Shown here: positions 1 through 64,000 of the stretch, piece by piece
Layout of the letters: each line of letters opens with the position of its first letter
How positions within the stretch are numbered: position 1 is the stretch's first letter
Assembly: GCA_964489445.1 (NCBI GenBank)
Contig: CAZAYU010000002.1
Coordinates: 355,900-419,899 of the forward strand
DNA: 64,000 bases
Source of the DNA: an uncultured Planctomycetia bacterium
Lineage (GTDB): Bacteria > Omnitrophota > Gorgyraeia > Duberdicusellales > 4484-171
Reading direction: 5' to 3'
Notes under the pieces: generated by a model
Database searches by the model: none
Told to the model about the DNA's origin: nothing
The model's input: the letters and a program-made list of their open reading frames with translations, nothing else
Position numbers and translations under genes: made by a program

Positions 1-9
1 TAATTGGCA

Positions 10-129
10 ATGAAAAGAATAAAAAGAATAATACTAATTAGTTTTCTTTTAGGTATAGCTATTGTGATGGATATCCTATTTTTTATTTGGAAAAAAATAA
101 AAGGTATTACTTTTTTTCCTGGAGCATAA
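10..129 (+). CDS. Possible 39-aa small hydrophobic peptide (MKRIKRIILISFLLGIAIVMDILFFIWKK...) ending just before the first glycosyltransferase. It may be spurious.
   Basis: Open frame from ATG at 10 to TAA at 127-129. One predicted TM helix. There is no homology signal. It is not in the ORF track because it is short. Confidence 0.15.
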   Translation: MKRIKRIILISFLLGIAIVMDILFFIWKKIKGITFFPGA

Positions 130-1314
130 ATGAAGATATTAATGGTTCATCCTCATGATTTATATTCAGATTTAGAGCCTTGGACTATCAGGATTAAAAA
201 GATTGCTATTGAATTTATTCTTAAAGGGCATCATGTTAAATTGATACATTTTCCGATAAGGAAAAGATATGACGACCCGGAGTTTATTGGTGAAAAAATA
301 AAGGTAATACCCTTAGAAAGAAGAGTAGGCCCTCATATTTTATTGCGCAATATTGGATTTTTATTAAAGCTGATAAGTTGGTGCGATGTAGTGCATTTTC
401 AAAAGTGTTTTTATTATTCTTCTCTTCCTGTGTTGATAGCCGCCTTGTTTAAAGACAAGCCTGTGCATTATGATTGGGATGATTGGGAAACAAAAATATT
501 TTATTATTCTAATCCTCACCAAGGAATAATTGGAGAATTTGTAAATATTTTTGAAAAATTAATTCCTAAAATCGTTGATACCGTTTCTGTTTCTAGCCGG
601 TATCTGTTTGATATTTCAGTGGCAAGAGGCGTGCGTCCCGAAAATATTTTTTTTGCCCCGGTTGGCGCCGACCTTGAACAATTTAATTCTAAATCGGAAA
701 AGAAAATTAATGTAAAAAGTATCTATGATGTTAAAGGCGATATGGTGCTTTATTCGGGGCAACTTCACGGAGGGCAATATGTAGAACTACTTATTAATGC
801 TGCTAAGATAGTTGTAGAAAATAATCCTGATATAGTTTTTATGATTGTTGGTGATGGATATAGGATGAAGGAGTTACAGAATTTAGTGTGTAGATTAGGG
901 TTAATAAGGAATTTTATTTTTACGGGGATAGTTGAGCATGGCCGGATACAGGATTATATTATTGATGCTGATATCTGTGTAGCTTGTTTTGAAGATAACG
1001 AAATTACCAGATGCAAGAGTCCATTAAAAGTAGTGGAGTATCTAGCTTGTGGAAAAGCAGTTGTTGCTAGCAATGTAGGAGAGATAAAAAAGATGGTCGG
1101 TGGACTTGGGGTGTTGACGCAGCCTGGTAATTCAGATTCGTTAGCCTGGGGAATTAATCTTTTGATCAATGATAAGCAATTAAGGCAGCGTCTGGCAAGG
1201 TATTCACGGGAGAGAGTACTAAAGAGATATAATTGGCCAACAACAGCAGAAAATATTCTTTCTGCTTATAAAAAATCTATTCAGAAGAGAAAAAGCAATC
1301 AAAAAACAGAGTAA
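130..1314 (+). CDS. Glycosyltransferase, family GT4 (group 1, GT-B fold)
   Basis: The C-terminal GT1/GT4 signature 'CKSPLKVVEYLACGKAVVASNVGEI' matches the E-x7-E motif. The N-terminal donor-binding half is typical of RfaG/WcaL-like enzymes. Confidence 0.8.
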   Translation: MKILMVHPHDLYSDLEPWTIRIKKIAIEFILKGHHVKLIHFPIRKRYDDPEFIGEKIKVIPLERRVGPHILLRNIGFLLKLISWCDVVHFQKCFYYSSLPVLIAALFKDKPVHYDWDDWETKIFYYSNPHQGIIGEFVNIFEKLIPKIVDTVSVSSRYLFDISVARGVRPENIFFAPVGADLEQFNSKSEKKINVKSIYDVKGDMVLYSGQLHGGQYVELLINAAKIVVENNPDIVFMIVGDGYRMKELQNLVCRLGLIRNFIFTGIVEHGRIQDYIIDADICVACFEDNEITRCKSPLKVVEYLACGKAVVASNVGEIKKMVGGLGVLTQPGNSDSLAWGINLLINDKQLRQRLARYSRERVLKRYNWPTTAENILSAYKKSIQKRKSNQKTE

Positions 1315-1390
1315 AACGAGATGTATTAATTTGGAAAATTAAATTATGGTTTTTGTTTATTTTAACGGATAAAAATAAAAGGAGGAGCGT

Positions 1391-1654
1391 ATGGAACACA
1401 ATTATGATATTTTTACTGGAGAAATTATTGCGATACACGAGACTTCTCCGTGCACGATCACTCTTAAGACTAAAGGGATGCAGCAATGGCAAGGGATACC
1501 AGTAACTATAGATCCGCGCTGTACTTTTTATAGGGGAGATAAAAAACCTAAGGGAGTAGGCATCCTTGAAGTGGGGAATATTGTAGAAGTTACGTATATA
1601 GTAAATGAAGGGGTAACAATAGCTTTTAATATTATTGTTAAACCCGAAAAATAA
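1391..1654 (+). CDS. Hypothetical small protein (87 aa)
   Basis: Strong RBS 'aaggaggagcgt' directly upstream of the ATG. There is no recognisable motif. It sits between two transferase genes. Confidence 0.45.
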   Translation: MEHNYDIFTGEIIAIHETSPCTITLKTKGMQQWQGIPVTIDPRCTFYRGDKKPKGVGILEVGNIVEVTYIVNEGVTIAFNIIVKPEK

Positions 1655-1659
1655 ACCTT

Positions 1660-3300
1660 ATGTTAACTGTAAAAATAAAAAACATAATACACTTTTTTAA
1701 AGAGAAAGGTCAAGCATTTTTCCTGTTACTTTTGTGTTTTTATTCAGTAATATTGCATTTTTTTTGGCTTAGGTTAGACAGAACTCCTCCGTGGGGGAAT
1801 GGCATTCCTAGTATCTTAAGAGGGATATATTTTTTTCAAATGCAGGGTGAATGGAGCTTTTGGGAATTTATTAAGGAAATGTCTATTGGATATAATATTA
1901 AGCAAATGTCTATCGGACTTGATTCTACCTACCCACCATTAGTAGATTTTAGTTATTTTGTTTATTATAAATTATTTGGACTTTCCTCAGAAATGGACTT
2001 AATGGTAAATTCAATATATTTAATTATAGGGATAGTAGGGGTGTATGGAATTGGAAAAAATCTTTTTAATAAAAATACAGGGTTATTCTCAGCTCTGATA
2101 TTTGCCTCGTTTCCAGGAGTTTTACTATGTAGCAAATCAGGATTTAAAGAATTTCAGGTGATGTGTTTTATTGCCTTGGCGATATATTTTCTTTTAGAGT
2201 CAAGAAATTTCACAAATAGAAAATTTTCTCTTCTATTCGGTATTTCCGCGGGTTTAATGATGATGGTTAAATATGAGGCAATTATTTTTTTAATAGTTCC
2301 CTTGACTATTGTTTTTGCAAGGATTGTAGTTAACAAAAACATTCTTAAAAACAATGCCTTACCTTGGATTATTAATCTTATGCTAAGCTTAATTATTGTA
2401 ATTTTGATTGGTTTCCCATGGTATATATTAAGTTGGCGAAATTTTTTAGAACATATGCTTTACCGTGCTGATTCTGCAGGCATGGGGGATATTTATTTTT
2501 CAACAAAGGAGCTAACTTATTACTTTCATACTCTGGATTCTGAATTGTTAACTGTAACCTATGGAGTTTTATTCCTTGCCATATATGTATATAGCTTGCT
2601 CAAAATGTTAAACCCAAAGACTATGACGATTGGTATTAAGCGAATAGTACTACTCTGTTTTTATTTTACATTCCCATTCTTGTTTTTTAGTTTTTTATCC
2701 GGAAAGAGTTTTGCGCATATATGTCCATTGTTGGTATTTGCAAGTGTTATTATAGCCGGAGGGATCAGTATCATAAGAAATAGGTTTGTTAGGTTTATCT
2801 TTATTTGCCTAATATTTTTTCACGCTATAAGTCTCCCACTTATGTGGTTGTCAACAGCCGTTAAAGATAATTGGAATTTTAAGCTTAAAGAAATTATTCA
2901 ATTTATAAAAGAAGATTACTATGGCCCAAATCTCAAAGATTATAGTGGGACCAAGAAACCTTTCGTTCTTGTATTAGTAAACGATGGACCCCTTAGGTAT
3001 CACCAAATACAATATTATAATATGAAGGAATATTTACCTATAGAATTGGTTGAACGGTATGGTGAAAACGTAAAACCAGAGGAAGATATTTTTGGAAGTA
3101 AATATGAGTATATTCTTTCAGAAATTCCAACTAACTTTATACATCCAAAAGAAGACGACAGCATAAAAGAGCTTCTCAAGTTTATCGACGACAATACAGA
3201 AAGATTTTTTAAAAATTATGTAGTAGCATGCGAAATTGAAGTACCGAGGTCCTCAAAGGTAATTATTTACAAAAGAGTAAACGATGATGTTAATAAATAA
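1660..3300 (+). CDS. GT-C fold membrane glycosyltransferase (ArnT/PMT_2-like, polyprenyl-phosphate-sugar dependent), paralog 1
   Basis: Multi-TM N-terminal half with block 'YPPLVDFSYFVYYKLFGLSSEMDLMVNSIYLIIGIVGVYGIGKNLFNKNTGLFSALIFASFPG'. The block is clearly paralogous to the ORFs at 11471 and 20214. The C-terminal half is a soluble domain. Confidence 0.7.
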   Translation: MLTVKIKNIIHFFKEKGQAFFLLLLCFYSVILHFFWLRLDRTPPWGNGIPSILRGIYFFQMQGEWSFWEFIKEMSIGYNIKQMSIGLDSTYPPLVDFSYFVYYKLFGLSSEMDLMVNSIYLIIGIVGVYGIGKNLFNKNTGLFSALIFASFPGVLLCSKSGFKEFQVMCFIALAIYFLLESRNFTNRKFSLLFGISAGLMMMVKYEAIIFLIVPLTIVFARIVVNKNILKNNALPWIINLMLSLIIVILIGFPWYILSWRNFLEHMLYRADSAGMGDIYFSTKELTYYFHTLDSELLTVTYGVLFLAIYVYSLLKMLNPKTMTIGIKRIVLLCFYFTFPFLFFSFLSGKSFAHICPLLVFASVIIAGGISIIRNRFVRFIFICLIFFHAISLPLMWLSTAVKDNWNFKLKEIIQFIKEDYYGPNLKDYSGTKKPFVLVLVNDGPLRYHQIQYYNMKEYLPIELVERYGENVKPEEDIFGSKYEYILSEIPTNFIHPKEDDSIKELLKFIDDNTERFFKNYVVACEIEVPRSSKVIIYKRVNDDVNK

Positions 3301-3312
3301 GTCTATTTTAAA

Positions 3313-4374
3313 ATGAAAATACTTTCTGTAGTCGGTACAAGGCCTAATTTTATTAAAGAATATGCAATGGACATGGCTTGTCGGAAGATGGGCGTAAAGA
3401 AGATCCTTGTTCACACAGGACAACATTATGATTTTGAAATGTCGGAAACGTTCTTTAAAGAATTATCATTGCCTAAGCCAAAATACATTAATGTAATGAA
3501 AAAGGAGAGTCATGGCAAGGAAACCGCTTGCATGTTATCTTTTTTAGAGGAGGTGCTCATAAAAGAAAGGCCTGATGTGACATTGATATATGGTGATGTA
3601 AATTCGACGTTAGCAGCAGCTCTGGCATCAGTGAAACTAAGGATACCCACAGCACATGTAGAAGCAGGAATTCGGTCATGCGATAGGTATAATCCTGAAG
3701 AAATTAATCGGACGGTTGCTGATTGTGTATCAGATGTTCTATTTGCCGCTACTCAAGAGGACTATGAATCTTTGCTAGAAGAAGGGTATTCAAAAAAAGA
3801 TATATTCTTAGTCGGTGATATAGTAAAAGACAGTCTAAAGACCATAATTAAAAAATATAGTATAAAAATCAGTCGGGGAAATTATCATCTAGCTACGGTG
3901 CACAGGATGGAAAATGTTACCTCTGGCATTAGACTTAAAAACATTGTTGAGGCGTTTATAGAATCAGAGAGGCATATAAAATTTCCATTGCATCCAGGAA
4001 CTAAGAAGTACTTAAAGAAGTATAATCTTTTTAAAAAACTTAAGGAAAACAATAATATAGAGCTGCTTCCCGCATTAGGATATACAGAATTTATTAAACT
4101 TTTGGCAGGCGCAGATAAGGTGTTAACTGATTCTGGAGGGGTAAGAAGAGAGGCCTATCTTTTAAAAAAACCCATTATTTCTTTAATTAATATTGTGTGG
4201 TTCCCTTCTTTAGTGAATTGTGGATGGAAATATGTTGCTGATGCACAAAAAAGTAAAATAGTTGATGCCATTTACAATTTTAGACCGAACTTGTTACATC
4301 CTAATATATTCGGTAATGGTCAGGCTGCCATGAAAATATTGTCTATTTTAAAAAAACGCTATGGGAGATATTAA
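3313..4374 (+). CDS. wecB: UDP-N-acetylglucosamine 2-epimerase (non-hydrolysing), WecB/MnaA family
   Basis: Family motifs 'VVGTRPNFIK', 'HTGQHYD' and 'HVEAGIRS' are present. Length of 353 aa fits. Confidence 0.8.
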   Translation: MKILSVVGTRPNFIKEYAMDMACRKMGVKKILVHTGQHYDFEMSETFFKELSLPKPKYINVMKKESHGKETACMLSFLEEVLIKERPDVTLIYGDVNSTLAAALASVKLRIPTAHVEAGIRSCDRYNPEEINRTVADCVSDVLFAATQEDYESLLEEGYSKKDIFLVGDIVKDSLKTIIKKYSIKISRGNYHLATVHRMENVTSGIRLKNIVEAFIESERHIKFPLHPGTKKYLKKYNLFKKLKENNNIELLPALGYTEFIKLLAGADKVLTDSGGVRREAYLLKKPIISLINIVWFPSLVNCGWKYVADAQKSKIVDAIYNFRPNLLHPNIFGNGQAAMKILSILKKRYGRY

Positions 4375-5095
4375 GAAAAAAATATCCATCGTGATACCTT
4401 GCTATAATGAAGAAGAATCATTAGATATATTATTCTTAAAGCTTGCAGATGTAGAGAGAATTATTAAATCTAAATATGATTTAGAGATTATTTTTATTAA
4501 TGATGGAAGCATTGATGATACTCATGAGAAATTAGCCAAGAGATATGATGGTAGGAATGATATAAGTATAGTGACTTATGAGAAGAACCATGGATATGGA
4601 TATGCGTTGAAAAAAGGGTTTAAAAAAGCTAGCGGGGATTTTGTGATTTCTATAGATGCAGACACTAATTATGAGCATAGGGAAATACCAGATATCTTGG
4701 TAAAGATGGAAAATAGCCCTGATATCGACATAGTTATAGCATCGCCTTTTTCTCAGAACGGAAAATGGCGCTATTCTGGATTTCGATTTATTTTTAGTCG
4801 ATCATTATCTGGAATTTATGGTCTGGTTCTTCAAGGTAAAAAAAGTGGTATTAGTACGTACACTTCCTGTTTTAGGGTTTATCGTAAAGATGTTTTGTTT
4901 GGTATTTTTCCTGAGTCAGATGACTTTGTGGCTAACGCAGAGATAATTATACGGGCAATATTTAAGGGTTACAGAATAGAGGAATATGCGACACAAGTTT
5001 GTAAGCGAGAATTTGGTAAATCAAAGATGAAGATAGTTAAAACAATAGTAAGCCATATAAAGTTTATTTGGAAGATCCTTAAGAAAGGGGTTTAA
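4361..5095 (+). CDS. GT2 polyprenyl-phosphate glycosyltransferase (ArnC/DPM1/GtrB-like)
   Basis: N-terminal 'ISIVIPCYNEEESL' and 'FINDGSIDDT', with a DxD-type 'SIDADT'. It overlaps the upstream stop by 14 nt. Confidence 0.75.
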   Translation: MGDIKKKISIVIPCYNEEESLDILFLKLADVERIIKSKYDLEIIFINDGSIDDTHEKLAKRYDGRNDISIVTYEKNHGYGYALKKGFKKASGDFVISIDADTNYEHREIPDILVKMENSPDIDIVIASPFSQNGKWRYSGFRFIFSRSLSGIYGLVLQGKKSGISTYTSCFRVYRKDVLFGIFPESDDFVANAEIIIRAIFKGYRIEEYATQVCKREFGKSKMKIVKTIVSHIKFIWKILKKGV

Positions 5096-6963
5096 TGTGT
5101 GGAATCTGTGGTATCTACAATCTAGACAAGAGACCTGTTAAAAAAAGCTCCATTCTAAGTATGCGCGATATAATGTCTTATCGCGGGCCAGATGATAAGG
5201 GAGTAATCATTTGCGATGGGTTGGGACTGGGCCATAGGCGTCTTTCGATAATTGATCTCTCGTCTGCTGCACACCAACCGTTTTCTAATGAATATCATAA
5301 TTTATGGCTTGTTTTTAATGGTTGTATTTATAATTACAAAGAGCTGCGTCATGAATTAGAATTAACAGGCAGGCATTGTTTTAAATCTAATTCTGATACA
5401 GAGGTAATTATTCATGCGTACGAAGAATGGGCTGAAGGGTGTCTAAAAAAGTTTGTTGGAATGTTTGCTTTCGCTATCTACGATACTAAGCTAAAAAGAC
5501 TTTTTCTTGCAAGAGATCCTTTTGGGATCAAACCTCTTTATTATTCTAAAATTGGCAATAGTTTTGTCTTTGCTTCAGAGATTAAATCAATCATGCAATA
5601 CAGAAAAGATAAAGCAGTAGATCTAGAGGCCGTTTCTGATTATTTGACATTTCAGTATATACTGGGAGACAAAACATTTTTTAAAAGTGTAAAGAAACTT
5701 TTGCCCGGTCATTTTATGTTTATAGTTGAGGATGGTTTAAAAATTAAAAAATACTGGGATGTAACATTTAATGTAGATTTTAAAAAATCGCCTCAGGATT
5801 TTAAAAAAGAACTTCTTTTTTTACTAGAAGATTCCGTTCGCTTACAAACAAGGAGTGATGTACCTTTAGGTGCGCATTTGACTGGTGGCATTGATACAGC
5901 TTCTATACTTTGCTTAGCGACAAGGTTTGTAGATTGTCCGATTAAAACCTTTATGGCTGGTTTTAAAGAAGGAGGGGTGTACGATGATACTTCATGGGGA
6001 AGAATAACCTCAAAATTTGCAAATACAGAACATTTCGAGATATTTCCTTCTTCCGATGATTTTAAAACATATTTTTCAACTATTATATGGCATCTTGATG
6101 AACCCATTGCTGCACCGGGTATATTTGGCCAATATATGGTATCCAAATTAGCCAGCCAAAATGTTAAGGTTGTCCTTGGGGGCCAGGGCGCAGATGAAAT
6201 GATAGGAGGGTATGCAAGGTATTATCTTTTATACATTGATAGGCTGTTGCAGAAAGATATTGCAGAAAATTCCGAGATTTTAGGTTTAAGCAAATTACAT
6301 AATTTTGGTCAACTTAAAAACTACAAGTTGCTAGAAACTGATTTTTTGCAGGATCAAAATGGTAGCTCGATTGATGAAAGATATTTTAAATTAATTAAAA
6401 GATGCGGTGATTTAGGTTCAATGCTCACTCCTCAAATTACAAAAGAATTGAATGGCTATTCATCATTTTTTGCTTTTAAACAAATATTTAATAAAAATAA
6501 TAACATAGAGCTTTTGGACAAGGTTTTATATTATGAGATAAAAACATGGTTGCCAGCTTTATTACAGGTAGAAGATAGAATGAGTATGGCATTTTCCTTA
6601 GAATCTCGAATCCCATTTCTGGATTGCAGGATAGCCAATCTTTTATTTAGCATGCCTGTGGGCATAAAATTTAAAGGTGGTAGGCTGAAACACATATTAA
6701 GAGAAGCAACAAAGGGCATAATTCCAGAAAGGATTAGGTGCAGGAACGACAAAATTGGTTTTCCAGTGCCAACAACGCAGTGGTTTAAAGGTCCTTTAAA
6801 TGGCTTCGTTAAAGATCTCTTGTTGTCAAAGAAGAGCAGAAACAGAGGAATTTTTAAACAGGGATTAGTTGAAAAAGCAATTAACAACAATTCAGAGTTT
6901 AGCAGGGAACTCTGGGGGTTAATATGCCTTGAGACATGGTTTAGGGTGATGGTAGATAATTAG
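5095..6963 (+). CDS. Asparagine synthase (glutamine-hydrolysing)-like amidotransferase (AsnB/WbpS-like)
   Basis: Begins 'MCGICGIY' (Ntn Cys2 glutaminase). A C-terminal AsnB synthetase-domain PP-loop region follows (the 'LTGGIDTASILCLAT' match is suggestive rather than exact). 622 aa. Confidence 0.85.
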   Translation: MCGICGIYNLDKRPVKKSSILSMRDIMSYRGPDDKGVIICDGLGLGHRRLSIIDLSSAAHQPFSNEYHNLWLVFNGCIYNYKELRHELELTGRHCFKSNSDTEVIIHAYEEWAEGCLKKFVGMFAFAIYDTKLKRLFLARDPFGIKPLYYSKIGNSFVFASEIKSIMQYRKDKAVDLEAVSDYLTFQYILGDKTFFKSVKKLLPGHFMFIVEDGLKIKKYWDVTFNVDFKKSPQDFKKELLFLLEDSVRLQTRSDVPLGAHLTGGIDTASILCLATRFVDCPIKTFMAGFKEGGVYDDTSWGRITSKFANTEHFEIFPSSDDFKTYFSTIIWHLDEPIAAPGIFGQYMVSKLASQNVKVVLGGQGADEMIGGYARYYLLYIDRLLQKDIAENSEILGLSKLHNFGQLKNYKLLETDFLQDQNGSSIDERYFKLIKRCGDLGSMLTPQITKELNGYSSFFAFKQIFNKNNNIELLDKVLYYEIKTWLPALLQVEDRMSMAFSLESRIPFLDCRIANLLFSMPVGIKFKGGRLKHILREATKGIIPERIRCRNDKIGFPVPTTQWFKGPLNGFVKDLLLSKKSRNRGIFKQGLVEKAINNNSEFSRELWGLICLETWFRVMVDN

Positions 6964-7100
6964 AGGAATTCGTGAAGTAAAAAGCTATTTAAAAAAATGA
7001 TATGTCATTATGTATACATAGAAAAAGAAAGAACGGATGAGGTTAAAATATATAAATAAAAGTATACAAGAACATAGTATAGACAGAGAAGGTTATTTTA

Positions 7101-8795
7101 ATGGGTGATGGAAGGGATAGTTATAAGGTAGTTATTTTTAATAGCGTTCCTAGGCTGTTAACTTTGCTTGATCGAGATTCCAGTTCCCAAACCTATGGTT
7201 CATTTGACCGACAGCATTGGGCTTGGGCAAACAAGGACTTTGTCAATGCAGATTTTCAGCGAGGCGTATATATTTTAGCTATACTTTTTACTGAGCGCTT
7301 TTCAGGGAATACATATTATAACAATAAAAATATCCTAAAATGGATATTTGCTGGATTTGACTATTGGGTTAAGATTCAGCATAAGAATGGTTCTTTTGAT
7401 CAATGGTATCCATGGGAGAATAGCGTAGGCACTACAGGGTTTACTCTTTGTGCGTTAGGTGAAGCCTTTTTACTTATTCAAGAAAATATTCCAGGTAAAC
7501 AAAAAAAACGTTTATTAGCAGCATTTGATAAAGCTGCCAATTTTATTTGTCGATACAGAGAAACACACGGGCTTATTTCTAATCATCTGGCAGGAATGGC
7601 CCTCGCCTTATTAAATGCCTCAAATATCTTAAGTAATCATAAATATTTAGAACAAAGCAACAAGCTGTTACAACGGATATTTGAAGGTCAGTCTGCCGAA
7701 GGTTGGTACAGTGAATATGATGGTGCTGATCCAGGGTATGAGACATTAGGTATAGCTTATCTAGCCAAATATTGGAAGAAGACTCAAGATCCGCAATTAT
7801 TTCTAAGCTTAAAAAGATCCATAGATTACCTGGTTTATTTTGTCCATCCAGATGGGACTTTAGGCGGTGAATACGGAAGCCGAAACACCGAGTTATACTA
7901 TCCATCTGGCATGGAGATCTTGAAGACTGTCCTACCTCAGGCAGGATACATTGCGAACAAGATGATAATCGGAATAAAACAAGGCTACACGTTATCGCCG
8001 TTAACTATTGATGACTTCAATTTTGTGCCACTATTGTCGAGCTATCTCGATGCTTATAAAAATTTAGAACCTGAAATGACAGAGAATATAAATGGAGTAG
8101 AATTGGATAATTTTAAATATTTTGATAAATCTAAAATAGCAGTCTGGACTACTGATAAGATAAAGCTTATTATAGGACTTGTCAAAGGCGGCGTAATACG
8201 GTGTTATGGAAATGACGGCACTTTATTATATTCCGATTGCGGCTACATAGCTTATTTGAGAAATGGATCTAAAATAAGTTCTCAATTTTTAGACTATAAT
8301 GATAATTGCCAAGTCAGTGAAGCTAACTGTTGTTTGGAAAGATATTTCTCTTATGTGCCAGAGCATCAAATGACTCCCGTGTTTTATCTGTTACTTAGGA
8401 TTTTTTCACTAACAGTAGGTAGGTGTAGTAGGGTAGGTAATTGGGCCAAGAATTTGTTAGTAGGTAGGCTTATCAGATATAAGAAGATGTCCTCGTTAAA
8501 GATTATACGTTCAGTCCAGATTTCTAAAGAGAAGTTACTTATAAAGGATTATCTAAAAATAGAGGGAAAGATCAAAGTAAAAGAATTGATAAGGAAAAGC
8601 AAATTTAGTACAATCTTTATGGGCTCCGCAAGATATTTTAATCCTCAGGAATTGTATCAAGAAGATAAGCAGATAGATAATCAGCAAATAAAACAACTCA
8701 ATAATCAAGGTTTTCTTGAATTAGCCAAGGAGGTTCCATTAACAAGTGGATATACTAAAATATTTATAGAACATACGAGATTAAGTAAGTTTTAA
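7101..8795 (+). CDS. Hypothetical 564-aa protein, possibly an (alpha/alpha)-toroid heparinase II/III-like enzyme
   Basis: No unambiguous motif. The basis is gene-order recollection: a position after an AsnB-like gene in polysaccharide loci is often occupied by a heparinase II/III-family protein. Blocks 'HWAWANKDF' and 'WYPWENSVGTTGF' are noted. Confidence 0.4.
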   Translation: MGDGRDSYKVVIFNSVPRLLTLLDRDSSSQTYGSFDRQHWAWANKDFVNADFQRGVYILAILFTERFSGNTYYNNKNILKWIFAGFDYWVKIQHKNGSFDQWYPWENSVGTTGFTLCALGEAFLLIQENIPGKQKKRLLAAFDKAANFICRYRETHGLISNHLAGMALALLNASNILSNHKYLEQSNKLLQRIFEGQSAEGWYSEYDGADPGYETLGIAYLAKYWKKTQDPQLFLSLKRSIDYLVYFVHPDGTLGGEYGSRNTELYYPSGMEILKTVLPQAGYIANKMIIGIKQGYTLSPLTIDDFNFVPLLSSYLDAYKNLEPEMTENINGVELDNFKYFDKSKIAVWTTDKIKLIIGLVKGGVIRCYGNDGTLLYSDCGYIAYLRNGSKISSQFLDYNDNCQVSEANCCLERYFSYVPEHQMTPVFYLLLRIFSLTVGRCSRVGNWAKNLLVGRLIRYKKMSSLKIIRSVQISKEKLLIKDYLKIEGKIKVKELIRKSKFSTIFMGSARYFNPQELYQEDKQIDNQQIKQLNNQGFLELAKEVPLTSGYTKIFIEHTRLSKF

Positions 8796-8804
8796 TAAAA
8801 AAAG

Positions 8805-10223
8805 ATGAAAGTGCTACTTATAAAAACACCATACCTGAATATTTACGGAAGCCTTAAGGATGCAGCCAGGGGTTATTTTCCAATGGGCTTGGGTTACATT
8901 GCCTCTGTTTTAAAAAATTCAGGGTTTGAGGTAATGATGCTTGATCCAGAAGCAAATTTAATGAGTGAAAATGCTATTCGAGCTGTGATAAAAAGTTTTT
9001 CACCAAGTGTCATCGGGATAAGTTGTAGTACGCCAAATATTTACGAGGCCAGGGATTTAGCTAAGATAGTGCGACAAGAGTCTTCTGCAACTATTGTCTT
9101 AGGAGGGGCACATGCTTCAAGCCTTCCTGTACTCACCCTGAAGCAGTTTTCTGATTTTGATCTTGTGGTTTATGGAGAGGGTGAGTTGACCATGCTGGAG
9201 CTCTGTCAAACATTAAAGGCAGGCAAGCAGCAGATGCATAAGATCAAAGGCATAGCCTATAGAGCCAATGGAGGTATTTTAGTTAACGAAGCTAGACCTT
9301 GGATAAGCGATCTGGATCAATTGTCATTTCCGGAGAGAAGTCTTTTGGACATATCCCTTTACAGACCGCAAACCAATATGGAAAGAGGCAAAAAGAGTGC
9401 AGTAATTATTACTTCCAGAGGTTGTCCCTTTAAATGTACGTTTTGCGCTTCATATCATACAGCTGGAAGAATTTTTAGGTCGCATAGCCCACAATATGTA
9501 ATTTCGGAAATGGAATATTTGATTAAAAATTATGGTATAGAATATTTTTTAATCCAGGATGATGAATTTACTATAGATCCTCAGAGGACGAGAAAGATTT
9601 GTCAGATGATTATTGAAAGGAAGCTAAGAATTGAATGGTGGTGTCATTCCAGAGTCGATACAGTTACAGAAGAGCTTTTGTCGTTGATGAGAAAGGCAGG
9701 GTGTGTCCATATTTCTTATGGAGTAGAATCAGGCAATGAAACTATTTTAAAGAGTTACAGAAAAGGAATTAGCTTGGAGCAATCCAGATGTACGCTTAAA
9801 ATTAGTAATCGCCTCGGTCTTAAAACTCATTGCTTTTTTATCTTGGGTCACATAAATGAGACCAAGCAGACAATCAAGGAAACTATAAGGTTTGCTATTG
9901 AGCTTGCGCCCACGATGAGTTCATTTGCCATGCTGGTTCCTTACCCTGGGACAGAAGAATTTGAAAAAGCTAAATTGGACCTCAGAGATATAAATATTTG
10001 GAAAAATTTTGTAACTATTAGCGGAGTACCTATAATTTCTTCTAACGGTCTTTCAAGGAAAATGCTTCAGGCTCATCTTGCTAAGGCGTACATATATTTT
10101 TATCTACGGCCAATTCAATTGATGAGAATATTAAAGAATTTAAGCTCTTTTGAAGAACTTAAGGCTTATATCAGGGGTGGTTTTGCATTACTACATCAAA
10201 TAGTTAATTGGATAAAGGGGTAA
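8805..10223 (+). CDS. Cobalamin-binding (class B) radical SAM enzyme, paralog 1
   Basis: N-terminal B12-binding-like Rossmann region ('MKVLLIKTPY...GLGYIASVLKNSGFEV'). Radical SAM cluster motif 'SRGCPFKCTFCAS' (CX3CX2C). Confidence 0.85.
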   Translation: MKVLLIKTPYLNIYGSLKDAARGYFPMGLGYIASVLKNSGFEVMMLDPEANLMSENAIRAVIKSFSPSVIGISCSTPNIYEARDLAKIVRQESSATIVLGGAHASSLPVLTLKQFSDFDLVVYGEGELTMLELCQTLKAGKQQMHKIKGIAYRANGGILVNEARPWISDLDQLSFPERSLLDISLYRPQTNMERGKKSAVIITSRGCPFKCTFCASYHTAGRIFRSHSPQYVISEMEYLIKNYGIEYFLIQDDEFTIDPQRTRKICQMIIERKLRIEWWCHSRVDTVTEELLSLMRKAGCVHISYGVESGNETILKSYRKGISLEQSRCTLKISNRLGLKTHCFFILGHINETKQTIKETIRFAIELAPTMSSFAMLVPYPGTEEFEKAKLDLRDINIWKNFVTISGVPIISSNGLSRKMLQAHLAKAYIYFYLRPIQLMRILKNLSSFEELKAYIRGGFALLHQIVNWIKG

Positions 10224-11137
10224 TTGTGCAGAATAGTGAGAGATACTTATCGATCAGAGTAGATCTATGTACAATGTCGGATTTTTCAGACGGGCTTTCT
10301 AATATACTGGACATATTGGCGGATTTTGGTATTAAAGCGACTTTTTTTACTGCCATGGGCCCAGATAACCTGGGACAGGTTGGGATAACGAGATTGTTTA
10401 GTAAAAAGTTTATTAAGCAGGTGTATTGTTTGAATCCAATTAAGACCTATGGTTTTGCCAACCTTATGAATGGTTTAATAAAAAAAGGCCCTATTCTAAG
10501 TATCACTTATAGAAATAGACTGGAGAGGATATTGGCAGAGGGGCATGAAATAGGAATCCATGGTTATAACCATGTAAAGTGGTCCAATTATTGCATGAGG
10601 ATGGGGCAGCTTGAAATAAGGGAGGAGATTAACAAAGCGGTCACTATATTTAGGCAGATATTTAGAACTTATCCTTCAGGCTTTGCTGCTCCTTCGTGGG
10701 GATGTAACTTTAATACTTTACGGGTTGAAGACGAATTCAGTTTTTTATATGCCAGTGATACTAGAGGAAGATGCCCATTCTTTCCTAGGATAAATGGTCA
10801 GGTTTTTAAGACACTTCAAATTCCAATTACACTACCCACTTTTTTTGAATTGCTATCAGAAAGACAAGGCGATAAGGATTCAGTGGTTAAAAAGTTAATA
10901 CTTAAAATAATGAATGAAAAATTCAATGCTCTTATTGTTCATCCGTGCCAAGAAGGCAGGGCGAATAAGGAACTTTTCATTAGCTTATTAAATACCCTCA
11001 AGAAAGAGAAAAATACGTATATTACGTATAGCCACTTAGCCAGAATGGTATTAAAGAACAAATCAGAAATTCCTGTATGCGAAGTATGTCCTGCGCAAGT
11101 CTTTGGAGCATTCAGAGAGGTAGGCAGTCAGCTATGA
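10208..11137 (+). CDS. ArnD-like polysaccharide-deacetylase-fold deformylase/deacetylase (4-deoxy-4-formamido-sugar-phosphoundecaprenol deformylase family)
   Basis: Blocks match my recollection of E. coli ArnD. 'IRVDLCT...IKATFFTAMGPDNLGQ' corresponds to 'LRIDVDT...IQASIFFSVGPDNMGR'. 'HEIGIHGYNHVKW' corresponds to 'HEVGLHAWDHHAW'. 'YASDTRGRCPFFP...LQIPITLPTF' corresponds to 'YNSDCRGAMPFRP...AQIPVTLPTW'. The track start at 10208 is TTG. A GTG at 10226 directly after the upstream stop is an alternative start. Confidence 0.75.
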   Translation: MDKGVIVQNSERYLSIRVDLCTMSDFSDGLSNILDILADFGIKATFFTAMGPDNLGQVGITRLFSKKFIKQVYCLNPIKTYGFANLMNGLIKKGPILSITYRNRLERILAEGHEIGIHGYNHVKWSNYCMRMGQLEIREEINKAVTIFRQIFRTYPSGFAAPSWGCNFNTLRVEDEFSFLYASDTRGRCPFFPRINGQVFKTLQIPITLPTFFELLSERQGDKDSVVKKLILKIMNEKFNALIVHPCQEGRANKELFISLLNTLKKEKNTYITYSHLARMVLKNKSEIPVCEVCPAQVFGAFREVGSQL

Positions 11138-11142
11138 AAAAT

Positions 11143-11180
11143 AGATGAATGCTTTGCTTAGCAGTTATATTTTTTATGTA
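11143..11180 (+). terminator. Possible weak rho-independent terminator after the ArnD-like gene
   Basis: A short stem 'gctttgc...agcag' followed by the T-run 'ttatattttttatg'. The stem is imperfect. Confidence 0.25.
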
Positions 11181-11470
11181 TCTGTTTATAAATATTTTGG
11201 TTTTGCATAAGGATGATATTTATCAATTTTTATGATAGCCTTAAATTTGTTGGGGTAGGATAGGAGATGATAAATGATGCATTGGAGTGTAGAGTAGCCA
11301 GTCTTGCTTAAATAGCACTAGAGCATCTTTAGGCTTAATGCGTAGGATGCATTTTTACATTATTTTATGCCGATATATGTTACAATTAATAAAAACGAGG
11401 AGAGGTATACATAACTGAAGTAAATATTAAATAGGTTTTTTAATGTTAGGCTGCCCCGGGGAAACTAAAA

Positions 11471-13075
11471 ATGGAAAATATGTCAAAATTCTTGAATATC
11501 CAATTTATAAATAAGATTAATAAAAGCAATAAAAAGGATTCTTGTAATTGGATTTGGAATTTTAAAGAAAGATGGTACTTAGCTGTGCTATCTGTAGTCT
11601 GGATTTATTCAACATTTTTACATTTTATTTGGCTTAAACTCAATGATGTTCCGCCCTGGGGGGATGCTATTGGTCGGATTCTAAGGAGCATGGATTTATT
11701 TCAAATATGGGAGAAGTCTGGTTTAATCGATTTTATCAAAAGCTTATTTATGTTTAGCTGGGATTATCCGTATCCGCCAATTGTTGAATTTGGGTATCTT
11801 TTTTATTATAAGTTGGCTGGAATAGCTTCAGAAATGGAGCTATTGATGAATTCTCTATATCTAGGGATTGGTATGGCGGGTATTTATGGGATAGGTAAAC
11901 TTTTTTTTAATAAAAATACCGGAATACTTGCTGCTTTGATGTTTAGCTCGTTTCCTGGAATTTTGTTTTATAGTAAAACAGGTTTTAGAGAATTTCAGAT
12001 GGCTTGTTTTCTGGCCTTAACCTTATTGTTTTTGTTTAAGACGGAATGCCTTAGAAATCGAAAATTTTCAATTTTATTTGCTATTTCTTTTGCGTTAACA
12101 ATGTTGATTAAATTAGAAAGCTTAATATTTTTGATATTTCCATTAATTATTGAAGGGGTTAACAGCGTTTTTATAAAAAAAATATTTAAAAGTCGATATT
12201 CGATTGTTAACCTATTGCTAATTCTAATTATTTTTTCTTTTATTTTTTTCCCATGGCATGTTAAGAACTCATTTATTTATTTACAATATTTATTTTCTCT
12301 GCATTTTAATTTATTAGGTAAGTTTTACTGTGTTTTGTTTATTAGTTTATGCGCTTATAGTGTTATTCAATGCTTGAAACGAAAAAGAGAAATAGACGCG
12401 AGGAATGTTGTATGGTTTTTTCTAAATTTTTTATGCCCATTTTTAATTTTTTCTTTTTTATATCCTAAAAATGAGAGCCACATACTTTCATTGCTTGTAT
12501 TTGTTAGTCTTATTATAGCTGGAGGGTGTAATGCTGTAAGGGGCAAGCTTGCAAAATATACTCTTGTTTTGGGAGTAGTTCTTTATTCGTTGCTTTTACC
12601 TTTTGGTTTTTTAGAGGATGTTTCTAGACAAAAAATTGGAAGTTTTGGTAAACAAATATTAAAATTCGTAAATGATGATTACTGTAATGCAAATGTAAAT
12701 TCTTATATTAGTAAAGATATTTTACCTTGTGTTTTTGTAATAATGAATCAAAGTCCGCTTGGGTATTTTCAGATGGAATATTATAAGAAAAAAATGAAGT
12801 TACCTCTTAAACTTATTTTTATCTTACCTGACTGTAAACGCGCTGAAGGATTGTTTTTACAGAATAAAGTTGATTATTTAATTGTAGAGATTCCTCAACT
12901 GACTCACCCAAAAGAAACATTTGAGTTTATTTATAGTGATGGTGATAAATTTAATGAAAACTATTGTTTAATACGTGCGTTTGATTTACCGAACCAGCTT
13001 GAACCAGAAAATAATTTAAAAGTACTAATTTATAAACGGTTAACTAAAAATGTTAAGGTATTAGGTAATGGCTGA
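11471..13075 (+). CDS. GT-C fold membrane glycosyltransferase (ArnT/PMT_2-like), paralog 2
   Basis: 'YPPIVEFGYLFYYKLAGIASEMELLMNSLYLGIGMAGIYGIGKLFFNKNTGILAALMFSSFPG' is near-collinear with the paralog-1 block. A 333-bp AT-rich gap precedes it. Confidence 0.7.
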   Translation: MENMSKFLNIQFINKINKSNKKDSCNWIWNFKERWYLAVLSVVWIYSTFLHFIWLKLNDVPPWGDAIGRILRSMDLFQIWEKSGLIDFIKSLFMFSWDYPYPPIVEFGYLFYYKLAGIASEMELLMNSLYLGIGMAGIYGIGKLFFNKNTGILAALMFSSFPGILFYSKTGFREFQMACFLALTLLFLFKTECLRNRKFSILFAISFALTMLIKLESLIFLIFPLIIEGVNSVFIKKIFKSRYSIVNLLLILIIFSFIFFPWHVKNSFIYLQYLFSLHFNLLGKFYCVLFISLCAYSVIQCLKRKREIDARNVVWFFLNFLCPFLIFSFLYPKNESHILSLLVFVSLIIAGGCNAVRGKLAKYTLVLGVVLYSLLLPFGFLEDVSRQKIGSFGKQILKFVNDDYCNANVNSYISKDILPCVFVIMNQSPLGYFQMEYYKKKMKLPLKLIFILPDCKRAEGLFLQNKVDYLIVEIPQLTHPKETFEFIYSDGDKFNENYCLIRAFDLPNQLEPENNLKVLIYKRLTKNVKVLGNG

Positions 13076-14585
13076 CATAATACTGGTATTTCCAAGAACA
13101 GGATACGGCGACTTTTTTATAAAAGATCCTCCCCTCAGTCTTTTGTATGCCTCTAGTAAGGCTATCAGAGATGGTTTTTCAGTAGAAATTGTGGATCAGA
13201 GGGATTGTTATGAAAACTGGAAAGAAATACTACAGAATAAACTTAAAACAAGACCTTTGATTGTTGGCATATCTGTAATGACGGGTCGCCCCATACATTA
13301 TGCTATAGAGATTTCTAACTTTGTTAGAAAAGTAGCTCCTAAAACTGCCATTGTTTGGGGTGGCCATCACCCAACTATATTGCCAGAGGTCACTTTAGAC
13401 AATCCATTTGTTGATTTTTTAGTGCGAGGCGCAGGCTCTATACCTTTAGCAGCATTGGCAGAGGTTCTTAGATCAGGTAGCAGAAGATATGGGGATATTC
13501 CCGGTTTAAGTTATAAAAGAAATGGTAATTTGATACATGATAAGGACATTATTTCTTGCGAAGAAATATCCTTTGAGGATATCCCGTATCACTTGGTAAA
13601 TATGACTACTTATAATCGGCTGGGTAATAAAAATATCTTCGTTCTTATAACCTCATTGGGCTGCCCGCATGACTGTAGTTTTTGTTATGCTCCGGTCATT
13701 TATCATAATCGATGCTGGATTGCTTATCCCCCTGAAAAGGTTATCGCGCATATGCAGATGGCTATTGATAGATTTGGGACCAAATCCATGTCTATTATTG
13801 ATGACGATTTTTTTGTTGATATAAATCGTGCAAGAAATATTTTTAAATTAATCCAAGAGAAAAAATGGAATGTTACATTTCAGTTTAGAGGAGTGAGAGT
13901 TGATGAAATAGACAGGATGTCCGATGGGATGCTCTCTTTGATGGAAGAAATAGGTGTAAGGCATATAATGATAGGAGCCGAGTCTGGCTCAGATCATACT
14001 CTTCGTCTGATGAATAAGGGAATTACAGTTGAACAGATTATCAGAGTTAATAGGAAGCTTAAAAAACATCATAGAATAACACCTATGTATAATCTGCTGA
14101 CTGGTGTTCCAAATGAAACTTTAAGTGATATGAAGAAAACCGTTGATCTAATGCAACAATTAGTCATGGAGAATAAGCATTGCGAGATATCTATGTTGGA
14201 GCATTTTATGCCTTTGCCTGGAACAAGGCTGTTTTCTGTCGCAAAAGAAAAAGGTTTTAAGGAGCCAGAGACACTGGAGTTATGGGGTAAGTTTGAGAGT
14301 GAAACTAGGGCCGATTATTGTCCGTGGATAAATTGTAAACAACTTCGCTTTATAAGAATCATGCAAGTTGCCTCGTTGTTTATTGATGACAAAATTGCTT
14401 GTGAAATTAAATCAAAAAGATTTATTTTTAAAATAATAATTGGCATGGCTTTTTTCTACAAATTTATTGCCAGGTTAAGAGTAAAGTATCATATTACGGT
14501 TTTACCTGTAGAATATTATCTGTTGAAAAGGTGTAATATAATCCTAGAGAGAATGTTTAGTCGGCCTTTTCGTTTATTAGAATGA
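13068..14585 (+). CDS. Cobalamin-binding (class B) radical SAM enzyme, paralog 2
   Basis: 'SLGCPHDCSFCYA' (CX3CX2C) follows an N-terminal B12-binding-like domain. It overlaps the upstream gene by 8 nt. Confidence 0.85.
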   Translation: MADIILVFPRTGYGDFFIKDPPLSLLYASSKAIRDGFSVEIVDQRDCYENWKEILQNKLKTRPLIVGISVMTGRPIHYAIEISNFVRKVAPKTAIVWGGHHPTILPEVTLDNPFVDFLVRGAGSIPLAALAEVLRSGSRRYGDIPGLSYKRNGNLIHDKDIISCEEISFEDIPYHLVNMTTYNRLGNKNIFVLITSLGCPHDCSFCYAPVIYHNRCWIAYPPEKVIAHMQMAIDRFGTKSMSIIDDDFFVDINRARNIFKLIQEKKWNVTFQFRGVRVDEIDRMSDGMLSLMEEIGVRHIMIGAESGSDHTLRLMNKGITVEQIIRVNRKLKKHHRITPMYNLLTGVPNETLSDMKKTVDLMQQLVMENKHCEISMLEHFMPLPGTRLFSVAKEKGFKEPETLELWGKFESETRADYCPWINCKQLRFIRIMQVASLFIDDKIACEIKSKRFIFKIIIGMAFFYKFIARLRVKYHITVLPVEYYLLKRCNIILERMFSRPFRLLE

Positions 14586-14769
14586 AGGATGTAAAGAAGT
14601 TATATTTTAATCTTGCTCATCTCGATTTTTTAGAATCTAAGATCTTGTTGAATATCACCACGTAAGTGATAGGTTGTCTGATGGTTGTTCACCAACGAAT
14701 TTTAACAAGGTTCTGGCAATGAGAATTAAAGAGAAGATTGATGAGTTAAGGGTAGAAATACCAATACGC

Positions 14770-14791
14770 TATAATAGTTGTCTCGAGACAA
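14770..14791 (+). promoter_or_regulatory. Candidate -10 box (tataat) followed by a perfect 14-bp palindrome, possibly an operator
   Basis: 'tataat' lies at 14770-14775. 'ttgtctcgagacaa' lies at 14778-14791 and is its own reverse complement. The gene at 14810 starts 19 bp later. Confidence 0.35.
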
Positions 14792-14809
14792 GGAATTGGT
14801 TTAAAAAAT

Positions 14810-15838
14810 ATGGTTAATATCGGAATAATCGGAGTAGGATATTGGGGCATCAACCTGGTGAGGAATTTTTATCAATGTAAAGGGGTTAGAGTCCATTCCG
14901 TGTGCGATAGCGATTTAAAAAGAAAAGATTATATATGTAAGACTTATGGGAGAGATATTGGATTTACTGTAAATTATGAAGATTTGTTAAAGAATGATGA
15001 TATTGATGCGATAGTTATAGCTACTCCTGCGATTACACATTATAAGATTGCCAAAGATAGCCTTTTGTCTGATAAGCATGTATTTGTTGAGAAGCCTTTA
15101 GCGATGAATATCTTAGAGTCTAAAGAGCTGATTGATGTTTCAGAGGAAAGAAAAACTGTGCTTATGGTGGGGCATACATTTTTATATAACGCAGCAGTTA
15201 AGAAACTTAAGGAATATGTGAATGGGAACGAATTTGGCCAGATATACTATATTTATTCTCAGAGATTAAATTTTGGAATAGTGCGTCAAGATATTAATGC
15301 TATGTGGAACTTTGCTCCTCACGATATATCTATAGTCCTATATTTGATGGGCATGGATCCAATAAGAGTTAGTGCAAGGGGGTTATCGTATTTGCAAAAA
15401 GATATCCAAGATGTGGTTTTTTTAAATCTCGATTTTTCCAACAAAGTGAGTGCTTATATACATGTCAGTTGGCTAGATTATAATAAGGTCAGAAAGATGA
15501 CGATTGTGGGTAACAAAAAGATGGCTGTTTATGATGATGCAGATCCTGTTGCAAAAATAAAAATTTATAATCAAGGAAATCTAAGAAATGATGGTTCAAT
15601 ATCATTTGATAAATCTAAAGATTTGGGGGGGTCTCAGCCTGCTCGAAGGCTCAGTGATTTATTCATACCTGAAATTGAATATGCGGAACCTTTAAAGGTA
15701 GAATGTTCTCATTTTATCGAATCTATAACGAAGACAAGAAAGCCTCTTTCAGATGGCTTGAATGGACTTCAAGTAGTGAGAGTATTGGCTGCAGCGCAGA
15801 GATCTTTAGCTAATGGGGGAATAGCCGTTGATTTATAA
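14810..15838 (+). CDS. Gfo/Idh/MocA-family NAD-dependent oxidoreductase (UDP-sugar 3-dehydrogenase, WbpB/GnnA-like)
   Basis: N-terminal Rossmann 'IGIIGVGYWGINLVRNF'. Family-typical 'FVEKPLA' and 'GHTFLYN' blocks. Confidence 0.8.
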   Translation: MVNIGIIGVGYWGINLVRNFYQCKGVRVHSVCDSDLKRKDYICKTYGRDIGFTVNYEDLLKNDDIDAIVIATPAITHYKIAKDSLLSDKHVFVEKPLAMNILESKELIDVSEERKTVLMVGHTFLYNAAVKKLKEYVNGNEFGQIYYIYSQRLNFGIVRQDINAMWNFAPHDISIVLYLMGMDPIRVSARGLSYLQKDIQDVVFLNLDFSNKVSAYIHVSWLDYNKVRKMTIVGNKKMAVYDDADPVAKIKIYNQGNLRNDGSISFDKSKDLGGSQPARRLSDLFIPEIEYAEPLKVECSHFIESITKTRKPLSDGLNGLQVVRVLAAAQRSLANGGIAVDL

Positions 15839-15861
15839 AAAATTTTTAAGGGAGATCCAAC

Positions 15862-16464
15862 ATGAATGATAATAAGAATAAAAAAAGAAGCTATTTTGTT
15901 CATAAAAGTTCTTACATTGATGATAATGTAAGAATCGGAAATGGTACCAAGATTTGGCATTTTTGTCATATTCGTGAAGATTCAAGTGTAGGCAAAAACT
16001 GTATTATTGGCCAAAATGTAATGATAGATTCTAATGTGGAAGTTGGAGATGGGTGCAAGCTACAAAATAATGTTTCTATATATAAAGGGGTCATATTAGA
16101 AGAGAATGTTTTTTGTGGGCCGTCTTGCGTGTTTACTAATGTGTATACCCCTCGAGCATTTATTGAAAGAAAGAGTGAATTTTTACCTACCTTAGTTAAA
16201 ACCGGAGCCAGTATTGGAGCGAATGCTACTATTGTCTGCGGAATTAATATTGGCAGGTATGCCTTTATAGGCGCTGGTGCGGTAGTAAAAAGAGATATCC
16301 CTGATTATGGATTAGTTGTAGGGGTTCCTGCGAAGCAGATAGGTTGGGCATGCAAGTGTGGTGTTACTCTTTGCTTTCAAAGAGGTGAAACTAGATGTGG
16401 CTATTGCGGGAGTGAGTATAGATTGGTGAATAGAAGCTTTGAAATTGTAAGAGAGGCGGTGTAA
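15862..16464 (+). CDS. Hexapeptide-repeat (left-handed beta-helix) N-acetyltransferase, WbpD/PglD-like, with a C-terminal four-Cys tail
   Basis: Repeated [LIV]G-x4 hexapeptide turns ('IGNGTKIWHFCHI', 'VGKNCIIGQNVMIDSNVEVGDGCKLQNNV'). The tail 'CKCGVTLCFQRGETRCGYCGSEY' is CxC...CxxC. Confidence 0.75.
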   Translation: MNDNKNKKRSYFVHKSSYIDDNVRIGNGTKIWHFCHIREDSSVGKNCIIGQNVMIDSNVEVGDGCKLQNNVSIYKGVILEENVFCGPSCVFTNVYTPRAFIERKSEFLPTLVKTGASIGANATIVCGINIGRYAFIGAGAVVKRDIPDYGLVVGVPAKQIGWACKCGVTLCFQRGETRCGYCGSEYRLVNRSFEIVREAV

Positions 16465-17606
16465 TGCAAATTTTAATGTTGGATTTAAAAAGGCAGTATG
16501 AATATATGAGAAGAGATATAAATCCAGTCATCAGAAAATGCCTAAAACGCCAACAATGGATACTTGGCCCTGAGGTGAAGAAGTTTGAGGAAAAAATAAG
16601 CGAATATCTTGGAGTAAAGCATTGTCTGGGGGTTTCTTCTGGCACAGACGCCCTTGTTCTTTGTCTAAGAGCATTGGCAATAAAACTGAAAGGTCGGGAG
16701 TATTTTGACAGAGATGACAGAATTATAACTACACCATTTACATTTATAGCTACAGGAGATGCTATTTTACGTGCAGGTGCAACGCCTGTCTTTGTTGATA
16801 TTGATCCAGTAACTTACAATATTAACGTAAATAAAGTGAAAGATTATTTAATTTCGGCTTCGAATGTGGTAGGAATTGTTCCTGTTCACTTTTATGGTCA
16901 AGCTTGCGATATGGATGATATACTACGAATAGCTAAAGAATGCAAGTTGTTCGTAGTGGAAGATGTAGCCCAAGCCTTTGGAGGCAAGTGGAAGGAGAGA
17001 AAATTAGGTTCTATGGGAGATATTAATGCATTTAGTTTCTTTCCTAGCAAAAATCTTGGTGGGTTTGGCGATGGAGGAATGGTAGCCACAAACAATAATG
17101 AGATGGTCCAAATAACAGAGTTGCTAAGAAGACACGGGGGAAAGGATGGACGTAATGCTGAATATATTGGTTACAATGCAAGGCTTGATGCCTTGCAGGC
17201 AGGGGTACTTCTTGCCAAGATGAAATATATAGAGGAATTTAATGATAAAAAAAGAAAGAATGCAGAAATTTACAACGAAGGGTTGAAAGCGATAAAAGGT
17301 ATCATGTTGCCGGCATCTTTGCGGGAGGCACATCATGTTTATCATCAGTATACTATTAGGGTTCTAAATGGCAGAAGAGATGAGCTCCAAAGGTATCTTA
17401 ACGCAAATGGCATAGGCACAAGGGTCTATTATCCTACGCCGTTGCATAAAATGGAAGTTTTTCAAGGTAAGTGTGAAACATTAGAAAGCCTCAAGGAAGC
17501 AGAGAAAGCATCAAGAGAAGTTTTAAGCTTGCCAATAGACCCTTTGTTAACCCAGAAAGAATTAAAGAAAGTAATTAAGTACATAGCAATTAAACTGAAA
17601 ATTTAA
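16464..17606 (+). CDS. DegT/DnrJ/EryC1/StrS-family PLP-dependent sugar aminotransferase (WbpE/ArnB/GnnB-like)
   Basis: 'DINAFSFFPSKNLGGFGDGGMVATNN' block; the PLP-binding Lys lies in 'FFPSKNL'. 380 aa. Start overlaps the previous stop (TAATG). Confidence 0.85.
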   Translation: MQILMLDLKRQYEYMRRDINPVIRKCLKRQQWILGPEVKKFEEKISEYLGVKHCLGVSSGTDALVLCLRALAIKLKGREYFDRDDRIITTPFTFIATGDAILRAGATPVFVDIDPVTYNINVNKVKDYLISASNVVGIVPVHFYGQACDMDDILRIAKECKLFVVEDVAQAFGGKWKERKLGSMGDINAFSFFPSKNLGGFGDGGMVATNNNEMVQITELLRRHGGKDGRNAEYIGYNARLDALQAGVLLAKMKYIEEFNDKKRKNAEIYNEGLKAIKGIMLPASLREAHHVYHQYTIRVLNGRRDELQRYLNANGIGTRVYYPTPLHKMEVFQGKCETLESLKEAEKASREVLSLPIDPLLTQKELKKVIKYIAIKLKI

Positions 17607-17778
17607 TAGTCTTAAAAAACATGCCATCCCTTTAACTGTAACCAAAAAAGCAAAAAATGTTGAAAGAAATTGACGCATTTGATAAGGAGATCAGCACTTT
17701 AATGCTATATTATTTTTTTTGTTAAAAGGGGCAGCGTATCGAAAGCTAGGTTTTCAATATTCATTAATCATTCGCTAA

Positions 17779-17973
17779 AGAAGGAAGTTTAAAGTAACGA
17801 CAAATTCAAAACATAGTTATCCTGTATGGCCCGATATTTTAAACTGGCGCTTTATTGCAAACGAACCTAATGTTATATGGGAATCAGATATAACATATAT
17901 CTGGACTCGCGAAGGCTGGTTGTATTTAGCGGTAACACTTGACCTGCATTCTCGCGGTATCAATACACTATGA
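17779..17973 (+). mobile_element. Degraded IS3-family transposase (OrfB, integrase-core) fragment
   Basis: Translation 'NSKHSYPVWPDILNWRFIANEPNVIWESDITYIWTREGWLYLAVTLDLHSRGINTL*' matches the IS3 OrfB block '...P..VW.SDITYI....GW.YLA.V.D..SR.IVGW'. It is bounded by stops. No full transposase or inverted repeats were recognised. Confidence 0.6.
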
Positions 17974-18271
17974 GGGATTTATAGTGTCGGATCAATATGC
18001 AATTGCTCGGATTGATGAATGGCCTTACTACGGTTTCTTTTATCCTGATAATGTATATGGGGTGCAATTTCATCCGGAGCCAAGTAATGGTGCAGGAAAA
18101 TTTTTAGTTAAATTACAAAGATTCTTATTTGATCATAATGTTTATCAGGAGTTTTCAGCAAAAACACTTTCTAAACATGGAAGGCGATATTTAATAATTT
18201 TATTAACAAATGCCAATAGTTACAGTATAATATTGCTTTATTTACTAAACTTATCTGTTGTTTATAATTGA
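17939..18271 (+). pseudogene. Gene fragment carrying a class-I glutamine amidotransferase signature (GVQFHPE), likely a pseudogene remnant
   Basis: 'YGVQFHPEPSNGAGKFL' resembles the conserved GATase1 C-terminal block. There is no N-terminal catalytic Cys region. It begins inside the transposase remnant and has no RBS. Confidence 0.35.
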
Positions 18272-19323
18272 TGTTATTTATTAGAGTCATTAAATATTCA
18301 TTTAAGATAGTCTTATCTTTATTGTTACTAATTATTTTGTTAGAATTAGGTTCAAGATTTATTGTTCTAATTACTTTAAATAATTTTTTCAATAAATATT
18401 TGCCGGATAGCTACGAGAGTATAGCTGTCCAAGCTCAGAATGATACATATAGCTTTCTTAAGTCTTCAACGTTGCCAGATTCTCAGTGTTATTATATATG
18501 GAAAAATGGATTTTTCAGGGGGCCAACAGGTCAGTTTGATATTTATGGTAAGGAAAGCGATGAAATCAGAGTAATGTGTGTAGGTGATTCTACCACTTTT
18601 GGAGTATGTGTAGATTATTATTGGTCTTACCCTACAATATTAGAGAGGCTGTTAAAAGCAAAATATCCAGAATCAAATATAGGGGTACTAAATACTGGTA
18701 TTCCTGGGGCTTCATCGAAACAAATAAAAAGAGTTTTTCAGAAATATCTAGTAAAGTATAAGCCAGATATTGTTGTTTGGCGTACAGGAGTAAGATTAAC
18801 CGATCATTATGATTTACCTCAGAGCTTAGAAAATCCTATTAACAATTTATTGTGGAATATACTATCCAAGTCTACTTTATTTAGGTTGATTTGTTTATTT
18901 GTTGACAGGGTGATTCCGGATAAGCCTCCGGTAGATCATACATTGTATTCTTATCTAATAGAAAGAAATACGACATTGGAGCCTTGTGGTAATTTTGATT
19001 CAAATTTCGCCATAGTAAATGATATTGCGCGAAGCAATGGAACTAAATATGTTTTAGCTGTTGATTATTTGAGGCGGGATTTAGATGGTTCTCAGAATAT
19101 TACAAGCGACTTTGATGATTACCCAGATAAAGATGTGCCTCCGGTAGTAAATACTTATGAAACTTTTAAAGAAATATTAATGGACGTAGATATCAATGAT
19201 GTATTCGTTGACGAATGTCATCTTACAAGGTTAGGCACAAGCGTTATTGCTAATGCAGTGGCTGAACATATAACTACTAATGGTTGGATTGATAGTTTTA
19301 CAAATAAGCATCCAGACGGGTAA
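18268..19323 (+). CDS. SGNH/GDSL-family hydrolase or acyl-esterase with an N-terminal TM anchor
   Basis: Block I 'IRVMCVGDSTTFG' (GDS nucleophile). C-terminal block V 'DECHLTRLG'. It is paralogous to the ORF at 54641. Confidence 0.7.
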   Translation: MMLFIRVIKYSFKIVLSLLLLIILLELGSRFIVLITLNNFFNKYLPDSYESIAVQAQNDTYSFLKSSTLPDSQCYYIWKNGFFRGPTGQFDIYGKESDEIRVMCVGDSTTFGVCVDYYWSYPTILERLLKAKYPESNIGVLNTGIPGASSKQIKRVFQKYLVKYKPDIVVWRTGVRLTDHYDLPQSLENPINNLLWNILSKSTLFRLICLFVDRVIPDKPPVDHTLYSYLIERNTTLEPCGNFDSNFAIVNDIARSNGTKYVLAVDYLRRDLDGSQNITSDFDDYPDKDVPPVVNTYETFKEILMDVDINDVFVDECHLTRLGTSVIANAVAEHITTNGWIDSFTNKHPDG

Positions 19324-19338
19324 GATGTCGTCTGATGC
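19308..19338 (+). terminator. Imperfect inverted repeat (hairpin) overlapping the stop codon of the SGNH gene
   Basis: 'gcatccagacg' then loop 'ggtaagatgt' then 'cgtctgatgc', followed by an AT-rich tract. A possible terminator. Confidence 0.3.
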
Positions 19339-19460
19339 ATTTCATTCTAAAATTATTTATATAATAAAACATGGTTAGAGAAAATGCATTATTTCCAAAA
19401 AAAGTTTCTTAATAAAGGGAAAATAGAAAAAGTTTATATTATTCTGTTATCAGATTCGCC

Positions 19461-19706
19461 TTGTTTGCGCTAAAATTTAACATAAAAACAGGCATCAAAG
19501 TATATAAACAAGATAAAAAACATATGCTTAAATGGGCTAAAGAAAAATTTCCTAAATATCTTATATTTAAAGAATTAATTAATTTTTTTTGTAAGAATAG
19601 GCTATGGTGGATGATACCATTAATTATTGCTTTTGTATTCTCAGCAGTGTTAATATGGTTTTGTCAGTCTTCGGCAGTATCTTCCTTGATGTACACTCTA
19701 TTTTAA
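19461..19706 (+). CDS. Small membrane peptide (81 aa, or 60 aa from the internal ATG at 19524) with one C-terminal TM helix, ending ...SSLMYTLF
   Basis: '...NRLWWMIPLIIAFVFSAVLIWF...SSLMYTLF'. It resembles the unannotated peptide at 54486 (KWW + TM + FIYSLF). From memory (unverified), it also resembles the DUF5989 small-membrane-peptide family, whose C-terminus ends 'FIYTLF'. Confidence 0.45.
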   Translation: MFALKFNIKTGIKVYKQDKKHMLKWAKEKFPKYLIFKELINFFCKNRLWWMIPLIIAFVFSAVLIWFCQSSAVSSLMYTLF

Positions 19707-20213
19707 TGTCGTGATTTGTTTAAGTGTCAGGAGAATAAACATTTATTATGAATAAGGATATTGTTGATAAGGAATGGGTTACAAATATGGATGTGTAGGC
19801 TACTAATTAATTTGGGCGTTATAGGGTATTATTTATTGGAAAAGATAAAGTTATGTTATTCTCTATTGTTTAGGGTCACAGCTGGGAATTAATTATGGGG
19901 TGAATTGGTAAAGCAAGGTATGGATTGAAAATATTACTCTTGAAATATGGGTGTTAATACAATTACCTTCCTGGAATACTTTTTTCGAGAGTAAGCCTCA
20001 GTGCTTTTTATATAAATTATACTTGGCTCTATGGTAAATAGTTTCTTGGTGTATTAATATAATTGCTGTGCAAGATTTATTTAAGTGCTATAGGCAAAAA
20101 CGGTTTGAAGAGTCTGGAGTAGTTATTTGTTTTTAGAAGCTAAAAAATGTAGTATAGCTAGAAGATAAAAATTAACGAAAGGCGGCGAAAAACTTTCGGC
20201 GTAAATATTTGAT

Positions 20214-22550
20214 ATGATAGATAAGTCTAAGAAATATTTTCCAGCGATGCTATTAATTGCAATTATACTATTGCATATAACTTCTAATTATGTTTGGTTA
20301 AAAAAAGATGATACCTACCTTATGCATGATGCGCATCATAATTTTTTGTTTAGCCTGGGTGTGTTTCATCAAATCCAAGAAAGTTTTATTCCTTTTTTAA
20401 GCGATGTGTTTAGTAAAATCATTTATCACCGTTGGCATGGAGTGTTAGTCGGCTACCTTACAGCACCTTTTTATTTTATTTTTGGTGCCGGCCAAGATAT
20501 AGGGGTGATGGTTAGCAGTACTATTTTTTTAAGTATATTAATTCTTTCAGTGTACGGGATTGGAAAACTAATTCATAGTCGGGCCTCCGGATTACTTTCC
20601 GCATTTCTTATAAGTATTTATCCAATGGTTTTTAATCATTTACGTACGTATATGCTGGATTTACCGCTTACCTCAATGGTAAGTCTAAGCGTGTATTTGC
20701 TGTTAAGGACAAAGTTATTTTCTCAAAGGTTATTTTCACTATTTTTTGGAATATCTATGGGGTTGGGGTTGTTAACAAAATTTAATTTTATCGGCTTTAT
20801 AATCGGACCGCTATTATTTATTTTTTACAAAGCATTCAATATTAAACAAAGTAAAATAAATACAGAACGAAAGAAAATTTTTCATTTTTTTATTATTATT
20901 TGCTTGTCGTTTATTCTTGTGCTTCCTTTTTTAAGGATAAAATTCTGGGAAGTTTTTTCACGATTTTATGAATGTTCATGGCTAAATCCGGTATTTAATA
21001 CTTCTTATGATTCGGTTTTTATTCTTTTTGTCCATTGGTTTTTTGGAGGATGGCAGTTTATTGTTTGGTGTTTCCGGGAAATGAAAGATAGCATTCTATC
21101 GCCTTTATTTTTTTTAATTTTTATTATCAGTTTTTTCATGTTCAAACGAAGTCATGCTAAGTATAGATCGGTTTTTTATTTATGGATACTATTTCCGGTA
21201 TTTGTTTTAAGTTTTGTTTTTCATTATCCGGCAATAAATCGTTATCTAATGCCTTGTTTACCGGCAATAGCAATAGTTTCAGCGATAGGATTAATGACTT
21301 TAAAACCTGTTTTTTTGCGCAGAATAATTATTTTCTTGGTAATAAGTTGTGGAGTTGTCCAATATTTTATTATTTCTTATGGTTATCCTGCTTTTTTTAA
21401 TAATTCAGATGCAAGCTTACCAAAAATAGTTTCAAGATTAAAAAATAGTATATCTTACCGTGATGTTCCTATTGATTATCGAAATGGGCTAAATCGAGGC
21501 GCAAAACCGTCATTATCAAAATGGCCTGTTGAAGAAATTTTAAATAAATTATTAATAGAAGCAAGAGGCTGTCCGCAAAAAATAACAGTTTTTTTCATTG
21601 ATCCTGTTCCGGAAATATACGAGCCAATAGAGTATTTATGCTTGGCAAATAATTATCCAATAGAAATTCACGTTAATTCCTTAAGCGAAGAAGAATCCTA
21701 CAGGGATAAAGAAGAAGATTTTGAACCAAAAAATATGCCTGACTATGTATTAATGGTTGATAATCCGGATAGGGCCAATGATTATCTTCCTATTTCTGTG
21801 AAAGAGAGAATTAACAATTCCCGTAAAAATTTCCAAAATATTCAGGACGAATATGCCTTATGCAATGTTTTTAGGTTGTCAGAAGAAAGTAATATTTTAT
21901 TGTTCAGAGATGCCAGTGAGTCCGTGCGTTTAGAAACACCATTAATTACTGCAGTATTTAAGAGAGGGCGTGTAAGGCTATTTTTTAATGATTATCCTGA
22001 CAGTGAACCTTTATTTATCGTTAATTCCTTTGATTTTGAGGGAGAAAAATATTTGTCAACAGAGATGGAATGGGAGATTAATAAAAGTAGCAAGAAAACA
22101 ATCATGGCTCTTGGTAAGTTGAAAAATTCAGCATTAAGGCAAACATGGAGTTTCTCTGTAAATGAGAATCAAGAAGGAGAATTTAACGCTATTGTTAGCG
22201 CAGAAGAAGAAATAAAAGATAGCATCTTTTCGATTGAAATTCCTAGTTATTATCAGGAATGGGAAACGTCTTTAGAACGAGGTGAGTTTGGTAAAAAGAC
22301 TATATTAAGATATTGCTTCAGGGAATTGTTGTCACCGGTAGACTGTATAACTTTTTGTAAGTTAAGAAGAAGGAATGTGCCCCGCTTTACTTTATTGCCA
22401 AGTTCGGGAGAATGTGATATTAGCTCGTTATTAGCTTATAAAAAAGATCGGCGTATCGTTCAATTTAGGTTGAGCGAGCAAAAGAATAATCAGTATTCTT
22501 TGGATAAAAGTTTAATGAATTCATTTACTCTAAAAATTAAATTCGATTAA
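20214..22550 (+). CDS. GT-C fold membrane glycosyltransferase (ArnT/PMT_2-like), paralog 3, with a long C-terminal soluble domain
   Basis: The block 'YLTAPFYFIFGAGQDIGVMVSSTIFLSILILSVYGIGKLIHSRASGLLSAFLISIYP' is collinear with paralogs 1 and 2. 778 aa. About 12 TM helices, then a roughly 350-aa hydrophilic domain. Confidence 0.65.
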   Translation: MIDKSKKYFPAMLLIAIILLHITSNYVWLKKDDTYLMHDAHHNFLFSLGVFHQIQESFIPFLSDVFSKIIYHRWHGVLVGYLTAPFYFIFGAGQDIGVMVSSTIFLSILILSVYGIGKLIHSRASGLLSAFLISIYPMVFNHLRTYMLDLPLTSMVSLSVYLLLRTKLFSQRLFSLFFGISMGLGLLTKFNFIGFIIGPLLFIFYKAFNIKQSKINTERKKIFHFFIIICLSFILVLPFLRIKFWEVFSRFYECSWLNPVFNTSYDSVFILFVHWFFGGWQFIVWCFREMKDSILSPLFFLIFIISFFMFKRSHAKYRSVFYLWILFPVFVLSFVFHYPAINRYLMPCLPAIAIVSAIGLMTLKPVFLRRIIIFLVISCGVVQYFIISYGYPAFFNNSDASLPKIVSRLKNSISYRDVPIDYRNGLNRGAKPSLSKWPVEEILNKLLIEARGCPQKITVFFIDPVPEIYEPIEYLCLANNYPIEIHVNSLSEEESYRDKEEDFEPKNMPDYVLMVDNPDRANDYLPISVKERINNSRKNFQNIQDEYALCNVFRLSEESNILLFRDASESVRLETPLITAVFKRGRVRLFFNDYPDSEPLFIVNSFDFEGEKYLSTEMEWEINKSSKKTIMALGKLKNSALRQTWSFSVNENQEGEFNAIVSAEEEIKDSIFSIEIPSYYQEWETSLERGEFGKKTILRYCFRELLSPVDCITFCKLRRRNVPRFTLLPSSGECDISSLLAYKKDRRIVQFRLSEQKNNQYSLDKSLMNSFTLKIKFD

Positions 22551-22579
22551 TATTTTATGTAAATATTTGAAAATAGTAA

Positions 22580-24055
22580 TTGCTTACAGCGTTAATGAAA
22601 ATTATATTTATTATTCCTCCGGCTGAACTCAACATAAAAAAGCTTTCTGTTGATAGGTTGTATGGATGTAATTATGGCTTTGATTATAAACCATCTTTAC
22701 ACCTTTTATTGTTGGCTACAATAGCCAAGCAGTTAGGTCATGAAGCTTCTTTTCTGGATTGTCCTGCAGAAAATTTTAGCATAAGAAAACTTATAAAGTA
22801 TGTAAAAAATATCTCTTCTTCAAGTATTTTTGTGTATTTTTCGGTTTGGTTGTCGCTAAAAGAAGACTTATTAAGTGCTGAATTAATTTCTCGAGTTACA
22901 AAAGATGCAAAATTTATATTTACCGGAAGTTATCCAACATGGAAACCGAATTTATTTATAAAGAATGAAAATTATTTTGTTGTTAGAGGAGAGCCGGAAA
23001 TTACATTGGAAGAACTATTAGCGGTTTTAAAATCAAAAAGTACAGATTGTTCCGAAATTCGCGGGCTATCATTTATGAGGAAAGACGAAATTGTTGATAA
23101 TCCGATGAGGGATTTAGCTAATATCGATTATTTTCCGATTCCTGATCGAACAATGTTAAAAAGGAACTATTCTTTTAATAGAATTTTCGGGTATCCGGCT
23201 ACAGCAATGTGTGTTTCACGTGGATGTTGTTATCGATGCACTTATTGCGCCCCTAATGCCTTAGACCAAGCAATAGAAATAGAATATTATCGTGTTAGGC
23301 AGTGTAAACCGCCCGTGAGGGTTAAGGATAAAAAATTAGTGATTGATGAATTTATGGCAATAGATGCTTTAGGGTATCGAGGTGTTGAATTGTGTGATAA
23401 TAATTTTGTTCAAGATAGTAAGAGAATGGAGACAATCTGTGATGCAATTCGTCCGCTGGGTTTGGAGTGGATATGTTACGTTCGTTCAGATAGACTGAAA
23501 GACAAAACCATGGTTAAATTAATGAAGGAATCAGGATGTCGTTTAATTTATATCGGTACAGAGTCTTTTTGTCAGAATATTTTAGATGATGTCAAAAAGG
23601 ATTTAAAAGTTGAAGATAACTATAAAGCTGTAGAACTACTTAAAGAATGTGGAATTAATCCAGAGATTTCCATCCTGCTGGGTGCGTCAGATAAAGAAAC
23701 GCAGCAGACAATAGATTTCAGTGTGGGGGAAGCTAGAAAACTTAAAACTAACTTTGTGCACTACGCTATTGCTTCTCCATTGCCGAATACTGAATTGTAT
23801 AGGAATGCAAAAAATGATAAGCGGATCGTTAATGGTGATTTTAATCCCATGGATAATATTTCTGCGGAACAACTTAAACTTACTTATTTGAGTGATAGGC
23901 AGCTAAAGAATATTTTACGGGAATGCTACAGAGGGCAGTATTTAAAAATTAGTTTTTTTATTCAGCAATTAAAACAGCTTCAGACTTTTATGGGTTGTTG
24001 GCATAGGATAAAATCATTAATAAAATTTTTACGTTATCTAAATCAGAAACATTGA
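22580..24055 (+). CDS. Cobalamin-binding (class B) radical SAM enzyme, paralog 3
   Basis: 'SRGCCYRCTYCAP' (CX3CX2C) after an N-terminal B12-binding-like region. Confidence 0.8.
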   Translation: MLTALMKIIFIIPPAELNIKKLSVDRLYGCNYGFDYKPSLHLLLLATIAKQLGHEASFLDCPAENFSIRKLIKYVKNISSSSIFVYFSVWLSLKEDLLSAELISRVTKDAKFIFTGSYPTWKPNLFIKNENYFVVRGEPEITLEELLAVLKSKSTDCSEIRGLSFMRKDEIVDNPMRDLANIDYFPIPDRTMLKRNYSFNRIFGYPATAMCVSRGCCYRCTYCAPNALDQAIEIEYYRVRQCKPPVRVKDKKLVIDEFMAIDALGYRGVELCDNNFVQDSKRMETICDAIRPLGLEWICYVRSDRLKDKTMVKLMKESGCRLIYIGTESFCQNILDDVKKDLKVEDNYKAVELLKECGINPEISILLGASDKETQQTIDFSVGEARKLKTNFVHYAIASPLPNTELYRNAKNDKRIVNGDFNPMDNISAEQLKLTYLSDRQLKNILRECYRGQYLKISFFIQQLKQLQTFMGCWHRIKSLIKFLRYLNQKH

Positions 24056-24060
24056 ACTAA

Positions 24061-25158
24061 ATGGTAAATTTAGCGATAATTGGAACACGAGGAATTGAAA
24101 CGCGATATAGTGGGGTTGAGGTTGCGGTATCTGAGATGTGCAAATGCCTACCAAGGAACAAATTCAAAATTACTGTTTATTGCCGAAAATATCCTGGTGA
24201 TCCATTCAAAAAAAAGATTAATGATAGTTTATGTTTGATTTTTATCCCTACTTTAGAGTTAAAAAATTGGGGAACAGTAGTGCATGTTATTTTATCTTTG
24301 GTTCATTCAATTTTTATTCCTGTTAACATTGTTCATTTTCATTCTTTAGGTCCGGCTTTTTTTTCATTTTTTCCTCAGATGTTAGGCAGAAAAGTTGTAG
24401 TTACGATTCATGCTTTGGATTGGAAGAGAAAGAAATGGGGTTTTTTTGTTCGCAGCTTTTTAAGATTTTGTGAATATCCAGCTATCTTTCTTTCGAATGA
24501 GATAATTGTAGTCTCGCAAGAGCTAAAAAAATATTTCGAAAATAAATTTAAAAAGCAGGTCTTCTATATTCCTAATGGTGCGCATATTAAATACTCTAAT
24601 AGCTATTATAATAAGGATATTTCTGATTTTGTTAATATTCTTTTTGTTGGAAGGCTGGTTCCGGAGAAGAGAGTGGAGCTTGTAATTAAAGCGGTTAACG
24701 AATTAAAGGGAAGCGCAAAACTGACAATTGCCGGTATTTCTAGCTTTACTCATAGATATGCAAAGCAACTTAAAGCTATTGCCGGTAAAAACATACAATT
24801 TATAGGGTTTATTCAAGGAAAAGCTCTTTTCAGTTTATATCAAAAGGCAGATATTTTTGTTTTACCTTCCGAAATGGAAGGGTCACCGGTTTCTTTACTT
24901 GAAGCTATGGGGCAAGGGAAGTGTGTGGTAGCCAGCGATATTCCTGAATGCCAGGAGATTATCGGTGAGTGTGGAGTTTATTTTAGAGCCGGAGATTATT
25001 GCGATTTAACAATAAAGATCCAATACTTGTCACAGCACCCTGAAATTATATCCAAATTAGGAAGAGAGGCTAGAGAACGTGTTAAAAAAATATATGATTG
25101 GGATATTTTGGTAAACTATATTGCAAGTGTGTATGCGTTGTGTGTAAAACTAGAATAA
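24061..25158 (+). CDS. Glycosyltransferase family GT4
   Basis: C-terminal 'LPSEMEGSPVSLLEAMGQGKCVVASD' (E-x7-E). Confidence 0.8.
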   Translation: MVNLAIIGTRGIETRYSGVEVAVSEMCKCLPRNKFKITVYCRKYPGDPFKKKINDSLCLIFIPTLELKNWGTVVHVILSLVHSIFIPVNIVHFHSLGPAFFSFFPQMLGRKVVVTIHALDWKRKKWGFFVRSFLRFCEYPAIFLSNEIIVVSQELKKYFENKFKKQVFYIPNGAHIKYSNSYYNKDISDFVNILFVGRLVPEKRVELVIKAVNELKGSAKLTIAGISSFTHRYAKQLKAIAGKNIQFIGFIQGKALFSLYQKADIFVLPSEMEGSPVSLLEAMGQGKCVVASDIPECQEIIGECGVYFRAGDYCDLTIKIQYLSQHPEIISKLGREARERVKKIYDWDILVNYIASVYALCVKLE

Positions 25159-25161
25159 AAA

Positions 25162-26016
25162 ATGAAAAAAGTAACTTTATATATTCCTTGCTATAATGCC
25201 GAACAGTATATAAGTGATTGTCTGGATGGAGTATTGAGGCAAACATATCCAATTGATGAAATATTGATAATTGATGATGCTTCTACCGATGGTACGCTTA
25301 ATATTGTTTCTCGGTATCCGGTAAGAATTATTAAGCATTATGTAAATAAAGGACTTACTGTGTCACGAAATACTGCATTTAAGGAAGCCAGGAATGAATT
25401 TGTTGCTTCCTTAGATAGTGATTGCGTCCCGACATCTGAATGGTTAGAAAAATTAATGGGTTGTTTTGCCGATGGTATTGTTGCGGGTGCAGGAGGAATG
25501 CTTATTGAAAAATACACAAAAAATATGGCAGACCAATGGCGTAAAGCGCATATGTCTCAGCATTGGGGGGATAAGTGTATAGAGTGTCCTTCTTTTTTGT
25601 ATGGAAGCAATACTGTCTTTAGAAAAAGTGTTATTAAATCAATAGATTTTTATAATGAAATTTTTAAAAATAACGGTGAAGATGTAGATATCTCACAACG
25701 GATTTATCAATGTGGGGAAAAGCTAGTGTATATTTCCGAAGCATTAGTAGATCATTTACGCAGAGATACTGTACGTTCTGTATTCGAAACTTATTGGAAT
25801 TGGCATGCGGGGCGATATTATAATAAATTACATTCTGATAATTGTGTTTTTCGTAAAGTTGCAGGATATATGGCTATACAATATGAAACCCTAGAAAATA
25901 TTTTTCGAAAAGATTTGAAGATCGGACATTTTTTGTTTTTATTTATGGATTTTATGCTTATATTTTTTTTTATGAAACTTGATTTCAAGAAAATTATAAA
26001 CAAATTGTGTTACTAA
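25162..26016 (+). CDS. Glycosyltransferase family GT2
   Basis: 'LYIPCYNAEQYISDCLDGVLRQTYPIDEILIIDDASTDGT' and a DxD-like 'LDSDC'. Confidence 0.8.
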   Translation: MKKVTLYIPCYNAEQYISDCLDGVLRQTYPIDEILIIDDASTDGTLNIVSRYPVRIIKHYVNKGLTVSRNTAFKEARNEFVASLDSDCVPTSEWLEKLMGCFADGIVAGAGGMLIEKYTKNMADQWRKAHMSQHWGDKCIECPSFLYGSNTVFRKSVIKSIDFYNEIFKNNGEDVDISQRIYQCGEKLVYISEALVDHLRRDTVRSVFETYWNWHAGRYYNKLHSDNCVFRKVAGYMAIQYETLENIFRKDLKIGHFLFLFMDFMLIFFFMKLDFKKIINKLCY

Positions 26017-27026
26017 ACAAATACATAGATTCACCACTTATAAGTATTTTAATTATTGTAAATAGCGATCGGGCATCTTTGGCATGTTTACTGGATTCAC
26101 TTGTAGGCCAAATATGCCCTGAAAGCAGTTACGAGGTTATTATTGTTGATTATCAGTTTGATAATGCTATTCAACAATTATTTAGTAGATATGATAAAGA
26201 GAGACAAAATATTTTTAAATATGTTTGTCAAAATAATAGGAACCTGACAATTACGGTGAATGATATAGTGCGGATGTCCAAAAGCAATCTCATTGCATTT
26301 CTTGAACCCGGATGTGTCGTTGCGAATTCGTGGGTTAAAGAAATTACACAAGGGTGTAATTCTAAACAATTTCTCGGAACCAATGGAAAAGTATCCTTTG
26401 ATTTAAAAAGTTTTATTTATGAAAAATACCGTTTTTATCTCGCCGGAGAATTGGTATTCAATGATTCCGGAAAAGATATTAATTATTTGTCCTTATTAAA
26501 TATTTCTTTTAAGAAAGAATCGCTTATTTTAGTAGGAGGATTTAACGAAAAATTTATTTCCTTCCGAGGAGCAGTTCAGGAAATAATATGTCGCCTGAAA
26601 AAGAAAAATATTTTGATTCGATACAATCCTAAAGCTGTTATTTTTAATTTAAAGAAATCGGACATCTTGGCTTTTTCTCGACTTTGTTTTCAATTTGGAG
26701 TAGATAGAATGCTGCTAAATTTTCAAGAAAAATCTGGGTCTAGCCTAACCGAAATTATCCAAAATAAAAAGAAAGTATCTTGTTTAAAGCTATTTCTAAT
26801 GACAGTTTGTTTGTTGGTTAATGCATTGTTTTATGTTTCCAAGATTTTTTTAGACTTATCAAGGGTTCCTTTTAGGGTTCTTTTTTTCTATGGTGTAGAA
26901 GGATTGTCTGTCGGTAGTGCATTCTATTCTGCGTATCTTGAATTTTTTAATAATCTTTTCTTCCGGCAAGGATGCATTGTTGGCTGTTTTATCAGTGAAT
27001 CAAGAGGCTTAATAAATATATTTTAA
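26007..27026 (+). CDS. GT2-like (degenerate) glycosyltransferase-fold protein with C-terminal TM helices
   Basis: 'ISILIIVNSDRASLACLLDSLVGQ...YEVIIVDYQFDNA' is a GT-A-like N-terminus. Motifs are degenerate. It overlaps the upstream gene by 10 nt. Confidence 0.4.
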   Translation: MLLNKYIDSPLISILIIVNSDRASLACLLDSLVGQICPESSYEVIIVDYQFDNAIQQLFSRYDKERQNIFKYVCQNNRNLTITVNDIVRMSKSNLIAFLEPGCVVANSWVKEITQGCNSKQFLGTNGKVSFDLKSFIYEKYRFYLAGELVFNDSGKDINYLSLLNISFKKESLILVGGFNEKFISFRGAVQEIICRLKKKNILIRYNPKAVIFNLKKSDILAFSRLCFQFGVDRMLLNFQEKSGSSLTEIIQNKKKVSCLKLFLMTVCLLVNALFYVSKIFLDLSRVPFRVLFFYGVEGLSVGSAFYSAYLEFFNNLFFRQGCIVGCFISESRGLINIF

Positions 27027-27035
27027 TTTCATTTT

Positions 27036-28469
27036 ATGGACACGATACAAAATATTGGTAGAAACAGTATAGCGGTAATATTAGGTTGCGTTGCGGGTGC
27101 AGTAATTGATTCTTTTATCGTTATTATTCTTGCCAGATATTTTGGTCATTATGGGTTTGGAGAAATTTGTTTTTTAGGAATTTTTTTCTACTTTTTTAGG
27201 CACATAGACAATTTCTTTATTCGGCCAATATTAGTTCGGGAAATGTCTAGAAATGTAGTGAACGCGGATGCTATTATCGGAAGTGGATTTATTATTAGGA
27301 TAATTTTTGCGTTAATTGCCATTATTCTAATGTGGACCATTCTCTTGTTTGGTAACCATTCAATAGACATCCTGCAATTAGCTATTTTTACGTCAATAAG
27401 CCTAGTTATTTCATCTATGGGAGCATCTTATGATATAGTTTTTCAGATTAATCTCAAACAGGTATACTCCAAGTTCATTAATTTTTTAAGCAAGATAGTA
27501 ACTCTGGCATTGCTTTGTTTTGTTGTGTTTTTGAAAAAAGATTTATTATTCTTCTATGTATTTTCAACCATAATAGGTATTATATCATTTTTCTATATTA
27601 GGCGTTATGCTGAAAAATTTATAAAATTAAAGTTTAATATTTCATTTAAGTTATGGCAGGATATATTTTGTAAATCGTTACCTTTGTTTATATCAGGCAT
27701 TTTTATATTTGTTTACCATCGAACAGATCAAATAATGCTTTTACAGATGAAAGGAGTAGAGGCGGTTGGCTCTTATTCTGCGGCAGTTAAATTTGCTGAA
27801 GTATTTAATATTATCCCTATTGCGCTTGTTGCATCTTTGTTGCCTTTAATGTCAAAGTGCTTTTATTCGAAAAATGAGTATTTTGAAAAAATTTATCAGC
27901 TAAGCTTTAAATATTTATTATTATTTATTATTCCGGTAGCATTTGGTGTTGCTATTTTTTCTGATTCGATAACAGTTATTATTTATGGAGATAATTTTCT
28001 ATCTTCTGGTCTTGCTTTACGTTTTTTAATTTGGGCAGAAGTTTTTGTATTTTTGGGGATAATGAATAATACTATATTAGTTGCGGCAAACAAACAAATA
28101 ATCGACCCATTTCTTACTGGAATATCTGCTATAGCAAATATTCTTCTAAATTTTATTTTTATTCCGCGATATGGTTTTGTTGGTGCGGCAGCAACAACAT
28201 TAGTCGCTTATGCCGTTGGTCCGGTAATCGGGTATTTTCTTAAGACAACAAAAAAATATTCCTTATCGATGTTGAAAAACTTCCTAAAACCTTTTTTTGC
28301 TTCTTTAATCATGGCTGGTTTTATCTGTTATTTTCGTTTTTTTTCTTGGTGGTTAATTATAATCGCACCGTTGATCTATCTATTTATTATGTATTTTATT
28401 CGAGGTGTTGATTATAACGATTTGCGAAGAATTAAGGAAGTGATTCGAGCTAAAAATGCTGCCAGTTAA
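27036..28469 (+). CDS. wzx: Wzx-like oligosaccharide flippase (MOP/polysaccharide biosynthesis protein family)
   Basis: 477 aa. Roughly 12-14 TM helices. Typical PST-family hydrophobic profile. It sits between glycosyltransferases. Confidence 0.65.
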   Translation: MDTIQNIGRNSIAVILGCVAGAVIDSFIVIILARYFGHYGFGEICFLGIFFYFFRHIDNFFIRPILVREMSRNVVNADAIIGSGFIIRIIFALIAIILMWTILLFGNHSIDILQLAIFTSISLVISSMGASYDIVFQINLKQVYSKFINFLSKIVTLALLCFVVFLKKDLLFFYVFSTIIGIISFFYIRRYAEKFIKLKFNISFKLWQDIFCKSLPLFISGIFIFVYHRTDQIMLLQMKGVEAVGSYSAAVKFAEVFNIIPIALVASLLPLMSKCFYSKNEYFEKIYQLSFKYLLLFIIPVAFGVAIFSDSITVIIYGDNFLSSGLALRFLIWAEVFVFLGIMNNTILVAANKQIIDPFLTGISAIANILLNFIFIPRYGFVGAAATTLVAYAVGPVIGYFLKTTKKYSLSMLKNFLKPFFASLIMAGFICYFRFFSWWLIIIAPLIYLFIMYFIRGVDYNDLRRIKEVIRAKNAAS

Positions 28470-28530
28470 AGATAACATCATGTATAGTATGAACTATATT
28501 TATGTTAAGGCGAGAAATAAATTTAAAAGA

Positions 28531-29409
28531 TTATTTGTGGTTGTTTGTTTTGTGCAATCGAATGTAGTTGGTTGCATAGCTTATGTGCATAATTATGCGC
28601 ATAAGATAATTTATGTCAAAAGATAAGATAAGACGAAGGGGCATAGCTAAAAGGTTAGTCAATGAATGGATAGAAAACTTCTTTTTTTGTTCCCAGGTTG
28701 CTCGGCTAAATCCTTCACGGTAGCTTCTTTTAACCAGGTAAGGAATTGTTAGTCTTTTTTTAGGAATATAGTGAAATACGAACATGTTTTGGTTAATTTT
28801 TAAAGAGAAACCAAGTTCTAATGATTTTTTTATTCGATAATAATCTTCTACATAAGGAAGAACAAAGTTAATATTTGGGGATTGAAGTTTTTTATCGTTG
28901 AGCAGTTTGATCAGCGCAGATTTTCGAAAAGCTATGTTGCTGCCTAAAGGTAGGTATTCATTATTCGGATTTATTCCAATTAGCCAATTTAATGATTTTT
29001 TCCACCACCAAGGAAATTTTGTCTTTGGTATGGGCAATACTGGTCCGCTGGCAATATCGTAATCGGGAAGAGAAGTACTAATAATGCTTAGCCAATTTTT
29101 TGATGCTATACAATCGTCATCAATGAACGCAACTATTTCTTCTGTCGTTTTCTCTAGGGCTAAATTTTTACAAGCTGTTAAGTTTAGATGTTGTGCAGTT
29201 TTTATTATTCTTATTTTTTTAAAGCATTGTTTTTTAAAAAGTTCATCAGTGCTATCGGAAGAATGATTGTTGAATACAATGATGTTATATCTACTGGTAA
29301 AATCTTGGCTTATTAAACTTTCCAGGCATTTTTCAAGAAGGCGTTTTCGGTTATGGGTGATTATTATAACATCAATCATTTTTAAAGTTATAAATGCAGA
29401 GTCTATCAA
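28531..29409 (-). CDS. Glycosyltransferase family GT2. It is one of only two minus-strand genes in the window.
   Basis: 'VIIITHNRKRLLEKCLESLISQD' and 'IIVFNNHSSDST', with a DxD 'FIDDDC'. Confidence 0.75.
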   Translation of the reverse strand: MIDSAFITLKMIDVIIITHNRKRLLEKCLESLISQDFTSRYNIIVFNNHSSDSTDELFKKQCFKKIRIIKTAQHLNLTACKNLALEKTTEEIVAFIDDDCIASKNWLSIISTSLPDYDIASGPVLPIPKTKFPWWWKKSLNWLIGINPNNEYLPLGSNIAFRKSALIKLLNDKKLQSPNINFVLPYVEDYYRIKKSLELGFSLKINQNMFVFHYIPKKRLTIPYLVKRSYREGFSRATWEQKKKFSIHSLTNLLAMPLRLILSFDINYLMRIIMHISYATNYIRLHKTNNHK

Positions 29410-29554
29410 CTGTTAAGAGTGTATATCTCATTATATATTAGTGGGAATACTTTTCAACAAGCAAAAGTGTAAGGGGAAAGATTATGGTAATTTATTGCGC
29501 TTATTAGTTTAAGAAAATAATTTTCTTAGGAATGGTCTCTGGTATAATAATAAT

Positions 29555-30793
29555 ATGAAGATTCTACAATGCCATAAATTTTATTATCCTTCAGGAGGTG
29601 CTGAACGATATTTTATTGATTTATGTGATAGCTTGAGCAGAGAAGGACATAAAGTTATACATTTTTCGACGTTGAATGATAATAATTTGCCTTCTGCTTA
29701 CTCAAGATATTTTGTTGATACTGTGGGGATCAGTGATCACCATAAAAATAACTTTTTTACCAAAATAAAAACTGCATTGAAGTTTATTTATTCTTTTGAT
29801 TCCCGAAGAAAAATAAAGGAGTTGGTTACTGAATTTAATCCAGAAATTGCACATATTCATAATATCTATCATCACCTTTCTTCATCAATCTTGGATGAAT
29901 TATACATTAGAAAGATTCCGGTAGTGATGACAGTCCATGACTATAAGCTTGTTTGTCCTGACTATCTGTTATTTAGGCGTGGTAATATTTGTGAAGAATG
30001 TAAAGGAGATAAATATTTTCGGGCAGTAATAAATAGATGTGTAAAGAACTCTTACCTTGCAAGTAGTGTGGCTTGTTTAGAGATGTATTTTTGCCGGTTA
30101 TTAAAAAAATATACAAGGTCTGTTAATATTTTTATAGCTCCTTCTATTTTTGTGAAGAAAAAATTAATAAAATTTGGATTGCCAGAAGATAAGATTTATT
30201 ATCTTCCGCATCCTATTAATTTGCAAGATGCCAAACCAAATTTTAATGTGGGCAGATACATACTTTATTATGGTCGGCTGGCTCCGGAAAAAGGTATTGA
30301 AAGTTTATTGAAAAGTCAGCGGTTTTTTCCAAATATTCCGATGAAGATAGTTGGTGATGGGCCGCAAAAAAATAAGCTAAGGCAGATTATCAAGAGAGAA
30401 AGATTACACAATGTAGAGTTATTAGGCTATAAATCGGATGATGAATTATTGGATTTAATCAAGAACGCTGCCTTAGTTGTGGTTCCTTCTGTCTGGCCAG
30501 AGGTTAGCGGCTTGGTGATTTATGAGGCATTTGCTCTTGGTAAATGTGTAATTGCCTCAAATATTGGGGGCATTCCCGAGCTCGTAAACGACCGAGTTAA
30601 TGGATTATTATTTTCTCCCGGTAATTATAAACAGCTAGCCGATAAGATTAAATATCTTATCGGTAATCCAGAAAAAATAAAAAACTATGGACTGAATGGA
30701 TTTAATAAGATAAGGCAGTTTAATAGCCAGTTTGAGCATAATCAGCATTTATTAAATATATATAAAATGGCTATCGATGGTAGACATTCTTGA
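29555..30793 (+). CDS. Glycosyltransferase family GT4
   Basis: N-terminal 'MKILQCHKFYYPSGGAERY'. C-terminal 'VPSVWPEVSGLVIYEAFALGKCVIASNIGGIPELV'. Confidence 0.8.
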   Translation: MKILQCHKFYYPSGGAERYFIDLCDSLSREGHKVIHFSTLNDNNLPSAYSRYFVDTVGISDHHKNNFFTKIKTALKFIYSFDSRRKIKELVTEFNPEIAHIHNIYHHLSSSILDELYIRKIPVVMTVHDYKLVCPDYLLFRRGNICEECKGDKYFRAVINRCVKNSYLASSVACLEMYFCRLLKKYTRSVNIFIAPSIFVKKKLIKFGLPEDKIYYLPHPINLQDAKPNFNVGRYILYYGRLAPEKGIESLLKSQRFFPNIPMKIVGDGPQKNKLRQIIKRERLHNVELLGYKSDDELLDLIKNAALVVVPSVWPEVSGLVIYEAFALGKCVIASNIGGIPELVNDRVNGLLFSPGNYKQLADKIKYLIGNPEKIKNYGLNGFNKIRQFNSQFEHNQHLLNIYKMAIDGRHS

Positions 30794-30959
30794 ACAGTAA
30801 TAAGACTTTCTATTCTATGAAATATTTTAAGTGTAGTTTACAAAAAAAGTTTAGATCTTAAAGAGTTTGTAGTATGGTGAATTATTTTTTAAATTGTGTA
30901 GAGAGGTTTGAAAAAATTGGATTTAAAACACAATAGGTAAAAAATTCGGGAGGACAATA

Positions 30960-33002
30960 ATGGTGTATTTCAGGTTAAAGCCATGGAGTGCAAAGTTAGT
31001 AATAACCTTATTATTTCTTGGGTTTTTTATTTCTTGGCCAGCAATGGGATTTGAGGAAGGCGGGAAAGATCCTCTAAAAGAAAAAAAGCTTTATTGGTTT
31101 ATTCCCGATGGAATGAGGGCTGACCCTGATCTATTTAATGTCTTTAAATGGGCAAAAGAAGGAAAATTACCTAACATTAAGAGAATGATGGAAAATGGTT
31201 CTTATGGATATTGTATTCCTGTTTATCCTTCTCACACCCCGGTTAATTTTGCAACTCTTTTGACTGGAACTTATCCTAAGACTCATGGTGTAGCTGATGG
31301 TCCAATGCATGTGGAGGGGCGGCCGCTGGATAGAGTATCGATAGGCGGTTTTAGTTCAGTTGCGAAAAAAGTACCTCCTATTTGGATAAACATGGAAGAA
31401 AACGGGAAAAAAGTTATTTTACTTTCTATTCCTGGTTCAACTCCTCCTGAGCTTGATGAAGGTATTGTTATTAGAGGGCGGTGGGGTGGTTGGGGGGCAG
31501 ATTTCCATGCTTTAAATTTTCAATCAAAGGGTGATTTAACCGAACGAAAAAAACAAGGCCGAGGGTCAAGACTTTTCTTTTTTGGTCCAGAATTAACTCA
31601 GTATGTTGATTCTAAACTAGCTGAAGGATGGGAGAACGTGCCGGAGTCATATAGTTTGCCTTTAGAAGTAGAGATGGAAGGTTGGGGAAAATCAATTTTT
31701 GTTTATATTTATGATAGCACTAATGACAAAAAAGTAAATTATGACCGGATAACATTTTCTCTGGACAAAGAAAATGTTATCGCTGACTTAGCTCAAGGTG
31801 AATGGAGTCGGTGGAATTCAATTAATCTTAAATGGCAAGGACATGATGTTAATTCTGATGTGAAAATTAAAATAATTAAGTTAAAAATAGATGAATTGAA
31901 TGAAAAAGTATTTTTTCGAATAAGATGTTTTTACAATAATTTGAATAAATATATTACAAAGCCAGCTAAAATTTCTGAAGAGTTAGTTAAGAATATTGGC
32001 CCGATGGTTGATTTTGTCGATAATTTTCCTCCCCAGCTTATTTATTACGACGAGGATAAACAAACATTCATTGAAGAAGCTGACATGTCATTTCAATGGC
32101 ATAAACAAGCAACAAAATTTATTTTGGCTAATTATCATCCGGATGTGTATATTCATGATATTTATACTCCTAATCAAATGCTTACCAGCAGGTGGTGGCT
32201 TGGTTACATTGATCCTACAAGTAAGCGCTACAGAAATGTAAGCCGAAAAGAAAGAAAGAAACTTTGGCATGAAGTGTTGGATATGTACAAAAAGATAGAC
32301 GAGATTATCGGTGAAGATTTGAATAATGCTGATGAAGATACGGTAGTTGTTTTAAGTTCTGACCATGGTGCAGTTCCTTTAAATGAGTGGGTGCATCTTA
32401 ATAATTTATTTGCCAAGAAAGGTCTTTTGAAATTTACGATTAATAAAAAAACCGGGGAACCATCAATTGACTGGAAGAATTCCAAGGTTATTTATCTAAA
32501 GATGGATAATATCTATATTAATCCTAATGGGCTTAATGGAGATTGGCAGAGAGCTAGCGGTTCGGAATATCAGGAGTTACGGAATAAAGTGATAAAAATG
32601 CTTTACAATCTCGAAGATAAGAATGGTGATAAACCAGTGGCAGTTGTAGTGCGATGGGAGGATGTAGAAGATTTTTGGGATCTTCCCCCTGATCGGGTTG
32701 GGGATTTAATTATTGCCAATGAAGCTGGATTTGGTTGGAATGAAGAAATGACTGCGGATATGAATGTCTTCAGCTGTCCCTTGAAGACCGGCTACAAACA
32801 AGCAATATTACCTGGAGAGACAAAAGGAATGTGGACACCTTTTATTATTATGGGGCCTGGAGTAAAGAAAAATTATGAATTAAAAAGACCTATTAAAATG
32901 GTAGATCAATACCCTACAATCATGGATTTAATGGGAATGAAGATACCCGATTTTGTTGAAGGAAAAAAATTGGAAGAGATATACGAGAAAAATATCAAGT
33001 AA
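30960..33002 (+). CDS. Exported alkaline-phosphatase-superfamily type I phosphodiesterase / nucleotide pyrophosphatase-like enzyme
   Basis: Signal/TM N-terminus. 'FIPDGMRAD' plus 'PVYPSHTPVNFATLLTGTYPKTHGV' correspond to the ENPP/PhnA-like 'DG.R.D' and 'PT.T.PN..T..TG..P..HG' blocks. A Thr nucleophile sits in 'SHTPVN'. Confidence 0.65.
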   Translation: MVYFRLKPWSAKLVITLLFLGFFISWPAMGFEEGGKDPLKEKKLYWFIPDGMRADPDLFNVFKWAKEGKLPNIKRMMENGSYGYCIPVYPSHTPVNFATLLTGTYPKTHGVADGPMHVEGRPLDRVSIGGFSSVAKKVPPIWINMEENGKKVILLSIPGSTPPELDEGIVIRGRWGGWGADFHALNFQSKGDLTERKKQGRGSRLFFFGPELTQYVDSKLAEGWENVPESYSLPLEVEMEGWGKSIFVYIYDSTNDKKVNYDRITFSLDKENVIADLAQGEWSRWNSINLKWQGHDVNSDVKIKIIKLKIDELNEKVFFRIRCFYNNLNKYITKPAKISEELVKNIGPMVDFVDNFPPQLIYYDEDKQTFIEEADMSFQWHKQATKFILANYHPDVYIHDIYTPNQMLTSRWWLGYIDPTSKRYRNVSRKERKKLWHEVLDMYKKIDEIIGEDLNNADEDTVVVLSSDHGAVPLNEWVHLNNLFAKKGLLKFTINKKTGEPSIDWKNSKVIYLKMDNIYINPNGLNGDWQRASGSEYQELRNKVIKMLYNLEDKNGDKPVAVVVRWEDVEDFWDLPPDRVGDLIIANEAGFGWNEEMTADMNVFSCPLKTGYKQAILPGETKGMWTPFIIMGPGVKKNYELKRPIKMVDQYPTIMDLMGMKIPDFVEGKKLEEIYEKNIK

Positions 33003-33102
33003 AGTTAATGTAAGAATAGTAGGATACTGTTGGCATAGGAAACAGAAGAAATTTCAATTATTTTTGTTTTAATAAGTGTATTAGATTAAAACGCAATGAA
33101 AT

Positions 33103-33753
33103 ATGAAAACCTGGATAGTAGTTTTAATAATATTAAGTCTTTCTTTAATCAAGATTCCTCAGGCTTTTGCCAGAGATGATTGGGAGTGTTGGCCGACTGC
33201 AAATATAAAAAAAAATATCAATGAAAAGGTTAGTTTAAAAGCTTCTTTTGCAGGGAGGTTTAAGGATGATATGGCTAAGTTTTATTATGGAGGGGCGCAG
33301 CTTGGCGTAGAGTTTAAGGTAAATAAATATTTTTCAGTTGCCCCTAGCTATCTTTTTACAAAATATAAAAATAGCGGATATTTCGAGGATGAATATCGGT
33401 ATATATTAGATGCAGTTTTTAGCTGTAAGGTGAAGAGGTTGAAAGTGGATTACCGTTCAAGAGTTGAGTACCGAGATTTGTCTGCCCTTGACTGCTGGAG
33501 GTATCGATCTCGTTTTAAGGCAGGCTTACCAGTTAAAGTCTATGAGTATTCGTTAATGCCGTATATTTCTGAGGAGGTTTTTTTTAATGAGAGAAAAAAT
33601 GAATTTGACCAGAATCGGTTTTCTTTAGGTGTAATGGTAAAGATCACTGAAGTAACTAGTGTTGATATTTATTATATTTTGCGCAGTGATAAAAAGGGAG
33701 AAGATTGGTCGGAAAGAAATGTTTTGGGTATTTCGCTAAACTTTAGTTTCTAG
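33103..33753 (+). CDS. Outer-membrane beta-barrel protein (small porin-like)
   Basis: Signal peptide 'MKTWIVVLIILSLSLIKIPQAFA'. Alternating amphipathic strands. A C-terminal '...ISLNFSF' ending in Phe is the beta-barrel OMP signature. Confidence 0.6.
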   Translation: MKTWIVVLIILSLSLIKIPQAFARDDWECWPTANIKKNINEKVSLKASFAGRFKDDMAKFYYGGAQLGVEFKVNKYFSVAPSYLFTKYKNSGYFEDEYRYILDAVFSCKVKRLKVDYRSRVEYRDLSALDCWRYRSRFKAGLPVKVYEYSLMPYISEEVFFNERKNEFDQNRFSLGVMVKITEVTSVDIYYILRSDKKGEDWSERNVLGISLNFSF

Positions 33754-33817
33754 TAGTTTATTTTCTTAGTAAGCCTGCTAGAAACGCTTTTTTTCTATTA
33801 GGATAATTGGATTCTAT

Positions 33818-34588
33818 ATGTTTAAAAAAAGTTTTAAAGGGTTGTTTATTATCCTGATAGTTTTAGTTCTTTGGCAGCTTGGTTCGCATTTTAAGTTTAT
33901 TAATTCTTTTATTATGCCGGCACCTTCAGAAATAATAAAATCATTTTTTTCAATGTTATTAAAAGGGCCACTACTAATTGATATATATTCAAGCATAAAA
34001 CGTGTTTTTGTTGGATTTGGGTGCGCTTTTCCAGTTGCTGTTTTACTGGGGATGGTATTGGGATGGAATAAACAACTGGCACAATATTTTTTGCCGACCA
34101 TAGAATTTATTCGTCCTATTCCGCCTATAGCATGGATACCCTTGGCAATTCTTTGGTTTGGGGTGAGTGATGTTTCAAGCTACTTTATTACTGCTTTAGC
34201 TTCTTTTTTCCCGATATTTATTAATTCATTTGTTGGGGCGGAAAGTGTAGAAAAGGTTCATATTAATGCCGCTTTAAGTTTGGGGGCTTCCAAAAAGCTT
34301 ATTATTACTGACATTATTTTTCCATCAGCTTTACCGTCTATACTTGCTGGGATGAGGATAGGCTTAGGTGTAGCATGGATGAGTGTTATTGCTGCTGAAC
34401 TTATTGCTGCCCAATCAGGATTAGGATATATGATTCAGCTACACCGGATGTTGCTCAATACACCAAAGGTCATCGCTGGAATGGTAGCAATTGGAATTAT
34501 TGGTTTTCTTATGAATTTATTTATACTTTATTTAGAGAGTAAACTTACTCCATGGATGAATTTTAAATATAGATGTTGCCAAAAATAG
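33818..34588 (+). CDS. ABC transporter permease, NitT/TauT family (SsuC/TauC/NrtB-like)
   Basis: Six TM helices. EAA-loop-like 'ALSLGASKKLIITDIIFPSALPSILAGMRIGLGVAWMSVIAAE'. Confidence 0.8.
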   Translation: MFKKSFKGLFIILIVLVLWQLGSHFKFINSFIMPAPSEIIKSFFSMLLKGPLLIDIYSSIKRVFVGFGCAFPVAVLLGMVLGWNKQLAQYFLPTIEFIRPIPPIAWIPLAILWFGVSDVSSYFITALASFFPIFINSFVGAESVEKVHINAALSLGASKKLIITDIIFPSALPSILAGMRIGLGVAWMSVIAAELIAAQSGLGYMIQLHRMLLNTPKVIAGMVAIGIIGFLMNLFILYLESKLTPWMNFKYRCCQK

Positions 34589-35415
34589 AAGTCGACAAAC
34601 TTTCTAAGAAATTTAGCCTTGCTAAGGATGGAACTAGCATCCAAGTATTGAAGGAATTTTCTTTTTTTCTCAACGTTAATGAAATCCTTGGAATTATTGG
34701 ACCTAGCGGTTGTGGCAAAACGACTCTTCTTTATATAATTGCCGGATTCATCCCGTATGATAGTGGACGGGCTTTTTATGATGGAGAATTGATTACCGAG
34801 CCAAATGTTAAGCGAACAGTAGTATTTCAGGAGTACGGATTATTTCCCTGGATGACCGTAGAAAGAAATATTGAATTTAGCCTTAAGGCTAAGGGAATTT
34901 CTAGAAATGAGCGAAGAGAAATTACTCATAATTTTATTGAGCTTGTTCATTTGAAAGGGTTTGAAAACAAATATCCTTATCAGCTTTCGGGCGGAATGAA
35001 ACAGCGAGTAGGAATTGCTCGGGCGTTAATACCAGACCCAGAGGTAATTTTAATGGATGAGCCTTTTGCTTCATTGGACTCTTTGACTCGGGAAATAATG
35101 CAAGAAGAAATTCTAAGAATCTGGAGAAGAAAAAACAAGGCATTACTTTTTATAACTCACAATATTGAAGAGGCTATTTTTCTAAGCGACAGGGTAGTTA
35201 TAATGAGTGCCCGACCCGGGAAGGTAAAAGAGATCGTGCCTATAGATTTGGGAAAACCTCGACATTCGGAAATAAAAAGAAAAAGTATACGTTTTTTAAA
35301 ATTGAAAGAGTATATTTCTCAAAGCTTGCGAGAGGAAACATTAAAAGGGATAGACCAGATGGGCATAAGACTAAGTAATGTGTTAGGAGATATAAGGATA
35401 GAAAAAAAAGGGTGA
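34573..35415 (+). CDS. ABC transporter ATP-binding protein, NitT/TauT family (SsuB/TauB-like)
   Basis: Walker A 'GPSGCGKTT'. Signature 'LSGGMKQRVGIARAL'. Walker B 'ILMDEPFASLD'. Confidence 0.9.
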   Translation: MLPKIEVDKLSKKFSLAKDGTSIQVLKEFSFFLNVNEILGIIGPSGCGKTTLLYIIAGFIPYDSGRAFYDGELITEPNVKRTVVFQEYGLFPWMTVERNIEFSLKAKGISRNERREITHNFIELVHLKGFENKYPYQLSGGMKQRVGIARALIPDPEVILMDEPFASLDSLTREIMQEEILRIWRRKNKALLFITHNIEEAIFLSDRVVIMSARPGKVKEIVPIDLGKPRHSEIKRKSIRFLKLKEYISQSLREETLKGIDQMGIRLSNVLGDIRIEKKG

Positions 35416-35418
35416 GAA

Positions 35419-36456
35419 GTGAAAATAATAATTAGAGGGGCAATGATTAGAATATTAATTTTGGCAGCATTTCAGTTTTCTTGCTTTGCAGCTGGATTAA
35501 ATGAAATAAATAAAGTGCCTATTCGTATTGCTTATCCTACAGCTACATTGGCCAATGGCCAGGTTGGCCAGGTACTTTTAAAGACTAATATTTTGGAGAA
35601 AAACGATTTAGAGGCTCAAATCACTGGTTTCCAATATGGGGCGCCGATGATGGAAGCCTTAATATCTGGTAAGGTGGACGTAGCTTTCACTTCTGAAGTG
35701 CCGGCCTGTTTACCCTTGTCTAAAGGGTACAAAGCAACAATTATTGCTACTTTTGGCCATTTAGGACGGGGAGCAATTATGGTTACAGAAGATTCTCCGA
35801 TAAAACAAATCAGCGATTTAAAAGGTAAAAAAATAGGGGTTCCTTTTGGTTCTTCTCCGCATAGAAATCTTTTAGGGATGCTCAGGAGCGCTGGCTTAAA
35901 GCCAGGTGATGATGTTCAGGTATTAAATATTGGTAGAGATGAAGTAGCCTTAGGATTGATAAAGGGTGGGGTAGACGCTATAATGATTTGGGATCCGGCG
36001 GTAGAGCAATATAGACAAAAGAATTATTTTAAGATTATAAAGGCAGAACCTTTTTATTCAGTGGTTATTATGAATGATGAATTTATTAAAAAATATCCTC
36101 AGGGTGTAATCGATTTTATTCGGTCGCTTAAAGAGGCAGTATTTTTTTGGGTCAGTTATAAAGATAAAGTGAATAAATGGTTTAGTGAAATTTCACGGTT
36201 AAACCTTGAAATTGTTAAGGTATGTTCAGAGGCTAATTCAAACTACCGTAATGCAAAAGCGATAAGCGATATTGATATCGCATTAAATAGTGATTTTTTA
36301 GATATGATGAAAAAAAGCGCTGAATTTACTGCCAATCAAAAGGTAGTTCCTGTATTCAATATTTTAAGGGCTGTAAGTTCGCAGTTGCAGGAAGAATCGG
36401 CGAAGAAGATAGATGATAACGCTTATGTTATTTCGGAAGTTATTATAGATGAATAA
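35419..36456 (+). CDS. Periplasmic substrate-binding protein, NMT1/SsuA/TauA-like
   Basis: Signal peptide. Size and position after the permease and ATPase. 'DVAFTSEVP' and 'IMIWDP' blocks resemble SsuA-type binding proteins. Confidence 0.6.
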   Translation: MKIIIRGAMIRILILAAFQFSCFAAGLNEINKVPIRIAYPTATLANGQVGQVLLKTNILEKNDLEAQITGFQYGAPMMEALISGKVDVAFTSEVPACLPLSKGYKATIIATFGHLGRGAIMVTEDSPIKQISDLKGKKIGVPFGSSPHRNLLGMLRSAGLKPGDDVQVLNIGRDEVALGLIKGGVDAIMIWDPAVEQYRQKNYFKIIKAEPFYSVVIMNDEFIKKYPQGVIDFIRSLKEAVFFWVSYKDKVNKWFSEISRLNLEIVKVCSEANSNYRNAKAISDIDIALNSDFLDMMKKSAEFTANQKVVPVFNILRAVSSQLQEESAKKIDDNAYVISEVIIDE

Positions 36457-36623
36457 TCTTTTAATTATATTCGCTAAGAAGATTCTGAATAAAAAAATAT
36501 TAGTCAGTTAATTTTATTTTGAGCTTTGTTTGGTTAATAGCTAATCTCTTTAAATAATAAGCTATCACGCATTGATTGTTAGCTGGTTAAAAAATAATTA
36601 TTTTGTTGCAAGGATAGAGTGTT

Positions 36624-38066
36624 ATGTGTAACGTAAAAGGGTTTCCAGATAGTTCTGAAACTTACAAGCGTCTTTTAAATATTTCGAAGAATTGTCAACC
36701 CAAAAATAAGTATAATTTTAAAGTAGGGATTATTGTTCCTCCTTCACCTTTTGTTGTCCCTGTGGGTTGGGAATTTGTCCACGTTGCTCCTTTTGAAGGA
36801 CCTTCGATAATTGCTAGTCTTTTAAAAGGGCTCGGTTTTGATGTGGTTGTAATAGATCAACGGGATAATTTTAATCCCCATGTTTTATCTAACGGGCGAT
36901 TGAAGAATCTGGATTTAATTGGAGTAGCGACTTATTCCGATAGTTTTCCATACATCAGAAAAGTTATTCAGATCGCTAAAGAAGAAAGCTTAGAGAGGCC
37001 AGTAATTATCGGTGGACCGCTGGTAACTTCTGTTCCTAAGTTAATAATGGAAAATACGTTGGCTGATTATGCGGTAATTGGTGAGGGAGAATTAACTTTG
37101 ATAGAATTAATGGATTTTTTATTAAAACAAAAAGAAGCTTTTTCAGCAAAAGAGATAAGGGGCCTTGCTTGGAAGAATGTGCTGGGAAAGACAGTGCTTA
37201 ACCCAAGAAGGGCGCAGATGCATAATCTTGATGCTGTGCCTTTGCAAGATTTGTCTGTATGGCCCGGAGTACAAGAAACTAATATGACATCTGAGATATA
37301 TATGACATCAAGCCGAGGTTGTTCGGGAAATTGTAGTTTTTGTTTTAGATCGATGCCGCTTTTACGTTATAAATCTCCGGAAAGGGTGCATCGGGAACTC
37401 AAGCATTTAAAAAAATATAAATATCGTTTTGTTTGGTGGAGCGATCTTACCTTTATAGAGACTAAAGAAAGAGTTCATAAGCTTATGGATGAGGCCTTTT
37501 CTGGAATAGATTTTCGTTGGAGTTGTTTTACTCGGGTTGATGGTTTAGATTTATCGGTTCTCCAACATATGAAAAAAAAAGGTTGTGATATTGTTATGTA
37601 TGGATTTGAATCAATCACTGGTAAAATTTTGAATTGTTTCAAAAAGCGGGTTTCAAAATATCAAATTACAGAAGCTATAGAACTTACTCGTCAAGCAGGA
37701 TTAAAAGTGGGAGGTCTTTTTATTGTTGGTGGACCTGGGGAAACTAAAGAAAGTTTAAAAAGAATGATAGAGTTTTGTAAAGAATTTAAAGAGGTTACCA
37801 GAGTAAAATATCTTTCTGCTTTGCCAGGCACAGCGCTTTATCATGATGCTGTTAAAAAAGGCATCATTAAAGATGAGTTGGAGCATTTGCATTTTTTAGC
37901 TATGGAACATTCGGTAGAAGAAGATGAATTCGTAAATTTTTCTGATGTTTCTGAAAAAGAGCTTCGAAGAGCCTACCAGGAGATTAATTATCAGATAAAG
38001 GTACGACCATATGAATACTGGAATCCGGATAACCGATATCTGGAAAAAATAAAGAAATTTAAATAG
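36624..38066 (+). CDS. Cobalamin-binding (class B) radical SAM enzyme, paralog 4
   Basis: 'SSRGCSGNCSFCFRS' (CX3CX2C). N-terminal 'VGIIVPPSPF...' B12-binding-like domain. Confidence 0.8.
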   Translation: MCNVKGFPDSSETYKRLLNISKNCQPKNKYNFKVGIIVPPSPFVVPVGWEFVHVAPFEGPSIIASLLKGLGFDVVVIDQRDNFNPHVLSNGRLKNLDLIGVATYSDSFPYIRKVIQIAKEESLERPVIIGGPLVTSVPKLIMENTLADYAVIGEGELTLIELMDFLLKQKEAFSAKEIRGLAWKNVLGKTVLNPRRAQMHNLDAVPLQDLSVWPGVQETNMTSEIYMTSSRGCSGNCSFCFRSMPLLRYKSPERVHRELKHLKKYKYRFVWWSDLTFIETKERVHKLMDEAFSGIDFRWSCFTRVDGLDLSVLQHMKKKGCDIVMYGFESITGKILNCFKKRVSKYQITEAIELTRQAGLKVGGLFIVGGPGETKESLKRMIEFCKEFKEVTRVKYLSALPGTALYHDAVKKGIIKDELEHLHFLAMEHSVEEDEFVNFSDVSEKELRRAYQEINYQIKVRPYEYWNPDNRYLEKIKKFK

Positions 38067-38078
38067 GACCGGATATTA

Positions 38079-39563
38079 TTGTGTCGACATAGGCTGAGAA
38101 CCAAATATCAAACAATGAAGAATGAAATTTCAGAGCTATTTAAGTGCAACTATGTATATTCTGATGAAAAGGACGCCCAGGAAGAAATTTTAAGGAAAAT
38201 TTCTTATTCAAAAAAAGTTGTTTCTAAGCCTGAAAAAGTAGCCCTTATAATTCCTCCTTCTTCTCAAATTCCGACCCCAGGCAGAGAATTTTTAGTAACT
38301 GGTTCTTTTGAAGGATTTACCTGTGTTGCCACGCTAATAAAAAAAATGGGGCATCAATTGCAGGTTATTGATTGTCGTTTAAAAAAGAATGTAAAGGATT
38401 TTGTTATTAGGAATATTAAGGATGCATCTATTATTGGAATAGCAACATATATGGATTCTTTTAATTTTCTCCAAAGAATAACAGCCTTAATAAAAGAGAA
38501 ATATTCTGATAAATTAATTTTTTTAGGTGGTTCGCTAGTTTCATCTTTACCAGAAATTATGCTTTCGCAGGTCAATGCTGATTGTGCAATTTTAGGCGAG
38601 GCAGAACTTACTTTGATAGAATTTTTCCATAAATATTTTGGAAAAGAATGCTTTGAATATAAAAATATAAAAGGGATGGCCTATAAAAACAATGGAAAAA
38701 TAAAAATTAATTTACCTAGGCCTCAAATTAAAAATCTTGATAATCTTCCTTTGCTTGACTATTCTATTTGGCCTAATCATAAAAGCATAATTGATAAAGG
38801 GCAGATACTAATTTCTTCTATGAGAGGATGTCCTATGGAATGTTCTTTTTGTTTTAAGACAATTCCTGCTCTTCGAATGAAGAGTCTTGAGCGTTTTGAG
38901 CAAGAGATAGTTCATCTTAAAGAAGCAACTAAATTCAATTACACTTGGCTTAATGATCTTACTTTTAATATTGATGAAGAAAGGGCTATATGCATTGGTG
39001 AAATAATGCAAAAATATAGTGTCAAGTATCATTGTTTTGCCAGAGTTACTAAGTTTAGTAAAGCTTTAGCAAAGAAGTTAAGGAAAACAGGATGTTTGGG
39101 AGTTTGGTTTGGCATGGAGTCGTACAATCAAGATGTTTTAGATTATAATGGTAAAAATGTATCTATAGATGATATAAATAGGGTTGTCAGGATTTGTGAT
39201 GATATTGGATTAGCTGCGCGTGGACTTTTTATTGTGGGCCTATATGGTGAGACAGAAGACTCATTAAAGGAAATGCTTACTTTTATTAAGCAAAAAACTT
39301 TTTTACCGCTAGTAAAATATTTGGTTCCATTTCCCGGAACAGCACTTTACAAATATGCTCTTCAAAGTAAAAAAATAACGGATATAGTTAGTTTCTTGAG
39401 GATGCTTTCTAGAAGAAAGATAAGAGATCATGATGACAAGATTATTAATCTTACGGGATTGCAAGATGAGGTTCTTAGGTATTATTTTCGTCAAATATGG
39501 GATATAACGAATAAGAGAGAAAAGTTTTTTGCGGAAACAGAGAAAAAGGAATGCCATGAGTGA
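38079..39563 (+). CDS. Cobalamin-binding (class B) radical SAM enzyme, paralog 5 (in tandem with paralog 4)
   Basis: 'SMRGCPMECSFCFKT' (CX3CX2C). N-terminal 'VALIIPPSSQIPTPG' parallels paralog 4. Confidence 0.8.
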   Translation: MCRHRLRTKYQTMKNEISELFKCNYVYSDEKDAQEEILRKISYSKKVVSKPEKVALIIPPSSQIPTPGREFLVTGSFEGFTCVATLIKKMGHQLQVIDCRLKKNVKDFVIRNIKDASIIGIATYMDSFNFLQRITALIKEKYSDKLIFLGGSLVSSLPEIMLSQVNADCAILGEAELTLIEFFHKYFGKECFEYKNIKGMAYKNNGKIKINLPRPQIKNLDNLPLLDYSIWPNHKSIIDKGQILISSMRGCPMECSFCFKTIPALRMKSLERFEQEIVHLKEATKFNYTWLNDLTFNIDEERAICIGEIMQKYSVKYHCFARVTKFSKALAKKLRKTGCLGVWFGMESYNQDVLDYNGKNVSIDDINRVVRICDDIGLAARGLFIVGLYGETEDSLKEMLTFIKQKTFLPLVKYLVPFPGTALYKYALQSKKITDIVSFLRMLSRRKIRDHDDKIINLTGLQDEVLRYYFRQIWDITNKREKFFAETEKKECHE

Positions 39564-40305
39564 TTTTTATCAGAAGCTAAAGAACCAATTTAAATTAAGA
39601 GCTGAATCTTTTGATAACTCGGCATGTTGGGTGAGAAATAAAAAGTTGATAGATATCCATCAAAAATTAGCTCAAGTTTCAAATAATAGTTTGGTTCTTG
39701 ATGTTTGTTGTGGTACTGGCATAGTAGGAGAAAACCTACTATGCAATGGATCAAAGGCGATAGGCCTTGATATAAGCTTATCAATGCTTAAAAAGGCCAA
39801 AGAAAGATTAAGCTTGTGTATCAATGGCGAGGCAGAGCATTTACCATTTTTAAATAATGTTTTCGATGTGGTAATTTGCCGACAGGCTTTTCATTTTTTA
39901 GATATCACTAAAGTAATGAAGGAGTTGTTCCGGGTTACTAAATCGGGAGGAGGCAAAATCATTATCAGCCAGATAGTTCCTTTTAGCGAAGAAGATAGCC
40001 CATGGTTACATAAGATACACCGAAAGAAGCAGTTGCTGTTAAAGAATTTTTTAAAGGAAAAAGATTTCAAATTATTTTTAAAAAATTTAGGATGTGTGGA
40101 CATAACCACTCTTCAGTGTTGTATTGAAGAGCCAATTAATAGTTGGTTAAAGGATACATTTTTTTCCAAGAAAGAAATAGAGGATATAAAGAATATGTTT
40201 TTGCATGCTCCTTTAAAATATAAGATTTTGCATTGCACTAGAGAAAAGAGTGGAAAAGTTTTTGATACTATGAGGTGGGTAGTTACAAAGGGTATAAAGA
40301 TGTAA
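39556..40305 (+). CDS. Class I SAM-dependent methyltransferase (Methyltransf_11/UbiE-like)
   Basis: Motif I 'VLDVCCGTGIVG'. Post-I 'GLDIS'. Motif II/III 'FDVVICRQAFHFL'. The track start at 39529 overlaps the upstream gene by 35 nt. The ATG at 39556 (ATGAGTGA overlap) is more likely. Confidence 0.8.
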   Translation: MSDFYQKLKNQFKLRAESFDNSACWVRNKKLIDIHQKLAQVSNNSLVLDVCCGTGIVGENLLCNGSKAIGLDISLSMLKKAKERLSLCINGEAEHLPFLNNVFDVVICRQAFHFLDITKVMKELFRVTKSGGGKIIISQIVPFSEEDSPWLHKIHRKKQLLLKNFLKEKDFKLFLKNLGCVDITTLQCCIEEPINSWLKDTFFSKKEIEDIKNMFLHAPLKYKILHCTREKSGKVFDTMRWVVTKGIKM

Positions 40306-40403
40306 CTTATCCCGACTGTGCCTTCTGTAGAACCTAAAATATTTTAAAATAGTAAACTAGTGTCTTATTGTTATATATTTAGAAGAAAGTGTAGGAAAAA
40401 AAT

Positions 40404-42344
40404 ATGAAAAAATTTATCAGTGCTACTATTTGTTTTAGCGTATTTGCTTTAAGTTTATTTTGCATTTCAGTAAAATCTGAAGAGACAAGTAAGCCATTAA
40501 AAGATATTTTTAAAGAATTTGGAATCTTAATAAATGGAGTAGGTGATTTTGTTGTTCAAAAAAATATAAGAAAAGAAGGGCTTGAAAATTCATTCTGGAC
40601 AATTGTTGCAGAAAAAGACGGGAAAGTAATTAAAATAGAAGCTATAAATAATATTAATTCCCAAGAAGCCCGAAAATATGCTGAAGAAAGACAGAATATA
40701 GTTAAGGCTTTATATCAACGTATTCCTTCTCCTTATCCCGGCATGATTTCAAACGTTATAGAGTGCCCCGATGAATTAAAACCTGAGATTGTATCTTTAG
40801 ATATAGAAGGGAAGATAGTTTCTGCATATATCTTGTATAGCACGCCTAGATTCACCTATGGAGCTGGAGTTGAGGAATTGATTAAATATAGGGGAGTTTT
40901 GATGTTTATCTATGGGGATAAGGTAAGAACGTTGTATAGAGTTGAAATATTTATTCCTAAAGAAAAATTTAACAAAAAGGAAATAGTAGATATTTTAAAA
41001 TCAATTCGCTTAGAAAAAGGAGGCAGCTATCCTAAACAAGACTATGTCAATGCTTCGGAAAAGGCATGGGGTGAACCCTATAGAAAAACAGATATTTCTG
41101 AAGGCTATAATTTAATTATCATCGGGTTTGACCCCTTGGGTGCAAAGCATATTGGTGCTTATGGATACCACAGGAATACTACTCCTAATCTGGATAACTT
41201 TTCAAAAAAGGCTTTTTTGTTTAAAAATGCCATTAGTTCTTCCAGCTGGACGCTACCTTCATTTATGTCTTGGTTTACGTCATTGTATCCTTCGCAGCAT
41301 AAGATTGTTAATAAATATAGTACTTACACTGAAGAGAAGCAGGTTCTTTCTAACCTTTCAACGCTTTCCCCTTCTGTTGTTACCCTGGCGCAAATTTTAA
41401 AAAGAAACGGATATCTAACTGCCGGGTTTACCGGTGATGCAGGAGTTGGGGGTGTTTTCGGCTATAGCTTAGGGTTTGATGTTTATTATGATAAAATAAA
41501 ATTTGCCGGATTCGACATTGTTCTGCCCATGGCTTTAGATTGGCTTAATGAACATAGGCTCAAGAAATTTTTTTTATTTATCCAAGGCTACGATGTTCAT
41601 GGGCAACATAGCCTTGGCGATGATTTTAGGAATATATTTGTTAGCAAAAATTATGATGGAAAGTATAGGGGTACAACAAAAGAGTATTGGGATTTAAGGA
41701 ATAAGAGCCTAGAGCAGAAATGTCTGGAGATGAACGATGAAGATATAAATTTTTGGAATGCATGGTATGATACAAAAATATATAAAGCTGACCAAAGATT
41801 AGGAAATTTCTTCAAAGAGATAGAAAAGTTAGGGTTAATGGAGAATACGGTGGTGGTTATTTCTTCAGCATCAGGGAATGAATTTTATGAACATAAAAGG
41901 TTTGATCATGGCCATAGTTTGTATGATGAGCTGGTACACGTTCCTCTAGTGATACGGGTTCCGGAAAAGAACGGATGCGCGATAGAAAGCCAAGTGCGGA
42001 CTATTGATATCATGCCGACAGTATTAGACTTATTGAATATAGAAATTGATAAGAATATTAAATATAAAATACAAGGGGTAAGCTTAGCTTCACTCATGGA
42101 GGGAAATGAGTTAGATCTAGATGCTTTTTCTGAGACTGATTATTTATCTCAGGTTTTTAAACGTTCCATAAGAACACACAATGGCTGGAAGTTTATATAT
42201 TCAATAGAGACTGAGCAGCGCGAGCTATATAATTTGAATGAAGACCCTTATGAGGCGTATAATTTAATCAATAAAGAACAGAAGATTGCTTATGAACTTG
42301 AACAAAGAATTTTTAATTGGTCTGAGAGCTTAAAAAGGAAGTAA
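40404..42344 (+). CDS. Exported sulfatase-fold (alkaline-phosphatase superfamily, PF00884-like) enzyme, paralog 1. It lacks the Cys/Ser-x-Pro-x-Arg FGly motif, so it is a probable phospho-transferase or phosphodiesterase rather than a sulfatase.
   Basis: Signal peptide. A roughly 200-aa N-terminal domain. Then 'YNLIIIGFDPLGAKHIGAYGYHRNTTPNLDNF' and 'SSSSWTLPSFMSWFTS', with Thr where sulfatases have the FGly Cys. C-terminal 'LYNLNEDPYEAYNLI' sulfatase-type block. Confidence 0.7.
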   Translation: MKKFISATICFSVFALSLFCISVKSEETSKPLKDIFKEFGILINGVGDFVVQKNIRKEGLENSFWTIVAEKDGKVIKIEAINNINSQEARKYAEERQNIVKALYQRIPSPYPGMISNVIECPDELKPEIVSLDIEGKIVSAYILYSTPRFTYGAGVEELIKYRGVLMFIYGDKVRTLYRVEIFIPKEKFNKKEIVDILKSIRLEKGGSYPKQDYVNASEKAWGEPYRKTDISEGYNLIIIGFDPLGAKHIGAYGYHRNTTPNLDNFSKKAFLFKNAISSSSWTLPSFMSWFTSLYPSQHKIVNKYSTYTEEKQVLSNLSTLSPSVVTLAQILKRNGYLTAGFTGDAGVGGVFGYSLGFDVYYDKIKFAGFDIVLPMALDWLNEHRLKKFFLFIQGYDVHGQHSLGDDFRNIFVSKNYDGKYRGTTKEYWDLRNKSLEQKCLEMNDEDINFWNAWYDTKIYKADQRLGNFFKEIEKLGLMENTVVVISSASGNEFYEHKRFDHGHSLYDELVHVPLVIRVPEKNGCAIESQVRTIDIMPTVLDLLNIEIDKNIKYKIQGVSLASLMEGNELDLDAFSETDYLSQVFKRSIRTHNGWKFIYSIETEQRELYNLNEDPYEAYNLINKEQKIAYELEQRIFNWSESLKRK

Positions 42345-42424
42345 TTTTATTTTTGATTTGCTTGTAGTAGATATATGGTTTTTAAAGTTATTTGATAGGT
42401 TGTGTATATTAAGATAGTAAAAGC

Positions 42425-42721
42425 ATGAATAAAAAAAATATCCTAAAAATAATAGCTGATTCAATCAGCGAAATTAATGAAATGAGGCCTAATGATGAAT
42501 ACATCGGTCAAACTTTGGAAACTATTTTGTTTGATACTTCTAGAGAAATTGATTCACTAGAATTTGTAATGTTGATTGTATCGATAGAGAAAAAACTCAA
42601 GAAAGAGTCTGGCAAATGTGTGATTTTAGCAGAAGGAAAAACAATGTTGTACAAAGATGCTTCTTTTCGAAGTGTTGGTGCACTGGTTGATTATATTGAC
42701 TCTATTTTAAAGGACAGCTAA
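42425..42721 (+). CDS. Acyl/peptidyl carrier protein (ACP 1)
   Basis: 98 aa. Phosphopantetheine-attachment motif 'EIDSLEFVMLI' (DSL). It directly abuts the FkbH-like gene. Confidence 0.65.
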   Translation: MNKKNILKIIADSISEINEMRPNDEYIGQTLETILFDTSREIDSLEFVMLIVSIEKKLKKESGKCVILAEGKTMLYKDASFRSVGALVDYIDSILKDS

Positions 42722-44419
42722 GTGTCTAAGATTAAATCAATAATCGTAACAGATTTTACTGCCGATGCCTTAAAAGGCTACCTAAACAATGATACCTGCT
42801 ATCCTTTAGTTAACGCAAAGATTACGCCATTTGCTCAGGTTATGCAATCTTATTTCAAGAGATTTCCAGAATTTGGAAAAAATAAGATTAACTTTGCAGT
42901 TGTCTGGACTAGACCAGAAGGCGTTATTGAATCTTTTATGCGCTTTGCTAATTATCAAAGCGCATCAATTAATGAGATATTAGCCGATGTCAACGAGTAT
43001 TGCCGGTTTTTAATAGGTCTTCAAGATAAGGTAAAATTAGTATTTGTTCCGACATGGATTTTCCCTACTTATCATAGAGGACATGGAATGCTGGAAATGA
43101 GAAAAGATTTAGGCATTAGAAATATTCTTATGCAAATGAACTTAATGCTTTCTGATAAGTTAAATGAAACAAAGAATATTTATTTATTGAATGCTCAAAG
43201 ATGGATTGAAAGCGTAGGCAGTGATGCTTTTGATTCAAAGTTGTGGTATTTAGCTAAGATTCCTTTTGATGCTGCAATCTTCAAGGAAGCGGCAAAAGAT
43301 ATTAAGTCTGCATTAAGAGGTATATTTGGTGTTGCAAGAAAGATGATAATCGTTGATTTAGACAATACGATCTGGGGAGGTTCTGTTGGAGAAATAGGAT
43401 GGGAGAAGCTTAAACTTGGCGGGCATGATCCAGTAGGAGAAGCTTTTGTTGACTTTCAGAGAGCTTTAAAGTCATTTATTAACCGTGGCATTTTATTAGG
43501 TATTGTTAGCAAAAATGAGCCGTCCGTTGTGTTAGATGCAATAAATAATCATCCAGAAATGTGTCTAAGATTAAATGATTTTAGTGCATGGGCGATTAAC
43601 TGGGAAGATAAAGCTAAAAATATCATTCGTTTAGCATCGAATTTAAATATTGGTCTTGAATCAATAGTCTTTATTGATGATAATCCATTAGAAAGAGCAA
43701 GGGTCAAAGAGTCTTTGCCGGAGGTTTTTGTTCCTGAATGGCCTAAGAACAAGATGCTGTTTAGGGAAACTTTGCTTAATCTTTCTTGCTTTGATACACC
43801 TTCAATAACTGAGGAGGATTTAGCCAAGACTAGAATGTATATGTCTTTTATCAGCCGTAAAGGGCAGCAAATAAAAATGAAGTCAGTGAATACATGGTTA
43901 AAAAAACTGTTTATTAAAGTAAAAATAGATGAGTTGCAGGATGTTGATATTGAAAGAGTAACGCAACTGTTAAATAAAACAAATCAAATGAATTTAACTA
44001 CTAGACGCCTTATTGCCTCAGAGTTGGATATTTGGGCCCATAAAAGAAATCATAAGCTTTGGACTTTTCGAGTTTCAAATAAATTTGGGGATTTAGGCTT
44101 AGTAGGTGTGGTAAGCCTTGGAATAAACAGAAAAGAAGGCAGGATTGTAGATTTTGTTTTAAGCTGCAGAGCTTTTGGGTTAAGGATTGAAGAAGCTATG
44201 CTCATTGCAACTATACGGTATTCTCAAAGTGTTGGTTTAATAAAAGTGCAGGCAAAATATATCAGCACTCCTAAGAATAAGCCTTGTTTAAATTTTTGGA
44301 GAAAAACAATATTTGAATTTGACAAAAAAAGAAATATCTTTTTTTATAGTCCAGGAAAAACTCATTATTTTCCGCGATACATTACAATAGTAGACAATCG
44401 ACGCAGTGATCCCTGTTAG
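42722..44419 (+). CDS. FkbH-like HAD-superfamily (subfamily IIIC) glyceryl-ACP loading enzyme
   Basis: HAD motif I 'MIIVDLDNTIWGG'. Motif II 'GIVSKN'. Motif IV 'VFIDDNPLERARV'. A C-terminal roughly 200-aa FkbH-type domain. 565 aa. Confidence 0.75.
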   Translation: MSKIKSIIVTDFTADALKGYLNNDTCYPLVNAKITPFAQVMQSYFKRFPEFGKNKINFAVVWTRPEGVIESFMRFANYQSASINEILADVNEYCRFLIGLQDKVKLVFVPTWIFPTYHRGHGMLEMRKDLGIRNILMQMNLMLSDKLNETKNIYLLNAQRWIESVGSDAFDSKLWYLAKIPFDAAIFKEAAKDIKSALRGIFGVARKMIIVDLDNTIWGGSVGEIGWEKLKLGGHDPVGEAFVDFQRALKSFINRGILLGIVSKNEPSVVLDAINNHPEMCLRLNDFSAWAINWEDKAKNIIRLASNLNIGLESIVFIDDNPLERARVKESLPEVFVPEWPKNKMLFRETLLNLSCFDTPSITEEDLAKTRMYMSFISRKGQQIKMKSVNTWLKKLFIKVKIDELQDVDIERVTQLLNKTNQMNLTTRRLIASELDIWAHKRNHKLWTFRVSNKFGDLGLVGVVSLGINRKEGRIVDFVLSCRAFGLRIEEAMLIATIRYSQSVGLIKVQAKYISTPKNKPCLNFWRKTIFEFDKKRNIFFYSPGKTHYFPRYITIVDNRRSDPC

Positions 44420-44481
44420 CCAATTTTTAAATTAGAAGCGAGTAAAAATTTTAGCTTGATATAAGCGGTAGCCAATTCTAG

Positions 44482-45921
44482 ATGCTATTTACTTCATTAC
44501 AATTTGCAGTATTTTTTATTATTGTTTATGGAGTATATACTCTGCTTAAACACAGACAACAGAATATTATGCTTCTTGTGGCCAGTTATATTTTTTATGG
44601 AGCATGGGATTGGAGATTTTTATTTTTGATATTTATATCAACTGTTTTTGATTATTTTTTTGGGGCAGCAATATATAGGTCTAATAGCAATAAGCAAAAA
44701 AAAATATTTGTTTTTTGTAGTATTTTTACAAATTTATCTATTTTAGTGTTTTTTAAATATTTAAATTTTTTTATTCTGAATTTGCAGTTTTTATTAAGAC
44801 GTTTTAATCTGCCTAATGTAATTTTTCCTTTACACATAATACTTCCTTTGGGGTTGTCTTTTTATATTTTTCAAAAAATGAGCTATACCATAGATATATA
44901 TAGAGGTGAGATGAAACCTGTAAGAAAATTTTCAGATTTTGCACTTTTTGTAAGTTTCTTTCCCCAGCTTCTTGCAGGGCCAATCGAAAGAGCAAAGCAC
45001 CTTATTCCGCAGATAATCTTTCCTAGAAAATTAACCATGGATAAATTTCAAAAAGGCTGTTATCTAATATCTTGGGGCATATTCCAGAAACTTTTTGTTG
45101 CGGATAATTTATCAAAAGTTGTGGATTCTGTATTTTCTAATCCGGGTCCTTACAATGGTTTAGAAGTTTTGTTAGCTTCTTATGCTTTTACATTTCAGAT
45201 ATTTTGTGATTTTGCAGGTTATAGCAATATAGCAAGGGGTCTTGGTAAATTAATGGGATTTGATATTATCAATAATTTTGATCTCCCATTTTTTGTTACA
45301 AACGTACAAGATTTTTGGAAAAAATGGCACATTAGCTTGAGCACTTGGATTAAGGATTATGTGTATTTTCCGCTTTTTTATCACATGCGAATGATTAGAG
45401 GTAAAATGCGTATCTATATTACATTAGTAGGTACGATGATTTTGTTAGGCTTGTGGCATGGCGCAAGATGGACCTTTGTCCTTTTTGGGTTATATTATGG
45501 TTGTTTGCTTAGCTTGTATGTAATGTCAAAACCTGTTTTATGCAAAGCGATAAAAATTGTAAAATTCACAAAAAGCAGGCAGTGGTTTTGGGTTAAAGTT
45601 ATTTTCATGTTTCATATTACAGTGCTTGGAATGCTAATTTTTAGAGCTAATTCTGTTGGCCAGCTAATACAAATGGTTCATAGCGTTGTGTTTAATTTTT
45701 CTATTCCAGAATATTCGATTATGCTCAGAATGATCGGAAAAATATTATTTTATATTAGTTTTTTGTTACTTATCCAGTATTTTCAATTTAGAAGAAATGA
45801 TCATTTTGTTGTTCTTAAATGGCATTGGGCGTTGCAAGGATTTATATATTTTATAATTATGTTTTTTTTGTTTACTTTTGGCAAAAGCGGAGGAAATGAG
45901 TTTGTATATTTTCAATTCTAA
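44482..45921 (+). CDS. MBOAT-family membrane O-acyltransferase (DltB/AlgI-like), copy 1
   Basis: MBOAT signature 'FWKKWHISLSTWIKDYVYFPL' with the conserved His. About 10 TM helices. Confidence 0.85.
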   Translation: MLFTSLQFAVFFIIVYGVYTLLKHRQQNIMLLVASYIFYGAWDWRFLFLIFISTVFDYFFGAAIYRSNSNKQKKIFVFCSIFTNLSILVFFKYLNFFILNLQFLLRRFNLPNVIFPLHIILPLGLSFYIFQKMSYTIDIYRGEMKPVRKFSDFALFVSFFPQLLAGPIERAKHLIPQIIFPRKLTMDKFQKGCYLISWGIFQKLFVADNLSKVVDSVFSNPGPYNGLEVLLASYAFTFQIFCDFAGYSNIARGLGKLMGFDIINNFDLPFFVTNVQDFWKKWHISLSTWIKDYVYFPLFYHMRMIRGKMRIYITLVGTMILLGLWHGARWTFVLFGLYYGCLLSLYVMSKPVLCKAIKIVKFTKSRQWFWVKVIFMFHITVLGMLIFRANSVGQLIQMVHSVVFNFSIPEYSIMLRMIGKILFYISFLLLIQYFQFRRNDHFVVLKWHWALQGFIYFIIMFFLFTFGKSGGNEFVYFQF

Positions 45922-47152
45922 TTTCCGAAAGATTCTGCGATTTTTCATGCTTAATCGTGCTTTTTTTGCTGGAGTTTTATTTTTTTGTTTTTCGCAATTA
46001 ATTTGTTTGAATATTTCCAATATAAGCAAAACAAGGCATAAGCAAGTGATAGAGCACAAGCGACAAGCAGTAAAGAGTATCGATTTCAGCAAAGATAAAG
46101 GATTGCGAGAGTCTGTATTTTTTTTTGGCTCATCCAAGATCTTAGCAGCTATAATTCCAAAATTTTTTGACGAATGCAATGAAGATGGAACATATTCTTA
46201 TAATTTTGCAATACCAGGATTACCATTGGCATCTCAATATTTTATTTTTAAAGAATATTTGGAAAAAACCGAAGTACCCGATTATGCAATAATAAAACTA
46301 AATAATGGAATATTTCCTCTTTGGCTTTTTCCTTCTTTTTCTATTCAAGGCGCGAGTTTGTCCGAGGTTTTGCAGTATGCTTTTCTTACGAAAGATGTAT
46401 CAATGTTATTTAACTATTTTATTCCATCAAGGGTGTATTGGTCCGGCATTAGCAGATTTATTGCTGGTAGGGCCCTATCTTTAGTACCTGATAGCGTGCG
46501 GGCATTACATAAATCAAGATATCTTAATTTTTTTTCTAGTAAAAATATGTATTACTATAATTGGGAGTTTGAATATGATGCTAGCTACATTTTTCCAAAA
46601 GAATATGCAAGAGCGTTGAGAGAATCTTTAGAAAAGAATCGAGGATATTATTATATGGTGGAAAAGGCTATGCCAAGAACAGGCGCTTTTGAAAGTATTA
46701 CAGTGCCACCGAAACACAGAAAATACTATGAAGCAATAATAGAGGCGGGTAGGGAAGGAAAAAACTTTAAAGGGCCTGTTTCTGTAAAGACTACAAAGCG
46801 CGAAAGAGATACGAAAAAGAAGCTTGATACTTTTTTCTTGGATAAATTTTTTATATTGGCCAAAGATTATAAGTGTAAAGTCATTTTGGTTGGAGATTAT
46901 ATGCCTGATAGCAACAAAGATACTCCAGGCGTTTATATTGAGGAAAATATAACCCTGGGCTGTTGGGAGCTATTGCAAAAAAAATATGATAATGTATTTT
47001 TTTTAAAGGATGGCTTTAAGACCGTATTTTATAGTCCGGATTTTTTTTCTGACCCCGAACATTTGGATTATGAGGGGGCAAAAAAATTTACAAAAAAGAT
47101 TGCTAAGGAATTTCAAGCAATAAAAAAAATAATCAAAAGCAATAAACAATAA
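45878..47152 (+). CDS. DltD/AlgJ/AlgX-like (SGNH-related) acyl-transfer partner protein
   Basis: N-terminal TM anchor. 'VFFFGSSKI' corresponds to the DltD GSSE nucleophile block. C-terminal 'DPEHLDYEGAKKF' corresponds to the D..H catalytic block. The start may be the ATG at 45896. It overlaps the MBOAT gene's end. Confidence 0.6.
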   Translation: MAKAEEMSLYIFNSNFRKILRFFMLNRAFFAGVLFFCFSQLICLNISNISKTRHKQVIEHKRQAVKSIDFSKDKGLRESVFFFGSSKILAAIIPKFFDECNEDGTYSYNFAIPGLPLASQYFIFKEYLEKTEVPDYAIIKLNNGIFPLWLFPSFSIQGASLSEVLQYAFLTKDVSMLFNYFIPSRVYWSGISRFIAGRALSLVPDSVRALHKSRYLNFFSSKNMYYYNWEFEYDASYIFPKEYARALRESLEKNRGYYYMVEKAMPRTGAFESITVPPKHRKYYEAIIEAGREGKNFKGPVSVKTTKRERDTKKKLDTFFLDKFFILAKDYKCKVILVGDYMPDSNKDTPGVYIEENITLGCWELLQKKYDNVFFLKDGFKTVFYSPDFFSDPEHLDYEGAKKFTKKIAKEFQAIKKIIKSNKQ

Positions 47153-47153
47153 A

Positions 47154-48332
47154 ATGCATTTTATAAGTTTAACATATTTGGTATTTCTATTTATATCTGC
47201 TACCATCTATTGGTTTTTTCCCGTCAAGCATCGAAAGTTGTTTTTAATATTTATCAGTTTATTATTTATCTGCAGTTATAAATGGGTAATTGCTTTTTTA
47301 TTTTTATTCATGGGGACAGCGACTTATTTTAGCAGCAGATTTATATTAAGTACGACTTCAAATTGGAAGAAAAAAATAATTTTTATATCAATTTTGATTG
47401 GTTTTATAGTAAGTCTCTTTTTATATAAGTATTTTGGGCTAAATTTATTGTTGGTACATTCATCTTTTGAATCATTTGATTTTCTTATAGCGCTGGGGTT
47501 TTCATATGTTTCCTTTAGAATGATACATTATATTATTGAGAGCTACCGGAAGAATGTTCCTGACGTTTCATTCTTGGATTTTATTTGTTATGTTGTGTTT
47601 TTTCCCATTTTTTTGGCCGGTCCGATAGAAAGATTTCAAGCGTTTCATCGGCAAACAGCGGAAAATAAACACATAGGATTTTATGATGTAAATTATGGAT
47701 TATATCGTATAATTTGCGGTGTTTTTAAAAAGGTTGCTGTTGCAGACGTTATAAGCAAGCTAATCACGCCAGTATTATACTATCCTCTTGGCCATTCCAA
47801 AACTATATTGATATTATCGGTATATGGATTGGCGATACAAATTTATATGGATTTTTCTGGGTATACGGATATAGCAATTGGTAGTGCCAGATTATTTGGC
47901 TATCGGCTTACGGAAAATTTTAATAGGCCATTTTTACAGAAAAATATAGCGTTGTTTTGGAGAAATTGGCATATATCCCTGTATACTTGGATAAGGGATT
48001 ATTTCTTTTTTCCGTTATTTGGTTATCGGGCATCAAAGGTAAAAATCTATATTGGAATATTTTTCAGTATGATGGTATTTATTCTTTGGCACCGGCTATC
48101 ATTAAGCTTTTTTATCTTAGGATTGTATCATGGAACGGGCCTTATTTGTTGGCATATTTTTCAAGGTGTGAAACGTAAATATCCAATAATTCGTCGAGGA
48201 ATATCAAAACGGTACTTGGATCCTATTTCGATCTTTTTTACGTTTAGTTTTCATGCTTTTGGTACCTTATTCTTTATAATGAATTTTGAGCAGGTATTAA
48301 TTATTGTAAAAAGTATTATAAATCTAAAGTGA
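47154..48332 (+). CDS. MBOAT-family membrane O-acyltransferase (DltB/AlgI-like), copy 2
   Basis: 'FWRNWHISLYTWIRDYFFFPLFG' MBOAT signature. 392 aa. Confidence 0.85.
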   Translation: MHFISLTYLVFLFISATIYWFFPVKHRKLFLIFISLLFICSYKWVIAFLFLFMGTATYFSSRFILSTTSNWKKKIIFISILIGFIVSLFLYKYFGLNLLLVHSSFESFDFLIALGFSYVSFRMIHYIIESYRKNVPDVSFLDFICYVVFFPIFLAGPIERFQAFHRQTAENKHIGFYDVNYGLYRIICGVFKKVAVADVISKLITPVLYYPLGHSKTILILSVYGLAIQIYMDFSGYTDIAIGSARLFGYRLTENFNRPFLQKNIALFWRNWHISLYTWIRDYFFFPLFGYRASKVKIYIGIFFSMMVFILWHRLSLSFFILGLYHGTGLICWHIFQGVKRKYPIIRRGISKRYLDPISIFFTFSFHAFGTLFFIMNFEQVLIIVKSIINLK

Positions 48333-48609
48333 GTAAAGACAGTAGACAGGGGTAACAACGATAATTTTATTACCAAAATAATTTTTTCAGGAAAGTGGGC
48401 ATTAAGAAAAGTTAGTATTAAGGTAAATGTTGGCTTAGCAGAAAAAGATATTTTATGGAAGGAAAGTAAAGCGAAAATAAAATGATCCGATAGGGGCTCT
48501 ACAATCTAAGCAGTTAAGACAATTATTATAAATTTAATAAATAGTTTGTAAAAAATATTATTCTTAAATATTATTTTTTATTTTTGGTGACAGAAAATTA
48601 TCTGTTGGA

Positions 48610-49899
48610 ATGAAGATTTTATTGGTATCCTCAAATATTGCTGATACACCCTACGCTGTTTATCCTTTTGGTATGAGTATAGTTGCGTCTGCGCTTTCTA
48701 GTGCAGGATATTGCGTTAAGCAAACAGATTTTTTACAGAGCAAAAAATCTCTGGATGTTTTATCAAAAGAGCTTAACGCTATGCAGCCAAATATAGTAGG
48801 GGTATCGATGCGTAATATAGATAATGTTAATTCAGTCAATGAGCAGCGCTACATTGACAGCGTTGTAGATATTGTTTTGACGGTAAAGAAGAATTCAAGT
48901 GCTATTGTTGTGCTAGGTGGTTCTGGATTTTCTCTTATGCCTGATGAAATTCTTGAAAAAACAGGTGCAGATTATGGAATTACGGGAGAAGGTGAGAAAC
49001 TAATGGTTGAATTTGTAAAAAATGCTGAAAAAGGTATTTTTCCTGGAGCGAAAATTCTGCGAAGTAAAAATACAATCGCTGGTTGTAACATCTCAAGTGC
49101 TTTGCATGATCTAAAGTTAATGAAGTATTATTTAAGAAGAATTAACGTTGCTTCTGTTCAGACAAAAAGGGGGTGTCCTTATAAATGCATTTACTGTTCG
49201 TATCCTCTCTTAGAAGGTGATAGAGTTAGAGTAAGAAGTCCGAAAATCGTTATTGAGGATATTAAGAAATTGACTAGAAAATATGGAATAAAGCTTATTT
49301 TTTTTGTTGACTCTGTTTTTAACGACTCAGAGGGAAGATATTTAGAGCTTATAGAACAAATGAAATATCATAAAGTAAATGTTTCATGGACGGCGCTGTT
49401 TACTCCTAGAGGATTAACAGATAAAAACGTGAAGTTAATGAAAGATACAGGCTTGCGATTTGCTGAATTAGGGTCGGATGCGCCGACTGATTTTACCTTA
49501 AAAAGATTAGGAAAATCTTTTTTATTTCAAGATATTATTAATGCAAATGATTTATTAGTTAGGCATAAGGTGACGCCTTTGCATTGTTATATGTTCGGGT
49601 GTCCGGGAGAAACAAAAGAAACAGTAATTGAAGGGATTAAGAATATTAAAAAATTAAAAAGCTCGGTTTCGGTTATTTATATGGGTATAAGAATTTTTCC
49701 GAACACTAAGTTAGCGAAGGTTGCAGAGAACGATGGTATAATAAAAAAAGAATGTAATCTTTTAGATTCCGCTTATTATATTAGCCCTTTAGTTGACAAA
49801 AAATGGCTAAAAAAAATACTAATAAAAAGTTTTAAGGGAGTAAAGAATTGCATTTTCCCGCCTGATGCATTAAGCAATTATCGAATATATAAAAAGTGA
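48610..49899 (+). CDS. Cobalamin-binding (class B) radical SAM enzyme, paralog 6
   Basis: 'TKRGCPYKCIYCSYP' (CX3CX2C). N-terminal 'MKILLVSSNIADTPYAVYPFGMSIVASAL' B12-binding-like. Confidence 0.8.
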   Translation: MKILLVSSNIADTPYAVYPFGMSIVASALSSAGYCVKQTDFLQSKKSLDVLSKELNAMQPNIVGVSMRNIDNVNSVNEQRYIDSVVDIVLTVKKNSSAIVVLGGSGFSLMPDEILEKTGADYGITGEGEKLMVEFVKNAEKGIFPGAKILRSKNTIAGCNISSALHDLKLMKYYLRRINVASVQTKRGCPYKCIYCSYPLLEGDRVRVRSPKIVIEDIKKLTRKYGIKLIFFVDSVFNDSEGRYLELIEQMKYHKVNVSWTALFTPRGLTDKNVKLMKDTGLRFAELGSDAPTDFTLKRLGKSFLFQDIINANDLLVRHKVTPLHCYMFGCPGETKETVIEGIKNIKKLKSSVSVIYMGIRIFPNTKLAKVAENDGIIKKECNLLDSAYYISPLVDKKWLKKILIKSFKGVKNCIFPPDALSNYRIYKK

Positions 49900-50067
49900 T
49901 GATTTTTTGGTTAGACCTTGAAATAGTTTCGTTTTTTGAGAGATTTTTCTTACTTTATATTTATACCATGTTGGGTATTAATTAATAGCTATTGTGTTAT
50001 GCATAGGCTTATAGCAGAAATTTTCTGTTGATGTGTCAAGAACTTTGTATACTTTAAATGTTGATAA

Positions 50068-50076
50068 TGCTATAAT
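50068..50076 (+). promoter_or_regulatory. Candidate extended -10 promoter element (TGcTATAAT) about 90 bp upstream of ACP 2
   Basis: 'tgctataat' at 50068-50076 in an AT-rich 265-bp intergenic region. Confidence 0.25.
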
Positions 50077-50164
50077 TTTTCTAGAGGGCGGAATAGATAG
50101 GTAAGATATATTGCGTAATGTGCCGTATTATGTAAGCGTAATGATTATTAAGAAGGAGGTGAAT

Positions 50165-50416
50165 ATGGAGAAAAAAGAGACAATCAGACAATTTATTATC
50201 GAATATTTTCTTTCAGGTAGCGGAGAAATTAAGGATGATGATTCATTATTTGAAGCAGGAATAATAGACTCCCTGAGCCTTCTTGAATTGATCGCTTTTA
50301 TAGAAAAAACATATGGCATTTCTATAAGCATGAGCCAAATCACTATTAGTAATTTTGATTCTATAAATAAAATCTATAAATTAATAAAAGGTAGTAAACG
50401 TAAGGGCATTAATTAG
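50165..50416 (+). CDS. Acyl/peptidyl carrier protein (ACP 2)
   Basis: 'GIIDSLSLLELIAFIEKTYG' (DSL Ser attachment site). Strong RBS 'aggaggtgaat' before the ATG at 50165. The track ORF starts earlier at 50111. Confidence 0.7.
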   Translation: MEKKETIRQFIIEYFLSGSGEIKDDDSLFEAGIIDSLSLLELIAFIEKTYGISISMSQITISNFDSINKIYKLIKGSKRKGIN

Positions 50417-50418
50417 TA

Positions 50419-52857
50419 ATGTTTAATATAAGAATTAATAATGTTACATATGATTTTTCGCGGGAGAAAAATGTTATGATGGCTTTGCGTTTCAAAGGGG
50501 CAAGGCAGCAATGTTTATTTAAGTATGCACGAAATATAAGAGATAAAGTTTTCTCTAAACAGGTCGAAATAAGGAGTGTTATCGAGTATTCTAATGTTTG
50601 TCAGCAGGCATGTAATTATTGCGGAATGAGCAAAGCGTCAATGGTAACTCGTTACATATTAAAAAGAAATCAGCTAATATCTCGTGTTAATAAGTTATAT
50701 GATTGTGGACGTAGAATTATAATATTACAGGCGGGTGAGTGCAATAATGATAATTATTTAGATAATTTGTTTGGCCTAATTAAGATGTTAAAAAATGAAT
50801 ATCCTTATTTAGTCATAGTGGGTAGTTTTGGTAATTTATCGCGAGATAATTATAAAAGATTGAGGGATATTGGGGTCGATAGGTATTTACTTAAATTTGA
50901 AACATCAGATGCTAAGCTATACAGAAGAATTAAGCCTACCGATTGTCTTAAAAAAAGACTAGATTGCATTACATTTTTAAAGAAAATAGGTTTTTATGTC
51001 AGCTCTGGCAATATAACTGGGATACCGCAACAATCTCTTAGTAGTTTAGCTGATGATATTTTTTTACTTAAAAAATTAGATATTTGCATGGGTAGCACAT
51101 CACCTTTTATTCCTAACGAGGTTTCTAATTATAGAGATTGTTTTCCGGGAGATATTAATCTTACGCTTAATTTTATAGCAATCCTAAGGATACTCTGTCC
51201 GACTATGTTAATACCTGCTACAAGTTCTTTGGAATTGATTATAAAGGGAGGCCAGTATCTGGGGCTGATGGCAGGAGCAAATGTGCTTACTTTGCATGAT
51301 GGAACTCCCGCAAATAAAGAAAAAATGTTTTTGTTGTATAAAAAGAATCGGTACAAGCCTAAGGGAATTCTATTTAATATTGTTCAAAGAGCAGGCCTGA
51401 AGCCAAGCTTATTTTCTCTTGTTAAGAATAAAGCAGAAAACTCTCTTTTTTATAAACTCGTTAGCCAGAATGTCAATCGTAAGAGTTCTTATATTTATTC
51501 CGATAGCAGTAGGTATACATACGAGGAAGTGCTATTATTGACTTCGAAATGCTGTTCGTTCTTGCAAGGCAATAATATTAAGGAGAGGGATGTAGTAATG
51601 TTAGCTTTATTTGATTCAATAGAATTCATTATTGTTTGCCTAGCTTGCATAAGACTAGGCATAATTGTTGCACCGATAGATCCGCTATCAACTGTAGACG
51701 AGCTAAGGTTTTTAATCTCTGATTGTGTACCCAAAATTATATTAGCAACAGATAGTATTGCTAAGAAATTAAGATACAAGAATGTTATGAAAATAACCAA
51801 CGATAATTGCCCTAAATATTTTTTTTCGTTGCTCTGCAGGAGAAAAAAAAGTATTTTTTTAGCTGCTGTTGATAAAAATAATCCGGCTATTATTTTGTAT
51901 ACTTCTGGGACTACAGGCAAGGCCAAAGGTGTAGTCCACAGCTATAATGATCTACTTACTATGAATTTTCCACATAAGATATTGAGGGTATGCAAAAAAG
52001 ATATTTTCTTTTCTTATTCTAGGATTTATACTAGTTTTGGTTTTGGTAATAGTTTACTTTTTCCGTTATATTGTGGTGCGTCTGTAATTTTATCCAGAAA
52101 TATCCCAAATCCGGTTGCATTGTCTGATGTGTTATTGTATAATCCTACATTATTTTTTGCGGTTCCCGGCGTGTATAAGCTATTGTTAAGAAGTAGAAAA
52201 CTAATAAAACATAATTTTAGTTGTGTTCGTCAATTTATTTCTTCTGGTGAGAGTCTCGGTGAGGATATTTTTAAGCAATGGGAAAAAGTTTATGGCTTTA
52301 GGTTATTGGATTGTTTTGGAACATCTGAGATGTGCCATCCGTTTATTTCGAATATTCCGGGAGAGGAAAAATCTGGGACTTGCGGAAAAACGGTAGAAGG
52401 ATTTCAGGTAAAGTTTGATAAAAAAGGTAAAATGTTTTACAAGGGGCCTTCCTTGTTTTCTGGATATTATAGAAGGAATAAATTTGTAAAAGAAACAATG
52501 GTGGTTGATGGATGGTTTGAATCAAATGATATTGGACGCGTAGATAAAAATGGCAGTATAGTTTTAAAAGGCAGAGACAATCTAATATTTAAGATTAATG
52601 GTAAGTGGATTTCAGCCTTAAATATAGAGGATAAAATAAATCGATTGGAGTTAATAAAGGAAAGCGCTGCTATAAAGAAAGCAGACGGTTTATATCTGTA
52701 TGTTTCTTTAAATTTAAAGGAAATAAAACCTGTTGAGGCTATAAGCTTAGTAAGAAGTTATTGTGTAGAAAAATTGAAAATTAACGAATTTCCCGTAAAA
52801 ATAAACTTGTTAGATGAAATACCGAAGACAAGAAGCGGGAAAATTAAAAGACAGTAA
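50419..52857 (+). CDS. Fusion protein: N-terminal HydE/PylB/BioB-like radical SAM domain plus C-terminal adenylation (AMP-binding, acyl-CoA-synthetase/DltA-like) domain
   Basis: Radical SAM: 'IEYSNVCQQACNYCGMS' (CX3CX2C) and 'IIILQAGE', reminiscent of HydE/PylB 'SNYC..NC.YCG...VLQSGE'. Adenylation: 'ILYTSGTTGKAKGVV' (A3), 'GESLG', 'GFRLLDCFGTSE' (A5), 'GWFESNDIGRVDKNGSIVLKGRDNLIFKINGKWI' (A7/A8), 'PKTRSGKIKRQ' (A10). It is a single 812-aa frame. Confidence 0.75.
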   Translation: MFNIRINNVTYDFSREKNVMMALRFKGARQQCLFKYARNIRDKVFSKQVEIRSVIEYSNVCQQACNYCGMSKASMVTRYILKRNQLISRVNKLYDCGRRIIILQAGECNNDNYLDNLFGLIKMLKNEYPYLVIVGSFGNLSRDNYKRLRDIGVDRYLLKFETSDAKLYRRIKPTDCLKKRLDCITFLKKIGFYVSSGNITGIPQQSLSSLADDIFLLKKLDICMGSTSPFIPNEVSNYRDCFPGDINLTLNFIAILRILCPTMLIPATSSLELIIKGGQYLGLMAGANVLTLHDGTPANKEKMFLLYKKNRYKPKGILFNIVQRAGLKPSLFSLVKNKAENSLFYKLVSQNVNRKSSYIYSDSSRYTYEEVLLLTSKCCSFLQGNNIKERDVVMLALFDSIEFIIVCLACIRLGIIVAPIDPLSTVDELRFLISDCVPKIILATDSIAKKLRYKNVMKITNDNCPKYFFSLLCRRKKSIFLAAVDKNNPAIILYTSGTTGKAKGVVHSYNDLLTMNFPHKILRVCKKDIFFSYSRIYTSFGFGNSLLFPLYCGASVILSRNIPNPVALSDVLLYNPTLFFAVPGVYKLLLRSRKLIKHNFSCVRQFISSGESLGEDIFKQWEKVYGFRLLDCFGTSEMCHPFISNIPGEEKSGTCGKTVEGFQVKFDKKGKMFYKGPSLFSGYYRRNKFVKETMVVDGWFESNDIGRVDKNGSIVLKGRDNLIFKINGKWISALNIEDKINRLELIKESAAIKKADGLYLYVSLNLKEIKPVEAISLVRSYCVEKLKINEFPVKINLLDEIPKTRSGKIKRQ

Positions 52858-52974
52858 TGTTAAAAAGTATTTAATCCAGGGTATTCTCAATTTCTATTAA
52901 ATATTAATCTTGTATTGGTTTTCTAATTTTAGTTTCTCAAAGATTTAAAAGATATACCTTAATTCATGTAGAAT

Positions 52975-54402
52975 ATGGTTAAAATTATATATCGTTTATT
53001 TTTTGTTTTTATGGGCCTTACAATAGTGAATGGAGCATGGTGTTTTGAATTCTGTGCTTATGGGCAGGCTAAGGATGGATCTATGAGTATTAGGAAGAAA
53101 ACAGCATATAATGTTATTTTAATTTCTGTGCCTTGTTTAAGGTTTGACCATTTAAGCTGTTATGGCTATTCAAGAGCAACTACACCCAATATTGATAAGT
53201 TTGCTAAAAAAAGTTTTCTTTTTACTCAAGCGTATTCTCAATCTACATGGACTTTACCGAGTATGGCATCGTTGTTTACTTCTAAGGATGTAATAGATCA
53301 TAAAGTATTTAATTGTGAAACTAAACTTGCAGATTTTGAGTTGACTCTTGCTGAAGTATTAAATATTTTTGGGTACAAGACAGCAGCATTTACTTCGGGG
53401 GTTCATTTTAATAAGAGGTTTAATTTACATCAAGGGTTTGATGTGTATGAAGATATTCCTTTTTCTACATCTGCAGTAAAAACAGGAAAGATAGGGTTAA
53501 AATTAACTGGTAAAAGAGAGATAAAAGATTTTTTTCCCTCTATCGTTGAGTGGCTTGAATGTAATCGGGGTGAAAAGTTTTTTTTATTTGTGGATATTAA
53601 CGATGTGCATCAACCATTTTATTCGCCCGAAGATGGTGATGAAAATATGTTTGATCCCGAATATGAGGGTATAGTAGATAGCCTTTATCTAGATTCATTG
53701 TTAAAAGAGAAAATGCGTGGAGATTTAATAGTAAGGGACGACGGAGAAGTAATAAAGTTGCAAAAGAAGGATGTAGATCATATAATTTCACATTATGATG
53801 CGGGGATCTATTATACAGATAAGTATTTTGGGAAATTAATGAATGAACTTGGCAATATGCAATTGTTAGAAAATACTATAGTTATTTTGACATCTCCGCA
53901 CGGGATTGACCTTTTTGATCATTTTACGTTGTTTCATTATACACATAGCTATCCGTATGAAGAATTAGTTCATGTTCCCTTAATATTTTTTCATCCTAGC
54001 ATAGAAGCAAGTAATATGCGGATTAAGGAACGAGTTCAGCTAATTGATATTTTTCCTACTATTTTAGAGTGTTGTAATATTACTGTGCCCAAGGCAATAA
54101 AAGGAGTTAGTCTATTTTCTTTGATTAAAGATGGAGAAAACATAGATTTATTAAATCGAGATATTTATTTTACATCTGCAATTCCTTCAGGGAGTGATTT
54201 TACCTGGAAAAGCACATATGGTGTTCGTGCATTAAATTGGAAGCTTTTTATGCGGTTTAGTAAACCTCATTGCTCTGTGTATGAATTATATAATTTAGAT
54301 GAAGACCCTTACGAATTAAATAATTTGATTTACGAAGAAAAAGACGTCAGAACGCAGCTAATCATAAAACTTAATGAATGGATAAAGAATGCAGATGAGT
54401 AA
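52975..54402 (+). CDS. Exported sulfatase-fold enzyme, paralog 2 (Thr in the nucleophile position, no FGly motif)
   Basis: Signal peptide. 'LRFDHLSCYGYSRATTPNIDKFA'. 'SQSTWTLPSMASLFTSK'. C-terminal 'LYNLDEDPYELNNLI'. The first metal-ligand Asp pair appears to be replaced ('ISVPCL'). Confidence 0.7.
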   Translation: MVKIIYRLFFVFMGLTIVNGAWCFEFCAYGQAKDGSMSIRKKTAYNVILISVPCLRFDHLSCYGYSRATTPNIDKFAKKSFLFTQAYSQSTWTLPSMASLFTSKDVIDHKVFNCETKLADFELTLAEVLNIFGYKTAAFTSGVHFNKRFNLHQGFDVYEDIPFSTSAVKTGKIGLKLTGKREIKDFFPSIVEWLECNRGEKFFLFVDINDVHQPFYSPEDGDENMFDPEYEGIVDSLYLDSLLKEKMRGDLIVRDDGEVIKLQKKDVDHIISHYDAGIYYTDKYFGKLMNELGNMQLLENTIVILTSPHGIDLFDHFTLFHYTHSYPYEELVHVPLIFFHPSIEASNMRIKERVQLIDIFPTILECCNITVPKAIKGVSLFSLIKDGENIDLLNRDIYFTSAIPSGSDFTWKSTYGVRALNWKLFMRFSKPHCSVYELYNLDEDPYELNNLIYEEKDVRTQLIIKLNEWIKNADE

Positions 54403-54485
54403 TGGGTTTAGCAATGGTAAGCGATTTTCATCCATCATGATAGGGCATAAAAATTTGACAACAATCCAAGAGGAGAGCGAATAAG

Positions 54486-54638
54486 ATGAGATTTAATTAT
54501 AAGGATTTTATTCAAATAATTTTGACTCAAAATAAATGGTGGGTGACAACAATGCTTATTAGTACAATATTGATTGTCTTTATAATTTTGTATTTGATAA
54601 AATATGAGACTAGTGAGTTTATCTATAGCCTGTTTTAG
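54486..54638 (+). CDS. Unannotated 50-aa membrane peptide ending ...SEFIYSLF, paralogous to the peptide at 19461-19706
   Basis: Translation 'MRFNYKDFIQIILTQNKWWVTTMLISTILIVFIILYLIKYETSEFIYSLF'. RBS 'gaggagagcgaataag' before the ATG. It is absent from the ORF track because it is short. Confidence 0.5.
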   Translation: MRFNYKDFIQIILTQNKWWVTTMLISTILIVFIILYLIKYETSEFIYSLF

Positions 54639-54640
54639 TC

Positions 54641-56206
54641 TTGCAACCAGATATTATGGTTAAAAATAATTGTTTGTTTCTTAAGAGGAAAATTTTATTG
54701 ATAATATTCGGAATATTTTTTTCTTTAATAGTTGTTGAGCTGGGATTGCGAATCGTTGGGTGGGGGTGGTCGGCGCATGATAACTTTAGAAATAAATCTT
54801 ATTTGGTTGAAACCGATTCGGATACAATCAGGATTCTTTGCTTGGGGGCATGCTATACAGCTGGAGTGGGAGTTGAGCCAGATAAAACATATCCACATTA
54901 CTTAGAGAAATTTTTAAGCGAGCATTACCCAACAAAATCTTTTCGTGTTATTAATCGAGGTGTTCGTGGTAAAACATTGTCGTTTTTTGTGAATCGGTTA
55001 GAGCGTTTTGTAAAAGATTATTCTCCTCGAATAATTATTATGAATATAGGAAGTAGTGTGGATTTTTATGAGAAAAATGTGCTTTTAGCGAATAGCAATT
55101 TATTATCTTCTGTTGATAAAATTAAAATTAGCTTGCGTATATTTCTCAAAAAATTTAAAATTTATAGAGTGTTTAATCTTATGTTTTCTTCACTAAACAG
55201 AAGAAATGCGGAAATAAACGATAAGGAGGATATTTCTCGAGAATTTTATGCGGAAGGTGAAGAAAATAAGTATCATGCCCAGGTTAGGGAGTTGCAATGT
55301 AAAGTTAAGGTAGACCCACAATCTTCTGAAAATTGGAGTCGTCTTGCTTTTATTTATGCAGACCAAGGGCTTTATCAGTTGTCAGAAAAATACATAAAAA
55401 AAGCCATAGAACTTGACCAAAACAATGGATGGAATTATTTGCATTTATTTTGGTGTTATGTCTTTCAACGTGAGTATGAATTAGCGGTAAGGTCTCAAAA
55501 ACAAGCGCTAGATGTGGACCCTGCTATTATCAAATGGCTGGATGATGAGATAAAAAATATCAATGGATTTATAAAGCGTAAGCCGTATGTAATGTCATAT
55601 TATTTCCATTTATCAGATAGGTATGCTATGCTTGGTGATTATGAGCGCGCTATAAAAACGCTAAAACAGATTTTATATAAAGGTCCTGACCATATTGATT
55701 ATGTTGATAGATTGTCTTTTTATGAGACAGTGGTTCGAAAAACAAAGAACAGCGATGAAATATGCGTAAATAGTTCAGTAGGTAGGAAAAAGTATTTCAA
55801 TCGGGAAAATAGCCAGCATTGGGCGTTTATGGCTGAAGCAGAAGGCTTTCTTAAAGAAAAAATACCCGTAAATGATTCAGAAAAACTAGATGGATGTAAA
55901 ATATTTGACAGATTATTTAAATATAATTTAAGAAAAATTAATAAAATTGCCAGAAAATATAATATTAAATTTTTTCTTGAAAATATGGGGTCTTCATTTG
56001 AGCAGCAAGAGATTGTAGAAAGTGCTTGCAAAGAATCAAATATACCTTTGGTTGATTTGTATTCTTATTTTAGAAATACATCGGATGATGCGAGCCTTTT
56101 CCATTCTTCTGTTTCCTTGAGGCTTAGTGAAAAAGGGAATAAAATTGTAGCTGAGAAAATATTTAAAGCGTTAGTAAGTGCTGGTGTTGTAGATGAGGTT
56201 AATTAG
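54641..56206 (+). CDS. SGNH-like paralog with an inserted TPR-repeat region. The catalytic GDS is replaced by GAC.
   Basis: 'IRILCLGACYTAGVGVE...YPHYLEKFLSEHYP...INRGVRG' is collinear with the 18268 protein 'IRVMCVGDSTTFGVCVD...YPTILERLLKAKYP...LNTGIPG'. A TPR-like segment spans about residues 200-330. The probable start is the ATG at 54656. Confidence 0.6.
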   Translation: MQPDIMVKNNCLFLKRKILLIIFGIFFSLIVVELGLRIVGWGWSAHDNFRNKSYLVETDSDTIRILCLGACYTAGVGVEPDKTYPHYLEKFLSEHYPTKSFRVINRGVRGKTLSFFVNRLERFVKDYSPRIIIMNIGSSVDFYEKNVLLANSNLLSSVDKIKISLRIFLKKFKIYRVFNLMFSSLNRRNAEINDKEDISREFYAEGEENKYHAQVRELQCKVKVDPQSSENWSRLAFIYADQGLYQLSEKYIKKAIELDQNNGWNYLHLFWCYVFQREYELAVRSQKQALDVDPAIIKWLDDEIKNINGFIKRKPYVMSYYFHLSDRYAMLGDYERAIKTLKQILYKGPDHIDYVDRLSFYETVVRKTKNSDEICVNSSVGRKKYFNRENSQHWAFMAEAEGFLKEKIPVNDSEKLDGCKIFDRLFKYNLRKINKIARKYNIKFFLENMGSSFEQQEIVESACKESNIPLVDLYSYFRNTSDDASLFHSSVSLRLSEKGNKIVAEKIFKALVSAGVVDEVN

Positions 56207-57446
56207 TAGAGTTTTGCTTTTTTTGTTTATTTTTTTTATCTGTATTGTGTTGTTTGGTAAGATAAATGTAAAATCTGCTGAACAATCTGATTATAACGTA
56301 ATTATTATTAATCTTGAAGGCTTGAGTGTTGGCGATATTGGTTGCTGTAGGGGGGCAAGTCCTAACATAGGTAATTTTATTAAAGAAGGGATAATATTTA
56401 ATCAAGTAGCAACGCAGAGTCCATGGTCTTTTTCTAGCCAAGCATCAATATTAACTTCAAAATATGTTCATGCGCATGGTGTTTATAACAAAAATCAAAA
56501 ATTATCGGAAAAAGAAATGACTTTAGGTGAAGTTTTAAAAATATATGGGTACAATACCGCGGCTTTTATTGGTAGCTTAGATGTGGTAGCTGATAGCGGG
56601 TTAAATCAAGGTTTTGACTTATATCGTTACAATAAAGGCAGGAGTGGAATTCAATGGACAAAAATAATTTTTAACAAGGCATTACAATGGCTAAAGAAAA
56701 ACAAAGATAGTAAGTTTTTTTTGTATTTAAATATCGAAGGGCTGTATCCTTCTTCAGAGTTTTTAAGTAAAGACAGGAAAGTAGACAAAAGTAATAGTAT
56801 CTCTATAGGTAGAAACTGTGATGAATATGTTCTCTTAATGAACAAATTTACAGGAAAATTGTTAGAGCGTGTGGAGCATTTTGGGTTGGCGGATAAAACT
56901 ATGATTTTCTTGATATCTGGATTTGGTAGAAAATTATCAAACAGAAATGAGTTAAATCGAGACAATCTTAATGAAGAATTTGTCCATGTCCCCTTAATGG
57001 TTAGGTATCCCGGTTGCCCAAAGAATAAGCAAATTGAAGAAGCAGTCCAACTTATTGATATTATGCCTACTATCCTTGATTTTTTAGATATCCCGTTAAA
57101 TAAAGAGGCGCAAGGCAAAAGCATAATTTCAGTTGTTGAGAATGTGAAAAGTATAGGAGAGATTAATCCATATGTTTATTCTGAATCTGACAGGGGTAAA
57201 GTAGCAATAAGAACAAAGAAATGGAAAATGATAACATGGCTCGGAAACTATAAGTTGTACAATCTTAATGATGACCCCTTAGAAATAAATGATTTAGCAT
57301 GTCAAAACCCAGATATTGTTTATGAATTTGTTCAAAAGCTATCCGAGTGGTACAAGCAAACCAAGCCCCTAAAGCCATTTTCTATTGATAGGGTTAATAT
57401 TACTGACGAGGTAAGGAAAAAATTGATGGAGATAGGATATTGGTAG
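56193..57446 (+). CDS. Exported sulfatase-fold enzyme, paralog 3 (Ser in the nucleophile position; divergent)
   Basis: 'ATQSPWSFSSQASILTSKYVHAHG'. C-terminal 'LYNLNDDPLEINDLA'. Signal/TM N-terminus. Confidence 0.65.
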   Translation: MRLISRVLLFLFIFFICIVLFGKINVKSAEQSDYNVIIINLEGLSVGDIGCCRGASPNIGNFIKEGIIFNQVATQSPWSFSSQASILTSKYVHAHGVYNKNQKLSEKEMTLGEVLKIYGYNTAAFIGSLDVVADSGLNQGFDLYRYNKGRSGIQWTKIIFNKALQWLKKNKDSKFFLYLNIEGLYPSSEFLSKDRKVDKSNSISIGRNCDEYVLLMNKFTGKLLERVEHFGLADKTMIFLISGFGRKLSNRNELNRDNLNEEFVHVPLMVRYPGCPKNKQIEEAVQLIDIMPTILDFLDIPLNKEAQGKSIISVVENVKSIGEINPYVYSESDRGKVAIRTKKWKMITWLGNYKLYNLNDDPLEINDLACQNPDIVYEFVQKLSEWYKQTKPLKPFSIDRVNITDEVRKKLMEIGYW

Positions 57447-57494
57447 CCAGTTTACTTTAATGTTGTGTTAGGTTGTTAGCGGATAATCAAAAAA

Positions 57495-58853
57495 ATGAGA
57501 AAGATTATTTTTTTTAATATATTAGTAATTTTAAATTTAATTTTTTTTGATTTTATCTTATATGCTGATAGTGAGAAAAAGGGGAGGCCTGAAACAAGAA
57601 AGAAACATAATATCATTTTAATAGATGTTGACTCCCTAAGACCCGATCATTTAAGCTGCTATGGGTATAAAAGAGCAACTTCTCCTGGTATTGACGAATT
57701 GGCATCTAGAGGTATTCTTTTTAGACAGGCGATTAGTCAATCTAACTTTACTCTTCCTAGCATAGCTTCCTTATTTACTTCCAAATATGTTTCTGCTCAC
57801 GGGGTTAATTTAGATGATAAGAAGCTTAATCAGATGGAGCTCACTCTAGCGGAGATACTGAAAATTTATGGTTATTCTACGGCAGCTTACGTGGGAACTC
57901 CTCATTTAAATAAAATATATGGCTTTGATCAGGGGTTTGATTTGTATCATGATGAGTTTCAGGATAATCCAGAAGGGTCTTTTAAGGTAATAATGCCTCT
58001 AGCGATTGAATGGATCGAAAATCATAAATGGACTAATTTTTTTCTTTTTTTACATAGTTATGATGTTCACACATCTTATCATTGTCATCCCGACTTTGAT
58101 AATATCTACGATCCTGGCTATAAAGGTATTGTTGATATGCTATATTTGCATTATGCTTTTCTTCAAAAAGTTAAAAAAGGTGAAGTCTTCTTAGATGAAA
58201 ATAAAACTCAAAAAATAACATTAACGCAGAAAGATATTGACCATATTATTGCTCACTATGATGGAGGAATTACTTATGCAGATCATTATGTTGATTTATT
58301 GATTAGTAAATTAAGAGAGTTAAGCATTTTAAAAGATACAATAATTTTTTTATTTTCTTCTCATGGAGAAGGACTTTTAGACCATCAAAAACGATATTTG
58401 CAGCTTGAAGGACCGGAATTTTCCGGATTCGGACACACTAATTTGTATTATGATGAGGTCTTAAGAGTGCCGCTCATCATCTATCATCCGGGTATTAAAG
58501 GTAAATATGAAATATTTTCTCAAGTTCAGCTTATTGATATTATGCCTACTATTCTTGATTTTTTGGATATCCAGTTTAATGAAGAAGCACAGGGCAAAAG
58601 CGTAGTTCCTCTTATCGAAGGAAATGCTAGTGAAGATTTCAATAAATACGTATTCTCAGAGATAGGTTATGGTTTTTTAGCTGTAAGGACAGAAAAGTGG
58701 AAATTAATATGCTATGAGGAAGAATGTGAGCTTTACGATTTAGATAATGACCCAAAAGAATCAAATAATTTAAGCAATAAGAGACCAGACATTGTTAGTG
58801 AATTATTTCTAATTTTGAGAAAATGGCATATCAGCAATAAAAATAATAGTTAA
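57495..58853 (+). CDS. Exported sulfatase-fold enzyme, paralog 4 (Thr in the nucleophile position)
   Basis: 'IDVDSLRPDHLSCYGYKRATSPGIDELA'. 'SQSNFTLPSIASLFTSKYVSAHG'. C-terminal 'LYDLDNDPKESNNLS'. Confidence 0.7.
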   Translation: MRKIIFFNILVILNLIFFDFILYADSEKKGRPETRKKHNIILIDVDSLRPDHLSCYGYKRATSPGIDELASRGILFRQAISQSNFTLPSIASLFTSKYVSAHGVNLDDKKLNQMELTLAEILKIYGYSTAAYVGTPHLNKIYGFDQGFDLYHDEFQDNPEGSFKVIMPLAIEWIENHKWTNFFLFLHSYDVHTSYHCHPDFDNIYDPGYKGIVDMLYLHYAFLQKVKKGEVFLDENKTQKITLTQKDIDHIIAHYDGGITYADHYVDLLISKLRELSILKDTIIFLFSSHGEGLLDHQKRYLQLEGPEFSGFGHTNLYYDEVLRVPLIIYHPGIKGKYEIFSQVQLIDIMPTILDFLDIQFNEEAQGKSVVPLIEGNASEDFNKYVFSEIGYGFLAVRTEKWKLICYEEECELYDLDNDPKESNNLSNKRPDIVSELFLILRKWHISNKNNS

Positions 58854-58873
58854 ATACTCATCTGCATGTAGTC

Positions 58874-60052
58874 ATGAAGTTAGCATTTATAACTAATGCC
58901 CGTTTGCCTGGAAGAATACCTACTTCATTTACGATTGTGCAAATATGCGAGGCTTTTAAAGAAAGTGGTGATGATGTAGAGTTGATTTGTCCTGTTGTTT
59001 TAGGAGAGGACAAAAATATAAAAGTAGATATTTGGCATTTTTATGGACTTCAGACATACTTCAAGATAAAAAGGATTTTCTTATTAGATCTAGCTACTGT
59101 TGATCGAATACGTAATTTTTTTGGCAGATATATTGCCAATATTTTGCAAGCTATAGTGTATTCTTATTCCCTTAAGCTTTATTTATTGTTTTCTGATATC
59201 GATGTGTTTTATTGCATGCACCCAATAACCATGTTTTCTTTAGCTTTTGTAGGATGGCATAAAAAACGAAAAATTTATTATGAGTCGCATGAATTCCCTG
59301 TGGGGAAGATATTTAGATCGATACATAGATGGTCGTTGAACATGGCAAAAGGTATAATAGTCATCAATGTTGAATTAAAGCGATTATATGTAAGGTTGGG
59401 TATTCCCGAAAATAAAATAATTGTTATTCCTAATGGCGTTAAACAAAAACGACTTAAAATTATAAATAAGATGTCTCAATGCGAAGCGCGAACAAAATTG
59501 AACTTACCATTAAACAGAAAAATAATTGTGTATACCGGTAATCTTTATGGATGGAAAGGAGTTGAAACTTTGGTCGATAGTATTCGATATTTACCAGATT
59601 GCTTGTTGTGTATTGTGGGGGGGGAAGAAAAAGATATAATGAGATTTAGAAATAATGCCGAAAATGGGAATAATAATATTGTATTCGCCGGGTATGCTAT
59701 TCCAGCTGATGTTCAGTTCTATTGTTTAGCGGCGGATGTTTTAGTTTTACCAAATACAGCTAAGGATGAAAAATCAAAATATTATACTTCCCCTAATAAA
59801 ATGTTTGAGTATATGGCCTCTAAACGACCAATTGTTGCGTCAAGATTACCGTCTTTGATGGAGGTCCTTAGTGATGGCGACAATTCTGTACTTGTGGATC
59901 CTGACAGCCCGGAAGCTTTAGCTTTAGGTATAGATAGTGTATTAAAAAATAAGAGATTGTCCGATAAAATAAGTAGTAAAGCATACAAAGATGTTGAAAA
60001 ATATACATGGACGGCTAGGGTGGGAAAAATTAAGGAGTTTATGAAGGCCTAA
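58874..60052 (+). CDS. Glycosyltransferase family GT4
   Basis: C-terminal 'YYTSPNKMFEYMASKRPIVASRLPSLMEVL' (E-x7-E-like). Confidence 0.75.
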   Translation: MKLAFITNARLPGRIPTSFTIVQICEAFKESGDDVELICPVVLGEDKNIKVDIWHFYGLQTYFKIKRIFLLDLATVDRIRNFFGRYIANILQAIVYSYSLKLYLLFSDIDVFYCMHPITMFSLAFVGWHKKRKIYYESHEFPVGKIFRSIHRWSLNMAKGIIVINVELKRLYVRLGIPENKIIVIPNGVKQKRLKIINKMSQCEARTKLNLPLNRKIIVYTGNLYGWKGVETLVDSIRYLPDCLLCIVGGEEKDIMRFRNNAENGNNNIVFAGYAIPADVQFYCLAADVLVLPNTAKDEKSKYYTSPNKMFEYMASKRPIVASRLPSLMEVLSDGDNSVLVDPDSPEALALGIDSVLKNKRLSDKISSKAYKDVEKYTWTARVGKIKEFMKA

Positions 60053-61428
60053 TGGATGATAAACAGTATAAAAAGATTATTATCAGAATAAAAGATTTAG
60101 CCAAGATTAAATTTATCAATGATACTTTAGTGCTGCAGTTGGGAGCAGTTGTAAATATAGTTTTAGGTTTTGCCGCTACCATTGCAATTGTAAGAACATT
60201 GCATATACAAGATTATGGAGTATACGCACTTATTCTTTCTGTTTACGGATGTATAAATTTTTTCGGCAATTTTAGTATAGATAAAGTTACAGTTATAAAA
60301 TTAGCAGAAGCTCGCCTTAAAAAAGATCAGCAGCAAATAAATAATATTTTAGCTGCGTATACAAAATTGGCTTTTATTTTGAGTGTATCTGTTTGTGTTA
60401 TAGGATTCATCTTTTCTCCTTACCTGGCACAGGTTTTATATGGTAGAAAAGATATTGGAGATTTAGCAAGAGTTATTTTTTTGGCTGCTCCTTTTGGTGT
60501 ATTTTATGAATTAATATGTGTTATTTTCCATGGTTTTAGGATGATAAAACACCTTGCAATAGTAGAGAGTATATTCAGAGCGTGTAAAACGCTTTTCATC
60601 TTAATTGTGTTAATTTTAGGATTTGGTCTTTTTGGGATAATAACAGCATTGGCGATAAATAGCTTAATATGTTCTGTGATAGCTATTTTAATATACAAGA
60701 AACTGCAGCTGAAAGAAGAGAAAATGCCACATTTAGGAAAAATCTTAAGAATGGTGCGGGGTGCTTCTGTTGTTAAGTATTTAAAATTTAGCCTATGGAT
60801 GACTTTAGATAAGAGTTTATTCAATTTATATGATATTTTACCTATTATAATTTTAGGCAGGTTTGTTAACTATGCTGAGGTTGGTTATTTTAAAATTGCC
60901 AAGGATTTAATTGCTTATTTTGTTTATCTGTTTTGGCCGATATATCGCGGTTTACTTGTTAAATTTCCATCGGTGCTAGCACAAAAAGGAAAACTTTATG
61001 CATATAATTTTTTTGTTAAAGTTTCTTTATTCTCTGGCATGGTGGCGTCCGGGATTGCATTTGTTTTGTTGTTTGCTGTTCCTTTTATCATTACTTATTC
61101 TTACGGAAATGAATATGCGCCGGCAAATGGCGTAGTCACTGTTTTATTATTTTATCTTATTTTTTCAGGATTTAATGTAGCAATTCCGGCATTGTATGAG
61201 ATATTGCGACAGGTAAAATTACTAGTATATATAAAACTTTTGGCTATAGTTTTTATTTTGCCTTTTGGCTTATTGTTGATAAAGGCGAAAGGGATAGTCG
61301 GAGCAGCGTTATTCTGCAATGGAATGATTTTGGTAGCATCGGTACTTGCTTTTTCTTTTGCAATTTATATATTAAGAAATGTAAAGCAGAGGAATAATTT
61401 TTATGGTTTACTTAGCAGAGACATCTAA
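60052..61428 (+). CDS. Wzx-like oligosaccharide flippase / polysaccharide biosynthesis (MOP) family protein, copy 2
   Basis: 458 aa. 12-14 TM helices. PST-family-like profile. Confidence 0.6.
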   Translation: MDDKQYKKIIIRIKDLAKIKFINDTLVLQLGAVVNIVLGFAATIAIVRTLHIQDYGVYALILSVYGCINFFGNFSIDKVTVIKLAEARLKKDQQQINNILAAYTKLAFILSVSVCVIGFIFSPYLAQVLYGRKDIGDLARVIFLAAPFGVFYELICVIFHGFRMIKHLAIVESIFRACKTLFILIVLILGFGLFGIITALAINSLICSVIAILIYKKLQLKEEKMPHLGKILRMVRGASVVKYLKFSLWMTLDKSLFNLYDILPIIILGRFVNYAEVGYFKIAKDLIAYFVYLFWPIYRGLLVKFPSVLAQKGKLYAYNFFVKVSLFSGMVASGIAFVLLFAVPFIITYSYGNEYAPANGVVTVLLFYLIFSGFNVAIPALYEILRQVKLLVYIKLLAIVFILPFGLLLIKAKGIVGAALFCNGMILVASVLAFSFAIYILRNVKQRNNFYGLLSRDI

Positions 61429-61449
61429 CAATTAATTTTTTATTAACTT

Positions 61450-62886
61450 ATGAGGTACGAAAAAGTTCTTTTAATTTGTCCGCCATCTTTAAGAGGAAAG
61501 ATCCGCTTATCTCATTTTCCTCATGTCGGATTAGGGTATATAGCCGAAGCTCTTATAAAATCTGGTGTCCACGTAAGTGTTCTTGACATGAATGCTGGTT
61601 ATAGGTTCAATGACTTGCAGTACAGGATTAGAGAGTTTAGCCCGACACTTATAGGTTTTACCGGGATGACGTTAGGGTACAATCATTTTTATAGGATGAT
61701 CAATAAAATTAAAAGTTTATATCCGCAGATAAATATTATTGTAGGGGGTGCACATTGTTCTTCTGTCAGAGAACAATTTTTACAAGAATGCCAAGGAGTT
61801 GATTATGGAATTATTTTTGAAGGAGATAAAACTATTGTGCAATTGTGTTGTGGGGAAGAATTGGAAAAAATACAGGGGTTTATCTATCGTATTAATGGGG
61901 AAGTAGTAAGTAACCAGTTTAAGAACTTTATCCGGGATCTTGATTCACTGTCTTTCCCAAGATATGAGTCCTTTGAATTGGGTAAGTATCCATCTAAAAG
62001 TATAGCCATCGTTACCTCGAGAGGTTGTCCTTATGATTGCATCTATTGTTCGGTAGGGGCATCTGCCGGAAAAGAATTTCGCGCGCGAAGCGCTGAAGAT
62101 GTAGTAAATGAAATTGAATATTGGTATAATCGTGGTTATCGCGAAATATTTATTTTAGATGACAATTTTACTTTTGTTCGGAAGAGAGTAGAAAAAATTT
62201 GCGAATTATTGCTTAAAATGGATTTTAAGGGTTTGAGCTTGAAAAACCCTGTTGGCTTAAGAGCTGATAGAGTTGACAGAGAATTATTAAAGAAGTTAAA
62301 ACATGCTGGTTTTGATTTAATTGCCTTTGGGGTGGAATCAGCCAGCAATAGGATTTTAGATAATATAAAAAAAGGAGAAACGATATTTTCCATAGAGCAA
62401 GCTGTAAAAAATGCTTGTGAGCTTGGGTTTGATGTTGACCTTTTTTTTCTTATTGGGTCTCCTGGAGAAACCATGCAAGATTTACAGAAGTCTTTTTTGC
62501 TAGCAAAGAAATATTTAATACGTCGAGCTGATTTTTACAACCTTGTTCCTTTTCCATCCACAGAGTTGCTTGATATGCTGGTAGAGAAGCGATATCTTGT
62601 TTATTCCTTGAACGAAATATTTAATGATATTTCCTATTATCAAAATAAACCTTGTTTTTATACTCCAGAAATGTCAATAATCGAGAGAAGAAAAGCCTTT
62701 AATTTGGGAAAAAAAATATCCATAGAAGTACAGAAGAGGTTCATGGAGGGTAAAATTAGGGCTCCTTTGATTTTAAAAAGAATTATAGTGGCTATTTCTA
62801 CTGCGCCGTTAATAGAGAAGGTGACAGTTAATAGTAGGTGGATGCTTAGACTAAGAAGGTTATTGAAAAGATTCTTATTTAGATAA
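61450..62886 (+). CDS. Cobalamin-binding (class B) radical SAM enzyme, paralog 7
   Basis: 'TSRGCPYDCIYCSVG' (CX3CX2C). N-terminal 'VLLICPPSLRG...GLGYIAEALIKSGV' B12-binding-like region. Confidence 0.8.
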   Translation: MRYEKVLLICPPSLRGKIRLSHFPHVGLGYIAEALIKSGVHVSVLDMNAGYRFNDLQYRIREFSPTLIGFTGMTLGYNHFYRMINKIKSLYPQINIIVGGAHCSSVREQFLQECQGVDYGIIFEGDKTIVQLCCGEELEKIQGFIYRINGEVVSNQFKNFIRDLDSLSFPRYESFELGKYPSKSIAIVTSRGCPYDCIYCSVGASAGKEFRARSAEDVVNEIEYWYNRGYREIFILDDNFTFVRKRVEKICELLLKMDFKGLSLKNPVGLRADRVDRELLKKLKHAGFDLIAFGVESASNRILDNIKKGETIFSIEQAVKNACELGFDVDLFFLIGSPGETMQDLQKSFLLAKKYLIRRADFYNLVPFPSTELLDMLVEKRYLVYSLNEIFNDISYYQNKPCFYTPEMSIIERRKAFNLGKKISIEVQKRFMEGKIRAPLILKRIIVAISTAPLIEKVTVNSRWMLRLRRLLKRFLFR

Positions 62887-62929
62887 ATTTACATAGTTTG
62901 GCAAAGGCATGATTTGAAGGTTAAATATG

Positions 62930-64000
62930 CTATTTTGGCATATTGTAAATAGTTTTACTTTTCGTGTGGTTGTTTGTTGAAATTTTATCATACCATTGAT
63001 ATATAAATTTATCGCCGGAATATATTTCGGTTTTGATTGTATAGATAAAATCACTTTTAAAACTATTAGTCGGGATTTGAACTTTGGATAGTAAATTTTT
63101 CTCTCTTTTCTTTTTAAAAAATGATCCATTCCCTGTAAGGATAATATTTTTTTCGTCATTGTATATTTTCCAGCGGAAAAAATATCTTTGATTGGTGTTA
63201 TTTAAAAATTTTTCAGGGTAAAGGCATAATTGGATAATGTCTTTTTCTATATCAGTTTGTTTCCAGTAGAACTTTTGTGTAAAAGCTTTATCGTTATATT
63301 TAACCAATATAAATTGGTTATTAGCGTCTTTTTCTAAGATATTGATAGCGCAGTTATTAAGCGCGAATCTTCCTTTTGGGTTTAAATCAAGTAACATTTC
63401 TAATAATTTCCCTCCCGTGCATTTATGGGATACTAAAAGGAGAGATCCTTTCTTTCCGGAATATTCTTGTATCATGTTTTTGGCTTTTATGAATTGTGCA
63501 AAAATTTGAGTAGCATCATTTGGTCTATATCTATATGAGCTTAATAAATTTCTAATTTTTAAATATTTTTTATCAGAAAGCTTAATTTTTTCACCTTTAG
63601 AAATCGTCATAGAGGGTAGAGTGTTGTCGTCAATAGGTAAGCATCTTTCGTCTATTTCAGGCCATATTTCTCCGACTATCTTTTGAGATCTTAGATAAGG
63701 TAGTATCGTATGTTGGGTCCTATAAGTAGGGCTTACGAAGATATGATCGAAGTGATAATTTTTAAACTTGTTAACTATATTTTTAATTTGTTTAAGTCCT
63801 TGTGGAGAAAAAGATGTCTGATTTTTTTTAGAATAGTTACCAGTTGTATTGGCCATTGTTTCGGCGTGGCGGAGTAGATAGACTTTTAATTTGTTATTAT
63901 CTTTTAGATTATTCTGGCAGCATATACTTGATGAGTAAAAACAGTTTCCAGAAATAATAAGCAGGGAGATTAATTTAAGGTTGAATATTTTTTTATTTTT
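62930..64000 (-). CDS. Exported histidine-phosphatase-superfamily (phosphoglycerate-mutase-like) protein, 5' end beyond the window
   Basis: The minus-strand frame stays open upstream of the track Met at 63856. It encodes 'KVYLLRHAET' (RHG-type catalytic motif), preceded by a signal-peptide-like stretch. A downstream 'HIFVSPTYRTQHT' matches the SPL.R..QTA block. Confidence 0.6.
   Translation of the reverse strand, partial: KNKKIFNLKLISLLIISGNCFYSSSICCQNNLKDNNKLKVYLLRHAETMANTTGNYSKKNQTSFSPQGLKQIKNIVNKFKNYHFDHIFVSPTYRTQHTILPYLRSQKIVGEIWPEIDERCLPIDDNTLPSMTISKGEKIKLSDKKYLKIRNLLSSYRYRPNDATQIFAQFIKAKNMIQEYSGKKGSLLLVSHKCTGGKLLEMLLDLNPKGRFALNNCAINILEKDANNQFILVKYNDKAFTQKFYWKQTDIEKDIIQLCLYPEKFLNNTNQRYFFRWKIYNDEKNIILTGNGSFFKKKREKNLLSKVQIPTNSFKSDFIYTIKTEIYSGDKFIYQWYDKISTNNHTKSKTIYNMPK

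What the first reader, a model, noticed from the sequence alone, without database searches (positions are those of the whole stretch)
1660..22550. ArnC/ArnD/ArnT-like lipid-linked aminosugar route with three GT-C paralogs
A GT2 ArnC-like enzyme (4361) and an ArnD-like deformylase (10208) match my recollection of E. coli ArnD block by block. Three paralogous ArnT/PMT-like GT-C membrane transferases (1660, 11471, 20214) accompany them. The UDP-sugar enzymes at 14810-17606 (dehydrogenase, acetyltransferase, aminotransferase) sit in the same strand-polar block. In Gram-negatives the Arn system moves a formylated aminosugar onto undecaprenyl phosphate, deformylates it and transfers it to lipid A in the periplasm. 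Here the triplicated GT-C suggests three different periplasmic transfer steps from polyprenyl-P-sugars, to lipid, glycan or protein acceptors. No ArnA-type formyltransferase/decarboxylase was seen, so the N-acyl group removed by the ArnD-like enzyme is unclear. It could be acetyl from the WbpD-like enzyme.
Basis: partly seen in the sequence, partly recalled or inferred. Interest (0 to 1): 0.6.

Follow-up and report, generated by a model that had tools for sequence, protein, structure and literature searches.

The report
Arn-like lipid-linked aminosugar glycan locus
An uncultured Omnitrophota bacterium carries a surface-sugar gene cluster that appears to reuse the logic of the polymyxin-resistance Arn pathway (load a sugar on a lipid carrier, strip its N-acyl group, hand it to membrane transferases), but with diverged parts and vitamin-B12 radical enzymes attached; it is a new variant of a known scheme, not a new kind of system.

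Summary
The 10226-11137 product belongs to the ArnD family rather than to generic NodB deacetylases (ArnD model 153 bits, next NodB model 37 bits; PDB ArnD E 7.6e-27, next 1e-5). The 244-aa GT2 matches full-length only polyprenyl-phosphate glycosyltransferases (DPMS, ArnC, GtrB), but has no membrane helices. All three GT-C proteins pass PF13231. They form one family whose profile is homologous to ArnT (hhalign 99.2%).

None of them is an Arn orthologue. All score far below the curated cut-offs. ArnA, ArnT, ArnE and ArnF have no match in the window. The ArnD-like clade carries Cys where ArnD has its second DxD Asp.

The window is a Candidatus Omnitrophota MAG. The block GT-C / WecB epimerase / GT2 / AsnB-like / unknown 564-aa protein / B12-rSAM / ArnD-like / B12-rSAM recurs in related contigs. 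The UDP-sugar genes look like a 3-dehydrogenase, 3-aminotransferase and WlbB-type 3-N-acetyltransferase set, so a 2,3-diacetamido sugar is likely and acetyl is the probable leaving group.

The pathway is inferred from homology and synteny only. Verdict: new variant of a known kind, moderate interest.

The parts
130..1314 (+). GT4 glycosyltransferase, conserved upstream partner of the GT-C1 gene
   Evidence: PF00534 88.8 bits. Orthologues (479-513 bits) precede GT-C1-type genes in L087, L088, L090, L091, L095 and L098.
1391..1654 (+). Small conserved 87-aa protein (weak DUF5666-like). Candidate partner or acceptor of the GT-C.
   Evidence: Homologues lie directly upstream of every GT-C1-type gene where upstream sequence exists (35-76 bits). 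Some loci carry a second copy with a lipoprotein signal peptide. DUF5666 match is E 0.003, below threshold.
1660..3300 (+). GT-C1: PMT_2/ArnT-related membrane glycosyltransferase. About 12 hydrophobic segments, then a soluble tail of about 150 aa.
   Evidence: PF13231 53.4 bits. 37% identical to GT-C2. Hydropathy. Family profile against ArnT.
3313..4374 (+). Non-hydrolysing UDP-GlcNAc 2-epimerase (WecB/WbpI type). Overlaps the GT2 start by 14 nt.
   Evidence: TIGR00236 255.9 bits, above the cut-off of 210. PF02350 269 bits.
4361..5095 (+). Polyprenyl-phosphate-type GT2 (DPM1/ArnC/GtrB class), 244 aa, no TM helix
   Evidence: Best PDB hits are PfDPMS 5MLZ (E 6e-20, residues 6-241), ArnC 9BHC (1.5e-17) and GtrB 5EKE (3e-16). 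NCBIfam ArnC 81.7 bits. It has a DAD motif and REFGKSK aligned to ArnC REFGDSK. The roles of ArnC R205, S210 and K211 are taken from PMC12690121. No TM segment, against two in E. coli ArnC.
5095..6963 (+). AsnB-like glutamine amidotransferase (WbpG / XrtA-amidotransferase-like). Its start shares a base with the GT2 stop.
   Evidence: PF00733 274 bits plus GATase_6/7. TIGR03108 467 bits, below the cut-off of 817. Conserved after the GT2 gene in L090, L092 and L096.
7101..8795 (+). Unknown 564-aa cytoplasmic protein, conserved member of the block
   Evidence: No Pfam, NCBIfam or PDB match in my searches. The precomputed annotation gives PF25840 Ulvan_lyase_N for the identical gene in L001. Orthologues score 1112 and 819 bits in L090 and L092.
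8805..10223 (+). B12-binding radical SAM enzyme. Its stop lies 2 nt before the ArnD-like start.
   Evidence: PF02310 plus PF04055. Best NCBIfam models are BchE 243.8 and HpnJ 207.1 bits, both below cut-off. Orthologues lie directly upstream of the ArnD-like gene in L090, L092 and L093.
10226..11137 (+). ArnD-family (NodB-fold) lipid-linked-sugar N-deacylase homologue. Clade-specific Cys15 replaces ArnD Asp11.
   Evidence: NF011923 153.3 bits over its full length; the next NodB model scores 37 bits. 8T0J E 7.6e-27; next NodB structure 1e-5. 26 columns are invariant in A2, including D13, H107, E108, H112, H116, D178, R180, H239 and E243, mapped to ArnD numbering. No TM segment.
11471..13075 (+). 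GT-C2: paralogue of GT-C1. About 13 TM helices plus a C-terminal alpha/beta domain in the AF2 model. Absent from the orthologous block in L092/L093.
   Evidence: PF13231 37.1 bits. AF2 model pLDDT 88.3. Foldseek hits are STT3, ArnT, AglB, ALG12, AftA/AftD, PglB and Pmt4. Synteny.
13068..14585 (+). B12-binding radical SAM enzyme. Overlaps the GT-C2 stop by 8 nt.
   Evidence: PF02310 plus PF04055. Its orthologue (819 bits) directly follows the ArnD-like gene in L092/L093.
14810..15838 (+). GFO/IDH/MocA nucleotide-sugar 3-dehydrogenase candidate (GnnA/WbpB-like)
   Evidence: NF040723 UDP-GlcNAc 3-dehydrogenase 173.7 bits, below the cut-off of 450. PDB hits are 3C1A at 2e-22 and 7BVJ at 1.4e-16.
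15862..16464 (+). WlbB/WbpD-type 3-N-acetyltransferase
   Evidence: 3MQG (lipopolysaccharide biosynthesis acetyltransferase) E 8e-63, 215 bits, residues 13-189.
16464..17606 (+). DegT-family sugar aminotransferase whose closest solved relatives are, from my own knowledge, C3-aminotransferases
   Evidence: 7B0D 314 bits, QdtB 262, WbpE 227 and an ArnB-type enzyme (4LC3) 160. E. coli ArnB 120 bits.
17700..18271 (+). Decayed IS3-type transposase fragment plus the C-terminal stub of a HisH-like glutamine amidotransferase (pseudogene region)
   Evidence: The frame translation contains '[28 protein letters not shown]' and 'GVQFHPE'. Weak HisH hits.
18268..19323 (+). SGNH/GDSL-like hydrolase with an N-terminal TM anchor
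   Evidence: PF13472 and PF00657, weak. One TM segment.
19461..19706 (+). DUF5989 small membrane protein
   Evidence: PF19451 44.5 bits.
20214..22550 (+). GT-C3: distant paralogue. N-terminal GT-C membrane domain of about 390 aa plus an unassigned C-terminal domain of about 380 aa.
   Evidence: PF13231 46.0 and PF02366 30.9 bits. hhalign gives 100% to the A3 family over 373 columns and 95.7% to the ArnT family. No Pfam match for the C-terminal domain.
22580..24055 (+). B12-type radical SAM enzyme paired with GT-C3
   Evidence: PF04055 44.7 bits; the B12-binding match is weak. Best NCBIfam model is HpnJ, 134.8 bits, below cut-off. GT-C followed by a B12-rSAM gene recurs in L087-L089, L095, L097 and L099.

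Best explanation
This is part of a large cell-envelope glycan locus of a Candidatus Omnitrophota bacterium. It contains a polyprenyl-phosphate-monosaccharide ('Arn-type') decoration branch.

Shown here:
- The gene families.
- The paralogy of the three GT-Cs.
- Placement of the deacylase in the ArnD family.
- The Pren-P-GT class of the GT2.
- Conserved synteny with tight gene overlaps.
- The absence of ArnA, ArnT, ArnE and ArnF homologues from the window.

Inferred pathway:
1. A GFO-type 3-dehydrogenase, a C3-type aminotransferase and a WlbB-type acetyltransferase make a UDP-2,3-diacetamido-2,3-dideoxy-hexose. The WecB-type enzyme 2-epimerises a UDP-HexNAc-type sugar.
2. The TM-less DPM1/ArnC-class GT2 transfers one such N-acetylated sugar to undecaprenyl phosphate at the cytoplasmic face.
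3. The peripheral ArnD-family metallo-amidase removes an N-acyl group from the lipid-linked sugar. That group is most likely acetyl rather than formyl. This exposes an amine, and the enzyme may use a Cys-His-His metal site in place of Asp-His-His.
4. The flanking B12 radical SAM enzymes, the AsnB-like amidotransferase and the unknown 564-aa protein tailor the sugar further. The chemistry is unknown; C-methylation or amidation are candidates.
5. After flipping, the three ArnT-related GT-C enzymes transfer lipid-linked sugars to periplasmic acceptors. The acceptor could be LPS or another glycan, a lipid or a protein. It is not determined.
For: Organism and setting:
- Cluster mates 64% identical to the ArnD-like protein are named Candidatus Omnitrophica/Omnitrophota.
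- The window is 33% G+C and nearly all genes are on one strand.

ArnD family:
- NF011923 scores 153 bits over the full length; other NodB models score 37 bits or less.
- 8T0J gives E 7.6e-27, against 1e-5 for the next NodB structure.
- Most of its named homologues are annotated as ArnD or Ara4FN deformylase.
- All invariant family residues are kept except the D11 equivalent.
- In 80 reference-genome loci the family sits mostly in arn operons. ArnA is a neighbour in 48, ArnC in 30, a GT-C in 21. The family's known job is therefore deacylation of Und-P-linked aminosugars.

GT2:
- Full-length matches go only to Pren-P GTs, namely PfDPMS, ArnC and GtrB.
- NCBIfam's full-length hits are ArnC, a dolichyl-phosphate hexose transferase, PpgS and AglJ.
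- It has the DXD motif, and equivalents of ArnC R205, S210 and K211 are present.

GT-Cs:
- All three pass PF13231.
- The 70-sequence family profile hits ArnT 5EZM at E 4e-8 and PMT1 at 0.011.
- hhalign against a canonical ArnT alignment gives 99.2% probability and E 1.3e-19 over 261 columns. 'YPP' aligns to ArnT 'KPP', an acidic E/D174 to the ArnT 'LD' Asp, and K214 to 'TKG'.
- The AF2 model (pLDDT 88) has the GT-C fold with about 13 TM helices and a C-terminal soluble domain.
- The N-terminus is Lys-rich, so the first loop would face the periplasm.

Linkage:
- Epimerase and GT2 overlap by 14 nt. The GT2 stop and AsnB start share a base. The rSAM stop is 2 nt from the ArnD-like start. GT-C2 and the next rSAM overlap by 8 nt.
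- The block is conserved in other Omnitrophota-like contigs: L090, L092 and L096.

Sugar branch:
- The acetyltransferase scores 215 bits to WlbB 3MQG.
- The aminotransferase is closest to QdtB, WbpE and 7B0D, not to ArnB.
- The best NCBIfam model for the GFO protein is UDP-GlcNAc 3-dehydrogenase.
- No formyltransferase is present.
Against: - Nothing biochemical is known. Every step rests on homology at 24-37% identity, and all Arn-like scores are far below the curated equivalog cut-offs.
- The GT2 lacks the TM helices of ArnC, GtrB and DPMS. By alignment it also lacks the equivalent of the acceptor-phosphate Arg, ArnC R128 / PfDPMS R117.
- The GT-C family lacks the Lys of ArnT's 'FEKPP' motif. 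Its first-loop region does not align to ArnT.
- No ArnE/F- or GtrA-type flippase gene lies in the region. Only Wzx-type flippases are present, at 27036 and 60052.
- The contigs that share the synteny come from close relatives, so conservation of gene order is weak evidence of functional coupling.
- In the more distant locus type (L087) the GT-C/rSAM pairs occur without any ArnD-like gene.
- The ArnD-like gene's tightest partners are rSAM genes, not the GT2 or a GT-C. GT-C2 is missing from the orthologous block in L092/L093.
- The Asp-to-Cys change could alter or abolish the classical activity.
Confidence: 0.5

Rival explanations
1. The Arn-like parts do not form one pathway. They are separate modules of a large glycan island. 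The ArnD-like enzyme would work only with its two flanking B12 radical SAM enzymes, on a nucleotide sugar, an Und-PP-linked repeat unit or a non-glycan amide. The GT-Cs would take donors made elsewhere.
For: - The tightest and most conserved neighbours of the ArnD-like gene are rSAM genes.
- ArnD-like next to B12-rSAM recurs in unrelated contexts: L102, L103 and L104.
- GT-C/rSAM pairs occur without an ArnD-like gene in L087.
- GT-C2 is absent from L092/L093.
- The window also holds Wzx flippases, four GT4 and several other GT2 genes typical of a Wzx/Wzy-type pathway.
Against: - The ArnD family is otherwise found overwhelmingly with ArnC- and ArnT-type genes.
- In L103 and L104 the rSAM-associated ArnD-like genes still sit beside an ArnC-length GT2, a DegT gene and a formyltransferase.
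- A Pren-P-class GT2 and ArnT-related GT-Cs in one co-directional block with the deacylase is what a single pathway predicts.
Confidence: 0.25
2. The GT-Cs are PMT-like protein O-glycosyltransferases. Their acceptors would be envelope proteins, for example the small DUF5666-like proteins or lipoproteins encoded directly upstream of GT-C1-type genes, rather than lipid A or a polysaccharide. This concerns the acceptor only and is compatible with a Pren-P-sugar donor.
For: - The Pfam families hit are PMT_2 and, for GT-C3, PMT.
- PMT1 is the second-best PDB profile hit, and Pmt4 is among the fold matches.
- A small conserved protein always precedes GT-C1-type genes. It has lipoprotein-signal paralogues in L090, L097, L098, L100 and L101.
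Against: - ArnT is a much better profile match than PMT1 (4e-8 against 0.011).
- No MIR domain is present.
- The copy of the small protein in the window has no signal peptide.
- The rest of the block is glycan-building machinery.
Confidence: 0.12
3. This is a canonical Arn system that adds L-Ara4N to lipid A for resistance to cationic peptides.
For: E. coli ArnB, ArnC and ArnD each find a homologue in the window (120, 67 and 94 bits). Omnitrophota are presumably diderm (my own knowledge); a DUF2490 gene at 33103 is at most weakly suggestive.
Against: - No ArnA-like domain of either kind, and no ArnT, ArnE or ArnF match.
- All scores are far below the equivalog cut-offs.
- The aminotransferase is closest to solved enzymes I take to be C3-type, not to the ArnB type.
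- The GT2 lacks TM helices.
- A canonical ArnT HMM barely detects the GT-Cs.
- The neighbouring epimerase, WlbB-like and AsnB-like genes point to HexNAc-derived sugars.
Confidence: 0.03

Closest known systems
Arn (PmrHFIJKLM) pathway of Enterobacteria: ArnB, ArnC, ArnA, ArnD, ArnT, ArnE/F
   Same: The same three-step logic and homologous catalysts. A GT2 of the Pren-P class loads an N-acylated aminosugar on Und-P. An ArnD-family NodB enzyme removes the acyl group. An ArnT-related GT-C transfers the sugar outside the cytoplasm (pathway as summarised in PMC12690121).
   Different: No ArnA (so no formyl group and no Ara4N), and no ArnE/F. The GT2 has no TM helices. The ArnD-like protein has Cys for Asp11 and is 26% identical to E. 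coli ArnD. There are three divergent GT-Cs instead of one ArnT. The genes are embedded among B12-rSAM, AsnB-like and epimerase genes.
Bordetella LgmA/LgmB/LgmC (GlcN on lipid A) and Francisella FlmF2/NaxD/FlmK (GalN on lipid A)
   Same: These are Arn-like routes that modify lipid A with an amino sugar. lgmA, lgmB and lgmC are required for the GlcN modification (PMC4993483). That the sugar is HexNAc-derived and the group removed on the lipid carrier is acetyl is from my own knowledge. It is the chemistry proposed here.
   Different: Those systems have one GT-C, target lipid A phosphates and have no radical SAM partners. From my own knowledge, NaxD is a YdjC-type rather than a NodB-type deacetylase. 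Homology of the window proteins to the Lgm or Flm proteins was not tested.
Rhizobium RgtA/B/C/D with RgtE (dodecaprenyl-P-GalA donors)
   Same: Several paralogous PMT_2-family GT-Cs in one organism each transfer the same kind of Pren-P-monosaccharide to different LPS positions. This is the precedent for 'three GT-C paralogues, three transfer steps'. The statement rests on my own knowledge.
   Different: The donor there is a uronic acid and there is no deacylase. Not compared at sequence level here.
Hopanoid side-chain route HpnI (GT2), HpnK (deacetylase), HpnJ (B12 radical SAM)
   Same: The same triad of activities acting on a lipid-bound HexNAc: glycosyl transfer, N-deacetylation, then a B12-rSAM step. 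BHT cyclitol ether needs hpnI, hpnK and hpnJ (PMC5462960). The window rSAMs have HpnJ among their best NCBIfam models (207, 111 and 135 bits).
   Different: All scores are far below the HpnJ cut-off of 577.6. From my own knowledge, HpnK is not a NodB/ArnD-type enzyme. There are no hopanoid genes in the window. This is an analogy only.
WbpB/WbpE/WbpD/WbpI (WlbA-D) and GnnA/GnnB nucleotide-sugar pathways
   Same: 3-dehydrogenase, 3-aminotransferase, 3-N-acetyltransferase and 2-epimerase homologues are all present. WlbB scores 215 bits, WbpE 227 bits and WecB-type TIGR00236 passes its cut-off.
   Different: No WbpA-type UDP-GlcNAc 6-dehydrogenase is present in the window. The GFO enzyme matches 7BVJ, not a WlbA/WbpB structure, at E <= 1e-10. 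I recall 7BVJ as GnnA, but the PDB record names it only as an oxidoreductase. The sugar may therefore be the non-uronic GlcNAc3NAc.

Membership tests
ArnD (4-deoxy-4-formamido-L-arabinose-phosphoundecaprenol deformylase, NF011923) | Full-length similarity to ArnD that clearly exceeds similarity to other NodB/CE4 families | tested here: met
   NF011923 153.3 bits (residues 15-300 on profile 4-285/294), against 37.4 bits or less for other NodB models. 8T0J E 7.6e-27 against 1e-5 for the next structure.
ArnD (NF011923) | Score above the curated equivalog cut-off (382 bits) | tested here: not met
   153.3 bits. ArnD proteins from canonical arn operons score 150-300 bits against E. coli ArnD by phmmer; the window protein scores 94.
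ArnD (NF011923) | Conserved catalytic and metal residues of the NodB-type site (StArnD D9, D11, H106, H110, R174, H233) | tested here: inconclusive
   D13, H112, H116, R180 and H239 are conserved. The D11 equivalent is Cys15 in the window protein and in its 79% and 64% relatives, and Asp in the other 19 of 22 sequences.
ArnD (NF011923) | Genomic association with arnA (formyltransferase/decarboxylase), arnB, arnC and arnT | tested here: not met
   No ArnA, ArnT, ArnE or ArnF match in the window. Among 80 reference loci, ArnA is a neighbour in 48.
ArnD (NF011923) | Deformylation of Und-P-L-Ara4FN | not testable with these tools
   Needs an enzyme assay.
ArnC (NF007986) | Equivalog-level score (529 bits) and an architecture of GT-A domain, JM helices and two C-terminal TM helices | tested here: not met
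   81.7 bits covering profile positions 6-216 of 316. No hydrophobic segment, against two in E. coli ArnC. The architecture is as described in PMC12690121.
Polyprenyl-phosphate glycosyltransferases (Pren-P GT2: DPMS/DPM1, GtrB, ArnC, PpgS) | GT-A domain with a DXD motif plus the C-terminal R-x-x-G-x-S-K segment, and closest relatives in this class | tested here: met
   The top seven PDB sequences are PfDPMS, ArnC (three) and GtrB (three). DAD at 'SIDADTNY' and REFGKSK aligned to ArnC REFGDSK. ArnC R205, S210 and K211 are described. The equivalent of ArnC R128 / PfDPMS R117 is not conserved in the alignment.
Polyprenyl-phosphate glycosyltransferases (Pren-P GT2) | Transfer of a sugar to Und-P or Dol-P | not testable with these tools
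   Needs an enzyme assay.
PMT_2 (PF13231; GT-C of the ArnT/PMT/Rgt type) | Score above the Pfam gathering threshold (26.1 bits) | tested here: met
   53.4, 37.1 and 46.0 bits for the three proteins.
GT-C fold | Multi-spanning N-terminal domain with the conserved GT-C core, plus an extracytoplasmic C-terminal domain | tested here: met
   AF2 model of GT-C2, pLDDT 88.3 and pTM 0.88, with about 13 long helices and then an alpha/beta domain. Foldseek hits are STT3 6e-7, ArnT 1e-6 (TM-score 0.53/0.53), AglB, ALG12, AftA/AftD, PglB and Pmt4. GT-C1 and GT-C3 were assessed by hydropathy only.
ArnT (GT83, lipid A Ara4N transferase) | Orthologue-level similarity, including the N-terminal first-loop region and the (Y)FEKPP motif | tested here: not met
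   Homologous by profile: hhalign 99.2% and E 1.3e-19 over 261 columns; 5EZM E 4e-8. However, a canonical ArnT HMM gives only 22.7 bits, no hit and 11.7 bits. The first 80 profile columns do not align. The motif is YPP without Glu-Lys.
Oligosaccharyltransferase (STT3/PglB) or O-antigen ligase/polymerase | Sequence match to the STT3 or Wzy_C/O-antigen ligase families | tested here: not met
   No such Pfam or NCBIfam hits. STT3 and PglB appear only as generic GT-C fold matches at 10-13% identity.
WlbB/WbpD UDP-GlcNAc3NA 3-N-acetyltransferase | Close full-length similarity to the solved enzyme | tested here: met
   3MQG 215 bits, E 8e-63, residues 13-189 against 6-185. Specificity for the uronic or non-uronic substrate was not tested.

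The most novel reading that the evidence does not exclude
The ArnD-family deacylase and its flanking B12-dependent radical SAM enzymes form a tailoring module that acts on an undecaprenyl-phosphate-linked aminosugar. The deacylase would unmask the amine. The rSAM enzymes would then carry out radical C-methylation or an HpnJ-like ring rearrangement on the lipid carrier. This would create unusual sugar donors, which the paired GT-C enzymes install on the Omnitrophota envelope. If so, 'Arn-type deacylase plus cobalamin rSAM plus GT-C' would be a recurring, undescribed route of envelope decoration in uncultured diderm bacteria.
Probability: 0.2. Interest if true: 0.7.

Novelty: new variant of a known kind. 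Interest (0 to 1): 0.4.

Why it matters
Decoration of the bacterial envelope from polyprenyl-phosphate-monosaccharides by GT-C enzymes is a widespread strategy. It underlies polymyxin resistance (Arn) and immune evasion (Lgm, Flm).

This locus suggests the ArnD deacylase family has been recruited outside the Ara4N pathway. It sits in a candidate phylum of nanobacteria whose surface chemistry is unknown. It has an acetyl-type substrate, an altered presumed metal ligand (Cys for Asp) and cobalamin radical SAM partners.

If the module is real, it would give a concrete set of genes for finding new lipid-linked sugar chemistry and for predicting Omnitrophota surface structures. If not, this is simply another diverse O-antigen- or capsule-like island.

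Tried and rejected
- Single-sequence phmmer of GT-C1 and GT-C3 against the PDB found nothing. The 5-sequence profile A1 also found nothing. Only the 70-sequence profile reached ArnT.
- The first AF2 run, on a 5-sequence alignment, gave an unusable model (pLDDT 47.7). It was discarded and redone with 70 sequences.
- The word-indexed homologue search for the GT-C returned only 4-6 proteins because of its candidate cap. The exhaustive search showed the family is sizeable: 130 representatives at E <= 1e-30 and 1573 at E <= 1e-10.
With A1 it gave only 8 loci.
- The exact look-up of the 309-aa TTG-start product failed. The public gene call starts at GTG 10226.
- The ArnD structure paper is not held, so residue roles are inferred from NodB motifs.
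- I tested whether the 'orphan' ArnD homologues in Geobacter and Holophagaceae replace HpnK in hopanoid clusters. L033 and L046 show no hopanoid genes. The nearby rSAM in L033 is KedN5-like and separated from the ArnD homologue by a FadL gene. Rejected.
- A canonical Arn/Ara4N system is rejected. OST or O-antigen ligase identity for the GT-Cs is rejected.
- Literature searches for Omnitrophota glycan or rSAM modules, and for rSAM plus ArnT, found nothing relevant.

Full report
**What is there**

The window is 33% G+C with strongly positive GC skew, and almost all genes lie on the + strand. The ArnD-like product is identical to a public protein found on contigs of up to 452 kb. Cluster mates of its 64%-identical relative are named Candidatus Omnitrophica/Omnitrophota. 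The source is therefore an uncultured Omnitrophota MAG.

Region 1-24 kb encodes, in order:

| Start | Product |
|---|---|
| 130 | GT4 glycosyltransferase |
| 1391 | 87-aa protein |
| 1660 | GT-C1 |
| 3313 | WecB-type 2-epimerase |
| 4361 | 244-aa GT2 |
| 5095 | AsnB-like amidotransferase |
| 7101 | unknown 564-aa protein |
| 8805 | B12-binding radical SAM (rSAM) |
| 10226 | ArnD-like protein |
| 11471 | GT-C2 |
| 13068 | B12-rSAM |
| 14810 | GFO-type dehydrogenase |
| 15862 | hexapeptide acetyltransferase |
| 16464 | DegT aminotransferase |
| 17.7-18.3 kb | decayed IS and amidotransferase remnant |
| 18268 | SGNH hydrolase |
| 19461 | DUF5989 peptide |
| 20214 | GT-C3 |
| 22580 | a further rSAM with a weak B12-binding-domain match (third of the B12-type rSAMs in the region) |

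Downstream lie GT4 and GT2 genes and a Wzx-type flippase.

**The ArnD-like protein**

- It matches the ArnD equivalog model over its whole length (153 bits, E 8e-45). Every other NodB model scores 37 bits or less.
- In the PDB it hits Salmonella ArnD at E 7.6e-27 and the next NodB protein at 1e-5.
- It is 26% identical to E. coli ArnD over 297 residues.
- Its database relatives, at 30-38% identity, are annotated as Ara4FN deformylases in many diderm phyla.
- In 80 reference-genome loci the family sits mostly in arn operons, with ArnA beside it in 48, ArnC in 30 and a GT-C in 21.

It is not an orthologue, however. The score is below the curated cut-off of 382. In addition, the window protein and its 79% and 64% relatives read VDLCT where 19 of 22 aligned sequences read VDVDT. 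That puts Cys15 in place of Salmonella ArnD Asp11. D13, H107/E108, H112, H116, D178, R180, H239 and E243 are all retained. By analogy with the D-x-D / H-x3-H arrangement of related NodB enzymes, Asp11 would be the metal ligand. A Cys-His-His site is chemically plausible, but this is inference, because the ArnD structure paper was not available.

**The GT2**

- Its only full-length matches are polyprenyl-phosphate glycosyltransferases: PfDPMS (E 6e-20, residues 6-241), ArnC (1.5e-17) and GtrB (3e-16).
- NCBIfam ranks ArnC first (81.7 bits against a cut-off of 529). It also gives full-length alignments to a haloarchaeal dolichyl-phosphate hexose transferase, PpgS and AglJ.
- It has the DXD motif (DAD). 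Its REFGKSK aligns to ArnC REFGDSK, and ArnC R205, S210 and K211 contact the nucleotide donor (PMC12690121).
- The equivalent of the acceptor-phosphate Arg (ArnC R128) is not conserved in the alignment.
- The protein has no TM segment, whereas E. coli ArnC has two.

It is best described as a TM-less DPM1/PpgS-like member of the Pren-P GT class.

**The GT-C proteins**

- All three pass PF13231.
- GT-C1 and GT-C2 are 37% identical end to end.
- GT-C3 aligns to their family profile at 100% probability over 373 columns, and has an extra, unassigned domain of about 380 aa.
- An exhaustive search shows a sizeable family, with 130 representatives at E <= 1e-30.
- A 70-sequence profile hits ArnT 5EZM at E 4e-8 and PMT1 at 0.011.
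- hhalign against an alignment of canonical ArnTs taken from the arn loci gives 99.2% probability and E 1.3e-19 over 261 columns.
- In that alignment the family's YPP falls on ArnT KPP. An almost invariant acidic residue (E/D174, 68 of 71 sequences) falls on the Asp of ArnT's 'LD' motif. K214 falls on the 'TKG' Lys.
- The AF2 model of GT-C2 (pLDDT 88) has about 13 TM helices and a C-terminal alpha/beta domain.
- Foldseek returns GT-C enzymes only (STT3, ArnT, AglB, ALG12, AftA/AftD, PglB, Pmt4) and cannot rank among them.
- A canonical ArnT HMM barely detects the three proteins (22.7 bits, no hit, 11.7 bits).

They are therefore ArnT-related GT-Cs, not ArnT orthologues, and not OST or O-antigen-ligase family members.

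**The sugar branch**

- The acetyltransferase is a close homologue of WlbB (215 bits).
- The aminotransferase's closest solved relatives are QdtB, WbpE and 7B0D (227-314 bits), which I take from my own knowledge to be C3-aminotransferases. An ArnB-type enzyme scores 160 bits.
- The best NCBIfam model for the GFO enzyme is UDP-GlcNAc 3-dehydrogenase. Its best PDB matches are 3C1A and 7BVJ.
- No WbpA-type 6-dehydrogenase and no formyltransferase occur anywhere in the 64 kb.

A UDP-2,3-diacetamido-2,3-dideoxy-hexose, 2-epimerised by the WecB-type enzyme, is the most likely product. All of this is inference.

**Linkage and comparative context**

Gene junctions are tight:

- epimerase and GT2 overlap by 14 nt;
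- the GT2 stop and the AsnB start share a base;
- the rSAM stop is 2 nt from the ArnD-like start;
- GT-C2 and the next rSAM overlap by 8 nt.

Related metagenomic contigs repeat the block. L090 and L096 carry GT4 / small protein / GT-C1 / epimerase / GT2 / AsnB / (rSAM) / 565-aa protein / rSAM / ArnD-like. L092 and L093 carry epimerase / GT2 / AsnB / rSAM / 548-aa protein / rSAM / ArnD-like / rSAM / GFO / acetyltransferase. In L092/L093 there is no GT-C2, so the conserved core around the deacylase is rSAM / ArnD-like / rSAM.

A more distant locus type (L087, L095) has GT4 / small protein / GT-C / B12-rSAM / GT-C / rSAM / rSAM / AsnB without any ArnD-like gene.

Five of the nearest homologues outside the clade were examined:

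| Locus | Context of the ArnD-like gene | B12-rSAM nearby |
|---|---|---|
| L102 | rSAM gene overlaps it | yes |
| L103, L104 | SDR / DegT / ArnD-like / GT2 / formyltransferase, then B12-rSAM | yes |
| L106 | SDR epimerase and PLD-like gene | no |
| L107 | arn-like operon with a GT-C-PAP2 fusion | no |

. Only 3 of 80 reference loci have an rSAM gene within 8 kb. A rough NJ tree places the window clade beside P0006 and P0013, the ArnD-like proteins of L103 and L104. It carries no support values and is only suggestive.

**Interpretation**

The family assignments and the gene order best fit an Arn-type branch inside a large envelope-glycan locus. A nucleotide HexNAc-type sugar would be loaded on Und-P by the Pren-P-class GT2 and N-deacylated on the lipid by the ArnD-like enzyme. 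The rSAM, AsnB-like and unknown proteins would probably tailor it. After flipping, ArnT-related GT-Cs would use it. I put this at about 0.5.

The main rival, at about 0.25, is that the deacylase belongs to an rSAM tailoring module with a different substrate, and that the GT-Cs are fed independently. The acceptor is open. Candidates are LPS or another glycan, a lipid, or a protein. The last possibility is raised by the small DUF5666-like protein that precedes every GT-C1-type gene, which has lipoprotein-signal paralogues in other loci. A canonical Ara4N system is excluded in practice.

**Comparison and novelty**

The scheme is that of Arn, and of its HexNAc-based relatives LgmABC and Flm/NaxD. 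Rhizobium Rgt is the precedent for several paralogous PMT_2 GT-Cs. The triad of GT2, deacetylase and B12-rSAM has a formal analogue in hopanoid HpnI/HpnK/HpnJ (PMC5462960).

The differences are:

- a TM-less GT2;
- an ArnD-family enzyme outside an arn operon, with the Asp-to-Cys change;
- cobalamin rSAM partners;
- three divergent GT-Cs;
- the phylum.

I found no description of such a module in the searchable literature. I rate it a new variant of a known kind, with interest about 0.4. The most novel reading not excluded is radical tailoring of a lipid-linked aminosugar. I give that about 0.2 probability, and it would be clearly interesting if true.

Noticed in passing
window 17,700-18,271: Between the DegT gene and the SGNH gene lies a fragment of an IS3-family transposase core ('[28 protein letters not shown]'). 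It is followed by the C-terminal stub of a HisH-like class-I glutamine amidotransferase ('GVQFHPE'). This looks like an old IS insertion that truncated a gene of the cluster.
   Followed up: partly
window 1391-1654; L087, L090, L097, L098, L100, L101: An 87-aa protein (sub-threshold DUF5666 match) is conserved immediately upstream of every GT-C1-type gene. It is often duplicated, and the second copy carries a lipoprotein signal peptide. GT4 / small protein / GT-C is a conserved triad. The small protein is a candidate GT-C partner or acceptor.
   Followed up: partly
window 8805, 13068, 22580, 36624, 38079, 48610, 61450, 50419: The density of radical SAM genes is unusual. Seven B12-type rSAM genes lie in 64 kb (the B12-binding match of the one at 22580 is weak), only 21-36% identical to each other. 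There is also an rSAM-AMP-ligase fusion (50419-52857) next to an acyl-carrier protein (50111-50416).
   Followed up: partly
window 10226-11137, residue 15; P0002, P0004: A clade-specific Cys replaces the second Asp of the ArnD D-x-D motif (StArnD D11). The other invariant residues are kept. This may mean a Cys-His-His metal site.
   Followed up: partly
L102 669-2950; L103 5744-12520; L104 5780-13307: Outside the window clade, ArnD-like genes also sit with B12-rSAM genes. In L103 and L104 this is within arn-like operons that have a split ArnA (separate SDR and formyltransferase genes), DegT and an ArnC-length GT2.
   Followed up: partly
L107 3485-5731: An arn-like operon encodes a 748-aa fusion of a PMT/PMT_2 GT-C with a PAP2 phosphatase domain.
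   Followed up: no
L016, L028, L033, L034, L042, L044, L046, L054, L055, L060, L061, L067, L070, L077 and others: About 25 of the 80 reference loci, mainly Holophagaceae/Acidobacteriota and Geobacteraceae, have an 'orphan' ArnD homologue with no arn gene within 8 kb. Two that I checked (L033, L046) show unrelated neighbours such as KdpA, FadL, signal peptidase and ThiE.
   Followed up: partly
window 30960-33002, 40404-42344, 52975-54402, 56193-57446, 57495-58853; 44482-48332: Five sulfatase/alkaline-phosphatase-superfamily genes and two MBOAT acyltransferases, each beside an unassigned protein (42722, 45878), lie downstream. This points to further modification of the envelope polymer.
   Followed up: no
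window 19461-19706 and 19707-20213: A DUF5989 small membrane protein follows the SGNH hydrolase. It is followed by about 500 nt with no convincing ORF before GT-C3.
   Followed up: no

Follow-up and report, generated by a model that had tools for sequence, protein, structure and literature searches.

The locus analysed here raises the question of what seven B12-type radical SAM enzymes are doing among genes for glycan assembly. The window, a 64,000-nucleotide stretch of DNA from an uncultured bacterium, contains 46 ORFs of at least 150 aa, all but two of them on the + strand once a spurious nested ORF is set aside. The latter (56651 to 57124) is short, lies inside a sulfatase-fold gene and was left out of the minus-strand count. 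The initial annotation had described seven radical SAM ORFs embedded on one strand among GT-C, GT2, GT4, flippase and tailoring genes. All seven (R1 to R7) are present on the + strand, and apart from the two minus-strand ORFs the description holds. Family assignment gave three GT-C (PMT_2), four GT2 and four GT4 glycosyltransferases, together with sugar-nucleotide genes for a WecB-type 2-epimerase, a GFO/hexapeptide/DegT triad and an AsnB-type amidotransferase; two Wzx-type flippases and tailoring genes are also present. Among the window ORFs of at least 150 aa, none was identified as an initiating phosphoglycosyltransferase or a Wzy polymerase. From its gene content, the locus resembles those for O-antigen, teichoic acid or S-layer glycan.

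The locus runs past both ends of the window and covers at least 80 kb. Just upstream are a TagH/Wzt-type ABC exporter ATPase, a polysaccharide exporter type, and three SPASM radical SAMs; the flanking DNA also encodes one tandem double B12-type radical SAM protein and one further radical SAM. Counting window and flanks together, about 85 kb of DNA encode no fewer than 14 radical SAM domains. The count of seven is therefore correct for B12-type proteins in the window and too low as a radical SAM total, as an eighth (R8) lies in the window and more lie in the flanks. Seven such genes per roughly 46 ORFs is far beyond chance, about 0.2 being expected if a generous genomic frequency of 0.5% is assumed. 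An Rfam scan of the window gave no match, cobalamin riboswitches included. Literature searches turned up no characterised pathway with such an arrangement, in agreement with the initial annotation.

The seven B12-type radical SAM proteins

8805 to 10223, +, R1, 472 aa, CX3CX2C at C207; PF04055 92 bits, PF02310 72 bits
13068 to 14585, +, R2, 505 aa, C199; PF04055 88 bits, PF02310 50 bits
22580 to 24055, +, R3, divergent, 491 aa, C216; PF04055 45 bits, PF02310 19.7 bits
36624 to 38066, +, R4, 480 aa, C233; first gene of a three-gene module
38079 to 39563, +, R5, 494 aa, C251; tandem partner of R4
48610 to 49899, +, R6, 429 aa, C189; TIGR04072, 550 bits (cutoff 360)
61450 to 62886, +, R7, 478 aa, C193; PF04055 92 bits, PF02310 70 bits

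As originally proposed, each protein has an N-terminal B12-binding-type Rossmann domain followed by a radical SAM core, with one CX3CX2C motif 190 to 250 residues in. All seven match PF04055 (Radical_SAM) at 45 to 92 bits, and six match PF02310 (B12-binding) at 39 to 72 bits, the gathering score being 32.1 bits. R3 alone falls below this threshold, and it aligned with the R1-family profile from end to end, N-terminal domain included (hhalign probability 99.9%, 454 columns). The conserved glycine motifs GGxH and GEGE are kept in the other six proteins and are replaced by TGSY and RGEPE in R3. TM segments are absent from all seven, indicating that the enzymes are cytoplasmic. A PF02310 match is not proof of cobalamin use, because AprD4 and ArsL have Rossmann-like domains yet bind no cobalamin (PMC12931638).

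Pairwise identity among the seven is 21 to 36%, with R4 and R5 at 36%. They are distant, deeply diverged paralogues related at the superfamily level only, so the earlier term "paralogous" fits at that level and not in the sense of a recent family. R6 was the only one to pass a curated NCBIfam cutoff. The best partial NCBIfam matches of six of the seven were BchE or HpnJ, and HpnJ was first or second best for six (80 to 207 bits against a cutoff of 578); for R1 the values were 244 bits for BchE and 207 bits for HpnJ, both below cutoff. R2 reached no NCBIfam cutoff.

A multiply C-methylated product had been suggested initially, and none of our tests indicated it. That cobalamin-dependent C-methylation is the task of all seven, or of most of them, is possible but doubtful. 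Among characterised B12-type radical SAMs, C-methyltransferases form the largest group (PMC12931638), PF02310 matches are strong in the six proteins with intact GGxH and GEGE, the methylase MgmA (9ccb) is nearest in sequence to R7 and is the solved sequence nearest to R4, and all seven gave partial matches to PhpK, ApyD, HpnR and Mmp10-type methylase HMMs. However, every methylase score was far under its cutoff, BchE and HpnJ are non-methylating, R1 has its best structural match in a non-methylating, cobalamin-free enzyme, and an ordinary SAM methyltransferase is already encoded at 39529. The low pairwise identity also argues for differing chemistries rather than seven versions of one. In our judgement C-methylation is most likely for some of the seven and not for all, which is plausible but unproven.

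The structural match in question is AprD4, the apramycin radical SAM 1,2-diol dehydratase, whose substrate is an amino sugar. Foldseek searches with an AF2 model of R1 (pLDDT 93) returned AprD4, TsrM, MgmA, OxsB, CysS and TokK as top matches (TM about 0.7), all of which share the class B fold, with AprD4 best at 0.72 to 0.74. AprD4 was also the first or second PDB sequence match for R1, R3, R4, R6 and R7. Several of the seven could thus have lost cobalamin binding and become AprD4-like radical dehydratases or epimerases that yield deoxy or epimerised sugars. The subthreshold B12 domain and altered glycine motifs of R3 agree with this idea, as does the GFO-family oxidoreductase gene that follows R2 both here and in a related locus (L006), which would fit a dehydratase-plus-reductase pair. 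We nevertheless consider it unlikely, since the sequence similarity to AprD4 covers only the radical SAM core (in R1, for example, residues 163 to 387), the AprD4 HMM (NF033070) scored 47 to 115 bits against a cutoff of 500, and PF02310 is clear in R1, R2, R4, R5, R6 and R7, whereas AprD4 works without cobalamin (PMC12931638). The GFO gene is also explained by a WbpB/D/E-like triad.

The N-terminal cobalamin Rossmann domain and radical SAM TIM barrel are shared with GenK, GenD1, Fom3, TokK and CysS, of which TokK and CysS are among the structural matches of R1. Some class B C-methyltransferases act on carbohydrates (PMC12931638). Those five enzymes come from clusters for secondary metabolites, which have one to three enzymes of this kind, whereas seven to nine modules occur here in an envelope glycan locus; identity to them is 16 to 21%, and no family cutoff was reached.

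Coupling to glycan genes and conservation in relatives

3313 to 8795, +, WecB-type 2-epimerase, ArnC-like GT2 (4361), AsnB-type amidotransferase and an unknown 564-aa protein; precedes R1
10208 to 13075, +, ArnD-like deacetylase (10208) and GT-C (PMT_2/ArnT-like); between R1 and R2
14810 to 17606, +, GFO oxidoreductase, hexapeptide acetyltransferase and DegT aminotransferase triad, WbpB/D/E-like
20214 to 30793, mixed strands, assembly block around R3: 778-aa GT-C, GT4, two GT2, Wzx-type flippase, minus-strand GT2, GT4
33818 to 36456, +, ABC importer (permease, ATPase, NMT1/SsuA/PhnD-like binding protein); directly upstream of R4
39529 to 40305, +, class I SAM methyltransferase (PF08241, PF13649); third gene of the R4-R5 module
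58874 to 61428, +, GT4 and second Wzx-type flippase; precede R7

Four of the radical SAM genes are closely coupled to these genes. The last 16 nt of R1 are shared with the start of the deacetylase gene, the end of the GT-C gene (11471 to 13075; PF13231 PMT_2, eight predicted TM segments) overlaps the start of R2 by 8 nt, R3 begins 30 nt downstream of the 778-aa GT-C gene, and R7 lies directly downstream of the second flippase gene. The epimerase (TIGR00236, 256 bits, cutoff 210) and the amidotransferase (TIGR01536, 461 bits, cutoff 267) passed their cutoffs. ArnC was the best NCBIfam match of the GT2 at 4361 (82 bits, below the equivalog cutoff), and ArnD (NF011923) that of the deacetylase (153 bits, E 8e-45, residues 4 to 285 of 294; cutoff 382). 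The triad, which we take to resemble WbpB/D/E of the Pseudomonas aeruginosa UDP-ManNAc3NAcA pathway, probably makes an acetamido sugar, and several WecB homologues carry the JGI name "UDP-GlcNAc3NAcA epimerase".

The gene order epimerase, GT2, AsnB, 564-aa protein, R1, deacetylase, R2 is kept in L006 at 61 to 73% identity, with one extra B12-type radical SAM gene inserted after AsnB. The R1 orthologue there (69% identity) has the same neighbours, and the R2 orthologue (68%) directly follows the deacetylase. The R4-R5-methyltransferase unit is likewise kept in four loci (L101 to L104, 70 to 76% identity), one of which (L102) also has the ABC importer upstream of R4. Both blocks thus remain syntenic in relatives, and scattering was seen for neither of the two. 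An R7 homologue (53% identity) in an Elusimicrobia MAG (L015) adjoins an R1 homologue and GT2 genes, and R1 homologues at 47 to 49% identity from a hot-spring contig and an Omnitrophota MAG lie among GT2, GT4, PMT_2, AsnB and further B12-type radical SAM genes.

We also surveyed 47 genome loci of at least 15 kb around R1 homologues from Omnitrophota, Elusimicrobia, CPR and Bathyarchaeia. Glycan genes were found in 24, and 23 contained at least two B12-type radical SAM genes, up to a maximum of eight. The arrangement is not singular; arrays of two to eight, often beside GT2 or GT4 genes, recur across many uncultured lineages. A polytopic membrane neighbour was present for 5 of 157 B12-type radical SAM genes in other loci, compared to a per-gene background of 4.6%. 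Adjacency of GT-C and radical SAM genes is not general, and the ArnD-like neighbour of R1 is kept in close relatives only.

Two known systems resemble the R1-R2 region. In the HpnI-HpnK-HpnJ pathway to the BHT cyclitol ether, a GT2 first links an N-acetyl amino sugar with a lipid, its acetyl group is removed by a deacetylase, and the sugar is afterwards rearranged by a B12-type radical SAM, the HpnJ chemistry being still only proposed (PMC13459092). The GT2 at 4361, the deacetylase and R1 represent the same three activities. However, hopanoid genes are absent here, the HpnJ HMM scores are far from its cutoff, the deacetylase is ArnD-like (PF01522), and the lipid is presumably polyprenyl phosphate. 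In the Arn system (ArnC/ArnD/ArnT), as with mycobacterial PpgS and its GT-C, the sugar is first joined to polyprenyl phosphate by a GT2, next trimmed by a deformylase or deacetylase, and finally transferred outside the membrane by a GT-C. The likeness lies in the ArnC and ArnD matches, although these fall below equivalog level. Here the sugar is not Ara4N, the WecB epimerase and AsnB amidotransferase replace ArnA/ArnB, and Arn has no radical SAM.

Carrier proteins and acylation modules

40404 to 42344, +, secreted sulfatase-fold (alkaline-phosphatase superfamily) protein; PF00884, PF01663
42425 to 48332, +, first acylation module: CP1, FkbH-domain loader, DltB-like MBOAT, 424-aa single-TM protein, second DltB-like MBOAT
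50162 to 50416, +, CP2 carrier protein, 83 aa, PP-binding (PF00550 called in identical contigs); between R6 and R8
50419 to 52857, +, R8, radical SAM/adenylation fusion, 812 aa, CX3CX2C at C61; PF04055 and PF00501

The sulfatase-fold protein is one of five (40404, 30960, 52975, 56193 and 57495); all have an N-terminal signal or anchor, and the formylglycine motif C/S-x-P-x-R is absent from all five.

R8 combines a HydE/PylB-like radical SAM domain with a benzoate-CoA-ligase-like adenylation domain and has no B12 domain. It matched HydE structures (E 4e-51) and aryl-CoA ligases (E 4e-44), and the HydE HMM scored 220 bits (cutoff 255). Only one other cluster with this type of fusion was found among 1.84 billion representatives. 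CP2 gave ACP and DltC-type NCBIfam matches, all below cutoff. The FkbH loader passed TIGR01686 (251 bits, cutoff 147), and both MBOATs scored 159 bits with the DltB HMM, short of the cutoff of 375. CP1 (98 aa) had no family match in NCBIfam and is a candidate carrier protein from its size and its position ahead of FkbH. The 424-aa protein had no PDB sequence match and may be DltD-like, judging from position and topology. The eighth radical SAM, these acylation modules and the radical SAM genes outside the window had not been noted initially.

An adenylating domain, a small carrier, two DltB-like MBOATs and a single-pass protein recall DltABCD. Unlike DltA, however, the R8 adenylation domain is aryl/acyl-CoA-ligase-like and fused to a radical SAM, the DltB scores are low, the DltD role would be assigned by position, and the module with CP1 uses FkbH.

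R6 is a member by score of TIGR04072, a family named for lipid biosynthesis and not for glycans, so that it departs from the initial view of all seven as glycan-cluster enzymes. R6 aligned gap-free with a Ca. Aceula meridiana protein at 64% identity but lacks the last ~28 aa, and homologues at 55 to 68% identity (P0169, P0142 and P0137) all lie in an APE/ladderane-like lipid cluster; the identity of R6 to proteins from clusters of this type is also given as 64 to 69%. Here R6 lies outside that context, paired with a carrier protein, the R8 fusion and MBOATs. Could the radical SAMs instead tailor lipids, giving a glycolipid or lipoglycan with modified acyl or alkyl chains, the glycan genes being only neighbours in an envelope super-locus? 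The confirmed carrier CP2, the candidate CP1, FkbH, the adenylating enzyme and the two MBOATs would suit such a product, and HpnJ, HpnP, HpnR and Tes are radical SAMs that modify lipids (PMC13459092). We regard this as improbable, given that ketosynthase, LolA, MMPL, ApeI/ApeP, thioesterase and other lipid-cluster genes are absent from the window, that the genes to which R1, R2, R3 and R7 are coupled encode GT-C, deacetylase or flippase proteins rather than acyl-handling ones, and that R1 homologues elsewhere sit among GT2, GT4 and AsnB genes. Very unlikely is RiPP-like action of the B12 and SPASM radical SAMs on a peptide, with O-glycosylation of a secreted or S-layer protein by the GT-C enzymes: these belong to the protein-mannosyltransferase-like PMT_2 family, RiPP methylase HMMs (ApyD, TIGR03975) match in part and three SPASM proteins are encoded just upstream, but PMT_2 also includes ArnT-type lipid and glycan transferases, the RiPP scores are well under cutoff, the upstream ABC ATPase is of the polysaccharide exporter type, and neither a precursor-peptide gene nor a leader peptidase nor a RiPP recognition element was seen.

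Proposed roles of the radical SAM enzymes

The reading that we favour, with a probability as a whole only slightly better than even, is that the window represents the central part of a locus for a cell-envelope glycoconjugate in an uncultured anaerobic bacterium, almost wholly on one strand, in which radical chemistry tailors lipid-linked or nucleotide sugars and carrier-bound acyl substituents. The seven soluble B12-type proteins would be separate, anciently diverged tailoring enzymes, each generating a 5'-deoxyadenosyl radical, most also using cobalamin, and targeting unactivated carbons of cytoplasmic intermediates. Candidate chemistries include C-methylation, ring contraction or rearrangement, and dehydration or deoxygenation.

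For R1 and R2 the most likely substrate is a polyprenyl-phosphate-linked amino sugar, which the ArnC-like GT2 would make and the ArnD-like enzyme would then deacetylate; after flipping, the neighbouring GT-C would transfer the sugar. This scheme would parallel the synthesis of hopanoid cyclitol ether by HpnI, HpnK and HpnJ. R4, R5 and the methyltransferase may be a mobile unit of three genes for making or altering a small substituent, possibly tied to sulfur chemistry. R6, CP2 and R8 would produce an unusual carrier-bound acyl group that the DltB-like MBOATs export onto the polymer, with the FkbH-loaded second candidate carrier working in parallel.

The observation made in the initial annotation is confirmed and its interpretation is partly supported. 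The locus is a cell-surface glycan cluster crowded with radical SAMs, unlike any studied pathway, and similar unstudied clusters are common in uncultured microbes.

Architecture and family placement of the seven B12-type enzymes

A Pfam search of the seven B12-type radical SAM (B12-rSAM) proteins, designated R1 to R7 in genomic order, detected the Radical_SAM domain (PF04055) above threshold in all seven (45–92 bits), and each protein contains a single CX3CX2C motif. Thus, the seven ORFs that the initial annotation had credited with a radical SAM core and this motif are real.

B12-type radical SAM ORFs and the positions of their CX3CX2C motifs
8805–10223 (+): R1, C207
13068–14585 (+): R2, C199
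22580–24055 (+): R3, C216
36624–38066 (+): R4, C233
38079–39563 (+): R5, C251
48610–49899 (+): R6, C189
61450–62886 (+): R7, C193

The same annotation assigned an N-terminal B12-binding-like domain to every member. Six of the proteins exceeded the PF02310 gathering score of 32.1 (39–72 bits), whereas R3 fell below it (19.7 bits). Nevertheless, R3 aligned end to end with an R1-family profile (hhalign probability 99.9%, 454 columns), establishing homology over the whole B12-binding domain; the Rossmann-domain motifs GGxH and GEGE are altered to TGSY and RGEPE in this protein. An AlphaFold2 model of R1 built from 25 homologues had a mean pLDDT of 93, and its best PDB matches (AprD4, TsrM, MgmA, OxsB, CysS and TokK; TM ~0.7) all have the class B radical SAM fold. 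AprD4, the top Foldseek match, shares this fold but binds no cobalamin, and from AprD4 and ArsL it is clear that a Rossmann-like domain alone is insufficient evidence of cobalamin use (PMC12931638). No cobalamin riboswitch or other RNA element was found in the window at Rfam gathering thresholds. R1–R7 are cytoplasmic, with no membrane segment predicted in any of them.

Pairwise identity among R1–R7 ranges from 21 to 36%, the nearest pair being the tandem R4 and R5 (36%). The description of these proteins as paralogous is correct in that they share a superfamily, but their divergence is deep: they are old separate lineages within it and do not reflect a recent expansion.

Comparison with named class B families (GenK, Fom3, TsrM, HpnP and GrsA) was carried out by proxy using HMM scores and PDB matches. 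Only R6 passed any curated NCBIfam cutoff. The other six enzymes matched BchE or HpnJ best, with scores far under the cutoffs (74–244 bits, or 74–157 bits when R1 is excluded); the best scores for R1 were 244 bits to BchE (cutoff 481) and 207 bits to HpnJ (cutoff 578). The AprD4-family HMM NF033070 (cutoff 500) matched R1–R7 in the core only, at 47–115 bits. Methylation is the commonest class B radical SAM reaction (PMC12931638), and multiple C-methylation had been named as one example of the tailoring expected at this locus. The HMM comparison lends this example no support, as all seven proteins scored far below the cutoffs of the methylase families (PhpK, HpnR, KedN5, TIGR03975, TIGR04014, TIGR04428, Mmp10 type and TsrM), and the nearest named families, BchE and HpnJ, are non-methylating. 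We regard R1–R7 as previously undescribed members of an established superfamily.

R6 matched TIGR04072, 'lipid biosynthesis B12-binding/radical SAM protein', with 550 bits (cutoff 360) over residues 2–422 of 429, compared to 52–141 bits for the other six proteins. Its nearest named relatives are from Omnitrophota (64–65% identity). Alignment with the canonical TIGR04072 protein of Ca. Aceula meridiana (Omnitrophota) was gap-free at 64% identity, R6 being ~28 residues shorter at the end. R6 homologues with 55–68% identity (comparison proteins P0137, P0142 and P0169) all reside within a canonical aryl-polyene (APE)/'ladderane'-like lipid cluster, the contents of which are KS, ACP, LolA, MMPL, ApeI/ApeP and LpxL-like genes. 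The window retains no more of this cluster than an ACP and an AMP-ligase domain; i.e. the gene context of TIGR04072 was not found around R6. Because its homologues all sit in the lipid cluster, R6 looks like a copy that was recruited into the glycan locus. Literature searches on TIGR04072, and on B12-rSAMs in O-antigen, polysaccharide or Omnitrophota settings, found no characterised precedent.

Glycan assembly and putative acylation genes of the window

The window has a G+C content of 33% and a strongly positive GC skew throughout, and nearly all genes over the 64 kb are on the + strand. A GT2 gene at 28531–29409 (minus strand) is the sole minus-strand gene within the assembly block, and the last ORF of the window (62930–63856) is also on the minus strand, the called gene having a different start. 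The window encodes four GT4, four GT2 and three GT-C/PMT_2 glycosyltransferases, as well as two Wzx-type flippases, two GDSL esterases, an AsnB-type amidotransferase and an ABC importer. A priming phosphoglycosyltransferase or a Wzy polymerase was not recognised among window ORFs of at least 150 aa. The largest intergenic gaps of the locus, 17606–18268 (0.66 kb) and 19323–20214 (0.89 kb), flank a GDSL gene and may be operon boundaries; there was no Rfam match in either, and the second contains an 81-aa ORF (19461–19706) with one hydrophobic segment.

A WecB-type 2-epimerase passed its NCBIfam cutoff. Its homologues are from mixed phyla with identities of at most 61%, and several are named 'UDP-GlcNAc3NAcA epimerase' by JGI. 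A GFO/hexapeptide/DegT triad, which we take to resemble WbpB/D/E of the Pseudomonas pathway, suggests by this analogy a 2,3-diacetamido uronic acid sugar. The best match of the GT2 at 4361, upstream of R1, is ArnC, and that of the deacetylase at 10208, between R1 and R2, is ArnD (153 bits, E = 8e-45, almost full length); a GT-C gene follows. This is a layout for making and trimming a polyprenyl-phosphate monosaccharide donor that is then transferred outside the membrane. R1 and the ArnD-like gene overlap by 16 nt, the end of the GT-C gene and R2 overlap by 8 nt, and another GT-C gene ends 30 nt before R3.

Further features of the window
7101–8795: 564-aa soluble protein, directly upstream of R1 and also present in the relative with the 69%-identity R1
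30960–33002: secreted sulfatase/phosphodiesterase-fold protein
40404–42344: secreted sulfatase/phosphodiesterase-fold protein
52975–54402: secreted sulfatase/phosphodiesterase-fold protein
56193–57446: secreted sulfatase/phosphodiesterase-fold protein
57495–58853: secreted sulfatase/phosphodiesterase-fold protein
42425–48332: FkbH/MBOAT module, comprising CP1 (candidate carrier, 98 aa), an FkbH-domain protein, a DltB-like MBOAT, a 424-aa protein and a second DltB-like MBOAT
50162–50416: CP2, carrier protein of 83 aa between R6 and R8, directly before R8
50419–52857 (+): R8, 812 aa, HydE/PylB-like radical SAM N-domain plus adenylation domain

The 564-aa protein had no Pfam or NCBIfam match in our scans and no PDB sequence match; the precomputed annotation of an identical protein is PF25840 Ulvan_lyase_N. 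The C/S-x-P-x-R formylglycine motif is absent from all five sulfatase-fold proteins. These proteins are probably not sulfatases, and judging from their sequences, secreted phosphodiesterase/phosphotransferase-type members of the alkaline-phosphatase superfamily would be a better fit. They may act on the polymer by forming or cleaving phosphodiesters.

R8 is an eighth radical SAM protein of the window that was missed in the initial annotation. Its N-terminal domain matched HydE structures with E = 4e-51 and the HydE HMM with 220 bits (cutoff 255), while the C-terminal part is a benzoate/anthranilate-CoA-ligase-like (aryl/acyl-CoA-ligase-like) adenylation domain. The full-length architecture is rare, as only one other 50%-identity cluster was found among 1.84 billion representative proteins (P0375, 813 aa, 48% identity). 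In the FkbH/MBOAT module, the FkbH-domain loader matched TIGR01686 with 251 bits (cutoff 147). CP1 had no family match; the same was true of the 424-aa protein, a single-pass membrane protein for which a PDB sequence search yielded nothing useful. The adenylating domain (R8), a carrier protein (CP2) and two DltB-like MBOATs are encoded together, as in a Dlt-type system. However, the acylation set falls below the DltB and DltC equivalog cutoffs and is therefore an analogue rather than Dlt itself. Since candidate carriers and MBOATs are both present in duplicate, two Dlt-like acylation routes may operate in parallel.

Extent of the locus and comparison with other genomes

Flanking sequence was read from contigs with identical sequence, and the locus continues in both directions.

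Upstream flank
L091 (comparison contig) 1–9854, immediately upstream of window position 1: TagH/Wzt-like ABC ATPase, 1288-aa double B12-rSAM, three SPASM radical SAMs

The ABC ATPase bears a long C-terminal extension. The 1288-aa protein consists of two tandem B12-rSAM modules (HpnJ HMM, 341 bits) and an N-terminal region of ~300 aa without a reported family match. The three consecutive radical SAM/SPASM proteins matched a tungsten-cofactor maturase HMM best, far below its cutoff. We rejected a role for them as anaerobic sulfatase maturases acting on the five sulfatase-fold proteins, since all of these lack the formylglycine motif. Downstream of the window are GT4, GT-C and GT2 genes and one further radical SAM, followed by unrelated genes. 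R8 and the flanking radical SAMs, added to R1–R7, bring the total for the locus to at least 14 radical SAM domains in ~85 kb, of which nine are B12-type. Thus, although all seven enzymes exist, the original count was too low, with additional radical SAMs both inside and outside the window.

A relative with an R1 of 69% identity retains the order Epim–GT2–AsnB–(extra B12-rSAM)–unk564–R1–deacetylase–R2, where unk564 is the 564-aa protein, and has two additional B12-rSAMs nearby. R1 homologues at 47–49% identity were found among GT2, GT4, PMT_2, AsnB and further B12-rSAM genes in one hot-spring contig and one Omnitrophota MAG. A scan of species-representative genomes identified relatives of R1 (33–47% identity among the matches listed) in Omnitrophota, Elusimicrobia, Nitrospirota, WOR-1, CPR bacteria, Bathyarchaeia, Methanobacteriaceae and others. 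Considering loci of at least 15 kb around R1 homologues among the matches listed, 23 of 47 contain at least two B12-rSAMs, and 24 of 47, as a raw count, contain one or more glycan genes resembling those of the window. A Nealsonbacteria MAG (L057) and a Bathyarchaeota MAG (L041) have eight and seven B12-rSAM ORF matches, respectively, within ~18–21 kb, which is denser than in the window; some of the L041 matches look like split ORFs. BLAST of the window's glycan genes against L057 detected none. A general pairing of GT-C and B12-rSAM genes was rejected: a polytopic membrane neighbour was found for 5 of 157 B12-rSAM genes in 83 other loci, compared to a per-gene background of 4.6%.

The module consisting of R4, R5 and a class I SAM-type methyltransferase (39529–40305, +) is conserved with 64–76% identity. 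Two contigs retain the ABC binding protein and the sulfatase-fold neighbour of the window, and in two others the module adjoins sulfotransferases and an APS-kinase fusion. The R4–R5 pair of L103 (3394–12194), which represents a more remote relative, is flanked by two methyltransferases, and its neighbours are two sulfotransferases, an amidinotransferase/DDAH-like protein and an APS-kinase/cytidylyltransferase fusion. The ABC importer, which has an SsuA/TauA/PhnD-like binding protein, precedes the pair in the window. The contexts in L103 and the window hint that the pair may be connected with the chemistry of sulfur or sulfonates.

Proposed pathway and its implications

The interpretation of the locus as a radical-SAM-tailored glycan cluster is partly supported. 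The role that we infer for the B12-type enzymes is tailoring, with cytoplasmic intermediates of an envelope glycoconjugate as their substrates. For R1 and R2, the best-supported candidate is a polyprenyl-phosphate-linked amino sugar, which would be formed by the ArnC-like GT2 and would lose an acetyl group through the action of the ArnD-like enzyme. The closest functional precedent for this scheme is HpnI (GT2)–HpnK (deacetylase)–HpnJ (B12-rSAM), in which HpnJ has a proposed ring contraction (PMC13459092). R6, CP2 and R8 probably produce a carrier-bound acyl group of an unusual kind, which the two DltB-like MBOATs would pass to the polymer in a Dlt-like fashion. The FkbH-domain loader and CP1 may constitute a parallel acylation module.

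No characterised glycan pathway containing several B12-rSAMs emerged from full-text literature searches, in agreement with the earlier statement that no characterised pathway has this arrangement. The locus is a novel form of envelope glycan locus in that it carries a whole array of tailoring enzymes of the radical SAM type; this form is recurrent yet unstudied in uncultured anaerobes. It is possible, though we consider it rather unlikely, that it represents a widespread uncharacterised class of envelope-glycan pathway in uncultured anaerobes (Omnitrophota, Elusimicrobia, CPR and Bathyarchaeia), in which diverged B12-rSAM arrays carry out C-methylation, ring contraction to carbocycles and C–C bond formation on lipid-linked sugars, and in which, in the present case, a radical SAM-made acyl group is also exported onto the polymer by MBOATs. 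If so, the surface polymer would have a chemistry without known counterpart.

Some of the most difficult C–H functionalisations in biology are catalysed by class B radical SAM enzymes. To our knowledge, most members of this family still lack an assigned function, and the known carbohydrate-acting examples occur in antibiotic clusters, each of which has one to three enzymes of this class. Defined test cases are R1 with the ArnC-like GT2 and ArnD-like deacetylase, the R4–R5–methyltransferase module, and R6 with the carrier and HydE-like adenylase feeding the MBOATs. If R1–R7 tailor an envelope glycan, many MAG genes annotated as 'Fe-S oxidoreductase / BchE-like' would gain a concrete substrate class, and radical cobalamin-dependent steps would enter the primary surface chemistry of uncultured anaerobes to an extent not previously described. 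Construction of the cell surface would then place a high demand on cobalamin, which is relevant to the ecology of lineages that are host-dependent or syntrophic.

Follow-up and report, generated by a model that had tools for sequence, protein, structure and literature searches.

The window, i.e. the whole stretch of 64,000 nucleotides that was analysed, lies within a very large polysaccharide locus that includes at least seven genes for B12-binding radical-SAM enzymes. It has a GC content of 33%, contains two MBOAT genes and is rich in spurious open reading frames (ORFs). One short ORF on its forward strand, at positions 19461..19706, encodes 81 aa from a TTG at 19461 or 60 aa from an in-frame ATG at 19524, and the encoded protein (peptide 1) ends with ...SSLMYTLF. 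It is preceded by a gene for an SGNH/GDSL-type protein and followed by a long non-coding gap, and a second, related ORF (peptide 2) is found elsewhere in the window directly ahead of another SGNH gene (Table 1).

Table 1. Coordinates of the features discussed in the text
Feature	Position	Strand	Basis or remark
N-terminally membrane-anchored SGNH/GDSL-type protein	18268..19323	+	start at TTG 18268 or ATG 18271
Hairpin spanning the SGNH stop codon	19308..19338	+	folding -15 kcal/mol, z = -3.1
In-frame upstream extension from TTG 19461 (81-aa version), probably untranslated	19461..19523	+	family lengths, alignments
Gene for a 60-aa DUF5989 (SxtK-like) bitopic membrane protein (peptide 1)	19524..19706	+	stop codon included; Pfam, exhaustive search, hydropathy, AF2
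Non-coding gap 3' of the peptide gene, 507 bp	19707..20213	.	no ORFs of note
Second, divergent DUF5989-like gene, 50 aa (peptide 2)	54486..54638	+	Pfam, family HMM, RBS
Membrane-anchored SGNH-like domain with TPR repeats, neighbour of peptide 2	54641..56206	+	Lipase_GDSL_2 37.2 bits

A short gene of the DUF5989 family

The original prediction had described the 81-aa ORF with its SSLMYTLF end, had preferred translation from the ATG at 19524, had expected a single C-terminal transmembrane (TM) helix after the NRLWW motif, and had suggested a relationship to the DUF5989 family, all of which was upheld by the present analysis. In the Pfam search peptide 1 matched PF19451 (DUF5989) with 45.6 bits (GA 27; E = 7.4e-12) over profile positions 3-49 of 49, and its membership in the family is established. 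The upstream extension brought no gain in this match, and it is probably not translated, since the family members are mostly 59-60 aa long and the closest relatives of peptide 1, with 59-63 aa, are aligned from the Met encoded at 19524. Two of them (L091 and L093) have exactly 60 aa and can be aligned with peptide 1 without a single gap, and the nearest relatives are 52-55% identical to it.

Peptide 1 comprises a basic N-terminus, an amphipathic helix (residues 10-24), the NRLWW interface motif, a TM helix (approximately residues 29-48) and a conserved C-terminal tail, QSSAVSSLMYTLF. Hydropathy analysis revealed a single hydrophobic segment, which in the 60-aa form spans residues 29-47 (mean Kyte-Doolittle value 2.43) and is directly preceded by NRLWW; the net charge of the N-terminal part is +5, and the C-terminal tail of 13 residues is uncharged. 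The AF2 model, with a pLDDT of 78, consists of helices at residues 10-24, 30-48 and 50-59. All five family-invariant residues (W28, W29, Y57, L59 and F60) have been retained, here as well as in peptide 2, and 11 of the 21 near-invariant positions of peptide 1 are identical, with P32, Q48, S49, S50 and T58 also present. The near-invariant P54 of the family has been replaced by Ser, and the site that reads FFW or FLW in the family reads FFC.

The exhaustive HMMER search returned 106 matches, nearly all of them 50-80 aa long with a modal length of 59-60 aa, and all 106 align up to their last C-terminal residue; ...YTLF-COOH is also the exact end of peptide 1. A word-index search with the 60-aa query gave no matches, in contrast to the exhaustive one. 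With at least 6801 clusters at 90% identity, the family is very large, and its thousands of homologues are alike in a TM helix that is conserved and a C-terminus that is invariant. A literature search retrieved no paper mentioning DUF5989, and NCBIfam has no model that matches either of the two peptides. Peptide 1 is not present in a collection of 15 billion proteins and has been called by no pipeline on any of the 17 locus-carrying contigs read. As the region is 100% identical across all contigs carrying the locus, these permit neither a dN/dS nor a population test of selection. The gene has no Shine-Dalgarno sequence, a feature it shares with about half of the genes in the window. Positions 19524-19706 are a real protein-coding gene missed by gene callers, a previously uncalled member of an already known family, and the case demonstrates that a conserved gene of 60 codons can escape the current gene-calling programs.

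The original prediction had conceded that AT-rich DNA yields random ORFs and that the peptide could be one of them if it had no family match and no conserved relatives; both a family match and homologues have been found. It might still be argued that, at 33% GC and among many spurious ORFs, the peptide is a chance product, or else that it is a precursor peptide modified by the many radical-SAM enzymes of the locus, at least seven of which are of the B12-binding type, the more so as a gene for a radical-SAM protein of ~1300 aa is located ahead of the DUF5989 module in the closest relatives. However, the family-specific Pfam match lies far over the threshold, the thousands of homologues have the TM helix and the C-terminus in common, and the neighbours conserved in the family are SxtJ and a carbamoyltransferase rather than radical-SAM maturases. 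A chance origin of the ORF is effectively refuted, and we attach hardly any probability to these two explanations taken together.

The SGNH neighbours and the second copy

The protein encoded upstream of peptide 1 scores just under the Pfam thresholds for both Lipase_GDSL_2 (32.1 bits, GA 32.9) and Lipase_GDSL (22.9 bits, GA 23.6). The protein has the GDS of block I (GDSTTFG) and the DxxH of block V (DECH), neither of which varies among its 4 homologues; the Asn of block III has been replaced by Thr (LTD). Among sequences of the PDB it resembles Axe2-type acetyl xylan esterases (E = 2e-4). Its AF2 model is of low confidence (pLDDT 52.5), because the alignment comprised only four sequences; all top PDB matches found by Foldseek with this low-confidence model are SGNH hydrolases (such as TesA and Axe2), with a target TM-score of at most 0.62. 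The single TM anchor of the protein ends in a conserved E-x-x-x-R motif. The gene shares homology with the SGNH genes found beside DUF5989 in other loci; its nearest homologues are only three, with 43-45% identity, two of them on contigs shorter than 2 kb. The sole sizeable contig with a close homologue (L087, 13.9 kb, 43% identity) carries an SGNH-TPR gene as well, and no DUF5989 ORF; a 54-aa gene called there encodes an N-terminal fragment of an SGNH protein.

The SGNH gene ends at position 19323, with the TTG of the 81-aa version 137-138 nt downstream, in agreement with the 138 bp proposed originally, and the ATG of the 60-aa version 200 nt downstream. The hairpin that had been placed inside this gap is real, with only 1 of 200 shuffled sequences folding as well, but it straddles the SGNH stop codon (19321-19323) and is not wholly in the gap. 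It fails the rule for terminators, as it is not followed by a run of T; its possible roles at the junction of the SGNH and peptide genes are those of a weak terminator or a 3'-end stabiliser. A terminator scan found no canonical terminator near peptide 1, a promoter scan of its surroundings gave nothing above the expectation from shuffled sequences, and an Rfam scan of positions 17500-20400, which include both the hairpin and the 507-bp gap, found no family.

The likeness of peptide 1 to the ORF at 54486, which the original prediction had noticed, was borne out by an ungapped alignment over 46 aa (BLASTP E = 4e-5), and a family HMM built only from outside homologues and run on the six-frame translation of the window matched these two peptides only. 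With Pfam DUF5989, peptide 2 attains 18.6 bits (E = 0.002, profile positions 5-49 of 49), below the GA of 27, and with this family HMM, built without the sequences from the window, it attains 24.7 bits (E = 7e-7); the invariant WW, Y, L and F are all retained. The gene is preceded by a GAGGAG ribosome-binding site and its end is separated by 2 nt from the TTG of the next gene, that of the SGNH-TPR protein, the start of which is put at 54698 by one gene caller. It had been regarded as unannotated, which is true of the NCBI annotation but not of the JGI, ENA and Logan pipelines, all of which call it as a gene. In the SGNH-TPR protein a Cys stands in place of the nucleophilic Ser (GAC), and there is no DxxH block. 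The window has only two SGNH genes of this type, and each adjoins a DUF5989 ORF.

Usual partners of DUF5989 and their absence here

Neighbour counts were made for 57 well-flanked DUF5989 loci from many phyla, within a distance of 3 kb. SxtJ (PF19588) was found in 55 of the 57 loci, a carbamoyltransferase of the NodU/CmcH type (PF02543 and PF16861) in 47 and an SGNH-like gene in 26, the identity of these neighbours having been confirmed with Pfam; in one protein, P0103, SxtJ and DUF5989 are fused. DUF5989 can now be placed in a clear genomic context, with SxtJ as a near-obligate, the carbamoyltransferase as a usual and an SGNH protein anchored at its N-terminus as a frequent companion, the last in nearly half of the loci. 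The pairing of the peptide with an SGNH gene, the conservation of which had been suggested as a check, recurs widely (an SGNH gene on the same strand is found no more than 300 nt from DUF5989 for 22 of 82 genes in genome loci and 21 of 82 in metagenome loci) but is not conserved in L087. In three loci (L031, L057 and L074) DUF5989 and SGNH genes were found with no carbamoyltransferase in the fetched span, and there SxtJ is still adjacent. Another locus (L095) contains an orphan DUF5989 gene between an ORF for a putative membrane protein of 561 aa and one of 449 aa that resembles a glycosyltransferase.

SxtJ had been mentioned alongside DUF5989 in the original prediction; it is the near-obligate neighbour of the family elsewhere, but it is a different protein and is absent here. 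No SxtJ was detected in the window with an HMM on six-frame segments, or with Pfam in the 10 kb past each of its ends, and no carbamoyltransferase was detected in the window by tblastn, HMM and Pfam analysis of all large ORFs, or in the 10-kb flanks. Both DUF5989 copies of the window thus adjoin SGNH genes without their normal partners SxtJ and carbamoyltransferase, which is unusual, and they represent two natural minimal cases, in which the peptide and the SGNH protein stand alone. They suggest that something other than SxtJ may serve as partner of the peptide.

A different explanation, and the main rival of a functional pairing, is that the locus is a relic of a decayed module, in which an ancestral SGNH-DUF5989-SxtJ-carbamoyltransferase unit has lost its SxtJ and carbamoyltransferase genes, leaving a peptide gene that is intact but functionless. 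The closest relatives have the gene order SGNH-DUF5989-SxtJ-carbamoyltransferase-SGNH, with the SGNH and DUF5989 genes overlapping by 4 nt, and judging by the gene order in L090-L093 the 507-bp gap stands where SxtJ and the carbamoyltransferase follow DUF5989. In L090 and L092 the SxtJ is a short variant of 73 aa. There is also the 200-nt gap upstream, in a locus that is otherwise tightly packed, the fragment of a glutamine amidotransferase at 17939-18271 suggests that genes have decayed locally, and peptide 1 itself has no ribosome-binding site, has lost Pro54 and is called by no pipeline. On the other hand, the ORF is intact at 33% GC, where a random stretch of 60 codons would be open in ~1% of cases (estimated from base composition), and the peptide retains 45.6 bits and all the invariant residues despite just 52-55% identity to its nearest relatives. 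In 19707-20213 a tblastn search for remnants of the two missing genes yielded nothing above noise (the 13-aa hydrophobic match at 19944-19982 is low-complexity and was discarded), and with no trace of either gene left their loss would have to be old. Besides, the same locus has a second DUF5989-SGNH pair, with a good ribosome-binding site, and the orphan in L095 shows DUF5989 in another polysaccharide-type context. On balance, we regard a relic as rather unlikely.

The peptide could also be functional in trans, acting together with SxtJ and carbamoyltransferase proteins whose genes lie in another part of the genome, in which case its proximity to SGNH genes would reflect only the shared ancestry of the module. 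The near-constant company of SxtJ and its fusion to DUF5989 in P0103 are in favour of this idea, and the contig, of which ~84 kb were inspected for partners, is at least 452 kb long. However, partners are almost never more than 3 kb away in the loci examined, and here two separate DUF5989 copies are both paired with SGNH genes, and we deem action in trans distinctly unlikely.

Proposed role and comparison with known systems

We are inclined, with moderate confidence, to consider peptide 1 the product of a real DUF5989 gene and a small subunit in the membrane, where it would assist the neighbouring SGNH enzyme, which faces the periplasm, in modifying polysaccharide. According to the positive-inside rule, its N-terminus would be cytoplasmic and its conserved tail outside, and the signal-anchored SGNH protein would have its catalytic domain on that outer side too. 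The peptide may pack against the TM anchor of the SGNH protein or touch its periplasmic domain, a physical contact that we purely infer, and in this way might help to position or stabilise the enzyme, which would add ester-type (acyl or carbamoyl) decorations to the exported polysaccharide of the locus or remove them. In canonical modules, the peptide and SxtJ may link the cytoplasmic carbamoyltransferase to the membrane. Counted against a role as a subunit are the absence of the near-obligate SxtJ, the 200 nt and the hairpin that separate the SGNH gene from peptide 1 (as opposed to the overlap in the closest relatives), the missing Shine-Dalgarno sequence and Pro54, and the lack of a DUF5989 ORF in L087.

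A bolder and improbable generalisation would be that DUF5989 proteins are dedicated subunits of membrane-anchored, outward-facing SGNH enzymes, able to act without SxtJ and the carbamoyltransferase, and that in full modules SxtJ and DUF5989 form a trans-membrane bridge. Through this bridge the carbamoyltransferase in the cytoplasm would be coupled to an SGNH transferase or esterase in the periplasm. If true, it would imply an extracytoplasmic relay for O-carbamoylation or decarbamoylation of exported glycans and metabolites, analogous to the O-acetylation systems of MBOAT and SGNH proteins, and would account for sxtJ and sxtK, two genes that have long lacked an explanation. The understanding of a major process is not changed by our analysis, and the function is what we infer.

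OafA/OafB, PatA-PatB and AlgI-AlgJ-AlgX are systems for O-acylation of glycans that combine membrane proteins with periplasmic SGNH domains. The locus would resemble them, by analogy, in having a membrane-tethered SGNH-fold domain directed outward, one or more integral membrane partners and a polysaccharide context, and the two MBOAT genes of the window may add to this likeness. To our knowledge, DUF5989 is not homologous to any component of these systems, and in contrast to them the peptide crosses the membrane with a single TM helix and lacks residues that could plausibly be catalytic.

Canonical carbamoyltransferase-SxtJ-DUF5989(-SGNH) modules are found in Acidobacteriota, Chloroflexota, Planctomycetota, Nitrospirota, Proteobacteria and others. 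Among the cultured bacteria with a full module are Ensifer adhaerens L18 (L049), Singulisphaera sp. GP187 (L053) and Magnetospirillum sp. UT-4 (L055). Peptide 1 is similar to their DUF5989 proteins in length, the WW pair, the Pro at the start of the TM helix, the QSS motif and the terminal Y-T-L-F, and, as in those modules, a homologue of the TM-anchored SGNH protein is adjacent. It differs from them in the loss of Pro54, in FFC instead of FFW/FLW, in the absence of both core partners and in the long non-coding gaps to its neighbours, whereas peptide 2 differs in a divergence that puts its score below the Pfam threshold.

A close parallel is offered by the saxitoxin gene clusters of cyanobacteria. 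Gene tables of the sxt clusters list, in this order, sxtI (carbamoyltransferase), sxtJ, sxtK (162-165 bp) and sxtL (GDSL lipase), which are inherited together; the functions of SxtJ and SxtK are unknown (PMC2679770, PMC2684587, PMC2885083, PMC7073992), and they are said only to act 'in conjunction with' SxtI. SxtK (ABI75101) is a hypothetical protein of 53-54 aa, encoded by 162-165 bp as compared to 183 bp for peptide 1 (PMC2679770, PMC7073992). The window contains neither SxtJ nor a carbamoyltransferase, nor a toxin pathway; the usual neighbourhood of DUF5989, with SxtJ, a carbamoyltransferase and often an SGNH/GDSL protein, mirrors sxtI-sxtJ-sxtK-sxtL. Judging by gene size and context rather than by sequence, SxtK most probably belongs to DUF5989. 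On the same grounds, the four-gene module of DUF5989 would correspond to the unexplained sxtI-J-K-L core of the saxitoxin clusters, a module that is far commoner in polysaccharide-type loci than in toxin clusters.

A new DUF5989 gene and its second copy

The ORF that follows the SGNH-like gene, as originally described, encodes 81 aa from its TTG or 60 aa from an internal ATG (137 and 200 nt after the SGNH gene, respectively), and its product, peptide 1, ends with ...CQSSAVSSLMYTLF. The resemblance to DUF5989 proposed at first is borne out by a Pfam search, in which the 60-aa form matches DUF5989 (PF19451) with 45.6 bits (E = 7.4e-12, profile positions 3-49 of 49, gathering threshold 27). The 81-aa form scores no better, no model in NCBIfam matches peptide 1, and a word-indexed homologue search returned no matches. 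Run against 1.84 billion representatives, phmmer retrieved 106 proteins (E <= 1e-3, identity 33-50%), nearly all of 50-80 aa and all 106 aligned to their own last residue. The alignment consensus is ..R..I..ELL.FFW..K.WWL.P...VLLL.G.LI.FAQSSA.APFIYTLF; in peptide 1 the five invariant positions (W28, W29, Y57, L59, F60) are all retained and 11 of the 21 near-invariant ones are identical, the other changes being mostly conservative, with the notable exception of Ser in place of Pro54. A profile search of a 5.8-billion-protein collection indicates a family of at least 6801 clusters, the best 120 of which all contain PF19451 and bear the name 'DUF5989 family protein' or 'hypothetical protein', and DUF5989 is unmentioned by name in the literature searched.

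Neither form of peptide 1 is present in a 15-billion-protein collection, and the ORF has not been called as a gene on any contig carrying the identical SGNH gene; it is a new, previously unannotated member of a known family, and we are highly confident that it is a real DUF5989 gene. At a GC content of 33%, chance ORFs are a fair worry in the window, but the family match removes it, and a chance ORF or a radical-SAM precursor peptide is hardly credible as an explanation. The ATG is probably the true start, as originally preferred, because the modal length in the family is 59-60 aa and the closest full-length relatives (in the compared contigs L091 and L093) have exactly 60 aa, 31-32 of them identical to peptide 1 in an ungapped alignment.

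A hydropathy scan of the 60-aa form finds one transmembrane-grade segment, the expected C-terminal-side helix, which spans residues 29-47 with a mean Kyte-Doolittle value of 2.43; peptide 1 is a bitopic membrane protein. The part before it contains seven K/R (net charge +5), and the 13-residue tail is uncharged. The AlphaFold2 model (50-sequence alignment, mean pLDDT 78) has helices at 10-24, 30-48 and 50-59, interpreted as an amphipathic helix followed, after a break at KNRLWW, by the transmembrane helix and a short tail helix. The hairpin that had been placed in the gap before peptide 1 is a real fold (-15 kcal/mol, z = -3.1 against 200 shuffles), but the SGNH stop codon lies within its loop; having no T run, it was not listed by the terminator scan.

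The suspected likeness to the 50-aa peptide encoded further downstream (peptide 2) is genuine: 46 residues align ungapped (BLASTP E = 4e-5), and peptide 2 matches Pfam DUF5989 over its full length, with 18.6 bits, below the threshold. When a DUF5989 HMM made from outside homologues only was run on all six-frame window segments of at least 30 aa, exactly two were significant, those of peptides 1 and 2, the next-best having E = 0.07. Peptide 2 is preceded by a GAGGAG ribosome-binding site, its stop lies 2 nt ahead of the TTG of the next gene, which encodes an SGNH-like protein with TPR repeats (SGNH-TPR), and it is called as a gene by the JGI, ENA and Logan pipelines, always without annotation. 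A search of the window with an SGNH profile yields two such genes and no more, each adjoining a DUF5989 ORF.

Coordinates of the features discussed, in the window unless a compared contig or genome locus (L-number) is named
Feature	Position	Strand	Remark
Peptide 1 ORF	19461-19706	+	TTG 19461, ATG 19524
SGNH-like gene before peptide 1	18268-19323
Hairpin	19308-19338
Gap after peptide 1	19707-20213		507 bp, non-coding
Peptide 2 ORF	54486-54638
SGNH-TPR gene	54641-56206	+
Outside-homologue HMM segments	19416-19706; 54459-54638		72 bits; 24.7 bits, E = 7e-7
E-x-x-x-R sites	18268-18360; 54680-54760		also L087, L091, L092, L093, L007, L051, L057, L062, L063
SGNH-TPR homologue	L087 5412-6917
Orphan DUF5989 gene	L095 5923-6171		Pfam 73.6 bits
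Short SxtJ-like protein	L090 1388-1609; L092 6668-6892; L093 about 230-442		~73 aa
Amidotransferase-like ORF	17939-18271	+	110 aa, abuts SGNH start
FkbH-domain protein	42722-44419	+	TIGR01686 251 bits
MBOAT genes	44482; 47154
Acyl carrier protein, then radical-SAM fusion	50111-52857	+	starts 50111, 50419
B12-binding-domain radical-SAM matches	8805; 13068; 22580; 36624; 38079; 48610; 61450		eighth just past window end
Upstream radical-SAM genes	L170 2410-9854
Sulfatase-family genes	40404; 52975; 56193; 57495	+
Phosphodiesterase/sulfatase-like gene	30960	+
PMT_2-type glycosyltransferases	1660; 11471; 20214; L171 14299
564-aa protein	7101-8795	+

Gene neighbourhoods of DUF5989 and the missing partners

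Genomes (one per species) were scanned with the motif APFIYTLF, and the best 80 loci of 541 confirmed sites come from Acidobacteriota, Chloroflexota, Planctomycetota, Omnitrophota, Bacteroidota, Nitrospirota, Proteobacteria, Cyanobacteria and others. Neighbouring ORFs were called and clustered, and the main clusters labelled by Pfam: a ~600-aa NodU/CmcH-type carbamoyltransferase (Carbam_trans_N 364 bits, Carbam_trans_C 236 bits), a 140-160-aa SxtJ protein (PF19588; five representatives above threshold, that of L040 at 22.3 bits against a cut-off of 24.4) and a ~350-450-aa SGNH/GDSL-like protein homologous to both SGNH genes of the window. Among the 57 loci that extend 3 kb or more to either side of DUF5989, SxtJ occurs within 3 kb in 55, the carbamoyltransferase in 47 and an SGNH-like gene in 26. 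Gene order varies (commonest are SxtJ-DUF5989-carbamoyltransferase, carbamoyltransferase-SxtJ-DUF5989, and the former preceded by SGNH), with DUF5989 in the core every time. In 80 further loci from a metagenome-contig scan with the window-like motif [KR]LWWM[IM]Px[VIM], 18 of the 20 with adequate flanks contain carbamoyltransferase and SxtJ, eight contain SGNH and one is an orphan. The family is bound to SxtJ, commonly to the carbamoyltransferase and often to SGNH, and the pairing of peptide and SGNH gene recurs elsewhere, on the same strand and within 300 nt, in 22 of 82 genome and 21 of 82 metagenome cases. A 200-aa fusion protein, P0103 (SxtJ HMM 55 bits at 23-115, Pfam DUF5989 57 bits at 157-200), argues for physical association of SxtJ and DUF5989 proteins.

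The orphan, in L095, is flanked by a 561-aa ORF for a putative membrane protein and a 449-aa glycosyltransferase-looking ORF, with no SxtJ, carbamoyltransferase or SGNH in the contig span (~6 kb upstream, 2 kb downstream), and is a second example of a DUF5989 copy without partners.

The closest relatives (L090-L093, 52-55% identity to peptide 1) have GC contents of 28-35%, like the window. L092 encodes a ~1327-aa radical-SAM protein, SGNH, DUF5989, a short SxtJ-like protein, the carbamoyltransferase and a second SGNH, and the other three each show part of this order. The short SxtJ-like protein is missed by Pfam SxtJ and found by a jackhmmer-derived profile, so SxtJ may be under-annotated in low-GC lineages.

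In the window, both DUF5989 copies occur with SGNH only. No carbamoyltransferase or SxtJ was detected there (Pfam on ~45 large ORFs, tblastn, HMMs on all six-frame segments) or in 10 kb past each end, which leaves ~84 kb free of both. Whereas SxtJ and the carbamoyltransferase directly follow DUF5989 in the closest relatives, here peptide 1 is followed by a non-coding gap, and while SGNH and DUF5989 overlap by 4 nt in L090 and L091, here 200 nt and the hairpin separate them. Peptide 1 could accordingly be a relic of a decayed SGNH-DUF5989-SxtJ-carbamoyltransferase module, which we consider rather unlikely. The gap contains no detectable remnant of either missing gene and no Rfam match, and the region is identical in sequence on all contigs that carry the locus. 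That peptide 1 acts in trans, with partners from other parts of the genome, sits poorly with their usual closeness to DUF5989; we regard it as improbable. Outside this locus, a close homologue (43% identity) of the first SGNH gene occurs on just one sizeable contig, L087, which also carries an SGNH-TPR gene and has no DUF5989 ORF.

The SGNH proteins and the surrounding polysaccharide locus

In the SGNH protein encoded before peptide 1, basic residues precede an N-terminal signal-anchor helix, an arrangement that implies an extracytoplasmic catalytic domain. The GDS of block I and the DxxH of block V (here DECH) are present and invariant among homologues; Pfam scores fall just under threshold, a PDB sequence search retrieves Axe2-type acetyl xylan esterases, and the top Foldseek PDB matches of a low-confidence AlphaFold2 model (pLDDT 52.5) are only SGNH hydrolases. 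In the SGNH-TPR protein, Cys takes the place of the nucleophile Ser of block I (GAC, LGACYTAG) and block V DxxH is missing, while its L087 homologue retains GES and DFGH; judging from these motifs, it may not be a canonical hydrolase but a pseudo-enzyme or an enzyme of different chemistry. Nearly all aligned SGNH proteins, including those beside DUF5989 in other phyla and the L087 homologues, share E-x-x-x-R at the end of the single N-terminal transmembrane anchor (LLELGSR, VVELGLR, VLEITLR, LAEFFLR), a charged pair at the membrane boundary conserved across phyla; L014 has His for Arg, and L011 is unaligned there.

From the charge distribution we infer an N-in, C-out topology for peptide 1, which would place the conserved tail, ending in Y-x-L-F-COOH, on the outer side together with the SGNH domain, and the basic amphipathic helix toward the cytoplasm, where canonical modules would have their carbamoyltransferase. 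Most likely, peptide 1 would be a small accessory membrane subunit, associating with the transmembrane anchor or periplasmic domain of the adjoining SGNH protein and helping to add ester-type decorations to the locus polysaccharide or to remove them. That it is both a real DUF5989 gene and functions with SGNH we hold with moderate confidence.

The locus is very large, with GT1, GT2 and GT4 glycosyltransferases, PMT_2 proteins, Wzx flippases, MBOATs, sulfatases and many B12-radical-SAM enzymes. Radical-SAM genes are exceptionally dense (the B12-binding-domain match of 22580 is below threshold); just upstream of the window, three rSAM-SPASM genes accompany the gene for a multi-domain radical-SAM protein of 1282 aa, which has 33-37% identity to the ~1327-aa protein that precedes SGNH-DUF5989-SxtJ-carbamoyltransferase in L091 and L092. 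Four sulfatase-family genes, the phosphodiesterase/sulfatase-like gene and four PMT_2-type glycosyltransferases are an unusual composition for an exopolysaccharide locus. The FkbH-domain gene beside the MBOAT genes, and, downstream of these, the acyl carrier protein gene followed by an 812-aa radical-SAM and AMP-binding (adenylating) fusion, look like a putative ACP-dependent acyl or glyceryl decoration pathway. The 564-aa protein has no Pfam match at 1e-5; identical genes on L081 and L170 carry the precomputed annotation Ulvan_lyase_N (PF25840). The ORF abutting the first SGNH gene, called as 95 aa in metagenome contigs, has a class-I glutamine amidotransferase motif (GVQFHPE) and weak HisH/GATase matches (E about 0.002); it resembles the C-terminal fragment of a gene, and hints at local gene decay or past rearrangement.

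Comparison with the saxitoxin cluster

In saxitoxin clusters, the gene tables list sxtI (O-carbamoyltransferase), sxtJ (399-441 bp), sxtK (162-165 bp) and sxtL (GDSL lipase, proposed decarbamoylase) in this order, with sxtJ and sxtK adjoining sxtI and all four co-inherited; the literature describes SxtJ and SxtK only as hypothetical proteins that act 'in conjunction with' SxtI, or calls them 'regulatory' (PMC2679770, PMC2684587, PMC2885083, PMC7073992, bioRxiv 10.64898/2026.06.11.731795). DUF5989 loci reproduce this four-gene pattern (carbamoyltransferase, SxtJ, DUF5989, SGNH), and SxtK is therefore, by gene context, very probably a DUF5989 member. The family-wide context analysis provides a testable lead on sxtJ and sxtK, and what is atypical of the locus described here is that DUF5989 is paired with SGNH genes while the usual partners are absent.
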